64,000 nt of DNA from Oculina patagonica (taxonomy: Eukaryota). The position numbers and the translations under genes are program-made. Below, piece by piece: positions 1-64,000 of the stretch. Each line of letters begins with the position of its first letter. Within the stretch, counting starts at the first letter, position 1. Under the pieces are notes generated by a model. That model searched no databases, had not been told where the DNA came from, and saw only the letters and a list, made by a program, of their open reading frames with translations. Location of the stretch: NCBI RefSeq assembly GCF_052425735.1, contig NC_135763.1, positions 33,294,001 through 33,358,000 on the forward strand. Direction: 5' to 3'.

Positions 1-180
1 AAATACAACATTGTTTCGGGGGGAGGGGGTTATATTGAAGGGGTGAGGGGTAAAATTTGTCCAAGGTACTCAAAAAGTGCCGACTGTCTCAACACATTTG
101 GCGCTCATTGTAGGTCTAAAGCTGCATGCTAGGTCTAAAGCTGCATATCTGGTAATGTCGCGTAAAATCTTAGGGCTTAC

Positions 181-363
181 CTGGGCACAACAGCGCGTTA
201 CATTCTCGAGTCTCCAGCGAGGGACCCAGAGAGGAACAATCCACACCACCCTTGGTGTCTTTAGGGAAGGTACATTTTCGTGTTCTCTCCTGTGTCCCTC
301 CTCCGCAGGTCGCTGAGCACGATGACCAATGGGACCAATCAGAGTAGACTCCAGTGACCGGAG
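181..363 (-). CDS. Gene F exon: thrombospondin type 1 (TSP1) domain
   Basis: YSDWSHWSSCSATCGGGTQERTRKC...C...ETRECN..LCP; cag/ and /gtaag boundaries; 183 nt. Confidence 0.92.
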
Positions 364-3300
364 CTGTGGACACGAGTAAACAACGATCAAGATTTGTATT
401 TGAGGTTTCTACTCTATAGTGGTAATTTGAGTGCTAAACAATAAACCATTTCCCAATTACCCTTTGCCTCTCTATCAAAACGAGTCTACGTGCGAAACCA
501 TTCATATGAAAATGCGTTTCACCTACAGGTCCATTTTCATGCAAATCAAACTCATTTTTATTTGAATGGTTTTGAATGGTTTCCCGCGTAGTCTCGTTTT
601 AAAACAGAGTCAAAGGGTAACTTGGAAGTGGCCTGTTGCTCTGTTTCTTTGTCATTCTACGTTTCTTAAGTTGTCTTTGTTTCATTTATACGTTCCAGTA
701 TAATTACTAGTAGACTTAATTTTCCGTTATTTTAAGTCACTTAGCCCGTTAATCTAGAATATTATAAATAGTATTGTATATAGTTTTTAACTTTGTAGTT
801 TTTACAGTTTTTTGTTTAGTTTTATATAAAGGGCCACAAGTTTATTAGTATTGTACACTATTAAGTGCCACCCTCTTTAAATAAAGAGCTTTCTTTTTTT
901 ACAGACCCTTTTTGAGTGCGTCAAAAACGTGCAGGCAAAACTTAAACCGCAGTGGGAGTTGAACAAGCCCGAACGCAAGGGGGTGGGGGTGGGAAGAAAG
1001 AAACTTCTATAGACAGAGGAGGGGGTAGGCGCGCGACCGTGCAAGAGACTACCCTGTATCTTACCCGCAAATGTTGATGGCATGGGCGTGGTTCCTACTG
1101 TAGAGGAAGGCTGATATTCGTCTGACAGAGGAGTTTCTGTTCCTGCGCTTGTCCCTGATGCGTGCGTTGCGTGACCTGTAACGTGACCTTCAGTGACGGA
1201 AGTGGACTCGGATGCGGCCTGAGTTCCAGAAGTAGTCTCTTGTCTTTCGGTTGATGTGAATTTAGTTGTCTTGGGTGCTTCGGTGGTTTCTCGAGTATCG
1301 CCTGGAAGATAAAATTTAAGACTGAGTTCAAACTAAGAAAAGCGATTGCAAAGCTCATACTAGCGCTCTCAAAGAGTTCTATTAAAAATCACATCGTACA
1401 AATGAGGTAAGCTCTCCAAGCCACTCAAAGAATGGAATACTACCCACGTGGCTGGTAAACAAAGTATCTGCATGATTTTCTAAGGGCGAATTCAACGGTA
1501 CGATTTTGCCCACGATTTTTGCATGCGACACGCTTACGCCATGACTACAACACGAATCGCGTGGGGGAAATGAACCTACCACATCCTTACGAAAGACGCG
1601 TGCGCGTGTAAATGGTCTTAAGTCATGTCGTAGGCCTGTCGTAAGCTTGTGGCATGCTAGGAAGTACCGTGTAAATCGTCGGCCCTTACCGAGACAGTGT
1701 CCCCACATGCCGTCAATGTCATAGTTAGATGTTGTAGCACACCAAGGTTGATGGACATCTTTGTCGGTGCACTCAAAGTACTGGGTTCCATGATAGATAA
1801 ACGGAAACACGCAGCATGCCCCTTTACTTGTTCCGCCTTCCGTTTCCACGCAGCGCGCGTTCAGACCTGCGAACGTAAAACAGTCAGTAAGTGAGAACAA
1901 GATGCAGTTAACGATATTGTGAAAAATAATTTCTGGTGTGACCGCGCTTATATTTGAACTGGAGGTTTAGTTAAGATACCAACTTACGGCATCCCATTCA
2001 GCGAAAGTATGGACAGCAGAAGACCTTGTTGTTTTTGTTTTCATTCGGGGAAATTAGCATTTTATTGCTACTCTGTAAATCCGAATTTAAATAAAGTTTA
2101 TTGATTAATTGATATTAATTGATATTCTACTATTCATGGTGAAAGTGCCAGTCAAAAGTTTTTGAATATTATCGTCCAATCAGAAATAGCACGGGCAATC
2201 TGTTCTTGCGTCAGCTTGTCACTATGGTGATGTCATGTTGCCAAGCAACAACTATCGCGAGAATCGCAGGCTCTGTCAGTTTTTAGATGCAGACTTTCTG
2301 ATACACGATTAGGAAAAAACATAAAAAGCAGAAACGCCAAGGCCGTTTTTTCACCTTCTTTCACCGGGCACTCCGGGCAACACTTCCATCGCTTCTTTAC
2401 AGGATTACTGCAGCTGAGTTCTGGACACTCAATCAATGTACAGCGGATTTTGCCATCATCGCATTTGCATTCAGGAGTACAGGGGCCTGGTGACCAGCGC
2501 TCGCCGTGTTCATGTAAAATACCATCATAATAACAATCTGAAATAAAATAACAAATACGAAACAGTTATCAACCAATCTCATACTTGTTTACAAGATAAA
2601 TTTCTAAACAAATCGATTATATTGTCGTCTTTTAAACTAGGGTCCTCAAGCGCTTTATTTAAGTTCAGCTTCAGAGAGACAAAACTTCTTCGTGTGTCTG
2701 AATAGAAAACAAAAAACTGGAAAGATAGAAATCAGAAGAATTACAACTTACTTGCTTGTCCTGGAGGTCGTACAACCTTCGTTTCATTGGCTAACAAAAG
2801 ACGAAAGAAAGTGATATTAAATTATGTTAAAAACGCAAGTTTTCGGAGATAATATAACGTCTGTGGTTTTTTTTTCCATTTAGAAACGGGCTTCACTTTT
2901 CACTCCAATGTGCTTACGAAAAGCTTTAATTTCCTGCCAACTCAGGAAAGTTTTCATTGCCTAAATAAAAGGAACCGGTTGTTTACAAATAATGAAGTGT
3001 TCCTTTGTTCTGCTTTGTTTGCTTGCATTTTACCGTAACTGGCGCTGTCTTCGGACGGCAGCATTTTTTTGTTTCTCGATGCAGAAACAGTGAGTGATCT
3101 TAAAGGCTTGATGTAGAGCTGTTTGGTTGATCAATTGTCGTGAAACAAATTGGACAATACGAAATAGCAGTTTAAGCGAGCGCTAAAAAAGATTCAAACA
3201 ACTGAGAAATTTCTTACCATGAGTGGGTGGGGCTGTAGGTGCAACCAAACCAACTGGAGCCTGGGTTGGAGCTAAAATTGAATGTAAAGTGTTGTAAGTA

Positions 3301-6300
3301 AAGAGTGCCTGTAATTTTAAAATTTGTATTGACATTGATCTTGCTACTATTGTAGTGTTGTTATCAAAGGCAACCTTATTAAAACTGGCTAATCTTGGAT
3401 TAGCTCATGTAAACCAGTTAATAAACGAGTTATCTAGCTCAATCGTCATATGCTCAGGCGAATGTTGTACTCAGAGACGATCGCAATATTATTAAAAGAT
3501 CCAATTGAAGATACCTTGACATAGACCACACTTTCTTTTGCAGTTCCTAATCAGCCACTCATTGTGACATGCGTACATTGGGTAAGTATTGCAATCTTCA
3601 TGATCCTTTGAAGCACAAGGACCTGACAGGAAAAATTATTCATCATTTTAGGGATAAAAACAAATGGCACCCTCAGGTACAGAAAGATTAAAGAACGTCG
3701 GCATTAAAAGCATTTATATGGCGCATGAGAGTAATAGAGAAATATAAGTAAAGATTAAATTGTTAGTGGTTAGTGTTAAATGCAAAGGATGGTTAAGGAT
3801 GGCATAACTTCAACATGGAAATTACAAATTTCTTTTTTCATTTAAATTGAATTTATTTATGTTTTTAATTTAATTTAACTCATATTTTTTTTAATTTTTC
3901 CTTTGTTTTATTTTGGTGGTATTTAGTCAAAGTTTACATTACCAAATTTACATTTAAGGGTGTAAAGATGATTGGTGACGATAAATGACCAGTCCAATAA
4001 GTTCTCACCTTCAGTTTGATCTTTTCCAAGGTTTTCTAATCCTAAAATCGAGAAAGGTGATTGAGAGGGCAGAATTTTGAACTCCAGTGATAAATGTCAA
4101 TGTTGAGGTCCAGTGAAAGCAAACATTTGAAATCCTCTCTTTTGGTAATAGCTCAATTCATGGTTTCATACAGCTCATCGTGGGGGGTGAATAGGTCAGC
4201 GGATCAGCAGATTTTGACAATAATTTCGCTCAGATTTCGGATTCAGAGCAAAATTTTAACTGATTTGCAGATCCTGCAATTGCAGTGGATTGCAGTTTCA
4301 TCCATTTTTGGGCCGGGATTTTGGATGTGGCTTGTAATAAATATGTTCAGATTGTGGATCTAAACAATCGTCAGAAATGCTTTGTTTTATTTTTGTTTTG
4401 TTTTGTTTTGTCAAGAGTGAAGACTTGACGCATGTCACAAAATGGTAACACTCCATTGGCCAAGGCCAGGGAGCTGTGACATGTTACCTGTGGGACATGC
4501 ACAAATCCGTTTGAAAAATAATAAGTAGATTCGGTTTGAAGACCCTGTTTTCAATGGATTGACAGATTCAGATATTAAATTATAACAGATCGGCAGATTT
4601 GCATACCCCTATTCACCCCCCTTCTCATGTATGTTTGTCATTCTGTATTCCAATGAGTTTAATTTTTTAAAGTTTTAGGTTTACAAGAATTTAAGCCATC
4701 CATATTAGCATTTTTTCTGAAAAGTCAGTAGATGTTAGCAAGTGGAATTAGTAGTTAACCAACAGTGCTATTTCAAATTATTTATTAGTTATTTGTATGC
4801 CAGTTTCACTTCATTAATAAGTCAAATAAGGAAAAGAAAAACATTAGCAGTAAATTACATTAGATTTATATTCAGTGTTAATCATTTACTGAACAGCACT
4901 AACAGAAGTTATTTTAAGCACACATATTTAAAGATAGTGTAGCCTTTTTTACTTATCAGAATTTATACAGACAGCCAACTTAATTTTATCAGTAGAAGAT
5001 CCGTAATCATGAAAACTGCCAGCTGAGTTTACACACTAAGAGGTCAATTGAAATTTACCCTCAGTTTGTTCTGTCTTTTTGTCTCCACCCCCCCCCCCTC
5101 CCACCCTTCACCACAACCTCCCCTTTTAGTTGGAAGAGTTGCATCTTCATGTCCACGTCTCCGTTTTGTTTAGAGAACAATTATCTGGATTCAACTGATC
5201 AAATATAAAGCTTTATGCATACTTCGGCTGAGTGTTACTTTATGTTTTAGTGACCATCAGTCTGTACAGTCTTAGTCCATCAGCTAGTGGGGTTGTATGG
5301 CTCACTTTAGGGGAACAAACGCAACTTGTCTAATATTACTCTTTGACTATTAAGCATCATAAAAATGTGTGATAGCAAGGATAAAACGGTAGCTTTCACT
5401 GTGTAAATCGAATTTGAAATTTGCTCTCATATCCTTCTTTTGGCCGCCATCTTGGATTTTAAAAGAAAAATCCTTAATTTTTTTTATTCGTTCTTAAATA
5501 CTTACTGATTTTTTGCTTAGATATATATTTGAGAGTACATATTCGGGACATTATTTTAGCATTGTGTACGGTATTAAAAGCAAAGTACGCAATAAATGAG
5601 GTCGCAATGTCCGCCATTTTGTTTTTCAGCTCGTTTTCCTTTTGCTCCTCAATCATCTAAAATAACAAAATTACCATAAAGGCGTTCCATCGCAATGCTA
5701 CGTTTTTTCAAGTATACTACACCATTAATCAGTATACCCCAAAACAGATTACATAGCTACGTCCACGCATAAGGTTAGAATAGGGCTCAGTTAAGAGATT
5801 GTTGAGTACAGAACAGACAGAATCGCCACGCTCGTATAAAGTCCTCCTTCACTGCTGCTATGCTTCTGTCAACTCTTCTGGAGCGTTGAAGGAATTACCG
5901 GAAGAGAACCATTCAGTATTAGCTCTTCTCTAGATTGTGGCTTGAAAATTTCCTCTTGTAACATTGAGCTCGGTTAGTGGAGATGCCTCGCGTGGTGGGA
6001 GAACCTCTGGCTTTACTTTCCCGGGCGCCGTTAACTTTTCTCTGGCTTCACTTTCCCTGGCGCCGTGAATCTCATAGCACAGCACATCCACACTTTGACA
6101 CGTCTTCTCGTACAGCTGATACACTTATGCTTTCGTATCTTTAATGATCACCTCGGATACTGTAACTCCTCCCCGCTAATCGCCATAGCTCGGACGTACG
6201 TTTCGTACGTTGGCAAAGCTCCACTTTTCTGGTCTTCGCACCTCTTCCATCTTTTTTAAAGTACTTTGCATGTCCGTGGGACAATATGTTTGAAATAAAG

Positions 6301-9300
6301 GGCTGGGTTGGAAAATGACGATTGTTTTTTAGGGGGATTTATTCAAGACACTTGAATGGCAATGGTATTTTATCTACGCGCTCTCTTTTCTTCGTGAAAT
6401 AATTTTTAAATCTGCACTTTTTGCTTTATTTTGTGGTACAAACAGTCATATTGTGAACAATAATCAGCCGTGGCGATGTCACATATGACATCACGTTGTT
6501 GTTTTTGAAACACTAGAATGAACGAAATCATGTTGTTAGTTCCAATAAGTTTTAACTTTGCGTTTGAAAGCGATTCGTTTACGTTAAAACTAAAGAATGC
6601 AGGCAGCTTTGTAGCTTTTTCACCCCAAAAATCCAAGATGGCGGCCAAATTAAGAAGCGTATAGGGGAGCCAATTTAAAATTCGATTTATAAGTGAAAGC
6701 TACCGTTCCAACCTTGCTATCATACATTTTTGTGATGCTCAATAGGCAAGGATAAAGATAAGACATGTTTCGTTTGTTCCCCGAAAGTGAGCCATGAACC
6801 CAAATTTTCGGATCTCAGCTGATGGACTATCTCGTTCCCTGCAGGGTCTCCCCCTCCCTCGCACCCAAAATGGAGAGAGAGAAAGACCCTGGGAACGAGG
6901 TTGCAATCTGTTGCAGTCTGTATTGTTATGCTGTCTCCTGGTTTTCATCTTGGTTCGTTTCAACTCCATTGATCATGATTTGTATTGAGGTAAGCTTATA
7001 CATTTCCCAGCTAAGTAAGTTTTGTTGTAAGCTTAAGTCTTAATTTAACACAAGTTCGACTCGGATAATTAATAGCTGACATTGAAATTACCCATACCTT
7101 CAGTCGGCACAGTTATCTAATCCACAATCCACTTACCTTCACAGAATCCGCACTTTTTCTTGCAGTTTGTTTTCATCCATGCGTTTTCACAGCTTTCAGT
7201 CGAGTATCGACTGCATTCAGGATTATCTTTACAAACAGCTGAAAATTACAATGGAACAAAATATTACGCACGGACACCGACTGACCGACATTGCGCAGGC
7301 GATTGTTTTCTTCTTCTTCTTCTTCTCCTCGCTGCGGCATCATTTGCTCTCCTAAAGCATCATATCCCATCTCTAAGCTAATATTCTGCCTGTGTTTGCC
7401 AATGCTTTGGGCCATGATCAGCTAAAAGGCGCTAGCATTGAATTTTGCGCGCCTCGTCCGCCATGTTTGTTGTGTTGAATCCAGTCTCCTCGCAAAAAAG
7501 TGTCCAAACAGGCACGCAATGCATACACACTTCTCAGGAGAAAGAACAACAGATGTCTAAACAAATGGTTTACTTTTTAACTCAGTAATGACTACTTACG
7601 TCGGCAGAATTGGCATTTTCGTGGGCAGTTCAGTTGAACCCACTCGTCATTACACTGGTTTAAAGCGTACCGTGAACATTCACTCTTGTCATTACACCAA
7701 GGAGCTAAAACGTTATGCAAAAAAACAACGTCAAATTTATTAAAATATTTCATCATTACTTTCATTCCATTCGTTCATGGAGAGAAACAAATAAATTTAC
7801 TTTCTTAATTTCTTTTCTCAAACTGTTAAGTTGTTATTCCCATTAAGTGACAAATGGAAATTTACTACTGCAAATTCCCATTTATTTATTTTTATTTAAA
7901 AATTTGATTGAGCAGTTTTTTAATTCTTTATCCTCAAAGCAGATCTCTTTCCTTTACTGTTTATGCATTTGTGTTTAACCAGATCGCTGGAGCTACGAAT
8001 CACCATTAGTACCAAGGGCCTTCTGTCACCCTGGAAACGAAGCTACTAAACAAATCACATACACTTAATAACGCGACCTCTTTGTCTCAAAAAATCAGCA
8101 ACATCTTTTTTCTTGTTACCTTCTGGTATTTCGAGGATGGTCGTTCCATGACTCATAGAGACGTTAATATGATTTTTCGCGGGACCTTTTATCTTGACCT
8201 GAGTGGCATTTTCGTCTTCAGCTTTTATGTTAGCGGGAAGCTTCACTACAATCGTCTCCACCATGGGTGCCTTGTTTGTCGTCTCGTCTGCCAAGACCGG
8301 TTTACCATTTTCACCTTTGATGTTCACCAGCACAGGCTTTCTTGACGTCTCAAGAGATTTCGTTACTTCTGATGGTACTGTGACTGACAGCTCGGTGTAG
8401 GGTTTTTCCGTTGCCTTGTTTGTCGCTTCGTTGCTGACTTGTTGCGGCGGCGTTGCCTGAGAGGCTGTCGCTGTAAGATAAGAGAGCTTTGCTATAATTC
8501 TAGCCACAAGTTTAGCGGAACGACGGCGCGGGTCTCGGTTACTACAGTAAATCCAAGAGTACAATGCACACAATTTTACATTTCTTGAGATCTCTTGATT
8601 TTCAACCATGCACGCAAATCTTGTACGAGTAGATAACTTCCCATACCTTTGAACAGTTGCTTAGTGTATGTTATCGGTTGTTTACAAGTCTGCAATTGAA
8701 CTACTGGCGCGCACAAATTGTTATAAGTTATAGTTAGATACTGTTTCTTGTTTAGCAATGTGATTCTATCCAAAAAGCAAGGAAGAGAGTCATTACTGAC
8801 CATTGCCACATATTTTGCACTTCTTCGGGCAGTTAACTTTCAGCCAGCCTTCATTACAGTTCGCCTCTGTGTATTTAGCGCAGACAGGGTCGTCGTTACA
8901 CCACGTTTCTATGGAGAACAAGGACGTGTTACATTTAAGCATGTTACTTAACTTATTCATAATGAACCCTTAGTTCCAATATCAACATTGGACCAATCGA
9001 TGAGAAATTGTTCTTTAATAAACTTTTATGATAAGGTTGGAAACTGCTACAACTGGAAAAAAGAGAGCTTTTTCTAAGTTTGCGGCAAACCACCGGCAAT
9101 TCCCGAAGACGATACGAAAAGAAATACATCTTTATCATTTACTACACCCTTGTTGCTATAGACGTTGCTGATCCTAGCAGTATACAGGACGCGTGTCACA
9201 TATCAACCTAGTAAATGGCCCAGCTCACAACGAGTCTCTCGTAGCTCAGTTGGTTAGAGCGCCCAACCGGTATCTGGGAGGCCATGGGTTCGATTCCCGT

Positions 9301-12300
9301 CGAGACTTTCATCTTTATTAATTCACTAACTATACCCCAAATTAGTACATTTGAGGCCCGGACCACCAATAGAACCAACAGGAATACACAATTAAGATAT
9401 AAAACTTTATCCACCTCCACCAAGAACTTACCATAAACGTTTGGCACATCTGTAGCGTTCTGTTCCACGACAGCTGTTGATCAAAATATGATTTTTATGT
9501 TAAAAAGCGCACATTATTTAGGCTTCATTACGTACACCCTCTTAAATATCTTGGCAATGAAAAATCTACAATGAATCTCTTATTATTCTTCACTAATCTA
9601 AGACAAGAGAATGAGTGGATACCAAATCGGTAAATGAAGTTTATGCGCCCTGATTGGCTATTTAACGTAGGTGCATTTTTCACTATTTGCTGATCTGCAA
9701 ATCGTGTGCGAACTGTCCTGCAAGTTTTCGAACTTTTTATTTTCCAACAAAATGTACTCTTTTTGCCCTTGGCGTTCACCAAATCACATATTCACCCCAG
9801 TGTTGGTGAAATGTGAGAAGGATGTTTACCTCGTTACGTTAAGTTGCTGGGTAAATATCGGCTTTGCTATTCACCACTAATTCAGTGAACAACTGTTAGC
9901 TATACACTACAAGTTATCATTAGCGAAAAGAAGTGGACAATTAAAACTACGAACAGCTAAAGTAAGAAGCTGTTTAGGAAATTTACCTACCAATTATAGA
10001 CAACTATGGTAAAATAATAAAGTTATCGTTAAATACGTGAACTCGTATCTCATAAATAAGGTAACTACAACTCCCTGATAATTGACTGTATTCCAACAAA
10101 CTAATATTATAGATGGTTTTAGTGGCTAGCTATTTTTTTGTAATTTAAGGTTAGAACATGCAAGACAATCAATGAATTTGCTGTTGCGGTTTTGAACGAA
10201 CCTCTTAAGCTGTCACAATTTCCACACAGTATAATAAATACACAGGCTTCAGAATGAAAATCATATTTGCACTCGCATAATTGTGAGATATATTCCTGAG
10301 ACTAAAAAACGGCTAAATTATTCGAGACGACCGTCCGTCGCTGCAGTGAATAGATTTTGCAACCTAACTAAATAGTGATCTTTGAGGTCAGCGCATATTA
10401 ACAGTTCCTTCTCGAGTTAAAACAACTAAACACTAGTGCATTAGGCTTACTTTGACCGGCGATCTTGAGCAGTGCAAGTGACAGGAAAATCACTTGAAGT
10501 TGGAAATTATTTTTCATTCTTTCCGCCGGCCCAGACTTGTCGTTCTCATTTTAGTCCTCATGGAAAACACCTCCACGAGCTTTGCATTCATTAACATTAA
10601 TGTACCGGGATTGACCGGTGTGGCTAAACAACGCATCAATGGTCACCCGTAAATCCTAGCAAAACAGTGCGAGTCTAACGCGGAATTGTTTGCTAAGACA
10701 ATTGAGTACATACAAAGGCAAAAGCTTTATGCTTACTGCCAAGCGCAGTTCAACATTTGGATAAATCAAAACTAAGCATGCTTAAAAATTAATGTTAGGC
10801 GGCGAAAACGTTTTGTTTAACAAGAAAATGATTTGTCTTCATGAGTTTAAAATGGAAACTTTTAGGGGGCTGACGACCAAACGGTAACCTTTATTGCTTT
10901 GCCGGTAGTGACACCTACTGATTGAGTCACATTCTTTTTTTCACCGTATAAAGCCTTTTCTGCTTCCTTCATATGAAATAGTGCTTAGCCATTTAGGTTT
11001 TCGATAGCAATAACAATAATATGTAAAAATACTAGTCGCACTTTAAATTTTGAAGACAGCTTCTGTTAGATACTAAGTGAACATTTCCTTAATTCAGTCT
11101 CATTCCGATTTGTCAGCTGTATTAGAAGTAACGATATTATGAAGAGGAATTTCATAATTGTTCTTATCTCCATTACCGCGCAAAGTCTGGTGACCGCGAA
11201 AGCCTGGTGACGTCCCGTGTCCAGACTTCCCTAAGCCGAAAACACCAAGGGACTAGGTTGGAGAAAAATGCCGTTGAAATGATCGTTCGAGATATCGGCG
11301 TCGGCCTCCCTTACGTATTGCTCAAGTTAATTGTTATTAGAAAAAAGCTAAAGCCCTGAAGAAAGTGCAATAACTCTTTAAAACCAAATATGTCTTCTTT
11401 GCGTGCTTCTGACGTTTCAGAGATCTCTATCACTTTACTGTCTCACGTTCGTAATTGTAAGATTAAAATTAATTGTCCATTTAACTATTTTATTTCGCAC
11501 TCTTTTTTTTTCTTTTTTTTTTTAATTCTACCCAAACAACAAGTCACAAAACTGTTACTTACGATGTTGTTGCATGGTCACGTGAGGTTGCTGTACCACA
11601 GGAGCACCAGTCTCGGCGTTGTGAAGAAAATCCACCGTGATGTTCTGATTTGGAGTCGGCGGAGCTGCTGTGGAGTTGCTAATAATCTGATCTACTACTC
11701 CTCCCTCAAACGGATTCACTACTCCAGGACCGCTGGGCATAGGAGGGGCTGGGGTCGCGAGAACATGCTCAGTACTTGGACCAGATCCCGTCACGTGACT
11801 AGTGGCTTCCAATACTAACGGTACCCCGGTCGGGGCAACGTTTTCTTTCTCTTTCTCAAATGAAATCCTTATACTTTGATGTTCCGACTCGGCCACAGAT
11901 GGTTGTAAACCAATAACATTTCCGTTTACTGATACTGGGGATGTCTTGTTTCCAAGAAAAGATATTTTTATATTTTCCTGGTTTCCTTCCGCTGGAGGTT
12001 GTAAAGTAATCTCGTTCACGCCCTGCACGGGTTTGGTTTTGTCGATAAAAGAGATATGTATTTTCTCCACACCGTTGTTTTCTACAGGTTGCACATTTGA
12101 AGGTATTTCCACAACCCAGTCCGGGTTTTCTTTAATTTCCAACACATCCACTTCCTCCACAGGTACAAGCTCACTGGCATTCATAACAACAAGCGGCTCT
12201 GAAGTCGGTTCCAGTGTCGCCGTCTGCGCCGCCGGAAGTACTTCTTGCGGCGTCGACGAATCATACACACCGATTTCCGAACCGGAAGTAGAGCCGCTTT

Positions 12301-15300
12301 GCACAACCGGAAGTACGCCCTCGGAGGCTACAGTCTTGTTGTATAAGTGATATGAAGGTGAACCATCAACCGGAACTGAAACTTCCGGGTAAATTGCTTC
12401 ATTTGCTATTTCGTTAATTGCTATAAGTGGAGCAGTGCCTTGATATTCTACTTTAGGGTAGGTATAATTATTGTGTGGCACTAATTTTGAAGTGTCTGGC
12501 ACTGATGTAGGAGCGTCCTCCCATCCTTTAAATGGATTTACTGTTGGCTGTGCTGTTGCTGGAATGAATTTTGCAACTTTTTCTGTTTTCAGCGTTGCTG
12601 CTTCTGTAGATAAAACAAAAAGGGTTTCGTTAAGCCCTGGCCAAACGGTAACGCAAGTGGACGCAAGTAATCGTTTGGTGGCCAAACGAACTCGCAAGTT
12701 TACTTGCAAGTGCACGCAAGTTGTCAAAAAAAAAAAACATTTCAATGCTACTGCGCGCGCTGCAATACAGTTGACTTGCGTTGGGTGGCCAAACGGTGAA
12801 AAACCTAGGTAGACTTGCGTGCAATTTTTAAATTTCGACAAAAGTGAACGCAAGTGCATGTAAGTCCTGGCCTATCGGAGACGCCAATGGACGCAATTTA
12901 AAAACTGGCGTCTACTTGCGTCTTCGTTTGGCCAGGCCATTAAATAAAGCAAAAATCGAGGGAAAAGAGATATAGAATATGTCAGTCTTAGTACTCCCAT
13001 CCAAACAAAACAGCCGCCAAAATGGCAACAAATAATCTGCCGCACGAAATATTCCTTGAAAAAGATTTAAGTGTTAAGATTTGTTGAGTACAGCCGTGCG
13101 AGCAAACGTGCAGTCAAGCGCTTAGCACACATTAGACTGTAGACCAAGTAACGTTATGTTGTACCCACCGTTGCCACAATGTCCACACAGTTTTGGACAA
13201 TTCAGGTTTATCCAGTCAAATGACTCGCAATGATCCTTTCCGTACATTGCGCATGCGTTCTGATCGACACACCACGAATCTGAAAGAAAACCCCAAGGCA
13301 TCCATTTAGTGTCGCACTATCAGCATACCGTATTGTGTTAAAATGCCTAATGATGTACCACTCTCTAAGATAGCTCTTAAAGAAGTTTAACGCTTTTTTC
13401 TTGTATTTTAGTTTGATACGATCGTTATACGGCAAACGGCAAACGCGCTAGGCTCGATTTCCAGCCGCTTTTCTGGAAAATGAGCCCGCGCTCCTCTCTC
13501 GGGGAGGAACAAAGACCGGACTCGAGGAGGCGGCGGAAATCAAGCCTACAAACGCGCTTGCCTTTCATTTTGTTTTCTTTTTATCGAATTCTTAATTTAA
13601 ATGAATCCCTCATAAAAATGGAGAAATAAAATCCCACATTCACGACAAACACAAAACTACCATTTGCGCGTACAAACGCCGAACGGCAGACGGCAGAAGT
13701 TGATTTTTTTCCGTTCGCGGGAAAAATAAACGTCATGCTTAATCTCTCCGAATAGCCACGTGCGCTACGTATAAGTAACGTGTGTAAGAAATGTGTATGG
13801 ATGCAGGCCACAGTTAGAAGTCAGCCATGGATTATATTTAACCCTCTGGTAAGTTTGAGATTGGCCAAACATAGAAATGAAGAACACATTGAAATTTACA
13901 GAGTTCGTTAATGACAATTAAATTCAAACTTTTTTGTTAAGTTTGATGCGAACGATAGACGCTGTTCACAGGACACATTTAATAAAGCCCGGTTTTCACT
14001 AGGGACGCAAGCACAAGCGCAAGGATAACAGCTCTTATTTTACCATGAAAACGGCTTCGACGCAATCATAGGCACATTTGCTGGATCGATTTTTTTCCTT
14101 TTCTCGTACTAGCGCTTGTGCTTGTGTCGCTGGTGAAAATTATTGATTATCCACCGCAAAGCCGAATGACCCAAAATCCAGCTATCCTTTTTTCGCAAAT
14201 GCATGAACTTACTACAGAAGCTTGTTTCATTTAAAGAAAAAATCTATAATGTTTTTCATTATTTGTTAAACGTTAAATTTTGGAGCCGGTAGGGTTCGAA
14301 CAAACGCTTCTTGTGGGGTCTTCCTGGATTCGAGTTACACCTGGTTTCAGATGCGGTTTGCGTTTGATGTCAGTTTCCGTTTCCGTCTAATCTCACATAC
14401 GTTTTCTTAAGGAGCAGTTCTCCCGTCTTCTTTAAAAATGATATTTCTAGCTGAAAATCCCATCTGGGGAGCTAGGCCATTTAATTAGTTTTCTCATTAT
14501 AAACATGGTTTATTTATTCAACTATGAAAGATGCCAGTTCGGTGTTACTTGTCGTAGGCGAAACTGTGAAACAGTTTCAAAAATCTTACGTTATATCATG
14601 AGTTTTTTCCAGTTTCTTCATGTTGACTAAACGTTCGTTCGCGACAATGGGAAATCTAAGCACAAATCATCGTATTTTGTTTTAAGTTCATAATGTTGTG
14701 AAATCTAAATTCCTCTTATCTATTTTCTCCGAAAAGTGGAGTTTTTTTCACTTTCAAAACAGTGAATCAGCGAATGTTACTTTTAGCACTTTCAGCTAAA
14801 ATAAATCGATCGGAAAGGCGTATCAGTTTTTACAGTGAAAATCATAAAACCGTGAACACTTTTATTAATCTTGGAAATGAAAATTGTTGCAGAAAACTAT
14901 CGAATGATAGCTCAAAATGGCGGAAAATGTTAAAACATGGACAGTGATGGAGTCAAGAGTTTTTTATGGAACAGTTTGAAAACTAGTTTCTCTAATTTTT
15001 CTTTCTAAGTATAATTCAAGTGTTCACGGTTTTCGTATTTTCACTGTTACTCAGTTGTCTATTAAAATGTTAATCTTAACTCCGTTATTTCATTAGAAGC
15101 GCTAGAGCCAGTCAAAAACTGGTTTTGCTCGCTAGCGACTTACGCTCCGGAACATTTGCGACGGTTTCAAAATATGTTTTACTCGAAAACATCTCCAATA
15201 ATACATATTCATAAAGACAGTTGATCTTTGGTTTTGAAAGCAGCTTGTATTTTGCAGGTAAACTGCTAATCGCCTTCACGGTTAGCTGACTGAGCTACAG

Positions 15301-16076
15301 ATGCGTTCAAGCATGTCTTGCGAATTCATTTAAATGATTGTGGCCAATGATATATTGACAGATTTTAACGAAAACCCATTGAATGACTTTCCACTAGATA
15401 AACTCTCAAAATCGTCAATACAAGGACTCAAGCGAAAGGAGTTTTTTGCGCAAAACTTTTGCAAGTTAGAAAATTGCTTAATCTGGTGGCACTATTGATA
15501 ACAGTGTTAGACCAGTTCTTTTTTGTCTTTTGAAAGTATATATTCATCAAATATTTAAATACAGGCGGGAAACGAAAAATGTCAAAAATTTTAAAACTGT
15601 TAAGAAAAAAACCTAAATTCTTAAATATAGCGAAAATGTATTTGTCATAAAGCTAAAAATGTTAAAGCTAAATCACAAATATTCTTTAATAAATTTCCCT
15701 ATTAAAATTCCCCTGCTTTTTATTTCGCGCTGAAAACGTCATAATTAACCAAAACGTCTCCATCTTTATTATAGCATGATAGAGTTTTAGGTAGAATTGG
15801 TCGATTTCTTGTTCTTCGTTTTCATTTTCTCTCTTATAATTTCAACATTATCAAAAGTATAAGGCGTTACTACATTTACTTACGCTATCCAACTGCAATA
15901 TTAGACAGTTGAACAGTTTAAATTAGTCAAATCCTACATTAGATAAAAACACATATTTTCTTCCAAGAAAAAGAATTTTACGTGTAGCAGAAATAGCAGA
16001 ACTTACCGTCCGAAGCTGTGATAACTTGGACAAAGTATACCACAGCAATAATGTGTATCCGCCCCAAATTCGCCAT
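181..16076 (-). CDS. Gene F (3' end outside window): large secreted mosaic protein, SP - P/E/V/T-rich region - beta-rich module - 3x ShKT - vWC - FN2 - T/S-rich - TSP1; >908 aa
   Basis: Manual join (minus): 16007-16076, 11563-12603, 8078-8470, 7600-7704, 7137-7238, 4009-4041, 3515-3622, 3218-3271, 2752-2790, 2355-2537, 1690-1866, 1065-1301, 181-363. All GT-AG, all internal exons 3n, phase 1-1, frame open throughout. Probable 5'UTR exon donor at 16797 and acceptor at 16173. Confidence 0.85.
443..635. mobile_element. Palindromic MITE-like repeat
   Basis: Imperfect inverted ends (ccatttcccaattaccctttgcctctctatcaaaacgag / ctcgttttaaaacagagtcaaagggtaacttggaagtgg). Confidence 0.55.
1065..1301 (-). 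CDS. Gene F exon: Thr/Ser-rich mucin-like linker
   Basis: GDTRETTEAPKTTKFTSTERQETTSGTQAASESTSVTE...PMPSTFA; ttccag/ and /gtaaga; 237 nt. Confidence 0.82.
1484..1685. mobile_element. MITE (GGGC..GCCC ends, TAA/TTA flanks; PIF/Harbinger-like)
   Basis: taagggcgaattcaacggtac ... gtaccgtgtaaatcgtcggccctta; abuts the FN2 exon donor. Confidence 0.55.
1690..1866 (-). CDS. Gene F exon: fibronectin type II (FN2) domain
   Basis: GGTSKGACCVFPFIYHGTQYFECT...PWCATTSNYDIDGMWGHC; 177 nt, phase 1-1. Confidence 0.92.
2355..2537 (-). CDS. Gene F exon: von Willebrand factor type C (vWC) domain
   Basis: CYYDGILHEHGERWSPGPCTPECKCDDGKIRCTLIECPELSCSNPVKKRWKCCPEC (10 Cys, CCPxC end); 183 nt. Confidence 0.92.
2752..2790 (-). 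CDS. Gene F micro-exon (linker ANETKVVRPPGQA)
   Basis: 39 nt, ttag/ and /gtaagt, keeps frame. Confidence 0.7.
3218..3271 (-). CDS. Gene F small exon (APTQAPVGLVAPTAPPTH)
   Basis: 54 nt, tttag/ and /gtaaga, phase 1-1. Confidence 0.75.
3515..3622 (-). CDS. Gene F exon: ShKT domain 3
   Basis: CASKDHEDCNTYPMYACHNEWLIRNCKRKCGLC; 108 nt. Confidence 0.88.
4009..4041 (-). CDS. Gene F micro-exon (GLENLGKDQTE)
   Basis: 33 nt, ttttag/ and /gtgaga, keeps frame. Confidence 0.6.
4182..4621. mobile_element. Non-autonomous TIR element
   Basis: ggggggtgaatagg ... cctattcacccccc, with internal (c/a)gattt repeats. Confidence 0.55.
5290..6801 (-). mobile_element. Decayed DNA transposon with about 190-bp imperfect TIRs and an internal pseudo-ORF remnant
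   Basis: 5290-5470 is the reverse complement of about 6620-6801. The minus strand 5900-6250 gives YVRAMAISGEE..VYQLYEKTCQSVDVLCYEIH..GKVKPEVLPP..NVTRGNFQATI*RRA with stops and frameshifts, resembling the LPP..H..RANYQ..IW motif of XPG/PIN-like (Academ-type) transposon proteins. Family assignment is from memory and is inference. Confidence 0.65.
6827..6903. mobile_element. Short palindromic non-autonomous element
   Basis: ctcgttccct(gc)agggtct ... agaccctgggaacgaggttg. Confidence 0.55.
7137..7238 (-). CDS. Gene F exon: ShKT domain 2
   Basis: CKDNPECSRYSTESCENAWMKTNCKKKCGFC; 102 nt. Confidence 0.9.
7600..7704 (-). CDS. Gene F exon: ShKT domain 1
   Basis: CNDKSECSRYALNQCNDEWVQLNCPRKCQFC; 105 nt. 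Confidence 0.9.
8078..8470 (-). CDS. Gene F exon: beta-strand-rich uncharacterised module
   Basis: KPVLVNIKGENGKPVLADETTNKAPMVETIVVKLPANIK...HINVSMSHGTTILEIPEG; ttacag/ acceptor, weaker /gtcgcg donor; 393 nt. Confidence 0.8.
9155..9310 (+). mobile_element. tRNA-like repeat (SINE-related)
   Basis: Box A TAGCTCAGTTGG and box B GGTTCGATTCC within 9233-9307; no clean anticodon or acceptor arm. Confidence 0.6.
11563..12603 (-). CDS. Gene F large exon: P/E/V/T-rich region with internal IxISF repeats
   Basis: 1041 nt inside ORF 11555-12859; tctacag/ and /gtaagt. Confidence 0.88.
12634..12939. mobile_element. TTAA-flanked MITE with internal acgcaagt/acttgcgt repeats
   Basis: ttaa|gccctggccaaacg ... 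cgtttggccaggcca|ttaa. Confidence 0.7.
13449..13548. mobile_element. 100-bp TIR element with a 9-bp TSD
   Basis: TIR taggctcgatttcc / ggaaatcaagccta; TSD caaacgcgc at 13440-13448 and 13549-13557. Confidence 0.75.
16007..16076 (-). CDS. Gene F first coding exon: signal peptide
   Basis: MANLGRIHIIAVVYFVQVITASD then /gtaagt, phase 1. Confidence 0.8.
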
Positions 16077-19000
16077 TGCTAGTTGCTTTTATCCGCTGCT
16101 AGTTGAAATCCCGTTCCTCTCAATCGAGAGGAATCTAAATCTTGTCTTCCCTCCTGCTCTCTTGCGTTGAATCTGCCGTAAAAATGAAAAACAGAACTTA
16201 ACGTATGGCTTAAAACCAAATCTTCATCATGACAGCGTCCCGGAAGTGGGATATGACTAAACGAAGGCGAAGTTTTGATAAAGTTGTGTTGATGGTACCA
16301 TTTCACAACCCGTATTCTTGAATGGTGCTGTATTGATTCTTTCAAATGTTAGGTAACCAGTAGTCATCATAGGAAAGTTTACGTTCAAAGATTGAAAATT
16401 ATCAGAACCGATTTGAAATTACTTACAAACTACTTTCGCTTTTTCGGGAAAATAATTCTTAAATCAAAAGACTTTTATTCGTCATCTGTTTCAAGTACCC
16501 AACGTCTTGCTTATCACATCAACTCTTCGACGCGTATTTTACGATTATGAAATACGCGACCATGAAATAAGAAAGTTATTTTTGAGTTTCTATTGAGAGT
16601 TTCGTTTCACGTCGTAAAATATTGTTCGTTCTTATATAGCTTAAATACATTTGCCTTCGCCAGTTTAAAAAGCGAAGGTTCAATTTGCCAGTTAAAGATC
16701 AGCTATACAAGACAAGTTGGAAATATAAAACAGACTCTACTGTCTCTTGTGAAAACAATAGAGATGAAAAATAATTAAGAAGAATATTACATCTTACCTT
16801 CGAAAGCGGCCAAGTAAAAAAAATCCTCCTCGAAACAATTATGTTATCAGCGCATTGAATTCTACCTCCATTTCGTTGTATCGTAGATCGACATTTCCTC
16901 ACCGAAACTACGACCGGCAAATAATTAATTCTTTTGTTAACAAAAATGCGAGCTTGCGATTCGCGCATGCGTATTTCGCAAGCCACGTATATAATCAAAT
17001 AAGGCACCGACTGCCTGCACATGCTCTGTGTCTTGTTTCTATGATTTGACGGGTGGACCAATTACAGAACTCTCATCATTTCTGGTAGTGTCACAGCAAA
17101 CACAGAAACCGGAAGCCGCGAATTTTATTGCCCAGTTGACAGGTTTATAACACGGTTTTGGAATGGCTTTTTTCTATCACAGTTACGTAACAAAACCGCT
17201 GCGAAAGGGAGGTTTCTGTTGATATTCAGTTTTATATCCTGCATTCGCTAGCCTTAGATAAATTTACAGTTGAAGAGTATCACTTCACGGATAAGGCAAT
17301 CTAAATAATCAGATAATGAAAGCTGACGTTTTGAAAGCACTTCATTTAATTCAGTTCAACTTTAGCATAACAAGCCCTGAATAGGTTTTAATTAATGGAA
17401 TCAATTTCTTTCAGTTTTATTTTGACAGAATCGAGACTTGAGGAATCAAGCTATTTTGTTTAACTCTTTAGCCAATTAATAGTTTTAAGTTTACCGTCAA
17501 CATCATCTTTTCATTTGTGTTTTTTTAATTCACTTAGCTTAAGCGAGTAGTTTCTCTTTTCCTCGATCGTGAAACGAACGTCGAACGACAAGCGAAAACT
17601 GCAAGCGAGAAAACTGATGGCCTCTTAATTCACCACTGAGCTGTTTTTAACTTTTGGTGATTGTAAATCATTTGATTTGATTTTAGGGTGATCGATTGAA
17701 AAGCATGCTAAGACGAAATTAAGGTAGATCATTTTAGATGGCGTTTCGATTGTTGAGCCTTCGTCAAATTAGACTTAAATTCGTCTTCTTTTGCACGTAA
17801 CTTTCTAGCTGAAATCAGTCTTATCATATTGCATTTAGTAGTTGACAAAGATCAAAGATCAAGAATAAACTGGTGTGTTTGTGTTAGCTGTGTTTAACCG
17901 ACAGGTTAAGTATTTTATTAACGTATACACTTCACAATAACGCGTATTAGTACAATTTATGGGATTAAATTGTTTATTTGTCCTGATTGCCGGTTGACTT
18001 ATGATATGGCAAACGTGCTAATGTGTAGTGCACTTAACCACAAATCTTCACTAGGCTTTACAAGCAAGTTGGGAATTTGACTCGGCTTTGGCTTCTGCTT
18101 AGCAGTTCTCTAACCATGAAACGCAAGTAGGTTACCGGAGTGTGTGTAAATGATAGGCAGTACTTCCTCTGTTATTTTAAGACGTTGATTGTTGGTATGG
18201 CCACCTCGGCCCAAGACCCCCCGCTCGGCTGCAAACTGGTTCCCGACCTAAGCCAAGCAAGAGGTGGTTTTGGCAGGCTGCACGATTGAGACTTTAACGT
18301 GTTATATCATTTGAAGGTTAAATTATTTTTTTTAATTTCACACTGTTATGTTACGATAACTGGAGGAACGCCAATTAATTCCGGAACGAGCTAACAAAAG
18401 GTTGTACTACTTTAACAGTGTCTGACTCATGCTCCACGTTCTTTTTGACATAACTCACCCGGCTTTCCTGAATAAGTCAATGAAACACAGTGAAAGCAAG
18501 TAGAAGTTGAAGAAATCTGTTTTGAACTTCTATATTTTTTAAAGCTGGCTTTTCACATAAAGAGGTGACTGCATTATGGCTTAACCCTGTGCGTACGCTG
18601 TCACCTTTCTGGGAGGGGCCGGAATGTAACTCGCATTATAGTAATAGGAATCCAAACCGATTACATGTCAATTTAAATATCACTTACTCAAGTCAATGAA
18701 ATAATATTTAGTTACAAACAAAACTTTAATGGCATATTTAACTCTTACATCTCAGTTTTACGTTTGAGTTTCAAAAGAGAGCGGAAATTGTCTTTCTTTA
18801 GTAATATCACCAAATGAATCGAGCTTCTGGTCTCTTTCAATTAAACGTCACTTCTGGACAGCAATGAGTGCTTAATCAAAGACAAAAATGACAGTTACAC
18901 AACTCCAAGATGAGAAAAGAAATGTCAGGTATTAGAAACACCTGCGTATACTGGCACTTTCTCGCATTTTTAAAGAAATTAAAATAGCTTTAAAAAGTTA

Positions 19001-19084
19001 CAAAACGCACTGTCAAACGTTCTTGTTTTGAACGTCATTTAATGATTCCTCACAGTTCACAAAAACCACTATGTACTTCATGTC

Positions 19085-19575
19085 CTATCCCGTGTAGTAT
19101 GACCCAGGATACCCGCCGTTCTGATACTGCTGTTCGTTTGAATAGTAGCTGGCCTGTCCGGCGGTGTTTTGAGCCTGTGATTCACCATACTGCTGGTACG
19201 CAGTGTTATCATACCCACTGTTTCTCTGGTAACCTGTGTTATCGTACCCAGTGTTTCTCTGGTAACCTGTGTTATCGTACCCATTGTACCCTTGAGAGGC
19301 AGTGTTGTCATTGTATCCCTGAGTGTTATAAGATGGATAGCCTCCTTGCGAGTTGCTCGCTTGATCATTGTAGGGAGCCTGGTTCTGACTCTGGTAGTAG
19401 TTTGGAGACGAGGCTGCTTGGTAACCATACGACGCCTGGTTACCCTGTGCATAGTTGTTGTACAAGTCGTTTGTAGTCTGGTTACTCATAGTCTCGTTTC
19501 CTCCTGTGGTTTGATTGGCTACGGCTGGTTGGTTCCCAGCTCCTCCCGTTACCTGTTCAGTTGCGTTCGCAGCCT
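19085..19575 (-). CDS. Gene E last coding exon: Tyr/Gln/Asn/Gly/Ser-rich low-complexity tail
   Basis: 24 Tyr in the last 125 aa; GYDNTGYQRN(T/S) tandem repeat; cacag/ acceptor; TAG stop. Confidence 0.88.
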
Positions 19576-22500
19576 CTGTGATCAAAAATGAAAAAGTTCA
19601 TAACTTTTTAAATTGTTTTTTCTCTCTAAAGCTATAAAAACTGTAAGGTAAGCTTTCTATTGTGTTCCGGTCATTTGTCATGTACTGCCGGCGAAGATGC
19701 GAAACCATTTTAAAGCTTGGGTTTCGGTCTTCGAATGTTTATAAGCCGCTTAAATTAATCCAAGCGTAATATATGGATGACAGCACCCCTTGAATCCCTA
19801 AAAAACGTATTGAAATTTCTCAAACAAGAAGCAAAACTCTTCATGCACAAGTTTACCGTTGGTCCTGTTCAGAGTCTCGTTAGCTTTTCCAAACCAATAC
19901 TCTGTCGTTGAAATGTTGTGATTCGCGTTAATCTCTGTTGTCGTCAGCTGATGTACAGCTTGACCGGGTTGCAGACCTGGAGCCTGGGTCTGCCCTGGGG
20001 TAAGAGTTGTCTGCGAAACCGGAAAAGGATATCCGGGGATTGCGCCTTCTACTGGACTCGGTGCCGGGACTGGCTGTGGTGATGGTACTAGGGCTGGCTG
20101 TGGTGCTGGCACTTGGGTAGGCTGTGGTGCTGGCACTTGGGTAGGCTGTTGAGCTGGTTGTTGGGTAGGCTGTGGAGCTGGTTGTTGGGTAGGCTGTGGA
20201 GCTGTTTGCAGGGTTTGCTGTGGAGCGGGCTGTTGAGTGGGCTGAGGTGCTGGTTGCTGGGTTACCTGTGGTACCGGCCCAGGTAATACAGGCGTGCTCG
20301 CACCGGCTGCTGTTACTCCAAGGGATGGAGTCGGTACAGATCCTTGTCCTGGCACTACGGACTATTACAAAATTGTCATTATTAATGAATCATCCAAAAC
20401 TGACTTAATGTAATTTTAATTCCTCTATTTCATTTAGCCTGCCGGTAAAGCAGGCGTATTTTGTTGGGCGAATGCTGAATATTAAGATTGGTATAACTAA
20501 AAAAGCCTGAAGTAAGAAGGAGAAGTGGACTAGGGAGGGTGTAGTGGGAATAGGCCTTTCTCGATTATGCTAGTAAAACTGGCATTTAATGCTACTAGAA
20601 ATTCTCGCATAAAGCCAAAAAAATGCTAAAATAATGCCTGGTTTTCTTAAAAAATGCCACTTGATTTCCAAAAAATGCTTTATTTTATTTCAAACAAAAC
20701 GTACAAACTTTCACATTATATGCTCATATCAACAACAGGTGATACTTAATAATTGTTTGTTTATAAAAAAAATAAAAAAAATATTTATTTTTTTAAAAAT
20801 AAATAAAAAATAAAAAAAACACACAAGTAACACAACACAAATACACAAGTAACACAACGCACAAACAGTCGAAACAGACAGAAAACAATCAAATTATGTA
20901 ATCAAAATTGAGAAACTTTAGGATTATTTATCCTTCTGAGTTCTGAGTGCTGAAAATCTGGATCACAGTCATGAAAAGTGACAGAAAATGCTAGCAATTC
21001 TTTTTTGAAGAAAAAACGAAAAAAAATGCTCGTTTTCCCAAAAAATGCCGAAAAAAATGCTAGCATAATCGAGAAAGGCCTAAGTGGGAATGTCCCTCCC
21101 CTCTTACACCCTGCACCTTTTCGCTCCGTTTTTCTTCTGGAATCCAAGATGGCGGATTTAAACAACGCGAAACATATTTGCCCAGAAAAGAAACGCTTTA
21201 TACTTAGCTTAAAACCCTTAATATTTATTATTTGTATTATTTATTTGTATTAGATACAAATAAAATGTCTCACTGTTTTCTTCCCAGTTTGTATTGATAC
21301 TGAGCCGCAAATGTGTTAACATGTTCAAAAGTAGCATGGACGTTTTCTTTTCCCTTTCAGTTGTAAAAAAGTAGGCGCAAAAACACCAGAACTAAACAGC
21401 ATACTTTTTAAGAAACTTCTTTCCTTTTACCTGTCCTGGCTGAGGGGCTGTGGGTGCTACAGCAACTGACGTCCCTAACACGGGCGCTGTCTGACTGCTG
21501 GCTCCTGGTACCACAGAAGCACCAGCTCCAGCCGGAACAACACCACTCGCCTGAGGTACCACAGGGAGTCCAGCACTCAGAGAAGGAGATGGTATTGAAG
21601 TTGCTGCAGGGAGCACTCCAGATGCATTGGCTGCGGGTGATGGTTGAACAACAGGAGAGGCAGCGGCAGCGCTGGCATTTGATGCTGGTGACGATGCAGC
21701 TGGTACAACTCCGCTGGCCGAAGGCTGGACACCAGTAGAAGCGTTTGGTGATGTCACTGACGCTGTTGCTGCCGGCACGGGTTCTGATGCATTACCTGCG
21801 GGTGTGGTCACGTTTGACTCCGGTGTCGCTGGATTGGGATTTGAAACGTTCTGTGCCGGCTCATTTTCGTTTGTAAGACTGCTGGCCACATTGTTTGCTA
21901 TGTTGGAAACAAGAGCATCTGTGTTGTCTTGTTGATTAATCTTGTGATTAGCGTTTCCTTTGTGTTGTCTGAATCTTAATGCTTTTTGGGAATCACCTTT
22001 ATCTGAAAAAATTATAAAACAAATAGCGAGACTAAATGCATAAGACGTGCACTATAACAGATTGTACATTTACATTAACAATGCCGGTGTTTATCTTTAG
22101 TTTCCGTAGCGTGAAGCAATTGCACCCCTCCCCCTTTACCACAACAAACCATCGGTACGCATTTTTAAACTAAGTCGAACGAGGGGCTCTGTGAGAGTGA
22201 CTGCTATGAACACTTGATGAGGACACTGGCTGTGCAGTACACTCCAACTTTTAACAAGCTATAAGCCATTATAGACAATCGTAGCTGCGGAAGGGTTTCT
22301 TACATGCATTGTGACCAACTTTATCACCAGCTGTTGAGACATCTTACATATATAGCGATCTACATCTACCAATTACAATACTACTCTTCGTGTGAAAATC
22401 ACCAAGCTAGTTCCTGATTTACAAGTTAAATCTAGTAAACGTTTTTAAAGTTTCGCCAATTTTGTCAAGTTGTAGAATGAGTGTGTGGACATTTTGTCTT

Positions 22501-25006
22501 GTTTGTTTACATAAATAAGCGTGTCAGATGCTCCTCAGTATAGTGTACCTAACATCTTACGAATTCTTTAATCTAAGGAGAAAATTTTGGCGATGCATTC
22601 TCGTCCCATTAGCTCTTTTCGTTTCTCTCAGCCGGCAGTGCCTTGGCACGAGAAACGAAAGGCTATTGAGGGCCGCCAGTCTTGAGATTTCCAGACGAGA
22701 AACGAAGGGCTCTGGAGATTTCCAGTCCTAGATTCTAGGACTTCTTGTCTTCATGTATGCAGTTGTGATGTTTCTAAAAACTGTGAGAGAGTCCTGGCGT
22801 TTTTACCTCCGTTCAAGATTCCTTTGTTTCAAACAGTTAATCCAAAAAATGGAATAAATTTAAAAATCTCATGTCCCCATAGCCCTATGTTTCTTTTGCC
22901 AAGTCCCTGCTTAGAGAAACTAAAAGGGCTGTGAGGACGCGAATGTCAGCGGTGGCGCCCACTTACCTATGCATTCTCCCCAGACTCCATCCCGGTCATA
23001 ATTCATGGAGATTGAACACCATGGGTTATTGTGGTCCAGGTAGGTACACGTGTAGTGCATTATACCATTGTATTGGAAAGGAAACACACAGCAGCCTCCA
23101 TTAGCGTTCCCGCCCTTGGTCCATACGCCACATGTTCCTAAACAAAAGAAAAAAAAACAATATAAGAACTCTACGACGGTGGTAGAACAAAGCGAATTAT
23201 GGAAATCATTCGCGACAGCATTCAAAATTTAAAACTTGGCAAACAATGACTGATTTGGCTTTGCGATACAGATTCTCGAAAACAGGAAGGGAAGATAAAC
23301 AACGATGGCGAGGATGGAAAGAGATTACAATAACGAAAACAAACACAGATTTCATTAAAACGTTGTGCAGCAAGAAATTCTAGTAGGAAATTGTTTTCTG
23401 TTATTTATTAAGCATTTATTTCAAATTAAGAACCGAAAGAAGACATTACTTTTTTTCTACACTGCAAATATGAGTCACATCAAGGACATTGAGGCCATAA
23501 AATCGTATACTGACCATTTTGCATTTCCGGTAAACACTCTGGACAACATTTCCACTTCTTCTTGATAGGCTTGTCGCAATTTAAATCCGGGCATTCTAGT
23601 TTGGAACACTTCACGTGACCATGCTTACATCGACATTCCGGAATACAGGGGCCTGGGGACCAGGCATCGCCGTGATGGCGGACGACTCCTTCGTACGTGC
23701 AATCTGTTTGAAATACAGGAGCGCAAAGTGTAAAATAACAGCAGTATTCACAAACATTTGATCAGCAGGGATTTGCTGAAGCAAAGGCATATTAAAAATC
23801 AGGAAAGATTTATTGCTACTCGACATTATCAATCAATCAATCAATCAATCAAACTTTATATATAGAGGGTTACACGTAATAGTTTTACAACTAATAAATT
23901 TGTGGCCCTCTCTAATGTACTAAAAAATTAAGAATTTACTATAAACAATAATCTAATTTAAATTTTTTTTAAAATTTTCGGGGTCATCGTGACTCCATTA
24001 TCAAGGGACTTGTTTAATAGCATGCAAATCAGGAAAAGCTACAAAATAAGCATAAATTACAATAAACGGCCTAAACAAAGACCTTGGCGCGGCTTTATTC
24101 AGTTTGCACGTTCAGTGCTGGCTTACGCATGCGAATGTATAGCATTTCTTTTACGAGGCAATCAAACTTGCTGTTACATTTCGCGATGACGTGAAATTGC
24201 TCGATGCATGCATGCTTTTTAACAAGTCTCTTGATAATGGAGTCACGATGACCCCGAAATGTCGCGCAGCAATAAATCTTTCCCGGTTTTTGGTATTCAC
24301 GACTAAACAAGAAGGTTGTCCTATAAGAACCTAGTTGGCCGATCGGACGCTCTACCGCTCATTCTCGACCCCAGAGCCACTAGTCCGTCTTAGCCGGCTG
24401 AGTCTGTGCACAAGAAACAGGTGGCTCTGGGGACACGTGATTTGATTGGCTAGATTCTAACAAAGAAAGCTTCAAATCTGACCAGTCAGGTCTGTTTTAA
24501 ACTTTTGTATAACAAAGGGATTTTAAGACGGTTCACTTGATTGGCTGTTTCTTTTGTTAAAATCTAGCCAAATCAAATCATGTTTCCCAGAGCCACTTGT
24601 TTCTTGTGCACAGACTCAGCCGGCAGAGAGAGACAAGCGTCTCTGGGGACGGAAATGTCAACAACTGAGCTACATGAGACTCGTGGAATACTATATTGAG
24701 CGACCGCTGAACGATCAACTAACTGAACTGAAACTTTATTTACCCTCGGTATTATGAGCCGTGTTAGAGCCGTGTTAATATGCTAATGAAACCGAGCATT
24801 TCACAGTATACAACGCAATGCGCAAAGATAGACCACAACAACGGGAACTCCGTGCCCTACTCTTTTTGATAAGTGTGTGGGTTCTTTAACGTCCCCTGCT
24901 GATTATAACACTGAAGATGCAGGAGACGGGGCCTACAGTTTATCATCCTTATCCGAGAAGACTAGAATATCTAACCATTTGCAGATGTCATTGCAAAGGC
25001 AGCATA

Positions 25007-25047
<41 letters not shown>

Positions 25048-26160
25048 TGGGACTCGAACCCGAGACCTCCCGCACGGCAGTCCGGTGCTCTACCAACTGA
25101 GCTAACGGTCGGCGGTTAAACTAAAAGACATAAAAGTTAATTTGAGTCTATTACTAAACTTGCTGCAGTTATAAGTTTGATTGAGATGATAGAAACGGGC
25201 TTTGGAAAACAGTGTTTGTTTTTTAGGTGCGAGATCGCCTCAGAATGCGACCCAGAGGCCAGAATTTCAAACGTCCATCAAATAAGGATTTTTGGAGATT
25301 TTAAAGTCTTAATTGAATCATTGTTAGTGACATACAAAGAACCATAACTAAAAATTAACCAGGATTTCAACCAAATAGCTTGTGAACAATACATATATCA
25401 TCCTACAACTTACAATTTCAGTTAAGTGCGCAAAAAAGAAAAAAGAAAAAAAATAACATTACAGTACCTTGGTTATGTGTAGCCACATTTGCAGGAATTC
25501 TGATTGTGATGAATGTCGACTTGCCTTCCTTTGAAGAGTCTGCGGTTTAAACATTTGTTCGTCAATCGACATTTTGTTCAATAACAGGTAGGTTAACAAG
25601 AAATGTTATCTCAACAGGTGGCATCGCGAGGCGTAGCAAGCTAAAAATGATCATATCTCAAAATTGTAAAAATCCTTAGCAATTTTCTTCATGAAGTTCT
25701 CAACGTTCTTTATATCCATTCGTAGATAACTGAAGCGTTAATTACCATCGAGTTGTGAAATAATAACAAATATGTTTTGTCTAAAATGACTTTCGTTTAC
25801 ATAGCAAACACTTCACTAACAATCGCTTTCCAGAAATATCTTTCATCTGTTGACGTCTCTTAAACGTTAAAATTTACCAACTGGAAATAAAATATTATTG
25901 AGAGCACAAATGTGTTTGTAGGTAAAATTAATTTGTTGAAGAATGGCAGTCTCAAAACATCGATAATAAAGTAAAGAATTTGATTTGTATTTGGTAACGT
26001 TATCATGTTTGGCAAAAATATTTTGGTTATCAACTGGTAAATAAGCATATCAAAACTTACCATCGCTAATTTTGGCTTGCTTTGTTTCTTTGGTGAATAG
26101 AAAACAAATCGACAATAATAATAGCTCGGGTATTGCCCGGTCATGAAATAAAAGTCGCAT
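19085..26160 (-). CDS. Gene E: secreted protein, SP - short beta motif - vWC - FN2 - A/S/P-rich - PQPTQQPA repeats - Tyr/Gln/Asn/Gly-rich tail; about 699 aa
   Basis: Join (minus): 26061-26160, 25468-25539, 23515-23703, 22967-23137, 21431-22002, 19857-20361, 19085-19575 (TAG). GT-AG introns, frame continuous, 2100 nt. Confidence 0.85.
19857..20361 (-). CDS. Gene E exon: Pro/Gln repeat (24-nt unit, PQPTQQPA x about 8)
   Basis: ORF 19798-20355; phase-0 acceptor aatag/, donor /gtaaac. Confidence 0.85.
20551..21082. mobile_element. hAT-like MITE
   Basis: TIR taggcctttctcgattatgctag / ctagcataatcgagaaaggccta; 8-bp TSD agtgggaa at 20543-20550 and 21083-21090. Confidence 0.85.
21431..22002 (-). CDS. 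Gene E exon: Ala/Ser/Pro/Val-rich region with ASGV(V/L)PA repeats
   Basis: DKGDSQKALRFRQHKGNANHK...APTAPQPGQ; ttttcag/ and cag/gtaaaa. Confidence 0.85.
22967..23137 (-). CDS. Gene E exon: FN2 domain
   Basis: GGNANGGCCVFPFQYNGIMHYTCT...PWCSISMNYDRDGVWGEC; 171 nt. Confidence 0.92.
23515..23703 (-). CDS. Gene E exon: vWC domain (not in the ORF track in this frame)
   Basis: DCTYEGVVRHHGDAWSPGPCIPECRCKHGHVKCSKLECPDLNCDKPIKKKWKCCPEC; 189 nt. Confidence 0.92.
24360..24657. mobile_element. Foldback MITE
   Basis: Long inverted arms (gccggctgagtctgtgcacaagaaac... / ...gtttcttgtgcacagactcagccggc). Confidence 0.7.
24812..25118 (-). mobile_element. tRNA-headed SINE
   Basis: Minus-strand head accgccgaccgttagctcagttggtagagcaccggact...gggttcgagtccc (boxes A and B) plus body; degenerate relatives near 18160-18270 and 56283-56345. 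Confidence 0.75.
25468..25539 (-). CDS. Gene E exon 2 (DSSKEGKSTFITIRIPANVATHNQ)
   Basis: 72 nt, cgcag/ and /gtactg, phase 1-1. Confidence 0.72.
26061..26160 (-). CDS. Gene E first coding exon: signal peptide-like
   Basis: aaaaATG, MRLLFHDRAIPELLLLSICFLFTKETKQAKISD, /gtaagt phase 1. Confidence 0.72.
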
Positions 26161-26608
26161 TTTTTAGACAGTTTGGTCCCCGCGTTTCGTTGCGACAGTT
26201 CTTGCGTCACGTGACGGCGAGTTTACGTCCGGTGGCTGGTTTCACTGTTTCGTTTCATTATTTAGCAGTTCTACGCAATCTTCACCTAGTTTATTGCAGT
26301 CATAACCCTTATGAGCAATGTTACACAAAGATTATCTTGATAAGCTAGAGCTAAGCATTATAAGTTGTCGATGACAAATTGATTGCAAGGTTGGCACTAC
26401 AGCAAAAAGGCAAAGTGGTATTTATTTCATTGCAAATATTTTAACTAGCAAAGCTTGTCTTCTTCCTCCTCTTCTGCCGTTTGCCGCTTATACGTACGCA
26501 TCAAAGTGAGTAGTTTCGTGTTTGTTGTGAATAAGTAAATTATTTTTTTTATTTTTCTCGTGGATTAATTTAATCTGAATTAGAGAAAAAGTAATTAGAA
26601 TTAGCAGC

Positions 26609-26780
26609 ATGGCATTATTTTTATGTCTTCCCGTGCACACCTGAACAATTTGTGATTGGAGCAAGCAACCTTTTTGAAGCGACAGAAGCGACAGAGACGA
26701 TCGGGACGATCATATGAGAACCAGGCTTTACTCTCTCTAATTGTTCAGGTGTGCACGGGAAGACATAAAAATAATGCCAT
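26609..26780. repeat. Perfect 42-bp inverted repeat with an 88-bp spacer
   Basis: 26609-26650 is the exact reverse complement of 26739-26780. Confidence 0.8.
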
Positions 26781-28594
26781 ACTATGTCGGCAGTCTAGAC
26801 TGATCACGTGTGAGAAATTGTATCTTTTAAGGGTTTAAGAAGCTTGGGCTACGCCAAGATTGGTCTCCTTTAGGGTTTAATTCAAATTTTCCGGCGAGTA
26901 TCCCCGTCCTTTTTTCGACCTTTTTGCTTGTTTACAAGCAAAATGAAGGAGAGTAGCAGTTAAGTGGGGGTAAATGTGGAACCACATTCTTGTTAACTCT
27001 CAAGGGACTGTTTTAATTTCTCAAGGGATTACTTTCCGCTGTGGGTGATCACTTTCGATTTCGTGGAAAAAAACGTGACTTGTCACATTTACAAACGTTA
27101 TATAACAATTTTAAAAGTGACATGTCAGCTTTCCTATCTCAACGCACGTGTGTCTGAAAGGCGATCTATAAAAAGCGTCGCACAAACAATGGATTACGAA
27201 ACTAATGCTAAAACACGAATAAATAATCACTAGCACTTACATCGTTTAAAAATTACAAACGTCAAAAATAAGCCATACCAAAAAATCTCGCTCTTTTCAA
27301 AGGTATTATTGAAGTTAAAACAAATGCAAGAGATGGGGGCTTCTTTTAGCTTAGGAGCGGTTAAAAATTAGGCAAAATTTGGTTGCTACAAGCGCTATTC
27401 TATTTCGTCATCAGCCTAGGTCGTTAGGGACGTGACCTTGCGTTGACAGCAATGTTGCATGAAACGGCTTTACAACATGCGATCGTAGTACGCAGTTCGA
27501 GTGGAATTTCAGTCAAAGACAGCAAAATTCTTTCGTATTTCATCTTCAATTATAATTCAAAAGCATTCACTGTATATATGGCTTTTGTTTAATTCTTCTT
27601 AAGCCCACGAAGAAGCTGTCTTGATATCCGACCCTCGCAGAGCCCAGACAAAACGCAGCTTGTGTGTATCGATTTGTTTACGCCGCAATTATATGCGCAA
27701 TGTTTTCTCCGACAGTAGTCGGAAATATCCGTATTTTTTCGTGCTTTTTCGTGGAGCAATCGTAACGATACGGCCTTGAACACATTGAACAGCGGTCTAC
27801 CTATAACAATTCAAATATGGCGTCGCAAAAACAAAGCGTCGAACGCATATTTGCTGTTTCATTTGCTAATTTCGCTGCCGTAATCGACTGCCTCGAAAGC
27901 TCCTTGCAATTTTAAGATATAGAATTGTGAGATCTCGGTGAAATTTGCACTGTTTATTTGTGTAATGTGGAGGAATATGTGTATAAATACCCGGCGCGAC
28001 GAGTCATTTTTGATAAAATTTTATGGCTGCATTTCCTCCGCGAAGATAGGAAATTTTTAAACTAAACTACAAAGCAATTGTAATGATAAGTTCGAAGAAC
28101 AATGCACAGGATAAACCTTCGACTCATACTTCATGCAAAAAAGTCGGTATCTCGAAGAGACTTTGATTATATGGGAGACCCCCTCCAGGAGGGAAAGTCC
28201 ATGTTATATTATTCTTGTGGCCGATTATGGGAAAGAGTTCAGAAGTAAGCCCCTGTTTTGGCAGGTTACATGCTACTGACATAAAGGAGAGTAGAGAAGG
28301 AGTTATTCAAGTGGAGAGGTTAAGCGAGATTCTTGTTAAAGATATCCTAGAGTGTCTGCAACTACTTAAGATTAAGACTCAATATAGTAGACAGTGGGCA
28401 ATGGTTTTGGTGCCTGGCTCAAGCAATTTTTCTTTCTCTGGTCCCTGTACTGCATTAGTTATAAACTGAAATACTTGAAAAAGAACCACTAGTAATTTTT
28501 GTTGATGTTTTTAATGGTGTATGTACTTAAAAATACCCGATAGGTCTTTATCGTCTTTTGTTCTCGTCTTCATTCTGAACGTCTTTATCTCGAC

Positions 28595-29560
28595 TATTTA
28601 ACAATTATTCCATGAGCCCGCGTAGGATACGAGGTGGTAAATAGCCAACGAGGCGCGAAGCGCCGAGTTGGCTATAACGACTCGTATCCAACAAGGGCGA
28701 ATGGAATTGTTTTATTAAATTCTTCTCAAGTTTAAATCGACTGGACATTTCATTTTGATGTAAACGAAGTGATAGTATGAGGAGGCGCGAAAATTTCTGG
28801 CGCGGTGTTCACTTCTTGAGTTGAATGAAACATACGAGGAAAGCGAGCCAGAGAGTTTTCTTTCCAAGATTTTCCTCGAACAATCCCCTCTAAAGTCGTC
28901 TAAATATCCTGGAAATTGTGACAACAATTAAGATTTACGAGAAGATCCGAAGCAAAAGCTTTTCTGGAAACTACAAGTCTTGTGCAAGTCGAACGAAGCA
29001 AGTGTTTACATTGTACTTCTTTACGGCTCCACGGCTGTCATCAAGACTGCTATATTATTTGAAGCGAAATTCAGCTTAAAGTGGAACAGGTTTGTTGAAG
29101 TATAAAAGGACAAAACCAAGATTGAAAGGTTACAAACTTTACGGAAGTGCTGAGCCTAGTTTTATGACGTACACTGAATGAAACTGTGTCAGTTTGCCGT
29201 TCTTTCGTAAATTATTTGCTGCTTTTCTATTGACTCGCTCTTGTTGTGTGTTTACAAGTATTATTAATTAAACTTTTCGCATCAATCCTTTTGTTTTGCG
29301 TAGTTAATTTTACTATGGCATTTCTGTGGTTGTGGTAGGCACCGCTGATTATTTCTTGTTCGTAAAGTTCGCCAAATTTGCTGTTTTTCAACCATTTTTC
29401 CGATGGAACTGTCGCTTCCCGTAGAAAAATTTTAGCTTGGCAAAAGTAACGCAATCATTTTCCAAATAAGGTCAAACTAAGGTATACGAGCTGACAACCG
29501 GGATTGAGTGAACCAATCAGAATGCTAGAAATGCAATATCCGTGGCTGAAAATTTAATAA
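28595..29560. mobile_element. Interspersed non-autonomous repeat (aacaattatt...gaggcgcgaagcgccgag type)
   Basis: Hairpin tagccaac-gaggcgcgaagcgccga-gttggcta; a degenerate relative lies at about 40650-40760. Confidence 0.45.
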
Positions 29561-30777
29561 TGAGAAATAGCCGAGGTGGAGGTGAAGGTGAAGTCTTTGG
29601 TCGACATGTTGCAATGCAACACTGCAGTATTATAAAGCTTGGCTTAGCATTGCATTCGATTCGGAGAAACGAGATTTCAGTTTAAATAAAGGGTATGTGT
29701 CGATCGTTTTTAATTTCTACATAAAGATTTATCTTTACAATCAGTTTTAGTGGATAAGTCTCAGTACCTATAAAACAAATTTATTTTTATTTTGTAAATA
29801 AATACAGCACCTCTGCGATTAAGTTTAAATCCTTTATTAGGCAATGCCCACATTGGGTAACAAAAATATTTCTTCTTAAATTAATTTTATAATTGCATAA
29901 CTGGCAGTACATCTTACGCGATAACAAAATAATAGCAGTTGGAAGTTGGGAAAATGTACGAAAAAAGCGCAAGAAGATTCGATAGGAGAGGGTGCATTAC
30001 TTCTTCTTCGCACGGATTTGCTTCTTCCCCGCTATTATTCTGCAAATGCGCGCGAAGAACTCACAGTTATGCTGTAATTGATGTTAGGGAATCGTAAAAC
30101 AGATTTTTATTAAATAAAAGACAATAGATGTATGACCAAGGTTCAAACAACTCCTTAGCATTCTTTTTTCACTGAGCGCATCTCTCTCTTGGCCATTCTT
30201 CTTGCCTTGGTGAATGTCATCACTAGTCGAAGGCTTTCATCTGTGCGAGAAAGAAAAGTTGAACAATTACAGTTAGATCGCCTGGCGATGCAACCTCAAA
30301 AAAGAGAACAACCGAAGCTAACTTTGCACTCAGATCTTCACTTATGTCCAGGATTGAACGCAGGTATTGTTTAATGAGTACTTCATGTTTGAATGTGTTA
30401 TTTGGCATTTCCATATTACTTCATATTTGACAGATTTTAGTGTGTTTTGGTAAACTTTTATTAATGAGGACACTTTGTGATGCCTGTCATGAGGAACGAG
30501 CATCTCATTTGCGTTCAATCCTGGACATATCTGCAGATCTTATGTCACCTCGGTAATAGTGCGAAGGGAGATCTGGGTACGAGGTTAAACTGGGTTGTCA
30601 GGGTTGGTGCCTGGCCCGCGCAACAATATGTAATCCATGTACCTCAAGCACGATTGCACAAACCCATCGTTGCAACTAGATCGAATGTTGCCTTAAAGTA
30701 CCATCAAATTTTATTAACTCATATAAACAGCAAACAGCTAGAAAAATGAAATGACAACTCCTTACCATTAGAGTTTT

Positions 30778-31034
30778 TTAATGGTGTCCTTTTCCCTTGT
30801 GTTCGCCTTCTTTGCCCTTCGCACATTGCTGATCATTACATGGCTCCGCAGGCATGGGATCAAACACGACAGTCTGACTGACATTAGGAACGTCAAACTG
30901 TGACGTCACAGACGTTGTGCCTGGTCCTTGCATGGTGACGCCCACATTATTGGAGTCCATTTGTCCAAACACCTTTTGTGGCTTGCCTGCGTTGCTAAGG
31001 AAAACCTTATGCCCATTGCTCACTGCTTCTTCTT
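30778..31034 (-). CDS. Gene D last coding exon: module copy 2, CNDQQC, His/Lys end
   Basis: HKVFLSNAGKPQKVFGQMDSNNVGVTMQGPGTTSVTSQFDVPNVSQTVVFDP...HKGKGHH*. Confidence 0.85.
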
Positions 31035-34000
31035 CTGTTTGGGTTAACAACATTATAAAAAGTTATTATATAATAGCATTGTTTTTTGACCTGTCAGAGT
31101 ATATTAAAGCCCAAATACTTCATCTGTGCCTTCCCCAACTCCACGCACTTTGTACCGGTTAATCTCAAATTCAACCCTAGCAGAATCTGACTCGTGTGAT
31201 GTTTTTTTTTTTCAAAGCTGAAAAGAATTCTTACAGCGTAGGCAAGTCTTCTCAAGGGATGGTATTCTTAGGTCTCTACATCACAAGACCACATGCTAAA
31301 ACTACGTAATTCAGAAACAAATAACGTTCGATTCTGTTCTCGTGTTAAAAAAGGCTACTAAGGTCTTGAGGTGTTATTGGGGTTGGTCACAAAAGTAGCA
31401 CGCGGGGTGTCATAGATGTCACCCGTTTGCAGCATTGCCGGTAAATGTTGTTGCGAAATCGAACTCTGTTGAAGGTCGTGTAGGGGCGGATCTAGGGGTA
31501 ACGGTGCAGGGGGTGTTAACCACCACCCCTTGAGATGACCTGCAGCTTTCTAATTATAATACAAATGATATTCTGCAAAAAACGCCATTCCTTAGTGGTG
31601 AACTTCCTCCTGAGAAAAATCCTGGATCCGCCCCTGTCGTGCGATCTATCATCCTAATAGATCAATTTGAACAATGCAAAAATAAAGATTCACGGTGGCA
31701 TCAAATCTGTGAAAGTTTTACTCACTTTTTGGTGTATGGGCTACTACAGGTATAGTGCTCTCCAGATTTGTTATTATTTTGTTGGCGTGTTCCTTGTTCA
31801 CGTGAGTGTGTACATGAACCTTCCCGTTATCAGCGTGTTCAGCGGGTGCATGCACATGCGCATGCTCTACCTTAGGTTGTGGCTTTGTGTGCAGCTTTGC
31901 AGGCTCCTTTGGTTGTACTGGAGGCTTCAGGTCATGGTGGTTGGATTCTTTAGGTGCCTGTAATGGTGTTGCTGGTCCGGTTAGAGGAAGAGGCATAGGA
32001 AGTTGGTGACCTGAAGAGAAAACCAAACATTTCAGTTAAGATTGTAACGCGCCATGTACGTAAGTGCAGTGATTACCCAGACTAAGTAAAAACAGCTTTG
32101 GTGCCCTTTTTTAAAGTGATTTTTATTCGTGGAGTAAATTTAAAACCAAAGTAATCACTCTGGCCAATCACAAAGGACACGGACAGCCCAGTGATTCAAC
32201 CAAAATTCGAAGCAAATACATGTAGCCGGTGCGAGGCACGAGAAAACGAGTGTAAGTGAGCCATGACTGATTTTGGTTTTACTTCTGACTGGTCGAGAAA
32301 GTGGCGCGAGTTTTTTTAAGACCAATCATTTAGCGTAGTAATGCAAAACCAAAGAAAACGCGAATTAGTTTAGACACTCAAGTGAAAGCTACTCTGTTAT
32401 CCTGTAATGCATTGCCTGATTCATTCGTGAATTTGGTTCAGTCGTAGACATGTAATCACTTCAATTGTTTGTTACCCAGTTGAAAGCTATTTTCAATGAA
32501 AGCTTGTCCTGCCTGAGACATAAGTTCAAACCATAGCCAAGACTGGCTATAGGATGGGAATAATAATGATATAAATCATCCAAAGATCAATTTTATTTTA
32601 AAATTTGTTTAAAGAATTGTGATACTATAGGAATAGGAAAGAATATAAGTAAACGATCTTTGCGAACGATTAATCAAGACCAACCCACCCCCTCACCCAT
32701 CCAATCCTGCACGCTACCCCCACCTCCCACCCCTCTCCCCAAAAAATGTATCTAAGACGCTGTATTTTTTCTTTACCTGAATGAACATTTACCGAGCTGC
32801 ATTCTGGTCCATTACATCCCCCAGTGTCCTTCACCATAGTAACGGTATGATCTGGCTTGGGTTCATCAGGCCCCACTACCTGCTGGGTAGTGTCCAATGA
32901 GACCGACCCGGGACCTTGCATGGACACAGACACGCTGTGCGGACCTATGTGACCAGACACCTTGTTGTCCGCCATCTTTTGCACATGGACATTGTACACG
33001 TTCAAATCTTGAGGGCCTGCTGGAGCGTCGGCGAATGGTTGGTTAGTTGCGGGTTGTTGGTAGAAGGCCTTTGGATCTTCATTTCCGTGATTTTCTACGT
33101 GAGCTGTAGAGAGATAGACATCCGGAATCGAATAAAATTCAGTGAAAATTTTAAAGGAGAAGTTCACTCCAGAGTGGCCATTTATTTTCTTTACGCCAAG
33201 ATATGTTTTCACCACAATTTCAGCCTCTAACGTTCGCTATAACCCTACGAAATCTTTCCCAAAACTCGACAACTGAACGCCGCCATCTTGAAACTGGTAA
33301 TGTATGCGTGACGTCAAAGAGTTCAGCCTGAAGTTTGGCGGGAAAAGTTTTAATAGTCAAACTCCTTGTGTTTTGTATTTCTTGGAGCTCTGTTTGAGCA
33401 AAATGGAGATGCACAAACAGGCATTTTGACAAACAAAGGCCACTACGAAGAATCAAAGAGTTTAGAGTATTTAAATTTTCCCGCCAAACTTCAGGCTAAG
33501 CTCTTTAACGTCACGCATACATTTCCAGCTCCAAGATGGCGGCGTTCAGTTGTTGAGTTTTGGGAAAGATTTCGTAGGGTTATAGCGCACGTTGGAGGCT
33601 GAAATTTTGGTGGAAAATATATCTTTGTGTAAACTTTTTAATTGGCGTAAAGAAAATAAATGGCCATTCTGGAGTGAACTTCTCCTTTAACGAAACCCAT
33701 ATCGCACCAATGCACGAAAACGCCCCTAAGGAAACCACTTCCAGATATTTTTTTCAGAGGATGCATACTTAAATCCAAGGTTAAAGGTTAACCTAGATTA
33801 TATTGAGGTCTATATTCTCTCTGGTTTAAAAGCGTTTTTTTTTTCCTGCTAATTCAGTCAATTAAAATTGTGAGCAATGAGGCATTTTTCTTAGGCAAGG
33901 TAAGCCGAGTCCACTAAAACTTTTTTATCCTACTTTGGACAAGTAAGCTAAAGCGAGAATAGGTCTCTTTACCTTATTCCCTCAAACTAAGACAACATGA

Positions 34001-37000
34001 AGCACAATTAAACTCCTTTGTTTTTATAAATGTTCAGTGTTGTTATGACTGACCTCCTATATATATGAAAATTTACCTTATTGTTACATTTTTTCGCGGG
34101 AACTTAATTTCGCGAAAATGGAACGGACATACACCGATTTCACAAATGGCGGACGCGCGGAAAAAAACTGGTACGAGGCATGAAAACGAGGCGTTTTAGG
34201 ATAAACAGCTTTCGTGTTACAAGGGGAAAAGTGAAAATTACGCGAGTTCTGAAGTTTTTGTTTGTTAAACGGGTAAATAGGCCGTTTTCCTTCCAGGTTT
34301 TCGAGATTACGGAATTCTAAACGAGTTTACAGTCTAGTAATTATTCTTGTTTCTGTGTTGCAAGAAGAAAGGGACCGTAGATCTGCAGGAAAACAGAGTT
34401 AAAGTTTTGGTTTTCCAATAAGGAGCTTCGACGGCTGTTGGCCGGTAAAAATTTACACGGCACGGTATTGAAATTAATTTTCAAACTCTGTCAAGGTACG
34501 TTTTTTCCAGACGCTGTTAAGGTATGTTCTTTTCACTTTTGTGAAAGCAAACGAAAAATTCTAACTCTGTCTCCTTGAAGATTTAGTAGAGCACGAACTC
34601 TGGCTTTGGAATAGGAACTTTACAAGTCAACATTCAACTTTGAGCCACCTTGACCGGTCACATTTCCTTTAAACAAATTTCAATTACTATTATTCTCTCG
34701 CTATTAAATTATTTTTATACTTCGCAAAACACCTTTGCTGTGCTATGGCAAATCGTTAAAATGTTGACAAATACTGTAATAAATTTAAAGACGAAGCCCA
34801 AGACTACTGGTATTGAATTCTAATGGTATGTTTCTTCTTTGCAATAAACCCTTATATTTGTAAATACTTGATTGATGAATAAAAATCGCTTCCAATAATC
34901 TCAGCTTTATATAAATTAAAAAGGAGGGCATCTTCATTCACGGTGTCCTGTAAAAGCTTGTAAAATGAAGCGAAACCGTGAATATTTGTTCTATCAGTTG
35001 GACCTTCGTCGTGGTTGCCTAGCACGTGATTAATTTCTTCCCGAGATCGAACAACTTCAGTCGTCCGACACAGCAGAAGGAATTCCAGCAGGTTTCACTA
35101 AATTTACAGAATTAATAGCATTGTTTTTGACTTGAGGAACATTGTGATGATCTTGTTCACTGACTGAGATTGTGTTCAACATTTACTGTCCGCTTCACTT
35201 AATGTAACTCCTTTGGTTTGCGTGGAGCCAAGTGATGTTTTATGTTTAATCGAATTAGCCGTTTTAGTCTGTCTGAATTATTTGAATACCGGCAATTTTT
35301 TTTCTAAAATGCAAGAATCTACTAGCCTACTAAGTCAAAAAAAAAAAAACTACTAAGTCGATTGAGAATAACACATTTTTATTGATGCATTTCAGGTACG
35401 TATGGTATCACGTATGGTTATTTTACCAGAAAAAAATAAAGAAACCGGCCCGAAAATCCATTGTTACACATTTTTTTCACAACGTACATGTATGTTTACA
35501 CAGACAATTGCGTGTTTATTTTCGTAATTCTTCAATGACTTACCAAAATCCTTAAGAAAATGTGTACACTCGTCTGGATACCGGAGCTTTCTTGATAAAA
35601 GTCCGAGGTTTAAAATCGTTGGCGACCCACCGTATTTCAAGCCATGTGAAACCCAGGGTTTTGCTTACAACCCGAAACAAAATAACATTATTTGGCCGCG
35701 AACTTATTTCGAACTCGGTAATCTCGAAATCAACCTAGAAAACGAGCTAATACCCCCATATAACGGAGGAGAGCTTCAAAACTCCTGTAATTTTCACTTT
35801 TCCCCTTGTATAAACACGAAAGTTGTTTATCCTAAAACGCCTCGTTTTCATGCTTCAGTACCAGTTCTTTTCCGCGCGTCCGCCATTTGTGAAATCGGTG
35901 TATATTTCGCGAAACTTAATTTTCGCGATTTGGCCAAAAAGAGGGGTTAAAACAAAAAATACAACAAAAAATGTAAGTAACAGTAAGGTAGTCTTAGAAG
36001 AATCTCGTATTTCTATTAACTAATTAAGTTACCCGGGGACAACTCATGCCTTTTTTTTCTCTTCTTTCCAAATTTGTAAAAAAAAAAAGTAAGTATTATG
36101 TCAATCGTATATTATTTTTTAATTAATTTTGGTTTATTTTTTGGAGAAACGTTTTAAAACACTTAATCAATCAAAAGTGTTTTTTTGCTTTTTTCCCGCG
36201 AGGGCTACTTGTGTGACTTGTGTGTGAGAACTGAGAAAACAGTTCAACAGGTGGCCACATCTCCTTGACATGAATCAATGAACAATGGTCTTAAAACCAT
36301 GAAAACAAAATGACAGTTTTCTTCTTTTAAATCCTCTCTTCACCGCCTCCATTGTGGCTTAATTACTTGGTATAAGACAAGAAATAAATTTCACGATGTT
36401 GATGGACGTTTGATTAAGACACAACTGACTTTGTGCTGTCTTCGTCTGTACGCTCGAATGATAAACAAGTTCTAGTCAAAACACATTCTTTCCGATTCAT
36501 TATATAAGCAACAACATACAACAGGAAACAAATTAATGTAAGTGTGTTTCGTGTTTTTCGATTTTACTTTCCGAACATCAGCATAGAACATCCTTAATAT
36601 GTTTTTAAGCCCTTTAAATAAAAGTGACAATAGAAAGCAAGGGACCGCGGACGAAAATGCAGCTAGTGTATGTAGGAGCTGGCGACAGCTCTAAACAGTT
36701 ATCTTGTCTCTTTAAATAAACTTGACTTATTTATCGTTCAAGAGCTTGCGTGTATAGATATATCACATTTTTCAAGAATCTCCAAATAAAAATTTACCAA
36801 GAATTTAATTAGCACTTGTCGATTTAAGTCCTTGGAACGTTAAACATACGTCAATCGATCGTTCTCCCCGCGGCTTTTGTCAATAAACAATACACTACTG
36901 TGTTTCTGTGTTTCTGGAATATATACGTACCGTGTTTGTGTTTGTGGTGCCGTGGCCTTCCCTCAACCAGAACTCCTGCCATACAAATCAACAAAATAAA

Positions 37001-37012
37001 ATAACGAGACAT
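30778..37012 (-). CDS. Gene D: His-rich secreted protein with two copies of an uncharacterised 'V(S/T)MQGPG' module; about 316 aa
   Basis: Join (minus): 36931-37012, 32777-33103, 31726-32010, 30778-31034 (TAA). All phase 1. 3'UTR intron 30241-30765; AATAAA at 30106-30111. Confidence 0.85.
31481..31636. mobile_element. Short TIR element (aggggcggatc..gatccgcccct)
   Basis: taggggcggatctagg / cctggatccgcccctg; tcgtg on both flanks. Confidence 0.6.
31726..32010 (-). CDS. Gene D exon: Pro/His/Lys-rich
   Basis: ...VEHAHVHAPAEHADNGKVHVHTHVNKEH...; ttcag/ and /gtgagt; 285 nt. Confidence 0.85.
32120..32395 (+). repeat. Interspersed repeat; inverted second copy at about 59820-60098
   Basis: aaaccaaagtaatcactctggccaatcac...gaagcaaatacatgtagc...aatgcaaaaccaaag matches the reverse complement of 59820-60098. 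Confidence 0.7.
32777..33103 (-). CDS. Gene D exon: module copy 1, CNGPEC
   Basis: NVYNVHVQKMADNKVSGHIGPHSVSVSMQGPGSVSLDTTQQVVGPD; 327 nt. Confidence 0.85.
33155..33686. mobile_element. Foldback MITE with TTAA TSD and AGG..CCT termini (Kolobok-like)
   Basis: ttaa|aggagaagttcactccagagtggccatttattttctttacgccaa ... ttggcgtaaagaaaataaatggccattctggagtgaacttctcct|ttaa; arms about 210 bp. Confidence 0.85.
34076..35988. mobile_element. Outer TA-flanked MITE (tttcgcg repeats), split by an inner insertion
   Basis: ta|ccttattgttacattttt ... aaaaatgtaagtaacagtaagg|ta. Confidence 0.6.
34132..35900. mobile_element. Inner 1.77-kb non-autonomous DNA transposon with about 115-bp TIRs
   Basis: ta|caccgatttcacaaatggcggacgcgcggaaaaa ... 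ttttccgcgcgtccgccatttgtgaaatcggtg|ta; no long ORF inside. Confidence 0.8.
36931..37012 (-). CDS. Gene D first coding exon: signal peptide plus His/Lys N-terminus
   Basis: aaaATG, MSRYFILLICMAGVLVEG/RPRHHKHKH, /gtacgt. Confidence 0.88.
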
Positions 37013-37862
37013 TTTATCGCGAGAGGAACCGACAACTACCGTGTGGTTTAGCGTCACCGGCTTCAGCCGTTTTCAGTGATAAAATATTCTTTTTGTTGCC
37101 GACCGAATGACCCGACCAATACGACATCACTTAATTATTCCATAGCTAAAATGCTTGTGCTATAATTTTGTCGCGTTTATCTGACCCGCTAAGTGCCCAT
37201 GCTAAATGCCCGTGAGGTCATCGCCTTTAAACTGTTACCCACTAAAACTCAAACTGATGCACAATTACTTTGAGGGCAGAACCCACTTGAGAAATTTCTA
37301 TTTATATTTCAAAAGTCTTTTTTGAATTCTTTTAAAGCTCGCATATAATGGAGTGTTACTTATACTAGTTCCAAACACATGTCCGGTGTACAAAAATGTA
37401 CCCGTTTCAGTGGACTGAATCAAGTATGTTTACTCGTTAATTAGTGCCGCGAGAGACTCTTCAGACCTTGCGATTTTTCCTAGAATCAGCCGCCATTTTG
37501 GCTCTAGAAGGCAAACACGGATCGATAAATTCTTGACGTGCATCAAATGTAAAAAATGTAAAACATGCCCATGCCACGCTCAAGATCATAGGGGTTTGTT
37601 TTTTGTGAATTCATCTTTACCAGCTCCTTGCATTGAAGACCAAGGTACAGATATTCGAGACAGGCGAAGGCCTTTCCCTTCTTCTCGCTCCAGTTATTTG
37701 CGCCTGGGTCAGTTCAAGTAGGAACCTGTGACTTTGGCAGCAGGGGGTCAAAACTCCAATGGGAAGGTCTTTAAGCAATAAAGACTTAGATGCCGGGCAT
37801 AACGCCGAAATAAAATGAGAAGTACTTTTGGAATTTTGTAGAACCATTCACTGTGTCTCTAA

Positions 37863-38116
37863 TGGGTGGCGCGGTGGCCTAATGGTTAGTGCGCCGGACT
37901 CCGGATCGAGTGTTCCGAGTTCGAGCCCCGACGGGGGCACTTGTGTTGTGTTCTTGGGCAAGACAATTTACTCTCATAGTGCCTCTCTCCACCCACGTGT
38001 ATAAATGGGTAACGGCGACATAATGCTGGGGGGGGGGAACCCCGCTTAATGCTACGGAAACCGGGATTAGCTCCGGCAGTGTGGGCCGCTTGACTCGTGG
38101 CTTCTCCTTCCTTTCT
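37863..38116 (+). mobile_element. Full-length tRNA-derived SINE with a 17-bp TSD
   Basis: Box A tggcctaatgg, box B gttcgagcc; TSD attcactgtgtctctaa at 37846-37862 and 38117-38133. Confidence 0.88.
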
Positions 38117-39019
38117 ATTCACTGTGTCTCTAAAAATTTGCCTTCATAGTGAATGTTTTCCCAAATAATCAGAATTTCGTAATTTTTACGATGATGTTTT
38201 TCAGAGAACGTACATCTCAAATGTATGACACACGTGCAAAACCTGTTGTCCCGCTTATTATTACCATGGCCGCTGTGTGTTATTCATCGTTGACAAAGCT
38301 ATAACTAAGCCTCGTTATCAAATCGAGTCAAGGCTATCTACTCCATTACTGAAAGGTACTCGGAGGTCTCGAAGTCTCTATTTCAAGTTTATTAATTGAC
38401 TTTGCTGGTGTCGCAGAATCTTTTCTTCCACGAATTCCGTTTACTCTTTCACTGGTTCTGTGTACCAGCATTTCGACGTCTCGAACTACCCTTTCTAGTT
38501 TGGGTGCGTTTACACTTAATCGCCTCGTTATAAAAATGGGTCGACAAAAGCTACTACAGAATGAGTTCCGAAATCTCTATCAAGTTTGCAATTTGACTTT
38601 GCTTGCGACCAGGAATCTTCAAGTGATTTGGTGAGAGTCACTCAGCGGGCTGTATTAAAATTAACACCGCTAACAAATAAAGTAGTAATCAATTGAATGG
38701 TTCTTTGAAAACAAGAGAAAAACTCGCGTGTTCACACTAGTTAGAAACTTTATTGATTGACTTCATTAGGCAGGTTTAATTAACAATCGTTTCAGTGAAT
38801 ACCCTCTATGTTTTTTTATACTTATGCATAGGGAACTGACCCGGCGTTTTATAGCTGCAGTGTAGTAATAATAATGTGAACAGGTCTATTAGTTTGCCTG
38901 CGGTCTTGTGTCATCTTGAGGCCTTGACAGCGCAAAAGCTTTTCTTCAGGCGACTTTCAAACGCCATTGGCTATCAGTTGGCACCTGAACTTCAGAGGAT
39001 GGACTCCTGGCTCATCTAT

Positions 39020-42000
39020 TTACCACTGATTCCCTCTGTAAGGAGTTTGTCTTGGGAAAATTTATGGTTAATAGATGAAACAAGAGATGTTATTCTGGAT
39101 AAATAAAGTTTTGAACGCGCTTGAAAAAAACGGTCTTTAAAGAAACAGCCTTTTCACTAATGAAAATCCCCACATCAAAACACAGGTACACTAATTCATT
39201 TTATGTTCACATTATAATTGTCCTACAATATAGAACGATTAGTTTTCCGTGATATACGTGCAATTTACTTCTTTTAAACAATATTGCATGCTTTGAGCTA
39301 CTCGTAATTACCTTAATTACACTACATTGAAAAAAATGTATTATGATTCGAGAAAATTAATTAAGGTACTTTAGAGGAGCAAAGGTATGGATGATGTATC
39401 TCGTTCGAAGGAAGGTTAGAACTTAATTGTTACCTCTTTGATGTTCAGTTTACTTTGGTAAACTTTTAAGAATGAAGGTTGAACTATTAAGTTTGGCAAA
39501 CCATTTAGTTTGAAGATTGATTCATCATTAGGATAACTTCATGGAATGGCTAGAGTGGCTCTATTTATTATGTTATCTTTCAATTTCCTTAACTGACTTA
39601 ATTTAAAACTTTGTACGACTGCAAGTGAGCTCGACGATCTAACAGGCGTAAAAGACAACGAAACATAAATGCAGAATTATGCACGTTAATGGTCACGAGT
39701 AGATAGAAATCTAATGGTTTTTGATGCAGGCCCTAGAACGTAAATTTCCCAAATAATCATTTTTTTTTTTTCTTTTCACTTGGAGTGGAATGGCAAAAAG
39801 TTGCTCTTTAAGTGAACAAACGAACATACAGTGTAAACTGTTATCGAGCAAAATAAAAAAAAATTGGAACATAAAAATAAACTTAAAGCTATATAGTTAT
39901 TAGCAAGCTAAGTATAGAGCAAAAACAATAAAAATTTAGGTTTCCGTTACAAACCTTATTAAACATGACAAAATAATTTTAGTAGCAACGAAAGCGAGGG
40001 AAATAATTAAGATTTATTTGAATGTCACACAAAAGGGTTCCTTACAGCTAGAAGCGCATCTTGACTGTGGGAGTGAGAGTTTTAACCAACTTGAGCGCTT
40101 TGTTGATACAGAAAATATTCCTACATGATCCTATTCCTACATGACAGTTTATTTCAGGTAGTCTGTTCAGGGTCTTAGATCATGAAAAACTGAACAGCCA
40201 TTCTAAAAATCGCTTGATTTTGTTAGTCAACTGACAATGTTAACAAGACAATACATGCATCGAGTCTAGCTTATGTCAAGATTCCCGAGATTTAAGAGCC
40301 TGGAACAGACAGTTATTTTAGATTAAAGGTTGTGGTTATAACTGAAACAAACTAATTTATTTACGTTCTTGGTCTTTACTTTGAACAAAGCTTGCACTTG
40401 AGCCTGCAGTTAGTCATCAGCCATTGCTCTCTACAGCGGTCATCAGGGTAAATTCTGCATACGCTATCATCAGTACAAGTTTGAGGCACTGCTAAATTGA
40501 AGAAAAAAATTAAAAACGGTAAAACAACTGTATTAACTGAAACCAAAAGGCATAATGGCAGTTTCATTGATAGGCTGGTTTAAGTGAGAAAACTTAACAG
40601 ACCAGGTGAATCAAAATAATTAATTAATTCGACCCATTCAGCAGATGTTAATTAACCATTACCCTGCGTAATCGCGGAATATCGCCTGATACTTAGCCGA
40701 GCGGCTAAAATTAGACGATATTCCAAAAGATTGAGCAAGATAATTGTTTTATTATTCACCAATTTTTCATGGAGGACATTTTGCAGCTAGAAAAACTATG
40801 GTTATGCAGCGCTTTAGAAGACTTCGAACAAATCTTGGCAGCCTATATTTATCGCAGGATATCGGTTATGTTCGGATGACAGATAACGATAACATTTTGA
40901 CCATATATGGGCAACGCACGCATGTTTTTTGCAAAGGTCTTAGCCAACACAACATCTAATGAAGACTTACAAAAATTTAAAGATAGTTAAAAATAAAGTA
41001 TTATAAAATCGACATATTATCTTACCACTGCTGTAGGCTGCAGGTGCTGGTGGAGCCGGGGCAAGAGGAGCCGGCTGCGAGTAAACTGGGGCGACCGGAG
41101 CAGCCTGAGCAGAGGGCTGGGTCTGAGGAGCGGCTTGGTAAGTATTGACTGTATTCTGAGGAGCGGCTGACGCTTGTGTCTGTGGAGCGGCCTGTTTTTG
41201 TGTTGAAGTAGTTGCATTTTTCTCTGCTACATCCTGGGAGGTTGACTGCTTAGGTGCTTTTTGGGAAGACGCTGAATCCGTTGCATTCTGGGAAGTTGAT
41301 GGCTGGGAGGCGGCTTCATCTTGGTGCTTGGCTTGTTTATCTGTGAATGAAAAATCAATTACGTTATTGCATATCACTTCAGAGTTATTAACTTTGTTCT
41401 GGGGACCACTACGTTTATAAACGTAGGATATATAAACAGTCAACAAAGTTTTGTAGTTTATACTTGAGGGGAGTGGCTATTTTCAGGGAAATGGTTACTT
41501 TATAAGATGTCCAGAAGATCTCGGAAATTAAGATAGAACCATATTAGGCACATGATCATACCTTCAGAATTCGTATCAGACTTCTGTGCCGCATTCTCTA
41601 CGACTACCTGCCCCTTAGATACTTTCATCATCTCCTTATGATTACCCTCGATGACTTCCACGCTTGGCTTGGACGCGAACTTGACGCCTTTCTCAGGTAC
41701 ATCAATCTCAATATTCTCGATCAGGGGCTTGGTGACGTTTTGCTTCAGCACCATCAAAGGTTTCACGAATCCTTTGGTGGAATTGCCCTTTGGTGGCATG
41801 ATGCGGATTTCTTGGATCTGTGGTACGCCATCTTTCAATTTCGGTTTCACTCGGATTGTGTATTTTGCCTCCAGAGGTTTGGGACCCGAAGCAGGAGCGA
41901 CTAGGTCCGCCTGAAGCTCGGTGACATCCGGAGCATCGTCGGCACTCTCTGTGGCATTCTTCAGTTCAGGATCCGTGGCATTAACACCTTCGTCTTTGGT

Positions 42001-43666
42001 AAGTTAAAAGAAGTTTGTTTCATTCGACATTCGATTAACAATATTGTAAATTAAACAGGATGATGCACCCATAGCGCAGAATGCATGGACATCATTTATT
42101 ATTCAGAATCAGTGAAGCGGTAAATTTGAACTCGAAAGCGCCCACAAGTGTTGATAAAACTTGCTTCTCTATGAGTTAAAGAAGTAAAAATCTTACAACC
42201 CACGCGCAGATTTTTGAAGAGGAATGTTGTAGCTACATTTCTAGCTATAGGCAAAAACGAAGAAGATTGAACATCAAAATTAATGTTTTTTGCACTTGAA
42301 AATACAGTAAAATTCAATTACTTCAGCGTGGGTCGGAAAGGCACAAGGCATTGACCGTTCCAAAGACTAGGAAAGGAGACGGGTCGAGTAGTTTGTGACT
42401 TCTTTTATTTTTTGTGAAAGATAAGTTTGCGTTTTGAGCCTAGTAAGAGCTTATCTCTGGTTTAAGTACCGTGAAACGACAAGGAGTATTTCCCCGGGTA
42501 AAGTAACGAGTCGCAGGCTGCCCCCCCCCCCCCCCCCCGAGTATTTACTTGCCCGGTGCCCTTATACAAGGTTTGATTTGCAATCCGACTTTCGGGAAAA
42601 TATATTCGACTGATCACTTTAATCCTATTTCCCTTTCAGTCTCTTCTCCTTGCTGTGAGGATCAATCTGCCATTCATTAATTATTGCTGTCCCCGCTTAA
42701 TTACAACAAGAATGGCGAACACTGAATTTAGCAGCAAGGGATTTTAAGAAACAAGCTAAATGGCTTTCGAAGGATTCTCTAGACTTAAAAATTTGCTCTA
42801 AAAATATGTAAGTTATGCTCTGTGGGAATAAACCTTAGTAGGACAAAAATCCTTTTTCGTTTAAAAACAAATAACCAAGCTTTTTTATGCTTGCAACAGG
42901 TGCTGGTGTGAAACTCGACACGCATGATCAGATGTTATGAAATTTGCGAGCGAAAAATGTGAGGAATTCCCTTTGTCTAAACTCTCCAAGTTATAACTAG
43001 AAAGTAAAATTTTAACACAAATCTAGGTTCCTTCCAAATTTTGCTGTTTTCTTCAACATAATTAACCACTTTCAGCAAAAGTCCAAGCTTTCTCTTGAAA
43101 TCATCGGTAAATCTCTATTCACTATTAAATTTGAAAAACTATATCCTTTAAACTGACGAGGCTGTCGATACACTGATTTTAACTGCGGCGGCAGTTTTAA
43201 TACATCTCTTTAGCAGGGCGGGTCGAATTTAAAGTCTATTCTTCTTGTTCACCGAAACAAGAAAAACCTTTGATCGGCGTGACCCTAAGTTTCGCGCACA
43301 CCCGATAAGCCAAGTTCGGAACTTAGGATGACTAATGTCCTCTTGCCTCTTGTTTAGCAATTTGGTCGCAGCATTTAATCGCATTTTTCAAATTTGTCCT
43401 AATTCTGATCCTATCCGCTAGTTCATGTGCGACGTTCTTTGCGTATGCCTCACTTAACGGGTTATTTTTGTTTAAATTCTTGAGCTCTTAAGGTAACTTA
43501 CAAAACTGACCCGTTGAAAACATGTTATGGTGTCGTGTCCAAATTATTTTGACTTCAAAACTGGTAAACCAACTGAACAAATTCCACACTTACCTCGAAT
43601 AACCCTTTGAATATTTCTACCCTCGATCGTCGCGAAGCAGATAAACAAGAGCGCAAATTTCAACAT
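39020..43666 (-). CDS. Gene C: secreted protein, SP - 'KP' beta module - Q/A/S/P-rich - ShKT; about 315 aa; paralog of the 3' half of gene B
   Basis: Join (minus): 43594-43666, 41562-41993, 41026-41340, 40380-40491, 39020-39035 (GNQW*). Alternatively ends at the TAA at 40376-40378. AATAAA at 38749-38754. Confidence 0.83.
40380..40491 (-). CDS. Gene C exon: ShKT domain
   Basis: CTDDSVCRIYPDDRCREQWLMTNCRLKCKLC; tandem tagcag acceptor. Confidence 0.9.
41026..41340 (-). CDS. Gene C exon: Q/A/S/P low-complexity region
   Basis: DKQAKHQDEAASQPSTSQ...APAAYSS; 315 nt. Confidence 0.85.
41562..41993 (-). CDS. Gene C exon: uncharacterised 'KP' beta-rich domain
   Basis: KPLEAKYTIRVKPKLKDGVPQIQEIRIMPP...KPLIENIEIDVP...KPSVEVIEG; 432 nt. 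Confidence 0.88.
43594..43666 (-). CDS. Gene C first coding exon: signal peptide
   Basis: aaaATG, MLKFALLFICFATIEG/RNIQRVIR, /gtaagt phase 1. Confidence 0.85.
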
Positions 43667-45139
43667 TTTGTTAAGGAGTAAAAATCGTTCTGTTTGTGGA
43701 TAATGGATTTCTTCGCCAAATGCGCGGTTGAAGATGTCAGGTCACGAAAATTTTAGAAAGCTTTTTAGTTCGACTGGTGACCTTTCTGCTTAATGAGCTG
43801 GAAAAATTTCATTGTTACTTTGAAAGGTCTTCTAGTTGTATATTATGGTTTTCACTAGCAAAAATAAGCTCATAGCCAGTAGAATTCAACATGAAAGTTG
43901 CTAAAACCGCCAGGCTCAGGAAAAAAACGTAGACGCAATTCCACATTTTTAATTAACTCAATTTCGTTCTGCGAAAATATATTAACGATAGAATTAGCAA
44001 TAATTTCAAATAAAGGGTGTTATTAATTCCGCGAATTGTAGGGTTTGGGGGAACAACTTATTGCAAGTAGCGTCCTGTATCAGGGGTATATAGGGTTCTG
44101 AAAACGATTTCAGAAAATTTCTAGGGCGTCAATAATAACTAACTCAACTCTGACTTATAAACAAGGCCTCATTTTAACAGCTTGCAAGCTCTTACTGGTA
44201 TGTAAACTTACTGCAGGGCTAGAAGGGAAAATCAGCGAGTGTCACTGTCGCCTTGTTTAACACTCGAGGATTTGTCAACGACGCGTGCTTATAAAATGTC
44301 GCGTAATTCAACTGCAAAGTCGTTTACATAGGGTGATCTTTTATTTAAAGAATAAACATGCATTTCACAAGCAATAAAGACTTTACCAAATCCAAAAATA
44401 TAACATTCATAGAATAGCTTGTGTTCGATTTATAATGGCCTCGTTTCACTAATTAATACTGACTACTATATATCAATCTTAAAGTAAATTAATAGAGTAC
44501 CGAAGCGCTATTTTATCGGTAGACAACGGTATACGTCCGTTTCCCTAAGCTAAGAAACTAAGAAAAATAAACCACAGCTAGCCTCCTAATAGGAGTAAAT
44601 TAAAGTTAAATCTATTCTACTGCAGCATCGAAATCGAAATCCACATAGCAGACTCTGAGTTGTCAATTGAACTTGCCATGAGTTGACGTGACATGAACTT
44701 CAAGTTTTGACTTCACGCAGGAGCCGGGTAATGTGCTCCTGATTCATGTAAGAAGTAATTGTTATCTACAAGTCTAGAAATTAGCTGCTTCTGGTGGATC
44801 ACGTGACTGAACGTAGTGAGCAGTCGTGTCTAAAACCTGAGAAAGAGTAGAAAACAAAAATTAGCATTTATGCTTGGTTTGTGAAGGCTCATGATCAGAA
44901 ACTGTTTCCCATCCATTCCCCCTTCCCCCTCCCCCACCACCACTAACACCTCCTCCGATCTCCCTCATTACTTCCTATGCATTTTTTTATTTCATAGCAT
45001 TCGAAATTGAACAACTTCAAAAATGTAGTTTATATTCTTTCATGCCTTCCGACTTATATTTATAACAAAGTTTGCAAATGCTCTGGCAATGGTTCATGTT
45101 TACTTTACTTTACATACAAAACCAGGCGTACCTTTTTAT

Positions 45140-45243
45140 TTAACACAGTTTACACATGCTCTTGCAGTTGGCCATCAGCCATGGGTCTGCACAGCGGTCA
45201 GCGGTATATGGTGCGCATCTGCCGTCATCAGTGCAGGTTTCAG
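45140..45243 (-). CDS. Gene B last coding exon: ShKT domain 3
   Basis: ETCTDDGRCAPYTADRCADPWLMANCKSMCKLC*. Confidence 0.9.
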
Positions 45244-46827
45244 CTGCGAACAAAAGACAAATTGGAGAATAATTAGAAAGTTTATCCAAAGTTATGTATT
45301 TGGTGATTTACAAGGACATAGCTGATCAGAAGCTGAGAGCTGAGGTACATCCAAATACATCTACAGCTACGCATAGAAAACAAATGTTCCTCTAGTTTTA
45401 ATTGAAAGACTTGCCAAAGAATTTGGAACCATTTGACTTTTTTAACTTAAAGACCAGCTACATGTGTCATTTGTGTATATCATAGGGATTTTAACGACAT
45501 ACTTTTAGTATAATTATCACAATTTAAAGATTGTAATCATGGGTGTATTAATTAGTTTTAGTGTGGTGGTTTAAAGCATCTGTACATTATTATACTTTTA
45601 CTCATAATAATATCGTAATTTACTTTTTAATAGTTAATGATTTATTATCTATTTAATTTCTCTTTGTTTTTATACTTGATTTTAATTACTGTCGTGCGCT
45701 TTATACATGAGCCTCTGGCTCGGATAGGGAGGGCAACCTCATCCCGCGTTATGTCTCTNNNNNNNNNNNNNNNNNNNNNNNNNNNNNNNNNNNNNNNNNN
45801 NNNNNNNNNNNNNNNNNNNNNNNNNNNNNNNNNNNNNNNNNNNNNNNNNNNNNNNNNNNNNNNNNNNNNNNNNNNNNNNNNNNNNNNNNNNNNNNNNNNN
45901 NNNNNNNNNNNNNNNNNNNNNNNNNNNNNNNNNNNNNNNNNNNNNNNNNNNNNNNNNNNNNNNNNAAGACTTACTGTTGGTATAGGCAGCGGTCTGGGTG
46001 GCTGAAGCATCAGGTTGAGCAACTGGGGCAGCAGCGGACTGATCTGTTGTAGCAGCAGCGGCCTCGGTAGCTGGAGCGGTGGTCTGTGCTGCGGTTGCAT
46101 CCGTCTGGGTCGCTGTAGCATCAGCCTGAGTTGCTGTAGCAGCGGTTTGTGCAGCCTGCGTGTCCCATGGAGACTGGGTCTGTGTGTCGGAGTGATATGA
46201 AGCTGTGTCCTGGGGAGCGGCTTGTGTGGTGGCAGAGGAGGACTCGGTCTGATCGGTGGCGGTCTGATCGGTGGCGGGTTGAGCGGCAGAGTCTTGTTCA
46301 GGCTTGGTTTCTTTGATTTCTTTTTTCGAGTATAAAAAATAGGTGATTTTGTAACAAGGGTAATTGGGGAATACCTGAAAGCAACCTTTAGACTCTGAAA
46401 GCGACGTAGACGAGTACTGCATGCAATGTTGTGTTTGTCTCATTCAAATGGTACACTAGGGAATGAAATAAATGCGACTTTGGAGTGGAGGTCAGAGGGG
46501 AGGAGAAGAACATGTCGACCAAAAACAACGTAGAGGAGGATGGATCGAACAGCTGGGTGACAAAGGAGGGACTGAATCGAAAGGCTGAAAGGAGAATATC
46601 AAAGCTATATTGTCTTATGGCATAGGGAGATCTAGGTGTAGGTAGGAAAAGTGAGGTTTGTATAAGATTAGAGGTTTTTGTTTGGAGCCTCTTTTGTTTG
46701 TTATTCACTTCCGCGTCGCTGCAGTAGTTTCCAGTTTCCATAACTGAGCTGGCCTTTCCTATAAGCCTGGTGGTTTCTTGGAGGTCTCCTCTCTACTACT
46801 GTTATATTACTGTTATATGCTAATAAA

Positions 46828-46874
<47 letters not shown>

Positions 46875-49800
46875 GATGAGTTTCCTTAGAAACTAATCAC
46901 ATGCATGATAAAATAACTAAGGCATACCTTCAGACTTTGTCTTGGACTTCTGTACCGCGGGATCCTCCACAATCGCTTGTCCTTTACTCACTGTCAGCAT
47001 CTCTGTGTGATCTCCTTCGATGACCTCCACGCTTGGCTTTGAGCTGAATTTTGCACCCTTTGGTGGGACATCGATTTCAATATTCTCAATCATAGGCTTG
47101 GTGATATTTTGCTTGAGTACCATCAGTGGTTTAACATATCCGGCGGTTCCAGCCTTGTTTGGAGGCATGATCCGGATCTCCTGTGTTTGTGGCACACCAT
47201 TCAACAGTTTTGGCTTTACTCGGAGAGTGTATTTGGCTACCAGTGGTTTTCTTCCAGGGGCCGGTGCCACTAAATTGGACTCTAGCTCTGAGGTCTCCGT
47301 GAGGCTCTTCACCTCATTCGGGTAAATCTCCGTGGTCTGTGTCGCTGTAGCGTTCTGTTGGTCCTTGGCTGTAAAATAAGTTAAAAAGAAACGGGTTTAG
47401 ACATTCATTTCCTTGTTGAATAGTCATGGAACTGACACGGTTTGTACATGATACAAACAGCGTATTGCGTATCGAGCCCCTCGTCGCTTCCGATGAATGG
47501 CCATCAGACCGGCCTTATTGGCCTTGCGGCGTATGTATTGCATAAAAAATGTCATTGCTCTTCAATATTTGTTTTTGAAGGAATGATATTTGAGAGTTTT
47601 TTACGTGCAAAAACCTCACTACACGCAATCAATCAATCTGTTAGTTGTCTGTAAAAAAAATGCTGCTCAAGGTCAAGAAGACATCATTTATTGTTTGAGG
47701 TAGTTGCATGGTTAATGCCTCTCTGGATCTACCACTGCTGGCCATAGACAGACAGCCTCCCTATTGATGACTAGTTAGACAACACAGGTTTTCAAGTTAG
47801 TCCGGTTTTGATCATAAAACTCTTGTAAGCAGTTGAACCCAATTGCCTTACCCTTGCAGAGGTTGCATCTCTTAGGACAATTAATCTGCCACCAGGTGTC
47901 GTTACAGTTGGAGTATCCGTAGGCACAATCTTTGTACAAGTCATCGCAGTAGACATTAAACACATAGGGCACTGTAGACGAAAAGTAGTAAAAAGTAGAA
48001 TGCATGGATCAATTTTAGTGGAAAGAACCTAATGTGTTAGACATAAGTGCCAAACGGTACGATTTAATGACAACTCGGCACACAATTTAAGGTGGCTGAT
48101 AACTGTTTTCAATAATTTACAGACCTTATACTTCGATGGGTCAGTTCTAAAACACTTTATCAACTAACATTACAGAAATGGTATGAAACAAATGCCCTAT
48201 CACTGGTCGACAAGTTGTGATCATTTTCTTGACTGGAAAATGCCTAAAACCGTTCTCAGTCACCTTAAATGGATCTACAAAACCTTTGCTAGATCGGAGC
48301 TTTTCTCTTTCTCTCTTGCTTGCTTGGTCGCTTTTCCTACTAGTAAGAATTCTTCATTACAATACCGTGAAAGTATGGAGAAGGGAATTTTCTACAGGCA
48401 GAATCATATCCCCCGTCTTCCATCAACGTAGGCCCCATGCGTGGGGTGAATGCGTGACAAAAGAGGTACTTACATGGCGGTGCCTTTGCCAGGTCGGGAC
48501 ATTTCTTGCAACCTTCTGGCCTTGGTTGTTTTTTGCAACATGTCCAGCTGTAATCCGACTGCTCAGGCTGATCCAGTCCTCCTGCTTGTGGATCTACTGT
48601 CACATCTTGGCTAAAAGACTGTCCTGTAGACGTCAAATCCACGGTACCTGCACCGGACAAAGTCACACTCGCGCCGTTAGGGTTAAATCTTCCTTGCATC
48701 TTACTTGACTCTTCCGAATTGACAAGATGAAGTCTGTGCTCAGAAGTTACCTCTTCTTGTGATAGGTGGAATGGTGGCAGAGATGAGACGCTCGAAGATG
48801 ATTCTAGTGATTCATCTTTAGATGGTTTGTCTTGGTGCAGCCCGGATATGCCAAGTGAAGACAATATCGTTTGTGGATTGGATTGATTTTGTGCGAGTGC
48901 TGGTGTTTCTGTCTGATTTTGCAGTGTTTGTGTTAATGAAGAATTCTGTGACAGAGACGCGTTCTGTGAAAATGACGAATTCTGTGATAATGACGAATTC
49001 TGTGACAGCTGCTCTACCAGTGACTGATTTTGTGAAGTGATGTTACCTTGTGCAAGAAAAATATGAACATCTTGTTTCTACTCATTAACTAACATTATGT
49101 CAATAATGAAGTGCACTAACTATAATATGACGAACCACCCAAATTCTCAAAATCAGCGTTCAACACGGAGGTGTATTTTATAAAAAAATGTTTCGTAAAA
49201 AGCTCAGAGTAGATGGCTGTTCATTTAACATGGGAACAAATCATAGTAGGGGAAGAACCGCCAGTTCCGCAGATTAGAGAATTGACAAAGTTCCGTCTCA
49301 GCAAAAATCAGCACTTGATCAGTTTTTACTAGAAAGTGCCATTGTTGTATGAAACTACAGTAAAATGCCTTTTGCTTAATTCTTGAGATCAAACAACTAA
49401 TTGTTTAGCGTCCATGTTTTGGACTTATACAACATTACCTGGTGCAACAGTCTGGTTGGAGGTGTTATTTGCTCCAGCAAATGCTCCAACCATGATGGTT
49501 TGATTTGTTTGGCTCACATTAGCCACGGCTGGTTCAAAGGTGTTATTAGTCGCCAGTGACACTGTCTGATTGATCAGTTGGATGGTCTCATTTGCGGCAG
49601 CTTCTGGTTGAGCAGCCACAGCTTGTTGGGCTGCAACAGGTGCTGCAGGCTGCTGAACAGCGGCGGCAGCAGCCTGTCCCACTTGAGGTACCGCTGGGTT
49701 AGCTGCTGCAGCGACAGCCGGAGCTGCCACTGCAGGCGCAGCTGGTTGGGCAGCTGCGAATGCAGCTGTTGCCTGAGACGCACCTTGAGCTTCAGGTGTA

Positions 49801-52800
49801 GCAGCATCAGGAACACCGACGGCGGGTGCAGTAGCAGCAGCAGTGGAATCTTGTGTACCGGTAGCCTGCTGTTGTGCACCGTTCTGCTGATTGGGGTCAG
49901 CAGCTTTTCCCTGGTCAACATAATGCATATTGACAGGGTGCTGCTCGGGGTATAGGAAAAGCCAGTTCCTATAATTGCCTTTGTAGTCAAAGAGGCTGTA
50001 GCTGGTTGTCGGCGGGGGTTGGTCGGCATTGGAACTTTTAGTTGGTGAATAGTCAGCTGGACGGCTGAGGAAGACAACGTCACGTCTGCCGCCATCGATA
50101 TTGTCTCGCTTGTCGACGACTTTAGAAGCGTGTTTGCTTTTGTGTTTCTTGTGTTTCATGCCAGTAACTGCATCCTTTTTGTTTCCCTTCTTGGAAATTC
50201 CGTGCTTCTTGTCCCCTTTTTTGTAATACAAGACTGCTGGAAGCTTCATGAAATCAGCGCCTACAATGTAGGTAGCCATTGCGTTAGAAATGCCTCTACA
50301 CCGCAGGGGTAAAGTTCTAGCTATGCTGGAGAGTGGTCTAGATAAACATTGAAAACATATCCGAAAAAACAAAGACACGAGAAACGAGCTGGAAGGCTAA
50401 ATAACGCGATAGGGGAGTCACCCGTGAGTATGTAGACAACAAAAACGCTCTGTTGCTCAAGACGCGTTACGCGTAGCTATGCGTGAAGACGAATATCTGC
50501 GGGTAAACTATTCCTGACGCAATATGGCACTTACCTTCATATTCACAGAGTCTGCACATTCTGGGGCAGTTCAGCTGAACCCATTCAGAAGCACAGTCCA
50601 GATCACTATACTTGACGCAATATGAGTGGTTGACGCAGAAGCTTCCTTTCGGAGCTGTGAGAAGTTTTAGAAAATGAAACGGCTTAAACTCAGGTCAAAG
50701 AGACTATATGGGTATTCGAGCAAGTGTACTAGCAACGACTTAGAGAATACCGTAAAATTCCGGTTATAAGCCCCCCGCTTATAAGCCCCCCCCGGTTATA
50801 GGCCCATCAACCTGGAAACAAAAAAATACATCCAGTTATAAGCTCCCGGATATAAGCTGATACAAGCCCTCCTCTCCCGAATGACAGTACTGAACAGGGC
50901 TAAATGTTGCATTTTTGTTTGTTTTAACTTAAAAGCGTATTTCTATCAACACTCCTGAGGCTCTTTTTGAAACGTTTTTTTCCTTCCGCTTATAAGCCCT
51001 CCCGAATATAAGCCCCTCCGCTTATAAGCCCACCCAAAAACCCTTACGAAGTTGTATAAGCCCAAGGCTTATAACCGGAATTCTACGGTACTCTCCTGCA
51101 ACGACTGCAGAAAGGCAAAGAAGGTATGGGTTACATAAAACAGATATATAAGGACAGATTTACCATTGTTTTTCTTGCTCCCACTTTTATGGACATGTTT
51201 GGATTTCTTGATAGCTGTTCAAAAAAATAAGAAGTAAAAAAGCCCAATGACTATAATCCATCTTAGCTTTTCAGAATCACAAAGACGGCAAGAAAAAAAA
51301 GTAAAATACAGTGTCGCGCTAAGTAATTGTAATCTATCTTTTTCTCCTTTTGTTTACATCAAGTACTAAAAGCGAGTACTGATCAGTAACAGCAAATTCC
51401 GATAAAAAGTCTTGCTTTTAAGTTTGGCACACGCAGCACTATCGAAAAACTAACTATCGAAAAAGTTTACTTTCTTGATTGCAAGCATTAATTTACTTGG
51501 CTGCGTTTTCGGATCTGCGCATTAATATCAGTATGGAGTTTTTTCCAGCAGTCCAATCCGAGTGTTAGGATTTTCTCTTTAAAAGTTACTTGTTTATTTA
51601 GCGGGTGAAAACCTTTTATGTCGCTGTAAGACGGCCATCATCATTTTTAGAGAACATTTTTCACAGTTTCGCGGATATCTAAATGAGCCAAACAATTACT
51701 AATCACAACTGTCATTTTCTTGAATACTCTACAAATTAAATTTATTGTGTAGCCATTCATTACTCGTGATCTCATTGAGAAAACGGGTGTTTTATTTGAA
51801 AGCTAGACGCCTTCAAATGAACTAACAAGTACCCGTGTGATTTTTGATCTTATGCTGAGAAATTCCAACAAGACCCGTAACGTTTACAGCGCCGAGCCCA
51901 AAATATAAGTCCTGTGCTTACATTTATTTTTATTTTATTTTTTTCGAATATGGTGGAGGTCAAAATGATATCTCCCAGTTGATGACTCTGTATTCTCATG
52001 CACCTATCTGGTTCACAATGTATTTAAATTATAAGGAGTATTTAAATCGTGATCACTGTCACGAAAAAGGGCTATAGTCTACTTAGTAGGATTTTCTTTT
52101 TTTATGTTTTTTTTTTAAAGAACTGAACTTAAATAGAACTTTTTATTTCGAATTGTGAAATTATCTATGCTCTATATCAACCTTGAAAAGGTTTCTTGCC
52201 TCTTGTTTGGCCGGACGCTATTCAAAATAATCTCGTAGAACATCTGAAAGCGTTTCTGGATTTTAAACATATCCTGGCTGTTCCTTTTTAGTCAGTCGAA
52301 CTCTGGACGAAAAAGCGAGTGCAATGTGGCGTTTAAAGGCCCGCATCTCAGGTCACTGCGCAACACTGAGCTACTGAGCAATCGTATTTTTCTCCACTTA
52401 ATCACAAAAGAAATTGACTTAGGCATGGTTTTAATGCCAGTTAGTCTGAGCAGTTTATAGAGAGGCAGTGTAAACAGACACATTTTCTGGTCGACTTTCC
52501 CAAGATATAATGTGTGTATTTTTACAAACTATGTCCTCCGAGATGTGTTGTTTTTGTTAAGGTTAAAGGCGAGAACAGGTATCACTGATCGGTTTATGTA
52601 AACTTAAACGGGTGCTGTTCTAAGAAAATGGCAAAACCGCCTTCATAAATTATTCAAAGCGATGAGAAAGAAACCATTTCGCCTGTCGAACAATAAAATT
52701 GCAATACATGAAGAATTCCTGTATGAAACCCTGCGCTTCAACGATCGGAGACAACTTTATGGCCGATTGGCGTTGAAGCTCAGAGCTGAAACTTTTCACT

Positions 52801-53041
52801 GTGTTTTTGCCACTTGAATTAACCTTATATACCATTAAATATATCAGTTATATAGACCAACGCAAGAAAGTAAAACAATAAAGTCAATAAATCCGATAAT
52901 TGAATTAAATAAGTCCAAATTGAAGCGCGTCAGTGGATAAATGTCGTATTTACCTTTAGCTTCCAAGAGTCCGTACTGTAGTCCCAAGAAAAGTAATACA
53001 AATAGCGCCTTTATGCCGTATCCTGTCGTCGTCAACTTCAT
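45140..53041 (-). CDS. Gene B: secreted mosaic protein, SP - K/H-rich - ShKT - K/H and A/Q-rich - SQNSS repeats plus 'GxG' module - ShKT - 'KP' module - T/A/Q-rich - ShKT; about 887 aa
   Basis: Join (minus): 52954-53041, 51164-51214, 50535-50654, 49439-50260, 48474-49046, 47852-47971, 46928-47368, 45975-46319, 45140-45243 (TAA). All phase 1. Acceptors at 50260 and 46319 are less certain and an N-gap lies in the last coding intron. 3'UTR intron 44837-45131. Confidence 0.82.
45759..45965. other. Assembly gap (N run)
   Basis: Ns, in the last coding intron of gene B. Confidence 1.
45975..46319 (-). CDS. Gene B exon: T/A/Q/D low-complexity region
   Basis: KETKPEQDSAAQPATDQTATDQ...AAYTN; /gtaagt donor; weak aaag/ acceptor. 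Confidence 0.78.
46474..46600 (+). mobile_element. Decayed RTE-like LINE 3' ORF fragment
   Basis: ATLEWRSEGRRRTCRPKTT*RR resembles the RTE C-terminal W.P.G.R.RGRP..TW motif. Confidence 0.55.
46828..46878 (+). repeat. (GAT)n microsatellite directly after AATAAA (retroposon-tail-like)
   Basis: taataaa(atg)n. Confidence 0.85.
46928..47368 (-). CDS. Gene B exon: 'KP' beta-rich domain
   Basis: KPLVAKYTLRVKPKLLNGVPQTQEIRIMPP...KPMIENIEIDVP...; 441 nt. Confidence 0.88.
47852..47971 (-). CDS. Gene B exon: ShKT domain 2
   Basis: PYVFNVYCDDLYKDCAYGYSNCNDTWWQINCPKRCNLC; 120 nt. Confidence 0.9.
48474..49046 (-). CDS. Gene B exon: SQNSS(L/F) repeats, 'GxG' module, CCx7CxxC motif
   Basis: GNITSQNQSLVEQLSQNSSLSQNSSFSQNASLSQNSSL...HRLHLVNSEESSKMQGRFNPNGASVTLSGAGTVDLTS...CCKKQPRPEGCKKCP; 573 nt. 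Confidence 0.85.
49439..50260 (-). CDS. Gene B exon: K/H-rich block, aromatic segment, A/Q/P-rich block, N-glycan sequon cluster
   Basis: Within ORF 49425-50378; ttgtag/ acceptor preceded by ctaac; /gtaatg donor; 822 nt. Confidence 0.83.
50535..50654 (-). CDS. Gene B exon: ShKT domain 1
   Basis: CVNHSYCVKYSDLDCASEWVQLNCPRMCRLC; 120 nt. Confidence 0.9.
50750..51088. mobile_element. TA-flanked MITE (Tc1/mariner-pogo-like) with internal TATAAGCCC repeats
   Basis: ta|ccgtaaaattccggttataagcc ... ggcttataaccggaattctacgg|ta. Confidence 0.82.
51164..51214 (-). CDS. Gene B micro-exon (AIKKSKHVHKSGSKKNN)
   Basis: 51 nt, aacag/ and /gtaaat, phase 1-1. Confidence 0.75.
52954..53041 (-). CDS. Gene B first coding exon: signal peptide
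   Basis: MKLTTTGYGIKALFVLLFLGLQYGLLEA/K, /gtaaat. Acceptor at 53050 implies an upstream 5'UTR exon (donor about 53597). Confidence 0.85.
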
Positions 53042-54518
53042 ATCGTTTTCTATTAAACAAAGGAAGAGCAGGTCACAGACCAGTCGTTAAGAGCAGGCCG
53101 GTGTTAAGAGTACACCTTAATTTGCATTCAATGGATCGCAATATTGTCTCAAAAGCTACTCTTAACAATACATTTTCCATGCATTTTGCACCATTTTTGG
53201 TAAAACGAAAAAGGAAAAGGCGATATTTTCTATTGCGTGTTTAACCCTGACTAATATCAAGTGATTCACATAAATGACAGTCATTCAAGTAAATAACAGC
53301 GCTTATTAGCCTCATTTGTGTTATCTACCACGTGTGCTACCACAGCATTTACCATGATTTCATTTCTTTACCTTTTTTTCATTTATCAGTTTAAAAAAAA
53401 TGCAGTTAGATAACAAATGATTCTTCGAAACGCAGTCCTACAATAACGAGATTTAAACGTAATAACAGGTTAAGTCAGAAAAAAATCTGACTAGTTAATA
53501 TACCTTTCTGTCAGTGTCATTCGAGCCCAGTTCTAAATCTTAAAAGAACTGAATCGATGACTCGTAAAGCAAACTTTTTTAAACTGTTATTCCTTACCTG
53601 GTATTTTTAGGGTTATAAAAAAGACATAGAGGAAAATACCAACGTCCCCTCCGTAAGGTTGTTTTGAATTTCAAAAATATGATAAGATTTAAAACAATAA
53701 TTTAGCGGCTCTTTCAGTCGATTAAAAATATGCTCCCATGATTCCTCGCGTGTCACGTGCTTGTTTGACCGAGAAGAATATTTCAGTCACTCGTGGGCTG
53801 GGTATGAATTAAGGGATGGTTTTCATGATTTTTTTTTATTATTATTTGTTTCTATAGCTTAAAATTTCTGAACTTTTGAAGTCGGTTTTCCTCAGCCTTG
53901 CCGAGACTATATTTACAAATGATTATAAAGTACATGATTATTTTTTATTGGTAGATCAAGCTTAAAAGTTACAGTTTTAGTCGAAAAGGGGTGTCATTTT
54001 CTAGCACATCCTCGTTGCAGCTCCGCTCGTTAAGTACTCGAGACTACTCCGAAAGTTTTCACGTCATCATGGCGCGAACAGTTGCTTAGAAACTTGGAGA
54101 CTAACACTTCGGGCTCAGTTCGGAGTCAGGAGACCGGACTTGTTCCTCCCGCTGTATCAAGCTATTGCCCCACGTGATTTTGTCTAACAGCTCAAAATAC
54201 AGATTCCATTTTTAATCGGACTCGCTTGTTTATAGAAACCTTAATTCCACGTACGCTTGCCAGGAGCATCGGTCGCCTGAGAAAAAGTCCTCTTGTTAAG
54301 GGAACAGAGGCTATGTATAATAATCTTTTTCAAATATAAACGAAATAAAGCGATTGAAAATGTCATTGTTGATATTTCAAACTCGCTTGACGGTTGACGT
54401 GTTCTTTCAGTTATATTACGATACGGTACCTTTTGAAGATATTGGAGAAGAAGCTACTCTAAACTGACACCTGAACTGATCCCCAACCATCTAATGACTA
54501 ATGTGTTCGAGCTCACAT

Positions 54519-54680
54519 NNNNNNNNNNNNNNNNNNNNNNNNNNNNNNNNNNNNNNNNNNNNNNNNNNNNNNNNNNNNNNNNNNNNNNNNNNNNNNNNNN
54601 NNNNNNNNNNNNNNNNNNNNNNNNNNNNNNNNNNNNNNNNNNNNNNNNNNNNNNNNNNNNNNNNNNNNNNNNNNNNNNNN
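54519..54680. other. Assembly gap (N run)
   Basis: Ns. Confidence 1.
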
Positions 54681-54854
54681 CAGTAAATCTTTATTGTGCC
54701 TTACACTCCAAAGGGAGGTATTGGTCTAGTTACAATAAAGGTGTTATAGCAACTATGCTAACAAAATTAATTACTTAATAACAAACAATGAAATTACAAT
54801 GCAAACGTTTACGGTAATTATTGGACTATTACTTATACAACTATTACTTAACTA

Positions 54855-54928
54855 CTGACTGACTGACTGACTGACTGACTGACTGACTGACTGACTGACT
54901 GACTGACTGACTGACTGACTGACTGACT
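54855..54928. repeat. (CTGA)n microsatellite
   Basis: About 18 perfect units. Confidence 0.95.
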
Positions 54929-55819
54929 TAGAAACCTAAATTCCACGTACGCTTGGCCATTTTCCTTTAAAAATAGCTTAAGATTTGGACGCTTTTATGT
55001 CTGTTGGTAATGAAGTCCACAGCATTTCTCCTCTACATGAACGTAGTCCAGACAGACAGACGGACAGATAGAAGGACGAACAGACAGAAGAACCGTCGCA
55101 CGGACGAGCACATATTAAAATAGAGCTGGAGATCTGATAGAATTTACTTCATAGGCAACTGAGGTATGTGAGACGACAGACTTATTAATTCTCTTTACAG
55201 CCAATACGAGTCGCTAATAAAAAGATAAACTCTTCAGCGAGGGACGTTGTCTTGTTGCAACACTTAATTCTGCAAACTAGCATTGAAAGTAAAGTAAAGC
55301 AATCTACGAGAGTAATTGTGTTGGGATGAAAATACGAGTTACATGACAAGGTGACATAAAAGATAAAAAGTGAATATAAAACACAGCATTAATGGAAGTA
55401 CGATATACACTTTATTAAATAAAAGCTTTATTTCGGCGTATTACAGGATCTGTAGCATGCATATTCAAAACTCAAAGTTTTTAATTAAGTTGCCACCTGA
55501 AAAAAGAAAGAATAACAAAATATTGCATTGAGAAATACTGCATAAATAACCTCAATGGTCATTCTAGCATTACTGCCGAATCAGTTGTCTAGTTTAAAGC
55601 AATTTCTGTTTGTGTCTCAAATTAAACCACCTACAAAACTAAGGAACTTTACTTAGCAAAAAGTACTTGATGAATAATGAATACGTAATTTTTATCCAAC
55701 TATTTGAAAGGAATCAGAGGAATTTATTTTCAGGTTAATGATCTAGAGGAAACTCCTTCAGTTCATTAAAAGGAGACACTTCTTGCTTTTAATAAATTCA
55801 ATTTTACAGCTTTTTTGGC

Positions 55820-56161
55820 TTAGTGGCCCTTTGTCTTTGGCTTGTCGTGTTCAGTTTGCACTTTCTTAATTTGTTTGACTTTCTTTTCGATTTTATCATT
55901 GTTCACTTTCTTGGCCACTTTCTTCTGCACAACTTTTGGCTTTGCATCCTTCACGAGCTTCACGTGCATCGCCTTCCCGGGAGCGTCGTTAAACTTGATT
56001 GGCTGGTTGACCAGCTTAGCGACCACGGGCTCGCCTCCTGGGTCCGTGTCAAGTCTGATTGGCTTGTCTGGTTTGTCCTCACTCTTGACTTCCCCTGAAG
56101 CTTTATCGTCATCGTCATCATCTTCATCTTCATCATGTGAGCTTCCTTCTCCACTAACATC
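55820..56161 (-). CDS. Gene A last coding exon: acidic SG site, duplicated PIx..PG..KLV motif, Lys-rich tail
   Basis: DVSGEGSSHDEDEDDDDDDKASGE...KPIRLDTDPGGEPVVAKLVNQPIKFNDAPGKAMHVKLVKD...KTKGH*. Confidence 0.87.
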   Translation of the reverse strand, partial: DVSGEGSSHDEDEDDDDDDKASGEVKSEDKPDKPIRLDTDPGGEPVVAKLVNQPIKFNDAPGKAMHVKLVKDAKPKVVQKKVAKKVNNDKIEKKVKQIKKVQTEHDKPKTKGH

Positions 56162-59100
56162 CTGGTCAAAATCATAAAAATCATGCTGTTATTAGACAGT
56201 GAACAGTTTCAAAAGCGTATTGCCTTTGATCAAAATTAACGACAGCCTTTGTCGCAATCAAAGTTATCTTAAAGGTTTTTACACCGCCGACCGGTTAGCT
56301 CAGTTAGTAGAGCGACGGAGGGCCAACTTTTGCATCGCTGGTTAAATCAACTCTTAAGCCCGGGCTAAACAAGGATGAGAGTCGATGAGAGTTCAAACTC
56401 TCACTCTCGTTTGGCATAGTACTCTCATGCACTCTCATCGACTCTCATGCGCTCTCATCGACTTTGAACGTGCTCAGATTTTTCGTGTGAGTCGATGAGA
56501 GTTTGACGGACTCTTGTTCTCGTTTGGCCCGAGTTGATGATAGTCGATGAGAGTTGAAGAAGCTCTCATGAAAGTCAACTCTCGTCCTTGTTTGGCCCGG
56601 GCTTTAAAAATGCCGACTAGCGCGGATTTAGCTATTTCACTTACACTAGTATCGTCATCCTCGTCACTGTTATCATCAGCTTCGTCGTCATCATCATCAT
56701 TGTTATCGTCATTATCTTCACTGTGGGTTTCTTCTTCTTTGGGCACTGGCTTCTCATCATGAGCAACTTCCGGTATCAACACAGGTTTGTCCTCCTTCTT
56801 GTGTTGTTTGACTTTAGCTGCAGCTTGTTTCACGGCATCTTTTGCCTTCTTGGTCATTTTCTTAAGGACTTTTTTCAGTTGCTTTGTCTTCACTACGTGT
56901 TTGGTCTTGTCCGCTTGCTGCTTTGTGTTAGCATTAGTGAAATGTCTCTTTTTACCCATGGTGATGTGAGAGTTGCCCTGACGTTCTGAAAGTTAAAACG
57001 TTCAGTTTAATTTTTTTTTTAAACTTACTTTATGCCTGACACTAAAATCTTTTCAGCGCCAAACTTGAAATGTACATTTTTGTTGCTGCTCTTACATACA
57101 GTTTCAAATTGTCGTTCTGAAAATTATTTATTATTATTATCTCCCGATGGATGATAGTTTTCATTCTCATCACTTATCTGTTTGACTCAACCGCGGTCAA
57201 ACGACAGAAATATGCAAAAAATAAGACAAGTACTGCAAAGATAAGGTTTTAATTTTCACAGTTCAAAGTTCGATACATAACCGGCATCCTAAGGGTTTAC
57301 TAAGTTTTTTGGAGCTTTACTAAAAACGTTCTACGTGTTTGAAAAAAGCGATATGCGGACTTGTAGCTACTTGTCGGCGCCATTTGTCAGAGCACCTTTG
57401 GTTCGGATGCGAAACATTTAAAAAGTAAAAACACTCGTTTACCTGAGGTAATGGGATTATGCTTTCACTCGGCAAGTATTTTTATCTATCCTTGCTCGTA
57501 CTAACACTTCAATACGAACAAAAAACGCCGAATTGGAAAGAAAAGTTGCCTGAGACGTTTGACCGCGGTGAACTGTTTGACACTGTACTGACAATGTAAT
57601 GAGAAATGATTTTATCCCCGTTCACATTTAAAAGAGTTTGCCACACTTAAGAGTCCTTTTACTAAAAGTTACAAATGTAATATTCACCCATACTCAAAAC
57701 AATAACTCGTGTTCTCTTGTGAGGATCGTCTCTTTACGTTTAGTTTGAAGTTTTACTTTTTGTGTCTTTATTTTTTTCTTAATAGTTAAAGTTGACGTGA
57801 GAAAACACGGCATTACATGTTATGAAAGGATGACAGGACATGAATTAACGTGATGTGAGTGGCATAAAATGACCTGACTTGACCTGACATGGCTAGACAT
57901 GGCACGATATGACATGACTTTGATATGATAAGACATGACGTGACGTGAACTGAGCTGAGCTGAACTGACCTAGCTTGATCTGAACTGACGTGACGTGACG
58001 TGACATGACATGACATGACATGACCTGACCTGACTTGACATGACATGACATGACATGACATGACATGACGTGACGTGACGTGACTGAGCTGAGCTCTGAC
58101 CTAGCCTGATTTGAACTGACGTGATGTTACATGACATGATACGACGTGACGTGATGATTAAAACAAACACCGTCATATGGCTAAACGCATAAATGAGTCA
58201 CAAAAGTTAATTTTGCACTGACGTAGCTGAGAAGATGATGTAGCTAGCAATTCTATTTTCTTCATACTTACCGTAACCACACGCTCCGCATTTGCTTTTA
58301 CAAGTCTCCCTGACCCAGCGGACCATGCAAGCTGACGCGGCAAACTTCTTACACACATCTAAATCTTGACAGCCAATGAATACACCATAAGGAACTAAAG
58401 AGGGATACGAAAAATATGTTTCTTTCATATGTCAGCCAAAATTGATCTTCAGTATGCTAGTGAAATACCTGGCCTATTCATTTATTCGTTCATTTATTCA
58501 TTTATTCATCGACTTACTTATTAACTTATTTAATGTACTGACTTATTTATTGACTTACTTAGTGTATTGACTTACTTATTGACTTACTTAGTGTACTGAG
58601 TTACTTATTGACTCACGTGGTGTACTGACTTACACTTATTGACTAACTTGGTGTATTGACTTACTTATTGACTTACTTAGTGTATTGACTTACTTTTTGA
58701 CTCACTTGGTGCATTAACTTACTTAATGACTTACTCAGTCTACTGAGTTACGTATTGACTCACTTGGTGCATTAACTTACTTATTGACTAACTAAGTGTA
58801 CCGAGTTACGTATTGACTCACTTGGCGCATTAACTTACTTATTGACTTACTTAGTGTACTGAGTTATGTATTGACTTACTTGGTGTATTGACTTACCTAG
58901 TGTATACTGACTTGCTTATCAAGTTAGTGTATTAACTGACTTATTAACTTTCTTAGTGTACTGACTTACTCGTTGACTTACTCGGAGTATTGACTTACTT
59001 ATTGACTTACTTAGTATGTTGACTGACTTACTTATTGACTCACTTGGTGTATTGACTTCCTTAGTGTACTGCATGACTTATTTGCTTGTTGAACTGACTT

Positions 59101-61581
59101 ACTTTACGTAATGACTTACTGTCACAAAGTTTGCAGCTCTTTCTGCAGTTTTTCTGCGTCCATACATCCCTACACTGTCCGGTTGCGGCATAATTCTTGC
59201 AGTATGGTTGGTAATCGTCACATGGAAACAATTTCGCTGCAAACAATAGAGTTTGTTGTGAACTTCAATTATCGTTAATTTTGCCATCGCTATCTATTCT
59301 TGATACCAGACCCCTTCTCTTTTGCGAATGAAAGAGATTCTAGCTGGGGTCCTGAGGTCCCCGTATACACCAACTAATATTATTTCAGTAGTTAAACCGG
59401 GTTTGTATATGTTATGAAAAGCATTCAAAATTGTTAATTTAGTGGTGGTCATGTGTCAGTTATGAATTCAAATCACTGACAACAAAACTCCTCACCTTTT
59501 TCTTCTTTGGTTAATTTTAGGTCATCCATAGCTTTCTCTTGGGCTAAGTAAAAAAAATTAAAATAATTAATCATTGTCGAAAGTAAGTCTGTGTGTGCTT
59601 TGGCTTTGAATTCGCATGCCGGGCTATTTAATTGGTCCAAGAAGCTTGCGAAACTTGGCTAGTAGCCATTAACAACGCACGTGCTTTTTGTTCAGCCAAT
59701 CAAGAGAAAAATCGAAGCCAATCGAGGGTCGGTTCGATTTGTTGTGGCTGTGGTACCTTGTGACCTCGTGTGAGGTCCTTTACAAACCTTCACCTGCCCT
59801 GTGAGCAAATATTTTTAATCTTTTGTTTTTGCTTGAGTTTTAAAAGCTATTTGCATTTGCTTTGGTTTTGCATTGCTACGCTTAGTGATTGGCTTAAAAA
59901 TCTCACGCCACTCTCTCAGCCAATCAGAAATAAAACCAAAAGCAACTGTGACTTGCTCGCACACGTTTTCCCGCGCTTTCCGCTGGCTACATGTATTTGC
60001 TTCGAGTTTTGATTGGTTCACTGGTTTCTCTGTGTGTTTTGTAAGAGGGCAGAGTTATTACTTTGGTTTTCGTTTAACGACATTCAATTGAAACCACTTT
60101 ATTTTTACCTACCTGTTTTTGGCTTGCTTGCTACAGGCATTACTAGCGCCGCTGTGAAGCACAAGAAATAAAATCGTTAACTAAACTTAAGTTAAGTTTT
60201 GTGTTATTTTGGCTGCGGCTGTTTTGAAACTGCGAGTAATCAAGGATTTGATTACAATAAAAGAAATCCGGTTATCCGGGACATTAGAGGTACGTGTACT
60301 TAACATTTTCAACAACCGTACGTTGAAAATATCAAGTTTAAAGAATCAGAGAGCATAAATTGATTATACCTGCCATCGTCGGTGGCCTGGGTTTGTTATC
60401 GGCTGCCTTGCCTCCAACAACGAATGTTGCCGGTCCTATAACACCAAAAAATTGCGTATTTCATCACTACGTGTTACAGATATGGATAGGATGTGGTTCA
60501 ATTTCACCCCTAGTACAATCTGGCATTTTCTTTTATGTTATATTTGTTATCATATATTGCCATACACGTGCACCAAAACAAAAGAAAATACCAATTTATA
60601 CCAAGGGTAAAGACACAACACATTCGATACATTAAAGGGATCATTAAATCATCGCAAGCTGACCTGGCGGAGGTCCTTGTACAAGAGCCCCTGGTTCCTG
60701 TGCCCCTGTGTTTCCCTGAGGCGCATGCAAGCTCATTTTGACACCATTAACCTTGATTTCTTAAAAAATAAGAGAAAATTTGCCATTAATTCGAGAGGAA
60801 GAAAAGTGAATGGATGATCCAACTGAAAAAAACGTTTATTTGTATATGCAATTTACTTAAGATCCTGTGAATTAAGCTGTCTTTAATTAATCAATAGTAA
60901 CTGTTTCTTCAAAGAACTCTGAGAAAGTTTTTTTAACCTTCCCAAGGGTTATGTTAACAGCATTTTTTTCACAATTGCGAACGCCTGCTTTTGTAATACG
61001 TGGCTAGTTCTTTGATCGAAAGCTTACCTGGTAACTTTTTCCCTCCTTTTCCAAGAACCATGGCAAAAACTGAAAATAAATCATATTAGTGGTGCCGTGA
61101 GTGAACTTCCTGTATGGATAGTGCTACAGTATTCAGTCTGCAGCACAGTTAGTTTAGATAAGTGATTTCAAAGACCGGACCAACAGCCTGGTAAGCTAAT
61201 GTTGGTTAAATGTGTTTGAAGAAAATCGACTGAATTTAAATGATGGCGTTTTAATATGAGCAGGGACCACTCATTCGATTCGTTCGTGGAATCCACCTGG
61301 AAGGAAGGAAAGTGCAAAGCCTAAGCTCGAGCTGGCTGGCGAGGAGTTGTCAATGGCCTATACGCTATCTGGAGCAACGGGCCTACGTTAGTATTTAGCT
61401 ATTTCTGCATGGCCTTAATTACTGAGGGTGGGGTGGGTGGGTCAAATGAGATAGATGTACAACATAGCAGCTGTGGCAGAGGTTTCCCGCCTTCGCAAAG
61501 CGTACCTGTGTGTTGTTGCTGAGCATAAACACAGCACGTGATTGACAGCACAGCAGCCAATAGGAGCTGTCGTCTGTCCAT
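55820..61581 (-). CDS. Gene A: secreted protein, SP - four micro-exons - 2x ShKT - Lys-rich/Asp-rich/Lys-rich charge blocks; about 397 aa
   Basis: Join (minus): 61506-61581, 61028-61069, 60370-60435, 60113-60151, 59496-59543, 59120-59236, 58272-58394, 56645-56985, 55820-56161 (TAA). Frame continuous, 1194 nt. AATAAA at 55411-55416. Confidence 0.83.
56358..56603. mobile_element. TTAA-flanked MITE with gatgagagt repeats
   Basis: ttaa|gcccgggctaaacaagga ... tccttgtttggcccgggct|ttaa. Confidence 0.75.
56645..56985 (-). CDS. Gene A exon: Lys-rich then Asp-rich block
   Basis: ERQGNSHITMGKKRHF...KKVLKKMTKKAK...EDNDDNNDDDDDEADDNSDEDDDTS; phase 1-0. Confidence 0.87.
57830..58158. repeat. Pentanucleotide simple repeat (TGACA/TGACG/TGACC)n
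   Basis: Read directly; produces spurious SCHVM ORFs. Confidence 0.92.
58272..58394 (-). CDS. Gene A exon: ShKT domain 2
   Basis: PYGVFIGCQDLDVCKKFAASACMVRWVRETCKSKCGAC; 123 nt. Confidence 0.9.
58488..59105. repeat. Degenerate minisatellite (TTGACTTACTTAGTGTA-like)
   Basis: Fills the intron between the two ShKT exons of gene A. Confidence 0.9.
59120..59236 (-). CDS. Gene A exon: ShKT domain 1
   Basis: CDDYQPYCKNYAATGQCRDVWTQKNCRKSCKLC; 117 nt. Confidence 0.92.
59496..61069 (-). CDS. Gene A run of four micro-exons (61028-61069, 60370-60435, 60113-60151, 59496-59543)
   Basis: VFAMVLGKGGKKLP / GPATFVVGGKAADNKPRPPTMA / AALVMPVASKPKT / AQEKAMDDLKLTKEEK; 42, 66, 39 and 48 nt, each AG..GT and phase 1-1. 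Confidence 0.7.
61506..61581 (-). CDS. Gene A first coding exon: signal peptide
   Basis: MDRRQLLLAAVLSITCCVYA/QQQHT, /gtacgc. Acceptor at 61591 implies a 5'UTR exon (donor about 62764). Confidence 0.85.
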
Positions 61582-63704
61582 TATGTCTTCCTATAATCGT
61601 TAAACAGTCGAGTTAGAAGATATAATTGTCATAAAATTCTCACTCAACAAACTTCTCTAAAAGTGAGTTCAGTTTTTAAAAGATCTCAACGAGTGTTGTA
61701 AATTTGCTGAATTGCTCCTACGTGTAACAACAACAGGATTGGTTTTGCATTAATAATCCTTTGTTGGGGTGAACTTGAGATGTTTGTAGTATTCATAGAT
61801 GGGTTGCACGTGTTCTATTTGTACTCGAGACAGTGATATCGGTGTGCTGGGTATCCGAAGCACTTCAAACCCAGGCTTCAAAATGCTGTCACACTTTCTT
61901 CATTCCAAAAGCAAAATTAAGCGCTAGGGATAGTTAAGGAAGGGCGACCCAAATGTTTTTGCGAGTCATACAATATTATGTAACGTAATGGAACTGTCAA
62001 TTTATTTCTCCTATCTGGCGAAGTAGAAACGAACACGGTTTGGTCTGATCTTGCCCTTGTTAAGATTTGACAGGTTATCATAAAATATGTCAGATAAACT
62101 TTCACCAGCATACAGGGAGGCCATCATGGATTACAAGCGCCTTGTGTCAACAGATGTCCAACATGTGACACGTGCGTTCCATCGATAGCTTCATCAGAAG
62201 ACGTTCGCCTTATAACATTGTCGGTCCGCGAACCTCTCAAAGAACTCAACATTACAGTCTATTATTAAATGGATGATGTGAAATTGTTGATTAATTTTGT
62301 ATCAGGTAGTGTTCACCTGTCTCAAAGGAAAAGAAAATGGACGTATTTTTCGGCAGATCAACGATATGTAGGCAATTACTCTATTTGTTTGTTAAGAAGG
62401 ACAAATGAAGTGCACATTTTTTAGCTACACAATAAAATGGATGATGTTTAAAAGATTGTTTATTCGATTCTGACACTTACGTACTAACGTCGATTTTTTT
62501 CAAAGTTTAATTGAGCTTACTCATAGAGTATTTATTTATAAAATTATTTCATTTACAGCTAAAGACGATTTAAAACTTCTAAACGTTGAGTTTGTGTGGA
62601 CTTTAAACACTGTTTGAAGGGCAATGAGACTTGTTCGAATAACAATACCTTTGACACCCAAACAAAATCCTAACACTGAAAACTGCGAGCTACATGTTGA
62701 AACTGTTTTAAAAAGTTTTCTTACCCAATAAGAATATTTAAAAGAGATCAATTAAGCGTCTTACCTTTTCTTATTCTTGTCTTTTTGTCGCTGAAAACAA
62801 TCTTTTATCTTTTTCGAAGTTTTGGTCTTGGAATTTATGTCATGGGACTAAAATTCCAAACACCCGAGAAAAAATATCTTCTCCCGTTGTTTCGTTATTA
62901 TCACACGTGACCTGTGAGCGGCGGGTATTTCACTTTGAAAATTATAAACAATACTTCTTAATCGACAGCAAAAGTACATTTGTTGTGATCTAGAAATCAA
63001 AACTCTGCAGGTGACTGCTTGTACCGTTAAGGAATTGGTTAAACACTGTTTCCTTTAAAAAGGACTAAAGGATTGAAGGATTGTTCGATGAAAATGATTC
63101 GTAAAAGAAAAGTTCACAACTTAATTTTTTTCGAAGCATATAGGACCTATATAACAGCAAGATTGTTTGAGGCAAATTGTTTTATGTTCATGGTGAATCG
63201 AAAACTCTTATGGCAAATATTTATTGCAGTTCAAAGTCATTGCGACCACACTCCTAAACTATAAATACATATTACGGAAATGCGTGGAATTTCAAGATCT
63301 TCTGAGCCGGACGATGGCTAAAAAGAGGACTGGGTACGTCATCATCAGCAATCTCCTACCCATAACCTTCATTCTTCATTGCGCATGCTTGAAAAAAGCC
63401 GCTGATGTAGGGGAACGGAAACTCTAGGTGTACTGAGATAGTTCACGATTAACAATTAACACTCCCTGCAAACCTATGTGACCACTGAATGGAGGATAGA
63501 ATAGATGCGTTTTGATAGCTGTTTATTATACACATAAATTCAAAATCAAAAATTCTTCTTCATCTTTTAATCGAGTGTGATCAATAATCCAGAGATTGTG
63601 TGATCAATAATCCAGAGATAGAGAGAGTAACGGACATTCGATCATTCTATTTCTGCCCTGTTTATCTGTTGCTTCGTAAGTGAAAACCATGTGCCGGAGT
63701 CGTA

Positions 63705-63998
63705 TTATTCCGATTCCTCGTCGATCGTGTACAATCGATATCTTCTCGGCCGCGCTCGTTGGACATAATCGTCTTCCTCACAGTCGTCGTCTTCAAAGAG
63801 CGGGTTAAACGTAACGTTACTCTGAACCTCGCTTTCAAACAAGTCGCTCAGCGAGCAAAAGTCACTTGTCCGCAGGGTCTGGGTACAACTGGCTGAAAAT
63901 CCGGGACCTTGTCTCCTGACGTGTGCCGCGAAAGAGAAGCTAGCTTCAATCTGTCCGTGATAATCATTGAAAAGGGATGTAGGAGATAAGCTTCTGGA
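63705..63998 (-). CDS. 3' end of a seventh, apparently unrelated gene (cytoplasmic-tail-like C-terminus)
   Basis: Open frame from the window edge: ...SDFCSLSDLFESEVQSNVTFNPLFEDDDCEEDDYVQRARPRRYRLYTIDEESE*; higher GC than flanks; AATAAA at 63522-63527. Confidence 0.65.
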   Translation of the reverse strand, partial: SRSLSPTSLFNDYHGQIEASFSFAAHVRRQGPGFSASCTQTLRTSDFCSLSDLFESEVQSNVTFNPLFEDDDCEEDDYVQRARPRRYRLYTIDEESE

Positions 63999-64000
63999 TA

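What the first reader, a model, noticed from the sequence alone, without database searches (positions are those of the whole stretch)
181..61581. Cluster of six co-oriented, exon-shuffled secreted mosaic proteins: candidate undescribed extracellular-structure system
Seen in sequence: six consecutive minus-strand genes, each opening with a signal-peptide exon and none showing a TM segment or enzyme domain. They are not simple tandem paralogs. Each has a different architecture, but they are interlinked by shared modules: ShKT in A, B, C, F; vWC+FN2 in E, F; the 'KP' module in B, C (traces in A, E, F); the 'GxG' module in B, D. Their low-complexity blocks are chemically complementary: Tyr-rich (E), His-rich (D, B), Gln-rich (E, B, C), Lys-rich and Asp-rich (A). 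Established knowledge: Tyr/DOPA, His-metal, Gln-Lys transglutaminase and charge coacervation chemistries build mussel byssus, sandcastle-worm cement and cuticles. Inference: the locus encodes co-expressed subunits of one secreted material, for example a larval/polyp adhesive, cnida or spirocyst matrix, gamete-bundle coat, or tissue-skeleton anchoring matrix.
Basis: partly seen in the sequence, partly recalled or inferred. Interest (0 to 1): 0.9.

Follow-up and report, generated by a model that had tools for sequence, protein, structure and literature searches.

The report
Coral cluster of secreted modular proteins
A stony-coral (Oculina patagonica) locus holds six neighbouring genes for secreted, mostly disordered proteins assembled from shuffled small domains, two of them unnamed and found only in corals, sea anemones and soft corals; they are real, transcribed and largely kept together in other corals, but whether they build one common material is untested.

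Summary
The observation largely holds. The window matches Oculina patagonica: NCBI's uncharacterized protein LOC144656666 maps to gene B at 100% over nine exons. Both assembly gaps lie outside coding sequence: one in intron 8 of B, nine bases after the donor, and one between A and B.

Six co-oriented minus-strand genes are present. Each has an N-terminal hydrophobic leader and no TM segment or enzyme domain. They carry 11 ShKT modules (A, B, C, F), VWC+FN2 pairs (E, F), one TSP1 (F), the 'KP' module (B, C) and the 'GxG' module (B once, D twice). Every intron checked is phase 1: eight in B from the RefSeq product and five in F from RNA contigs. That is the classic signature of exon shuffling.

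The claimed KP "traces" in A, E and F are not supported.

KP occurs in only 26 of 1.84 billion protein clusters, all named ones anthozoan. It has no Pfam family and no structural relative.

B-C-D-E-F order is kept in one related coral, B-C-D in a second and E-F in a third. A's adjacency is not confirmed.

My reading is a tandemly duplicated, exon-shuffled anthozoan family of secreted matrix- or mucus-type glycoproteins. The "one material" idea is neither shown nor excluded. Other notes from this scan on the same window cover its parts.

The parts
61506..61581 (-). Gene A exon 1: ATG at 61581, hydrophobic leader, phase-1 donor after 61506 (predicted)
   Evidence: region is held in RNA libraries at the share expected for its exons
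59120..59236 (-). Gene A exon 2: ShKT module 1 (117 nt, phase 1-1)
   Evidence: Pfam ShK 26.8 bits, above cut-off; splice sites
58272..58394 (-). Gene A exon 3: ShKT module 2 (123 nt, phase 1-1)
   Evidence: 6-Cys pattern and BLASTP to other ShKT exons; no Pfam hit at E 0.01
56645..56985 (-). Gene A exon 4: Lys-rich then Asp-rich block (boundaries predicted)
55820..56185 (-). Gene A last exon: Asp-rich then Lys-rich block, ends at stop; phase-0 join to exon 4 is a guess
54519..54680 (.). Assembly gap 2, intergenic between A and B
52954..53041 (-). Gene B exon 1: signal peptide
   Evidence: 100% match to P0043 (Oculina patagonica LOC144656666)
51164..51214 (-). Gene B exon 2: Lys/His-rich linker
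50535..50654 (-). Gene B exon 3: ShKT module 1
   Evidence: Pfam ShK 19.0 bits
49439..50260 (-). Gene B exon 4: Lys/His-rich start, conserved Y/F/W block, Ala/Gln-rich low complexity
   Evidence: conserved to sea anemones
48474..49046 (-). Gene B exon 5: long form (predicted acceptor 49046) = Ser/Gln-rich block + whole GxG module; RefSeq short form starts at 48647 and keeps only the second half of GxG
   Evidence: long form as in Montipora P0041
47852..47971 (-). Gene B exon 6: ShKT module 2
46928..47368 (-). Gene B exon 7: KP module
45975..46319 (-). Gene B exon 8: Thr/Ala/Gln-rich block; donor GTAAGT directly follows
45759..45965 (.). Assembly gap 1, inside intron 8 of B, 9 nt after the donor
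45140..45243 (-). Gene B exon 9: C-terminal ShKT module 3 and stop
43594..43666 (-). Gene C exon 1: signal peptide
   Evidence: same N-terminus in full-length orthologs P0006, P0044
41562..41993 (-). Gene C exon 2: KP module
41026..41340 (-). Gene C exon 3: Ser/Thr/Gln/Ala/Pro-rich block
40376..40491 (-). Gene C exon 4: C-terminal ShKT module and stop
36931..37012 (-). Gene D exon 1: signal peptide followed by His/Lys run
   Evidence: conserved in two other corals
32777..33103 (-). Gene D exon 2: GxG module copy 1
31726..32010 (-). Gene D exon 3: Pro/Lys/His-rich block
30778..31034 (-). Gene D exon 4: GxG module copy 2, His/Lys tail, stop (acceptor weak)
26061..26160 (-). Gene E exon 1: predicted leader; ends '...SDG' like F's leader, strong phase-1 donor
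   Evidence: present in related coral (but at intron-level identity)
23515..23703 (-). Gene E exon 2: VWC domain
   Evidence: Pfam VWC 42.7 bits
22967..23137 (-). Gene E exon 3: FN2 domain
   Evidence: Pfam fn2 57.6 bits
21395..22002 (-). Gene E: Ala/Ser/Pro-rich exon (3' boundary unresolved)
   Evidence: conserved ORF in related corals
19801..20354 (-). Gene E: Pro/Gln-rich exon with 24-nt repeats (boundaries unresolved)
19085..19575 (-). Gene E last exon: Tyr/Asn/Gln/Gly-rich tail and stop
16007..16076 (-). Gene F exon 1: predicted signal peptide
   Evidence: an RNA contig runs 194 nt 5' of exon 2 beyond the laid stretch
13169..13279 (-). Gene F exon 2: ShKT module 1
   Evidence: Pfam ShK 21.7 bits; RNA joint 13169|12603
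11563..12603 (-). Gene F exon 3: 347-codon conserved but disordered block
   Evidence: RNA joints; 37 database ORFs 51-92% identical; pLDDT 38
9432..9473 (-). Gene F micro-exon (42 nt)
   Evidence: RNA joints 11563|9473 and 9432|8908 in two runs
8801..8908 (-). Gene F exon 5: ShKT module 2
   Evidence: Pfam ShK 17.7 bits; RNA joints
8120..8470 (-). Gene F exon 6: Lys/Pro-containing block, only marginally KP-like
   Evidence: RNA joints
7600..7704 (-). Gene F exon 7: ShKT module 3
   Evidence: Pfam ShK 19.4 bits; RNA joint 8120|7704
7137..7238 (-). Gene F: ShKT module 4 (predicted boundaries)
   Evidence: Pfam ShK 23.6 bits
3515..3622 (-). Gene F: ShKT module 5 (predicted; weak donor)
2355..2537 (-). 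Gene F: VWC domain
   Evidence: Pfam VWC 46.4 bits
1690..1866 (-). Gene F: FN2 domain
   Evidence: Pfam fn2 60.8 bits
1065..1301 (-). Gene F: Thr/Ser-rich exon
181..363 (-). Gene F: TSP1 repeat; ends in a phase-1 donor, so the gene continues beyond the window
   Evidence: Pfam TSP_1 45.6 bits

Best explanation
The locus is a tandem cluster of paralogous, exon-shuffled genes of an anthozoan-restricted family of secreted, non-enzymatic, largely disordered modular glycoproteins.

Each gene is a chain of symmetrical phase 1-1 exons. The chain runs from a leader exon, through low-complexity spacer exons, to small disulfide-knotted binding modules (ShKT, VWC, FN2, TSP1). Two further modules are anthozoan-only: KP, a predicted beta-rich domain of about 100 residues, and GxG, about 45 residues.

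The cluster grew by local duplication and cassette exchange:
- C is a copy of B's 3' half, made in the stony-coral stem lineage.
- E and F share leader, VWC and FN2.
- B and D share GxG.
- Soft corals still carry KP, ShKT, VWC and FN2 in one protein. This suggests one ancestral gene.

Inferred mechanism, not shown: the products are secreted and act as multivalent extracellular scaffolds of matrix, mucus or glycocalyx type. Flexible spacers display modules that bind other matrix components. FN2 is a collagen/gelatin binder elsewhere. VWC and TSP1 are matrix and growth-factor binders elsewhere.

The genes may well work in related settings, but their clustering is explained by descent and does not by itself show a common material.
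For: - **Shown: identity.** Gene B is identical to a RefSeq product of Oculina patagonica, and all 8 of its introns are phase 1.
- **Shown: gene F.** F is one gene. RNA contigs from two to three runs give five spliced joints, all phase 1, including a 42-nt micro-exon.
- **Shown: exon lengths.** Every predicted internal module exon has a length divisible by three, except A's fourth exon, whose guessed downstream join is phase 0.
- **Shown: Pfam domains.** Pfam gives ShK, VWC, fn2 and TSP_1 and nothing enzymatic.
- **Shown: ShKT modules.** All 11 share near-identical Cys spacing and an invariant Trp.
- **Shown: paralogy.** KP E 2e-61, VWC 1e-26, FN2 6e-19, GxG 3.6e-5 and hhalign 96%.
- **Shown: KP distribution.** 26 of 1.84 billion clusters. 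All named ones are anthozoan: Acropora, Montipora, Porites, Pocillopora, Oculina, Nematostella, Actinostola, Xenia, Dendronephthya.
- **Shown: KP tree.** Octocoral, then anemone, then separate stony-coral B and C clades.
- **Shown: soft-coral architecture.** Xenia and Dendronephthya proteins carry KP+ShKT+VWC+FN2 together.
- **Shown: synteny.** Order kept in three other coral assemblies.
- **Shown: transcription.** A and B stretches have words in RNA libraries; F shows spliced contigs.
- **Inferred.** Secretion is inferred from leader hydrophobicity. Extracellular scaffold function is inferred from the known roles of the named domains.
Against: - No expression data at cell-type level and no proteomic detection.
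- No ShK, VWC or FN2 terms or KP peptide turned up in the text supplements of the Oculina skeletal proteome paper. That is a very shallow check.
- Exon joins in E's 3' half and A's last intron are unverified.
- Signal peptides were judged by hydrophobicity only.
- The KP model is of moderate confidence (pLDDT 68, core about 80).
Confidence: 0.6

Rival explanations
1. The six genes are co-expressed subunits of one secreted material (adhesive, cnida or spirocyst matrix, gamete-bundle coat, or tissue-skeleton anchor). Its low-complexity blocks cross-link through complementary chemistries: Tyr/DOPA, His-metal, Gln-Lys, and charge.
For: - Same strand and short intergenic distances (1.5-4.6 kb).
- Order B-C-D-E-F kept in a related coral.
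- All products are leader-bearing and non-enzymatic.
- A, B and F are detected in the same bulk RNA libraries.
Against: - Shared modules are explained by duplication and shuffling.
- Bulk libraries say nothing about cell type.
- No cross-linking enzyme gene lies in the window.
- In one coral D is followed by a Kelch gene, with no E within 9 kb, and nothing like A lies within 6.8 kb upstream of B.
- B-type genes exist in anemones and KP proteins in soft corals. Whether these sit with partner genes could not be looked at, because no genomic context could be fetched for them.
Confidence: 0.15
2. Cnidocyte or gland-cell secretory cargo. The proteins would be structural or accessory components of cnidocysts, or ShKT-type venom or defence precursors.
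For: A review of the Stylophora cell atlas states that most ShK-domain genes are highly expressed in cnidocytes and gland cells (PMC8913943; PMC8162421). From my own knowledge, cnidocyst proteomes are rich in matrix-type domains.
Against: - No minicollagen Cys-rich motif and no collagen triplets.
- No Lys-Tyr/Phe pair in the third loop of any of the 11 ShKT modules.
- No dibasic processing site in front of the terminal ShKT of B or C.
- These are large spacer-rich proteins, unlike peptide toxins.
Confidence: 0.12
3. Calicoblast products of the skeletal organic matrix. The Asp-rich A and the stony-coral-specific copies (C, perhaps D) would be the prime candidates.
For: - A has Asp runs, as acid-rich coral skeletal proteins do.
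- The C-type KP clade contains only stony-coral sequences, with the anemone KP sequences branching outside it.
[quoted passage not shown] Its relation to gene A was not testable here.
Against: - The family predates aragonite skeletons, since it is present in anemones and soft corals.
- No match of terms or of a KP peptide in the Oculina skeletal proteome supplements.
- The Acropora millepora B ortholog's cluster carries no skeletal-protein name.
Confidence: 0.08

Closest known systems
Soft-coral proteins Xenia LOC124444299 (XP_046850837.1) and Dendronephthya 'paternally-expressed gene 3 protein-like' (P0026, P0051)
   Same: They carry a KP module (about 35% identical), then ShKT, VWC and FN2, flanked by Ser/Thr/Gln-rich low complexity. 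The order ShKT-VWC-FN2 is the same as in gene F.
   Different: All modules sit in one protein. There is no TSP1, no GxG and fewer ShKT. They are uncharacterized, so they give no function.
Orthologs of gene B: Acropora LOC114951055 / LOC141884532, Montipora foliosa, and Nematostella XP_032236476 (auto-named 'mediator of RNA polymerase II subunit 15')
   Same: They have the same order of conserved N-terminal block, ShKT, KP, Gln/Thr/Ala-rich spacer and C-terminal ShKT.
   Different: Names are automatic and misleading, driven by Gln-rich composition. None has been studied. In the anemone sequences seen here (two Nematostella isoforms, 625-665 aa, and a partial 620-aa Actinostola product) I found no GxG motif.
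[quoted passage not shown]
   Same: Six-Cys ShKT modules are attached to mucin-like spacers in secreted proteins. Protein-language look-alikes of B are nematode ShKT proteins (score 0.80, a lead only).
   Different: The relation to the Stylophora protein could not be tested because no sequence was at hand. The modules here lack a Lys-Tyr/Phe pair in their third loop, where, by my recollection of the ShK toxin, its channel-blocking Lys-Tyr pair sits.
Exon-shuffled extracellular matrix genes of animals (phase 1-1 module exons)
   Same: All 13 verified introns are phase 1, and the domain or spacer units checked coincide with single exons.
   Different: Here shuffling also moves low-complexity spacers and two lineage-restricted modules.
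Mussel byssus and foot proteins, and sandcastle-worm cement
   Same: These are sets of secreted low-complexity proteins with Tyr-, His-, Lys- or acid-rich composition.
   Different: There is no evidence for DOPA, phosphoserine, metal binding or co-secretion. E's tail is Asn/Gln/Tyr/Gly-rich rather than Lys/Tyr-rich. No modifying enzyme is nearby. The resemblance is by composition only.
Cnidocyst structural proteins (minicollagens, NOWA, cnidoin, spinalin)
   Same: They are secreted, cnidarian-restricted and partly low-complexity.
   Different: The defining minicollagen Cys-rich motif and Gly-X-Y repeats are absent.

Membership tests
ShKT domain (Pfam PF01549) | About 35-residue module with six Cys in the C-C-C-C(x3)C(x2)C arrangement, scoring at or above Pfam's cut-off (20.9 bits) | tested here: met
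   - All 11 modules have loop lengths 5-7 / 6-8 / 8-9 / 3 / 2.
- Three are above cut-off (26.8, 21.7, 23.6 bits).
- Three are just below (19.0, 17.7, 19.4 bits).
- Five have no hit at E 0.01 but are BLASTP-similar to the others.
ShK-type potassium-channel toxins | Small processed peptide with a functional Lys-Tyr pair in the loop before the fourth Cys | tested here: not met
   No K[YF] in that loop in any of the 11 modules. The modules are embedded in proteins of about 310 to more than 900 residues, and no dibasic site precedes the terminal modules of B or C.
VWC domain (PF00093) | Score above 27.6 bits over the full model | tested here: met
   E scores 42.7 bits and F 46.4 bits, over model positions 1-57 of 57.
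Fibronectin type II domain (PF00040) | Score above 22.2 bits over the full model | tested here: met
   E scores 57.6 bits and F 60.8 bits, over model positions 1-42 of 42.
Thrombospondin type 1 repeat (PF00090) | Score above 21.6 bits | tested here: met
   F exon 181-363 scores 45.6 bits.
Gel-forming mucins | VWD-C8-TIL assemblies and a C-terminal cystine knot flanking Pro/Thr/Ser domains | tested here: not met
   No VWD, C8 or CTCK hit in any exon scanned. Only a sub-threshold TILa overlap with VWC was seen. Ser/Thr/Pro-rich spacers are present.
Minicollagen / cnidocyst wall proteins | Cys-rich motif CxxxCxxxCxxxCxxxCC and a short Gly-X-Y tract | tested here: not met
   Zero pattern matches among all ORF pieces of 30 aa or more in the window.
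DOPA / His-metal adhesive protein sets (byssus, tube-worm cement) | Post-translational DOPA or phosphoserine, metal coordination, and co-secretion from one gland | not testable with these tools
   Only composition is visible. No tyrosinase or peroxidase gene is in the window.
Coral skeletal organic matrix proteins | Peptides recovered from cleaned skeleton | tested here: inconclusive
   No ShK, VWC or FN2 term or KP peptide in the text supplements of the Oculina skeletal proteome paper. Protein lists could not be matched by sequence.
KP-module family (unnamed, defined here) | About 100-residue Cys-free module with the conserved KP...VKPK...GVPQ.QEI.IMPP...KPL..LKQ...IE.I.I.VP core | tested here: met
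   - B and C hit the family profile at E 1e-54.
- F exon 8120-8470 does not (E 4.8).
- A: no KP hit; E's A/S/P exon: control level.

The most novel reading that the evidence does not exclude
The cluster (at least B-F) is a conserved, co-regulated gene battery. Its products would assemble into one anthozoan-specific extracellular structure, with the two unnamed modules acting as dedicated self-assembly or partner-binding domains: KP, a predicted beta-rich module with no structural relative, and GxG. This would be a new class of animal biomaterial proteins.
Probability: 0.15. Interest if true: 0.75.

Novelty: new variant of a known kind. Interest (0 to 1): 0.45.

Why it matters
The locus is a clean, well-resolved example of matrix-type gene birth by phase-1 exon shuffling plus tandem duplication in an early-branching animal lineage. 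It includes a dated duplication: C arose from B in the stony-coral stem.

It also defines at least two domain families (KP and GxG) that are restricted to Anthozoa. For KP, no Pfam model, structural relative or paper turned up here; GxG has no Pfam hit either. The genes are annotated only as 'uncharacterized' or carry misleading automatic names.

If the products turn out to mark one cell type or structure (mucus, adhesive, cnidocyst or skeleton interface), they would give coral biologists new markers and candidate structural proteins. If not, the locus remains a useful case study of how low-complexity spacers and small binding modules are recombined.

Tried and rejected
1. **F as two genes.** I suspected this because of a signal-like ORF at 10452-10517 and a stop right after the big exon that is conserved in three species. 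I rejected it. RNA contigs splice the big exon through a 42-nt micro-exon to the next ShKT exon. The 'conserved stop' lies inside the donor consensus. The ORF's 77% conservation equals the intron background with that species.
2. **KP 'traces' in A, E and F.** Profile searches do not support them.
3. **ESM Atlas look-alikes.** For KP the best score was 0.89 with bacterial hypotheticals, below the trust level. For B the search only re-found ShKT proteins.
4. **Fold searches of the KP model.** These gave nothing specific:
   - PDB by Foldseek: best E 0.58.
   - VIA wide search: best Z 3.1.
   - Atlas: TM no higher than 0.58 on a small PEGA-like sandwich.
   - AlphaFold DB clusters: beyond a 428-aa 'ShKT domain-containing protein' 70% identical over the KP stretch (E 8e-10), evidently the same family, nothing below E 0.1.
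5. **Genomic context for NCBI proteins.** Oculina, Pocillopora and Nematostella proteins were not on record. Anemone and soft-coral synteny therefore could not be tested.
6. **Search with the Xenia protein.** It found only one other soft-coral protein, not E or F orthologs.
7. **Literature.** Searches by accession and automatic names gave nothing. The Nematostella matrisome paper could not be linked to these genes.
8. **Structure of F's big exon.** It is predicted disordered.
9. **A's synteny in the closest relative.** The last fetched locus ends 1.7 kb upstream of B, which is too short to decide.

Full report
**Source and gaps**

The window is 39% G+C with two N runs, at 45759-45965 and 54519-54680. 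A profile of the KP module led to a 754-residue NCBI protein, 'uncharacterized protein LOC144656666 [Oculina patagonica]' (P0043). It maps to the minus strand in nine blocks without a single mismatch. My nine-exon join translates exactly to it. The window therefore is, or is nearly identical to, the O. patagonica genome, and gene B is that locus.

Exon 8 of B ends at 45975 and is followed by GTAAGTCTT, after which the Ns begin. Exon 9 starts at 45243, and the RefSeq product joins them in frame. Gap 1 is therefore intronic and does not break the reading frame as far as can be seen. Gap 2 lies in AT-rich sequence between A's stop and B's ATG. No ORF, domain or conserved block touches it.

**Gene models**

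All eight introns of B are phase 1. Using that rule, with GT-AG sites and the open frames, I obtained clean models for the other genes.

| Gene | Model | Status |
|---|---|---|
| C | 4 exons, 311 aa | Same start and end as full-length orthologs P0006 and P0044 |
| D | 4 exons, 316 aa | Predicted |
| A | 5 exons, 340 aa | Last intron guessed as phase 0 |
| E | 5' half: leader, VWC, FN2 | 3' exon boundaries unresolved |
| F | Long chain of exons | Runs off the window at a phase-1 donor at 181 |

My one read-laying run went to 7550-13400, to test whether F is one gene or two. RNA contigs from two to three runs showed these spliced joints: 13169|12603, 11563|9473, 9432|8908, 8801|8470 (8466 in one species) and 8120|7704. 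All are GT..AG on the minus strand and all fall at the predicted phase-1 sites.

This revealed a 42-nt micro-exon. One 2711-nt contig continues 1522 nt further 3'.

The stretches of A and B are held by RNA libraries. For A and for B's best run the shares fit the exon fraction (A 0.13-0.27; B up to 0.53, which fits the long form of exon 5).

Leaders were judged by hydrophobicity only. They look standard for A, B, C, D and F, and less so for E. No TM-like stretch occurs after residue 30 in the A-D proteins and the B, E and F exons scanned.

**Modules**

Pfam results:
- ShK in six exons: three above the curated cut-off and three just under.
- VWC at 42.7 and 46.4 bits.
- fn2 at 57.6 and 60.8 bits.
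- TSP_1 at 45.6 bits.
- Nothing else, in particular no enzyme domain.

A regular expression for the six-Cys ShKT pattern finds 11 matches, all on the minus strand and none on the plus strand. Their loop lengths are almost identical and a Trp in the third loop is invariant. None has a Lys-Tyr/Phe pair in its third loop, where, from memory, the ShK toxin carries its Lys-Tyr pair.

All-against-all BLASTP of ORF pieces within the window:
- KP in B against C: 63% over 150 aa, E 2e-61.
- VWC in E against F: 51%, E 1e-26.
- FN2 in E against F: 53%, E 6e-19.
- GxG in B against D: 34% over 59 aa, E 3.6e-5.

With orthologs from other corals added, a profile-profile comparison of B-type and D-type GxG segments gives 96% probability. 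I picked those segments by motif, so this figure is somewhat flattering.

The KP profile hits only B and C (E 1e-54). F's exon 8120-8470 reaches E 4.8 (hmmsearch) and P 0.03 (hhalign, 1.5% probability). A's exons and E's A/S/P-rich exon behave like controls.

The composition claims are correct.

**The KP module**

A profile search of 1.84 billion cluster representatives found only 26 proteins. Those with names come from these taxa:
- Stony corals: Acropora, Montipora, Porites, Pocillopora, Oculina.
- Sea anemones: Nematostella, Actinostola.
- Soft corals: Xenia, Dendronephthya.

All are 'uncharacterized' or carry automatic names driven by Gln-rich composition. There is no Pfam family.

With a 29-row alignment, AlphaFold2 gives an all-beta core of about 90 residues (block pLDDT 61-86, mostly about 80; overall 68; pTM 0.56). 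Fold searches find no relative:
- Foldseek against PDB: best E 0.58.
- VIA wide search: best Z 3.1.
- Atlas: only generic small beta-sandwiches.
- AlphaFold DB clusters: apart from a 428-aa 'ShKT domain-containing protein' 70% identical over the KP stretch, evidently a family member, nothing below E 0.1.

A tree of KP modules places soft-coral sequences apart and the two anemones outside the stony corals. Stony-coral sequences split into a B clade and a C clade, each holding both complex and robust corals (C clade 95/94, B clade 85/88). C therefore arose from B's 3' half (KP, spacer, terminal ShKT) in the stony-coral stem.

The soft-coral proteins combine KP, ShKT, VWC and FN2 in one chain. 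This makes a single ancestral gene for the B/C and E/F lineages plausible. That is an inference.

**Synteny**

Walking along contigs of three ENA coral assemblies of unstated species gave the following.

| Assembly | Identity to window | Order found |
|---|---|---|
| ERZ25067872 | Exons 84-90% at the DNA level; introns also align at 70-80% | B, C, D, E, F, same order and strand |
| ERZ25071797 | About 50-79% protein identity | B, C, D |
| ERZ25067557 | About 58% | E followed by F |

In ERZ25071797, an intronless BTB-Kelch gene follows D, with no E within 9 kb. The 6.8 kb upstream of B holds no A-like exon and no ShKT pattern.

A's adjacency could not be judged in the closest species, because the last locus ended 1.7 kb upstream of B. 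Context for NCBI genomes, including anemone and soft coral, was not retrievable.

**Interpretation**

- **Shown:** a conserved tandem cluster of transcribed genes for leader-bearing, Cys-module-plus-spacer proteins. It was built from phase 1-1 exon cassettes and is tied together by paralogy.
- **Inferred:** the products are secreted and act as multivalent extracellular scaffolds.
- **Neither supported nor excluded:** Paralogy explains the shared modules. Bulk RNA co-occurrence is uninformative. No modifying enzyme is nearby. Part of the cluster is not syntenic in one coral.

Published statements place most Stylophora ShK-domain genes in cnidocytes and gland cells, and two in calicoblasts. [quoted passage not shown] I could not test whether that protein is related to gene A.

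Hallmarks of cnidocyst wall proteins are absent. A shallow look at the Oculina skeletal proteome supplements found nothing.

Other first-stage notes of this scan on the same window describe KP, GxG, E's tail and the B/C relation. My tests agree with them. Further notes report ShKT-cassette clusters elsewhere in this genome (unchecked). If true, ShKT sharing is weak evidence for a functional link.

**Verdict**

The exceptions are the KP traces and some unverified joins.
- The thing itself is a new variant of a known kind: an exon-shuffled secreted matrix-type gene family with two undescribed, lineage-restricted modules.
- Interest is moderate.

Noticed in passing
window 9234-9310 (+), inside an intron of gene F: A tRNA-like element (Rfam tRNA 45.9 bits; ARAGORN Thr-GGT). 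RNA-contig depth here is 4,000-20,000, against about 30 on F's exons in the two best runs, with many different flanks. It is probably a tRNA-derived SINE family. A second high-depth repeat lies at about 12450-12841.
   Followed up: partly
window 9432-9473 (-): A 42-nt micro-exon of gene F, invisible to ORF scanning. It was found only through spliced RNA contigs in two runs.
   Followed up: yes
window 48474-49046 (-): B's exon 5 has two acceptors. The RefSeq isoform uses 48647, which cuts the GxG module in half. A predicted phase-1 acceptor at 49046 would add a Ser/Gln-rich block and the whole module, as in the 931-aa Montipora isoform. The best RNA run's word share (0.53) fits the long form.
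   Followed up: partly
window 49439-50260 (-), first third: A third unnamed conserved block in B, an aromatic-rich stretch after the first ShKT.
   Followed up: no
window 11563-12603 (-): F's 347-codon exon is conserved at 51-92% in 37 database ORFs from coral assemblies, yet it is predicted fully disordered (pLDDT 38). It contains three spaced I-x-I-S-F repeats.
   Followed up: partly
L005 15064-16869 (ENA ERZ25071797 ctg28866): In this coral an intronless 601-aa BTB-BACK-Kelch gene sits 3.8 kb downstream of gene D, where the window has gene E. It may be a retrogene insertion or a rearrangement.
   Followed up: no
window 8120-8150 (-) versus soft-coral KP modules: The end of F's exon (…HGTTILEIPE) resembles the motif that opens soft-coral KP modules (…NHATTYLELPK). 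This may be a remnant of a lost KP module. It is not significant.
   Followed up: partly
window 10452-10517 (-): A signal-peptide-like ORF with a phase-1 donor lies inside F's long intron. The F transcripts seen do not use it. One run shows trace depth nearby, so an alternative start is not excluded.
   Followed up: yes
window 58511-59068 and 57986-58084: Introns of gene A hold a 29/87/116-nt tandem array of about 550 nt and a (TGACA)20 microsatellite. (ACTG)19 lies at 54854-54928, next to gap 2.
   Followed up: no
window 63708-63998 (-): An open frame ending in an acidic tail at the window's right edge. It may be the last exon of a further upstream minus-strand gene. It has no Pfam hit.
   Followed up: no

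What the first reader, a model, noticed from the sequence alone, without database searches (positions are those of the whole stretch)
30856..48753. Second unrecognised module (K-x2-G-x7-V[ST][ML]xG[PA]G) in three copies across genes D and B
Hand alignment. D copy 1 (about 32864-33003): NVYNVHVQKMADNKVSGHIGPHSVSVSMQGPGSVSLDTTQQVVGPD. D copy 2 (30856-31028): GHKVFLSNAGKPQKVFGQMDSNNVGVTMQGPGTTSVTSQFDVPNVSQTVVFDP. B (48589-48753): EHRLHLVNSEESSKMQGRFNPNGASVTLSGAGTVDLTSTGQSFSQDVTVDP. Spacing from K-x-x-G to GxG is identical in all three. Each copy is followed by a short Cys motif (CNGPEC, CNDQQC, CCKKQPRPEGCKKC). This ties gene D, which has no ShKT, into the cluster. Inference: a beta-meander interaction module, possibly cross-linked through the trailing cysteines.
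Basis: partly seen in the sequence, partly recalled or inferred. Interest (0 to 1): 0.8.

Follow-up and report, generated by a model that had tools for sequence, protein, structure and literature searches.

The report
Coral-only beta-sheet module, three copies
Two neighbouring secreted-protein genes of a stony coral share a real, conserved 60-75-residue beta-sheet module that matches no known protein family or fold; its function is still unknown.

Summary
All three peptides are encoded on the minus strand at about the stated places. Their similarity beats shuffled controls (0 of 5000 for each pair). Orthologue profiles of the three types match each other (hhalign probability 97.3, 97.5 and 91.8 %).

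It occurs three times in the window's six-frame translation, against 4e-5 expected. A profile search finds only these three copies in the 529-Mb genome.

Spliced transcript contigs put D1 and D2 in one mRNA. The resulting 316-aa His-rich secreted protein contains the entry 'hypothetical protein ACROYT_G023490 [Oculina patagonica]'. Orthologues exist in Montipora and in unnamed coral contigs, and gene order is conserved.

Pfam, PDB sequences and four fold libraries give no match. AlphaFold2 predicts an amphipathic five-strand antiparallel meander (core pLDDT 84-86) in an otherwise disordered protein.

The beta-meander reading is therefore supported. 'Interaction module cross-linked by cysteines' remains inference, because the one complex test gave no answer.

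The assembly gap lies in gene B's Thr/Ala/Gln-rich exon and touches no copy.

Verdict: a new stony-coral domain family of moderate interest.

The parts
36931..37012 (-). Gene D exon 1: start codon, 18-residue signal peptide and basic His/Lys-rich start of the mature protein. The donor is G|GTACGT, phase 1.
   Evidence: ORF and donor read. Orthologues P0073, P0069 and P0070 start with the same signal peptide followed by GRPRHHKHK. The annotated entry P0072 starts at an internal Met 10 codons downstream of this start. The junction itself was not seen in reads; transcript contigs only show that at least 70 more bases lie upstream of 33104.
32777..33103 (-). Gene D exon 2 (327 nt, phase 1-1). It carries module copy D1 and the CNGPEC motif.
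   Evidence: Splice joint 32008/32775 (shifted by 2 to GT..AG) seen in contigs of three runs. The acceptor is CTACAG at 33104.
32784..33011 (-). Module copy D1 (residues 49-124 of P0072), six predicted strands.
   Evidence: HMM hit, full-length AlphaFold2 model with pLDDT about 70-75, D1-type alignment A3.
31726..32010 (-). Gene D exon 3 (285 nt, phase 1-1): Pro/His/Lys-rich disordered linker plus one conserved short helix.
   Evidence: Joints 32008/32775 and 31034/31726 lie in one contig, X4 record 22. pLDDT is below 50 except for helix 199-210.
30766..31034 (-). Gene D exon 4: module copy D2, the C-x4-C loop and the stop codon at 30778-30780. A 3'-UTR intron follows (30241-30765).
   Evidence: Joints seen in contigs of X2 and X4; translation.
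30823..31023 (-). Module copy D2 plus its invariant C-x4-C (residues 226-292 of P0072).
   Evidence: HMM hit. AlphaFold2 gives five strands with core pLDDT 84-86. D2-type alignment A4.
48474..49046 (-). Gene B module exon (573 nt, phase 1-1 by consensus sites): an Asn-x-Ser/Thr-rich stretch, then the module, then the four-Cys motif ending at KAPP.
   Evidence: Acceptor AG and donor GTAAGT read. Orthologue ORFs diverge directly after KAPP. There is no read evidence for this exon.
48589..48759 (-). Module copy B.
   Evidence: B-type alignment A5.
48475..48546 (-). B-type trailing motif W-T-C-C-x9-C-x2-C-P..PKAPP, invariant in six orthologues.
45759..45965 (.). Assembly gap inside gene B's Thr/Ala/Gln-rich exon. 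It is not part of any module copy.

Best explanation
Shown: the three stretches are paralogous copies of one conserved extracellular protein module of about 60-75 residues. It is found only in sequences that are, or look like, stony-coral sequences. Gene D encodes a 316-aa, His-rich (9.4 %), mostly disordered secreted protein with two copies, D1 and D2. [quoted passage not shown] Each D copy sits in its own exon, as does B's by predicted splice sites; the internal ones (D1, B) are phase 1-1.

Predicted: each copy forms one antiparallel beta-meander. Hydrophobic residues lie at every second position of each strand, so one face is greasy and the other is polar (His/Lys/Asn/Thr/Ser/Gln). An invariant G-P-G turn joins strands 3 and 4.

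Inferred: a single amphipathic sheet cannot stand alone. The module most likely works by packing its hydrophobic face against a second sheet. In D this would be D1 against D2. In B it would be another B chain or a D module. That would tie these proteins together in a secreted matrix or mucus layer, with the adjacent small Cys motifs forming local loops or inter-chain disulfides.
For: Homology:
- Shuffle test, 0 of 5000 for each pair; BLASTP; profile-profile probabilities 92-97 %.
- Only three copies in the window and in the genome.
- In a tree, the D1 and B types are each one branch (support 100/99 and 99/99). The copies therefore arose before the sampled corals diverged.

One gene, expressed:
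- A single spliced contig links D1, the linker and D2. All joints are GT..AG and are absent from run X15, whose kind is not recorded but whose contigs run unbroken through the 31035-31725 intron.
- The spliced model contains P0072, 'hypothetical protein ACROYT_G023490 [Oculina patagonica]'.

Conservation:
- Orthologues with two copies exist in Montipora foliosa and M. capricornis (XP_068696708, XP_068757249) and in seven further clusters.
- Mean identity to the Oculina D protein across its orthologues is 0.54-0.63 in the modules and 0.30-0.40 in the linkers.
- The exon order of B and the C-D adjacency recur in other coral contigs.

Structure:
- AlphaFold2 on 26 sequences gives five strands, mean pLDDT 75.7, core 84-86.
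- In the full-length model only the two modules and one helix are ordered.
- Strict i/i+2 hydrophobic alternation in all five strands.
- pTM 0.44 with 54 % of the chain disordered, and structural alignments that span both modules, hint that D1 and D2 touch in the model.
Against: - No experiment and no successful computation shows binding. The complex job gave no answer because the chains did not fold.
- Model confidence is moderate, and flat meanders are a common over-prediction for beta-prone sequence.
- I could not inspect model coordinates, so D1-D2 contact is indirect inference.
- The Cys motif after D1 is missing in Montipora-type orthologues.
- Tissue and cell type of expression are unknown.
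Confidence: 0.55

Rival explanations
1. The module is a shortened, diverged remnant of a PKD or Ig-like beta-sandwich domain (the K319L-like PKD type), not a new family.
For: The top non-family hit of the profile search is a bacterial protein with 13 K319L-like PKD repeats. hhalign of the module profile against those repeats gives probability 68 %, E 4.8e-5, over 34 columns. These cover the first two strands, N-A-G-x2-Q-K ... V-T-L-x-G. Other weak hits are also Ig-like: antibody light chains at E 0.2-1.8 and a PKD-domain protein at rank 4 in AlphaFold DB.
Against: The PKD protein was picked after the fact from 1.8 billion proteins, and it scores only about 10 bits per repeat. No member hits any PKD Pfam model even at E 10. 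The module is 20-30 residues shorter than a PKD domain and lacks the conserved Trp-containing second half. No fold search gives TM above 0.31 to an Ig-like, filamin or PKD structure.
Confidence: 0.12
2. The flat polar face (Thr/Ser/Gln/Asn/His) binds a non-protein surface, either aragonite or skeletal organic matrix polysaccharide. On this reading the cluster encodes calicoblast-secreted biomineralisation proteins.
For: Neighbouring gene A combines ShKT domains with long Asp-rich runs. [quoted passage not shown] Every homologue that carries an organism name is from a stony coral, Oculina or Montipora; the rest are unnamed. D is His-rich.
Against: No link between that Stylophora protein and genes A-D could be tested. 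The Oculina skeletal proteome tables hold no sequences to compare. Whether non-calcifying anthozoans lack the module is unknown, because most hits are unnamed contigs.
Confidence: 0.2
3. The stretch is not an autonomous domain. It would be a beta-prone segment that becomes ordered only in a higher-order cross-beta or fibrous assembly.
For: No compact fold match in any library. The predicted form is a single sheet with no second layer. The rest of D is disordered.
Against: Position-specific conservation of polar residues (His, Lys, Asn, Asp-Pro) and of loop lengths across types fits a defined fold better than a generic amyloid-like segment.
Confidence: 0.1
4. The similarity is chance or a low-complexity artefact.
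For: B vs D1 alone is not significant by BLASTP. B alone does not retrieve D from the whole genome at E 0.01.
Against: together with conservation of each type across species.
Confidence: 0.02

Closest known systems
Hypothetical protein ACROYT_G023490 [Oculina patagonica]; uncharacterized proteins XP_068696708 (Montipora foliosa) and XP_068757249 (M. capricornis)
   Same: The first is the gene D product itself, identical over 306 residues. The Montipora proteins are two-module orthologues at 38-41 % identity.
   Different: These are database entries only, with no domain annotation, name or function. The Oculina model starts at an internal Met and lacks most of the signal peptide.
K319L-like PKD domain (PF22352) and PKD domains (PF00801, PF18911)
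   Same: Weak likeness of strands 2-3 of the module to the first two PKD strands (hhalign 68 %). Both are extracellular beta modules.
   Different: No Pfam hit, a shorter length, no second half of the PKD sandwich, and no structural match.
[quoted passage not shown]
   Same: Gene B has the same overall design: Ser/Thr/Gln-rich glycosylated stretches flanked by ShKT domains.
   Different: This concerns the host protein, not the module. No such module is described in those proteins, and orthology to the Stylophora protein could not be tested here.

Membership tests
PKD / K319L-like PKD domain (Pfam PF00801, PF18911, PF22352) | Match to the family HMM at or near the gathering score | tested here: not met
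   None of the 26 module sequences hits any PKD model even at E 10; the exon translations also hit nothing.
PKD / K319L-like PKD domain (Pfam PF00801, PF18911, PF22352) | Beta-sandwich of about 85 residues and seven strands | tested here: not met
   The AlphaFold2 model is a five-strand meander. Best Foldseek TM to a PKD-domain protein is 0.23 and to filamin repeats 0.27-0.31. Best VIA Z is 2.5.
PKD / K319L-like PKD domain (Pfam PF00801, PF18911, PF22352) | Profile-profile similarity over the whole domain | tested here: inconclusive
   hhalign probability 68 % over only 34 of 91 PKD columns, against a repeat protein chosen after the fact.
ShKT domain (the cluster's recognised domain) | Six-Cys pattern C..C..C..C..C-x2-C | tested here: not met
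   The module core has no Cys. The ShKT patterns lie in separate exons (50694-50470, 48008-47778, 45307-45143). Gene D has none.
Immunoglobulin V-type domains | Significant sequence or fold match | tested here: not met
   Best PDB sequence hits are antibody light chains at E 0.2-1.8, with no single stretch passing. No fold match.
The coral module family defined here (alignment A7) | K-x2-G-x8-V[ST][ML]xG[PA]G core with five alternating-hydrophobic strands, in secreted proteins | tested here: met
   All three window copies and 23 orthologous copies align without gaps in the core. Gly41 is invariant; Gly43 and Pro42 are nearly so.

The most novel reading that the evidence does not exclude
The module is a new protein fold that arose in the stony-coral lineage. 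It would assemble a His-rich protein and a ShKT mucin into the calicoblast-secreted organic matrix on which the aragonite skeleton forms. That would make it a lineage-specific building block of coral calcification.
Probability: 0.12. Interest if true: 0.7.

Novelty: categorically new. Interest (0 to 1): 0.45.

Why it matters
Stony corals carry many lineage-restricted secreted proteins whose roles in mucus, matrix and skeleton formation are unknown. This work defines one such family precisely:
- a corrected gene model for D;
- a domain alignment usable as an HMM seed;
- a predicted structure;
- a conserved three-gene neighbourhood (B, C, D).

These give a concrete handle for localisation and binding experiments. 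If the module proves to be an assembly unit of the skeletal or mucus matrix, it would be a coral-specific structural innovation. If not, it is one more domain of unknown function.

Tried and rejected
- Pfam on all exon translations and on 26 module sequences: nothing.
- PDB sequence profile search: nothing below E 0.2.
- Fold searches with the module model: PDB Foldseek best E 2.9; AlphaFold DB clusters best E 0.046 with TM 0.29; VIA-align wide best Z 2.5; ESM Atlas TM at most 0.50, to unrelated bacterial hypotheticals.
- Fold searches with the full-length D model: best Z 2.9 and TM at most 0.14.
- ESM Atlas feature search: no usable hit.
- Complex prediction with D1 against D2: no answer, because the chains were not folded (pLDDT about 37). 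This is no evidence either way.
- A fourth genomic hit on another contig (E 0.55) translates to unrelated sequence and was rejected.
- Literature: the locus-tag prefix and XP_022806382 lead to nothing usable. The Oculina skeletal proteome supplement has no sequences.
- I could not obtain a full-length gene B protein as a query, because the length filters exclude exon pieces. Orthology of B, C or A to the Stylophora calicoblast ShK mucin is therefore untested.
- The idea that D's C-terminus is an amidated cyclic peptide precursor was dropped, because the G-K-R site is not conserved.
Full report
**1. The observation**

BLASTP gives E 7e-8 for B against D2 (34 % identity over 59 residues) and E 6e-5 for D1 against D2. 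B against D1 is not significant.

A local-alignment shuffle test on the roughly 55-residue stretches gave 0 of 5000 shuffles reaching the observed score for every pair. The Gumbel p values were 1.7e-8, 7.5e-5 and 1.8e-6.

The x8 pattern hits exactly these three places in the six-frame translation of the window, where composition predicts 3.7e-5 hits.

HMMs built from the three copies, and later from 26 copies, find only these three in the window and in the whole 529-Mb assembly. A fourth hit at E 0.55 is unrelated sequence.

**2. The assembly gap**

The N run at 45759-45965 lies in the Thr/Ala/Gln-rich exon of gene B, about 2.6 kb downstream of the B copy on the coding strand. That reading frame runs straight into the gap. 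On the far side no frame continues it, and all three frames meet stops within about 40 codons.

The end of that exon is therefore hidden, and continuity or frame across the gap cannot be shown. None of the three module copies depends on it.

**3. Gene structure**

Contigs of three transcript-like public runs carry the following joints on the minus strand:
- 32008/32775, which shifts by 2 to a GT..AG intron at 32011-32776;
- 31034/31726;
- 30240/30766.

One contig (X4 record 22) runs through the D1 exon, the middle exon and the D2 exon. A fourth run (X15, kind not recorded), whose contigs run unbroken through the 31035-31725 intron, lacks the joints. D1 and D2 are therefore parts of one expressed mRNA.

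With a signal-peptide exon at 37012-36931 (donor G|GTACGT, phase 1), the coding sequence is 951 nt and encodes 316 residues. Its last 306 residues are identical to the database entry 'hypothetical protein ACROYT_G023490 [Oculina patagonica]' (P0072). The window is thus from that coral or something indistinguishable from it. The deposited model starts at an internal Met; orthologues confirm the longer signal peptide.

The D1 exon (327 nt) and the linker exon (285 nt) are both phase 1-1.

For gene B, the module exon is predicted from consensus sites as 49046-48474. It is 573 nt, phase 1-1, with donor GTAAGT directly after KAPP. Orthologue ORFs lose similarity exactly there. I had no read evidence left for this exon.

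On the same strand, gene B also has:
- ShKT exons at 50694-50470, 48008-47778 and 45307-45143;
- the 'KP' domain exon at 47396-46920;
- low-complexity exons dense in Asn-x-Ser/Thr sequons.

**4. Relatives**

A profile of the three copies, searched against 1.84 billion representative proteins, returned 34 hits. About 25 of them are true family members.

Named members are 'uncharacterized protein' XP_068696708 of Montipora foliosa and XP_068757249 of M. capricornis. Both are 357 aa with two modules. Further full-length D orthologues (278-361 aa) and many exon-sized ORFs come from unnamed coral-type contigs.

Separate alignments of the D1, D2 and B types from other species match each other by hhalign:
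- D1-D2: probability 97.3 %, E 1.8e-11;
- B-D2: probability 97.5 %, E 5e-12;
- B-D1: probability 91.8 %, E 7e-7.

In a maximum-likelihood tree the D1 type and the B type are each one branch, with support 100/99 and 99/99. D2 is the unresolved remainder next to B. The three copies therefore arose before the sampled corals diverged. Those corals include Montipora and Oculina, which by my own knowledge fall on the two sides of the deep complex/robust split of Scleractinia.

Gene order is kept:
- One foreign contig has a B orthologue with the same exon order: ShKT, low complexity, module, ShKT, KP, low complexity, ShKT.
- Another has a C orthologue followed by a D orthologue with D1 and D2 exons.

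Across D orthologues, mean identity to the Oculina D protein is 0.54 (D1) and 0.63 (D2), against 0.30-0.40 in the linkers.

**5. What it is not**

- No exon translation and none of the 26 module sequences hits Pfam, even at E 10.
- A profile search of all PDB sequences gives nothing better than E 0.2, to antibody light chains.
- The highest-scoring non-family protein in the big search is a bacterial protein with 13 K319L-like PKD repeats. hhalign of the module against those repeats gives 68 % probability over 34 columns, corresponding to the first two PKD strands.

I treat the PKD likeness as a lead only, for three reasons. The protein was selected after the fact and scores about 10 bits per repeat. 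The module lacks the second half of a PKD domain. No structural search supports it.

**6. Predicted structure**

AlphaFold2 on the 26-sequence alignment, with D2 as target, gives five consecutive antiparallel strands. Mean pLDDT is 75.7, the core is 84-86 and pTM is 0.55.

In the full-length D model only residues 49-124 (six strands), residues 230-279 (five strands) and a short conserved helix are ordered. The remaining 54 % of the chain is below pLDDT 50.

In the alignment, hydrophobic residues occupy every second position of each strand. The intervening positions are His, Lys, Asn, Thr, Ser or Gln, and the G-P-G turn is invariant. The predicted sheet is therefore amphipathic.

No library contains a convincing match:
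- Module model: PDB Foldseek E at least 2.9; AlphaFold DB clusters E at least 0.046 with TM at most 0.45; VIA-align Z at most 2.5; ESM Atlas TM at most 0.50.
- Full-length model: Z at most 2.9.

Two indirect hints suggest D1 and D2 are packed together in the full-length model. The pTM is 0.44 despite more than half the chain being disordered. The weak structural alignments also draw residues from both modules onto single compact domains. I could not inspect coordinates.

**7. Mechanism**

Shown: a conserved, expressed, taxonomically restricted module in two neighbouring secreted proteins.

Predicted: an amphipathic beta-meander.

Inferred: such a sheet needs a partner. The module most likely pairs with another copy, D1 with D2 inside D, and B with B or with D. 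This would knit a His-rich disordered protein and a glycosylated ShKT mucin into a secreted layer.

The Cys motifs are conserved after D2 (C-x4-C) and after B (W-T-C-C-x9-C-x2-C). The one after D1 is missing in Montipora-type orthologues. Cross-linking is therefore possible for D2 and B but is not a general property of the module.

The one complex prediction allowed could not fold the chains and gives no information.

Which secreted layer is involved (mucus, extracellular matrix or skeletal organic matrix) is open. A biomineralisation role is suggested only by context: an Asp-rich ShKT gene next door, and a literature report of a ShK mucin in calicoblasts (PMC8913943).

**8. Verdict**

The interaction and cross-link reading remains a reasonable but untested inference.

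The module matches no known family by sequence or predicted fold, so I class it as new. An orphan domain in lineage-restricted cnidarian secreted proteins is not very surprising, so I score interest as moderate.

Noticed in passing
window 55823-59264, minus strand: Gene A has two ShKT exons (59264-59064, 58431-58210). They are followed by exons with long Asp-rich runs and Lys-rich stretches (56992-56477, 56188-55823). This is an acid-rich secreted protein design reminiscent of coral acid-rich skeletal proteins.
   Followed up: no
window 46920-47396 and 41503-42003, minus strand; L006 13421-13924; L007 391-861: The Cys-free 'KP' domain of genes B and C is very well conserved in other coral contigs (E 7.8e-67 and 1.1e-44). 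It has no Pfam match either.
   Followed up: partly
window 36931-37012, minus strand: The deposited Oculina gene D model starts at an internal Met. The likely true start lies 10 codons upstream and adds most of the signal peptide.
   Followed up: yes
window 30241-30765, minus strand: Gene D has an intron in its 3' UTR. It starts 12 bases after the stop codon and was seen in a spliced contig of run X2.
   Followed up: partly
window 30200-30600, 32000-32400, 33200-34200: Stretches inside gene D's introns have contig depths in the thousands to hundreds of thousands, with many loose ends. They are probably high-copy transposable elements.
   Followed up: no
window 48760-49046 and 49428-50396, minus strand: Gene B's low-complexity exons are packed with Asn-x-Ser/Thr sequons (for example repeated Q-N-S-S-L-S) and Ala/Gln-rich runs. 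This suggests very heavy glycosylation.
   Followed up: no
window 57816-58197 and 54851-54994, minus strand; gap 54519-54680: Tandem-repeat DNA gives repetitive ORFs (M-S-C-H-V and S-V-S-Q units) near gene A. A second assembly gap lies close by.
   Followed up: no

Follow-up and report, generated by a model that had tools for sequence, protein, structure and literature searches.

Here we describe two tandem, paralogous genes of the stony coral Oculina patagonica that share a domain designated KP; positions refer to the window, that is, the whole 64,000-nt stretch of DNA that was analysed (Table 1). The upstream, long gene (LOC144656666) encodes a protein of 754 aa (XP_078373034.1, our P0040), residues 460-605 of which are 100% identical to the product of its KP exon, and its 5' half contains further exons, located by tblastn with P0040, beyond those named in the table. 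Downstream lies the short gene, whose four exons form a complete 936-nt ORF (311 aa), collinear with three orthologues (P0052, P0004 and P0044). Its product begins with MLKFALLFICFATIEG, a putative signal peptide as judged by eye from its hydrophobic leader. Both genes end in a cassette of the same order: the KP domain, then a spacer rich in A, Q, S, T and P, then a C-terminal ShKT domain. All of the introns checked in the two genes are phase 1 and each part of the cassette occupies a phase-1 exon of its own in O. patagonica; the locus is a clean example of module duplication via such exons.

Table 1. Positions of the exons and other features of the two KP-domain genes within the window
Feature	Position	Strand	Remarks
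Short gene, exon 1	43594..43666	-	start codon at 43666; phase-1 end before GTAAGT; collinear with P0004, P0044 and P0052
Short gene, exon 2 (KP domain)	41562..41993	-	phase 1-1; conserved core ~41596-41904; spliced contig joins 41562 to 41340
Short gene, exon 3 (low-complexity spacer)	41026..41340	-	phase 1-1; joints 41340/41562 and 40491/41026
Short gene, exon 4 (C-terminal six-cysteine ShKT-type domain)	40376..40491	-	includes stop codon (40378-40376)
Long gene, 5' half	48460..53041	-	approximate boundaries; P0040 tblastn on the window
Long gene, putative signal-peptide exon (judged by eye)	~52952-53041	-	P0040 tblastn
Long gene, first ShKT	~50533-50655	-	P0040 tblastn
Long gene, large exon (conserved N-module and A/Q/P-rich stretch)	49431-50396	-	P0040 tblastn
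Long gene, second ShKT exon	47847..47972	-	directly upstream of the KP exon; approximate boundaries (tblastn)
Long gene, KP exon	46928..47368	-	phase 1-1; conserved core ~46965-47273
Long gene, T/A/Q-rich spacer exon	45975..46322	-	donor GTAAGT at 45974; P0040 tblastn; transcript joints at 46322 and 45975
Assembly gap (N run)	45759..45965	.	inside the long-gene intron that separates the spacer exon from the last coding exon
Long gene, last coding exon (third, C-terminal ShKT)	45140..45243	-	includes stop codon (45142-45140)
In-frame references for the KP exons	window:41563-41991:- and window:46929-47366:-	-	

Spliced transcript contigs from the public run X1 contain the joints 40491/41026 and 41340/41562 of the short gene, as well as the joint 45243/45975 and the exon edge 46322 of the long gene, and all four sites have GT..AG ends; both genes are therefore transcribed. 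An assembly gap interrupts the long gene, with its run of Ns starting 9 nt past a GTAAGT donor. Because the gap is wholly intronic, and both the contig that joins 45975 to 45243 and the RefSeq product XP_078373034.1 read across it, it leaves all coding sequence, including both KP exons, unaffected.

The two KP exons, both on the minus strand, are paralogous and are bounded by splice signals: each is preceded by an AG acceptor (at 41993 and 47368, respectively) and followed by a GT donor (after 41562 and 46928). Their products match in BLASTP at 92 of 136 residues (E 3e-62), and the 95-residue core, running from KPL to VE, aligns with 73 identities and no gap, compared with 18/95 in the best of 10,000 shuffles. 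Nucleotide identity is 72% across 324 nt for the KP exons and 73% across 104 nt for the ShKT exons, whereas no significant nucleotide alignment was obtained between the spacer exons or the introns of the two genes. Substitution in the core gave a pN of 0.154 (about 0.15) against a pS of 0.80; since synonymous sites are saturated, with pS above the Jukes-Cantor limit, selection is expressed as pN/pS rather than dN/dS. The KP core is under purifying selection. The original prediction had proposed these exon boundaries, an ungapped 73/95 identity, a stretch free of cysteine, diverged flanks and purifying selection. Boundaries and alignment were reproduced, neither exon encodes a cysteine, the spacers and introns proved unalignable, and the substitution figures place dN/dS far below 1 rather than near it. 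These two copies are the only ones in the O. patagonica genome (529 Mb).

Searches of the domain libraries returned no family for the KP region. Pfam gave nothing for the two exons, for seven full-length homologues or for 41 aligned domains: the best match, Thi4 (E 0.026), scored 14 bits where the cut-off is 26, and no family recurred in more than two of the 41 members. The best hit of a sequence-profile search of the PDB was a mitochondrial ribosomal protein (E 0.46), among matches that were mutually inconsistent, and an ESM Atlas feature search yielded no usable match. Judged from its sequence, the KP domain is absent from current domain libraries and constitutes a new family; the original prediction, too, had been unable to match it to a known domain. 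Databases name its bearers 'mediator subunit 15' or 'brain acid soluble protein 1', which is misleading because the names derive from the low-complexity spacers. Literature searches with the accessions and loci of family members, and with a misleading product name combined with Pocillopora, retrieved no paper.

Searched exhaustively with an HMM, a set of 1.84 billion proteins (1.84e9 representatives) yielded 26 clusters with a KP domain, and all of the named ones are anthozoan, from Scleractinia, Actiniaria and the soft coral Xenia (Acropora, Montipora, Oculina, Porites, Pocillopora, Nematostella, Actinostola and Xenia). The KP domain is a real family of an ordinary kind, ~105 residues long and restricted to Anthozoa. 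The copy in the Oculina long gene is 63% identical to that of Nematostella, which has a single KP-domain gene, and the copy in the short gene is 33-42% identical to Xenia-type copies. The coral-anemone identity, together with a recognisable soft-coral copy, indicates constraint since the hexacoral-octocoral split, which is of Cambrian or older date. In the tree, the scleractinian clade has support of 97/99 and the short-form clade, which contains Porites, Pocillopora and Oculina, support of 100/100, placing the origin of the short paralogue in stem Scleractinia. The short gene is best explained by a tandem duplication that covered only part of the long gene, its last three coding exons; it has a putative signal-peptide exon of its own.

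Another arrangement was found in Xenia sp., where LOC124444299 (XP_046850837.1) carries a true KP homologue (E 1e-5 in the whole-library profile search and 7e-13 locally) in which the KP domain and a ShKT-like unit are followed by VWC and fibronectin type II (fn2) domains. The possibility that this fusion is an annotation read-through of two genes was rejected, as the whole gene is compact, spanning 3 kb with short introns. VWC and fn2-type exons are also present in the Oculina cluster in the window.

With an alignment of 41 sequences, AlphaFold2 (AF2) predicted an all-beta KP domain of six strands at medium confidence (pLDDT 65.8, pTM 0.55). The original prediction had named five strands of an all-beta fold; all five were recovered at the same positions (LEAKYTIRV, IQEIRIM, MVLKQN, LIENIEIDV and SVEVIE), followed by a sixth (HKEMM), in a model that is ordered rather than disordered. 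Its structural matches were all Ig-like sandwiches (GH2 domain 2, Asf1, GbpA, FN3 and MG domains), with Z of 5-6.9 and TM of 0.5-0.58 over 80-98 residues at 1-13% sequence identity, scores that lie within the range of unrelated sandwiches (Z <8, Foldseek E >=0.03). Foldseek against the PDB, VIA-align against PDB representatives, and searches of AFDB clusters, AFDB Swiss-Prot and the ESM Atlas yielded generic sandwiches, with the one exception of an 87%-identical Stylophora-type orthologue that UniProt calls 'ShKT domain-containing protein'. From the modelling, the most likely fold for the KP domain is an immunoglobulin-like beta sandwich that lacks cysteines, with the fold class provisional.

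The remaining two units of the cassette are of more familiar character. The C-terminal units of both genes share the spacing C-x5-C-x7-C-x8-C-x3-C-x2-C, and it is by this six-cysteine spacing that we assign them to ShKT. A regular expression for ShKT matched both of them (40385-40477 and 45143-45235) as well as nine further sites in the window. The ShK family of Pfam (PF01549) scored 18.1 and 18.0 bits on the orthologues P0009 and P0014, below its cut-off of 20.9, and the best stretch in each lay in an internal, not the C-terminal, ShKT unit; a Montipora orthologue has a precomputed PF01549 match. The spacer exon of the short gene encodes 24% A, 16% Q, 13% S, 13% P and 10% T, and with more A+Q than S+T (23%) it is not a classical mucin core. 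A sequence scan found N-x-S/T sequons. The spacer is probably glycosylated, with any O-glycosylation putative; we infer that the KP proteins are secreted and partly mucin-like.

A composition high in Lys, Pro and Glu, together with the low pLDDT obtained from the two paralogues only with AF2 (44.7) and on the KP domain with ESMFold (31-38), could mean that the KP stretch does not fold as a domain and instead represents conserved linear motifs within an intrinsically disordered secreted protein. We regard this as very improbable: hydrophobic periodicity is kept over ~105 contiguous residues from corals to soft coral, with the few indels of the core confined to two loops and the C-terminal tail; the 41-sequence alignment raised AF2 confidence to 66, with blocks at 79-85 and agreement among all five models (pLDDT 58-66); and the disordered flanks of the same proteins have diverged past alignment. 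The original prediction had put forward, as an inference, an all-beta assembly module; on such a reading, KP domains would pair or polymerise by beta-strand association into a fibre or gel. Alternating hydrophobic and polar residues and the lack of disulfides would leave edge strands that could pair, and the two co-expressed paralogues could co-assemble, but each protein contains one KP domain, and polymerisation would need a second interface; the chance of this seems slight. A homodimer prediction for the KP core scored 0.01 in a run that did not use the alignment and folded the monomer at pLDDT 31-38, a result that speaks neither in favour of pairing nor against it.

Other readings shift the function to a different part of the protein or to a particular tissue. 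Should the products be toxin or cnidocyst precursors, ShKT would be the active, channel-blocking peptide, and the KP domain and spacer a carrier or pro-region to be removed as the peptide matures in venom or stinging-cell glands. ShKT domains are named for the sea-anemone potassium-channel toxin, the window has 11 tandem ShKT exons on one strand, as in an expanding secreted-peptide cluster, and the supplement of a Nematostella matrisome study places some ShKT proteins in 'putative venoms' (PMC12549020). We nevertheless consider a toxin unlikely. In neither gene does a dibasic processing site precede ShKT (the junctions read AAYSSAVPQTC and AAYTNTETC). The ShK toxin, released from a precursor as a free peptide of ~35 residues, has a Lys-Tyr pair between its third and fourth cysteines, a pair lacking from the corresponding stretches here (REQWLMTN and ADPWLMAN). 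At the protein level the KP core is 77% identical between the paralogues and the ShKT unit 58%, the opposite of the pattern expected if the KP domain were a pro-region to be discarded, and the three ShKT units of the long protein are interspersed among other conserved modules. The recovery of the short form from stony corals only and its origin on the scleractinian stem, combined with putative secretion and a low-complexity, partly acidic flank N-terminal to the KP domain, might instead suggest a component of the skeletal organic matrix, secreted by calicoblasts, whose KP domain binds matrix or mineral. Against this, the KP domain predates skeletons, for sea anemones conserve it just as well and a soft coral has it too; its net charge is basic to neutral rather than acidic; no family member has been named as a skeletal-matrix protein; and the Swiss-Prot fold search returned no coral skeletal protein. 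A skeletal role is accordingly rather improbable in our estimation.

The reading that we prefer, to which we assign a probability of roughly 0.6, is that KP is an independently folding, anthozoan-restricted domain of secreted proteins, present here in two tandem paralogues, with an Ig-like sandwich structure and a role in binding or adhesion in the extracellular matrix or mucus. The hydrophobic leader, the six-cysteine ShKT end, the N-x-S/T sequons and the VWC/fn2 fusion in Xenia support the extracellular part of this reading. Within the cassette, the KP domain would provide binding or adhesion in the extracellular matrix or the mucus at the surface, a fast-evolving, flexible and probably glycosylated spacer would hold it away from the ShKT end, and ShKT would form a C-terminal knot. 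A bolder version makes KP a new extracellular fold or superfamily from the anthozoan ancestor, a matrix- or collagen-associated binder that was fused with VWC and the collagen-binding fn2 in soft corals and whose short paralogue, specific to stony corals, took on a secretory task peculiar to corals, such as one in the calicoblast or skeletal matrix or in the surface mucus layer; this we hold to be unlikely.

Anthozoans have many secreted mosaic proteins with unannotated parts, which makes the proteomes of coral matrix, mucus and skeletons harder to interpret; among such parts the KP domain is one of the better conserved. Defining the family alters no general concept; it would correct misleading names and give proteomics a handle, and the single gene of Nematostella makes a knock-out feasible.

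Ig-like sandwiches such as the second domain of GH2, Asf1, FN3 and MG domains superpose on the KP model with Z of 5.2-6.9, resemble it in size and in being all beta, and are often spacer or binding modules of extracellular proteins. That class is defined by two packed antiparallel sheets with about seven strands, and the model has six; no single Ig-like family stands out, and at medium model confidence the strand topology is not assignable to a named superfamily. PF01549 covers the neighbouring unit only and not the KP domain. In Xenia, the KP domain is only ~33% identical and shares a large exon with its low-complexity flanks, and the VWC and fn2 domains that are fused to it there belong to separate neighbouring genes in Oculina. 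For spacer and ShKT, the final two units of the cassette, the nearest known match in overall architecture is offered by the TES-120 surface-coat mucins MUC-1 to MUC-5 of Toxocara canis, which combine a signal peptide, a Ser/Thr-rich low-complexity core and flanking ShKT domains (PMC3611597). Nothing in the Toxocara proteins corresponds to the KP domain, and their cores are much richer in Ser/Thr than the A/Q-dominated coral spacers. There is no sequence relationship past the ShKT motif, and the likeness is one of design rather than of membership.

Two minus-strand genes in the window each carry one copy of a cysteine-free domain of ~105 residues, here called KP, which constitutes a genuine and unannotated domain family under strong constraint, restricted to Anthozoa among its named members. 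The original prediction, made on this eukaryotic stretch from its sequence, had placed the domain in two exons, both of which proved to be minus-strand, to have canonical splice sites and to contain, as claimed, zero cysteine codons. The translations of the two exons share 92/136 residues (E 3e-62), and the predicted gapless identity of 73/95 over a 95-residue core was reproduced exactly, the maximum among 10,000 shuffles being 18/95. Using both a protein query and a 41-sequence profile, we found only these two KP copies in the whole 529-Mb assembly.

The KP exon of the upstream, long gene matches residues 460-605 of XP_078373034.1 (P0040; 754 aa) at 100% identity; this protein is named "uncharacterized protein LOC144656666" in Oculina patagonica, and all its exons map to the window. 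The downstream, short gene was assembled here from four exons that give an unbroken reading frame of 936 nt and 311 residues, collinear with its transcript-derived orthologues P0052, P0004 and P0044. Both genes have the same last three units, namely the KP domain, a spacer rich in A, Q, S, T and P, and a six-cysteine ShKT unit. Since phase 1 introns are found throughout the short gene and flank the last three coding exons of the long gene, each unit is a symmetric, shuffle-ready exon. The assembly gap starts 9 nt past the GTAAGT donor of the long-gene spacer exon and stops far short of the acceptor at 45244. In public run X1, spliced contigs bridge the gap from 45975 to 45243 and also carry the short-gene joints 41562-41340 and 41026-40491, each joint being minus-strand and bounded by GT..AG, so the gap is intronic and both genes are transcribed.

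Several further features of the two loci were recorded. A 3' UTR intron of the long gene begins 10 nt past the stop codon and is matched by a spliced X1 joint (45130-44834). Contigs of runs X1, X12 and X14 hold 39 extra letters in the short-gene spacer exon, in frame and 13 codons longer than the assembly. Two stretches, one of them adjoining the gap, have a summed contig depth hundreds of times that of their flanks in DNA runs, also raised in X1, and are likely to be dispersed repeats within introns. A second unannotated conserved stretch, at residues ~88-200 of P0040, reads LPAVLYYKKG ... FDYKGNYRNWLFLYP and is recognisable in orthologues of Acropora, Montipora, Nematostella and Actinostola.

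Coordinates of features in the window
Feature	Positions	Strand	Remark
Long gene, exons of XP_078373034.1	45143-53041	minus	all exons
Long-gene KP exon	46928-47368	minus	core ~46965-47273
Short gene, exons	43666-43594, 41993-41562, 41340-41026, 40491-40376	minus	KP core ~41596-41904
Assembly gap	45759-45965		N run
Long-gene 3' UTR intron	44835-45129	minus	
39-letter addition	41302-41304		short-gene spacer exon
High-depth stretches	40550-40949, 45550-45749		second adjoins gap
Long ATG/ATC trinucleotide microsatellite	46828-46880		intron between long-gene KP and spacer exons
Second conserved stretch	49431-50396	minus	N-terminal part of long protein
VWC + fibronectin type II exon pair	23516-23701 + 22956-23132	minus	
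VWC + fibronectin type II exon pair	2341-2535 + 1685-1855	minus	
ShKT-type units	3519-3617, 7141-7233, 7604-7696, 8808-8900, 13176-13271, 40385-40477, 45143-45235, 47856-47948, 50545-50637, 58279-58371, 59124-59222	minus	eleven in all

Comparison of the two paralogous cores by the Nei-Gojobori method gave pN 0.154 and pS 0.80; because synonymous sites are saturated, a pN/pS of ~0.19 is the only ratio that can be given. At the nucleotide level the KP exons are 72% and the ShKT exons 73% identical, and no significant alignment was obtained between the spacer exons or introns of the two genes. The KP domain is thus under strong, long-lasting purifying selection.

When 1.84 billion representative proteins were searched exhaustively with an HMM, 26 clusters matched (22 with E no higher than 1e-10), and word-indexed searches added close relatives. 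All named members are anthozoan: the stony corals Acropora, Montipora, Oculina, Porites and Pocillopora, the sea anemones Nematostella and Actinostola, and the soft coral Xenia. In databases they are called "uncharacterized" or else "mediator of RNA polymerase II subunit 15" and "brain acid soluble protein 1 homolog", the latter two names being artefacts of the spacer. Identity is 63% between the Oculina long copy and that of Nematostella, which has a single gene of the family (XP_032236476), and 33-42% between the short copy and Xenia-type copies. In the 41-sequence alignment 13 columns reach at least 90% conservation, and these fall within the motifs LKQ, E-x-I-x-I-x-x-P and P-x-V-E-V-x-x-G. 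In the maximum-likelihood tree the sequences of stony corals are separated from those of sea anemones as a single clade with 97/99 support, within which the short-form genes, including those of Porites, Pocillopora and Oculina, group at 100/100. Thus, the short gene arose after stony corals and sea anemones split and before the two main stony-coral lineages diverged.

Searches for a known domain yielded no Pfam match in the two exons or in seven full-length homologues and none consistent across 41 domains; the PDB profile search and the Atlas feature search with the KP domain also gave no match. The AlphaFold DB cluster search returned one orthologue, 87% identical and named for its ShKT unit only. 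AlphaFold2 was uninformative on two sequences; on 41 it gave a model with pLDDT 65.8, pTM 0.55 and blocks at 79-85, containing six predicted strands (LEAKYTIRV, IQEIRIM, MVLKQN, LIENIEIDV, SVEVIE and HKEMM), the first five of which are the five strands originally proposed. The gain in model confidence from two to 41 sequences and the near-gapless conservation across classes make it unlikely that the KP stretch is purely disordered. Five structure libraries gave matches to immunoglobulin-like sandwiches only, all from unrelated families. The highest-scoring is the second domain of GH2 glycosidases (Z 6.9 over 97 residues), and the scores as a whole (TM 0.5-0.58, Foldseek E at least 0.03) fall in a range that chance arrangements also reach, so that an immunoglobulin-like sandwich is the likely, not proven, fold class of the modelled domain and homology is not implied. 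The main interpretation of the original prediction, a conserved unannotated domain, is therefore upheld by purifying selection, the want of a known-family match and the beta-strand model.

Neither the predicted fold nor the protein context is out of the ordinary. Each protein has a hydrophobic leader at its start, N-x-S/T sequons, and at its end a disulfide knot of the kind usual in secreted proteins. With its eleven ShKT-type units on one strand, the window forms a tandem cluster of genes whose secreted products bear ShKT units. In Xenia, one compact 3-kb gene combines KP with three extracellular matrix modules, the ShKT, VWC and fibronectin type II domains. Both VWC-fibronectin type II exon pairs in the window share 54-66% identity with the C-terminal half of the Xenia protein that bears KP; the modules fused in Xenia are, in Oculina, same-strand neighbours 17-38 kb apart in the same tandem cluster. 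Xenia-type KP copies also occur on two ENA contigs (L003, 6001-6738; L004, 5840-7042), one from a Tara Pacific metagenome, with VWC or fibronectin type II exons 2-5 kb downstream.

From the leader, sequons and disulfide knot, and from the Xenia fusion and its Oculina neighbours, we read KP as a putative binding module in extracellular proteins of matrix or mucus, which a flexible and probably glycosylated spacer would display. Self-assembly of KP is a candidate reading, and a skeletal-matrix role for the short paralogue is possible but unsupported. A toxin precursor is disfavoured, as both a processing site and the Lys-Tyr pair are absent and the KP domain is more conserved than the ShKT unit. 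For the putative binding module, the nearest described design is that of the Toxocara surface mucins, in which low-complexity cores are flanked by ShKT units (PMC3611597); these mucins lack a counterpart of KP.
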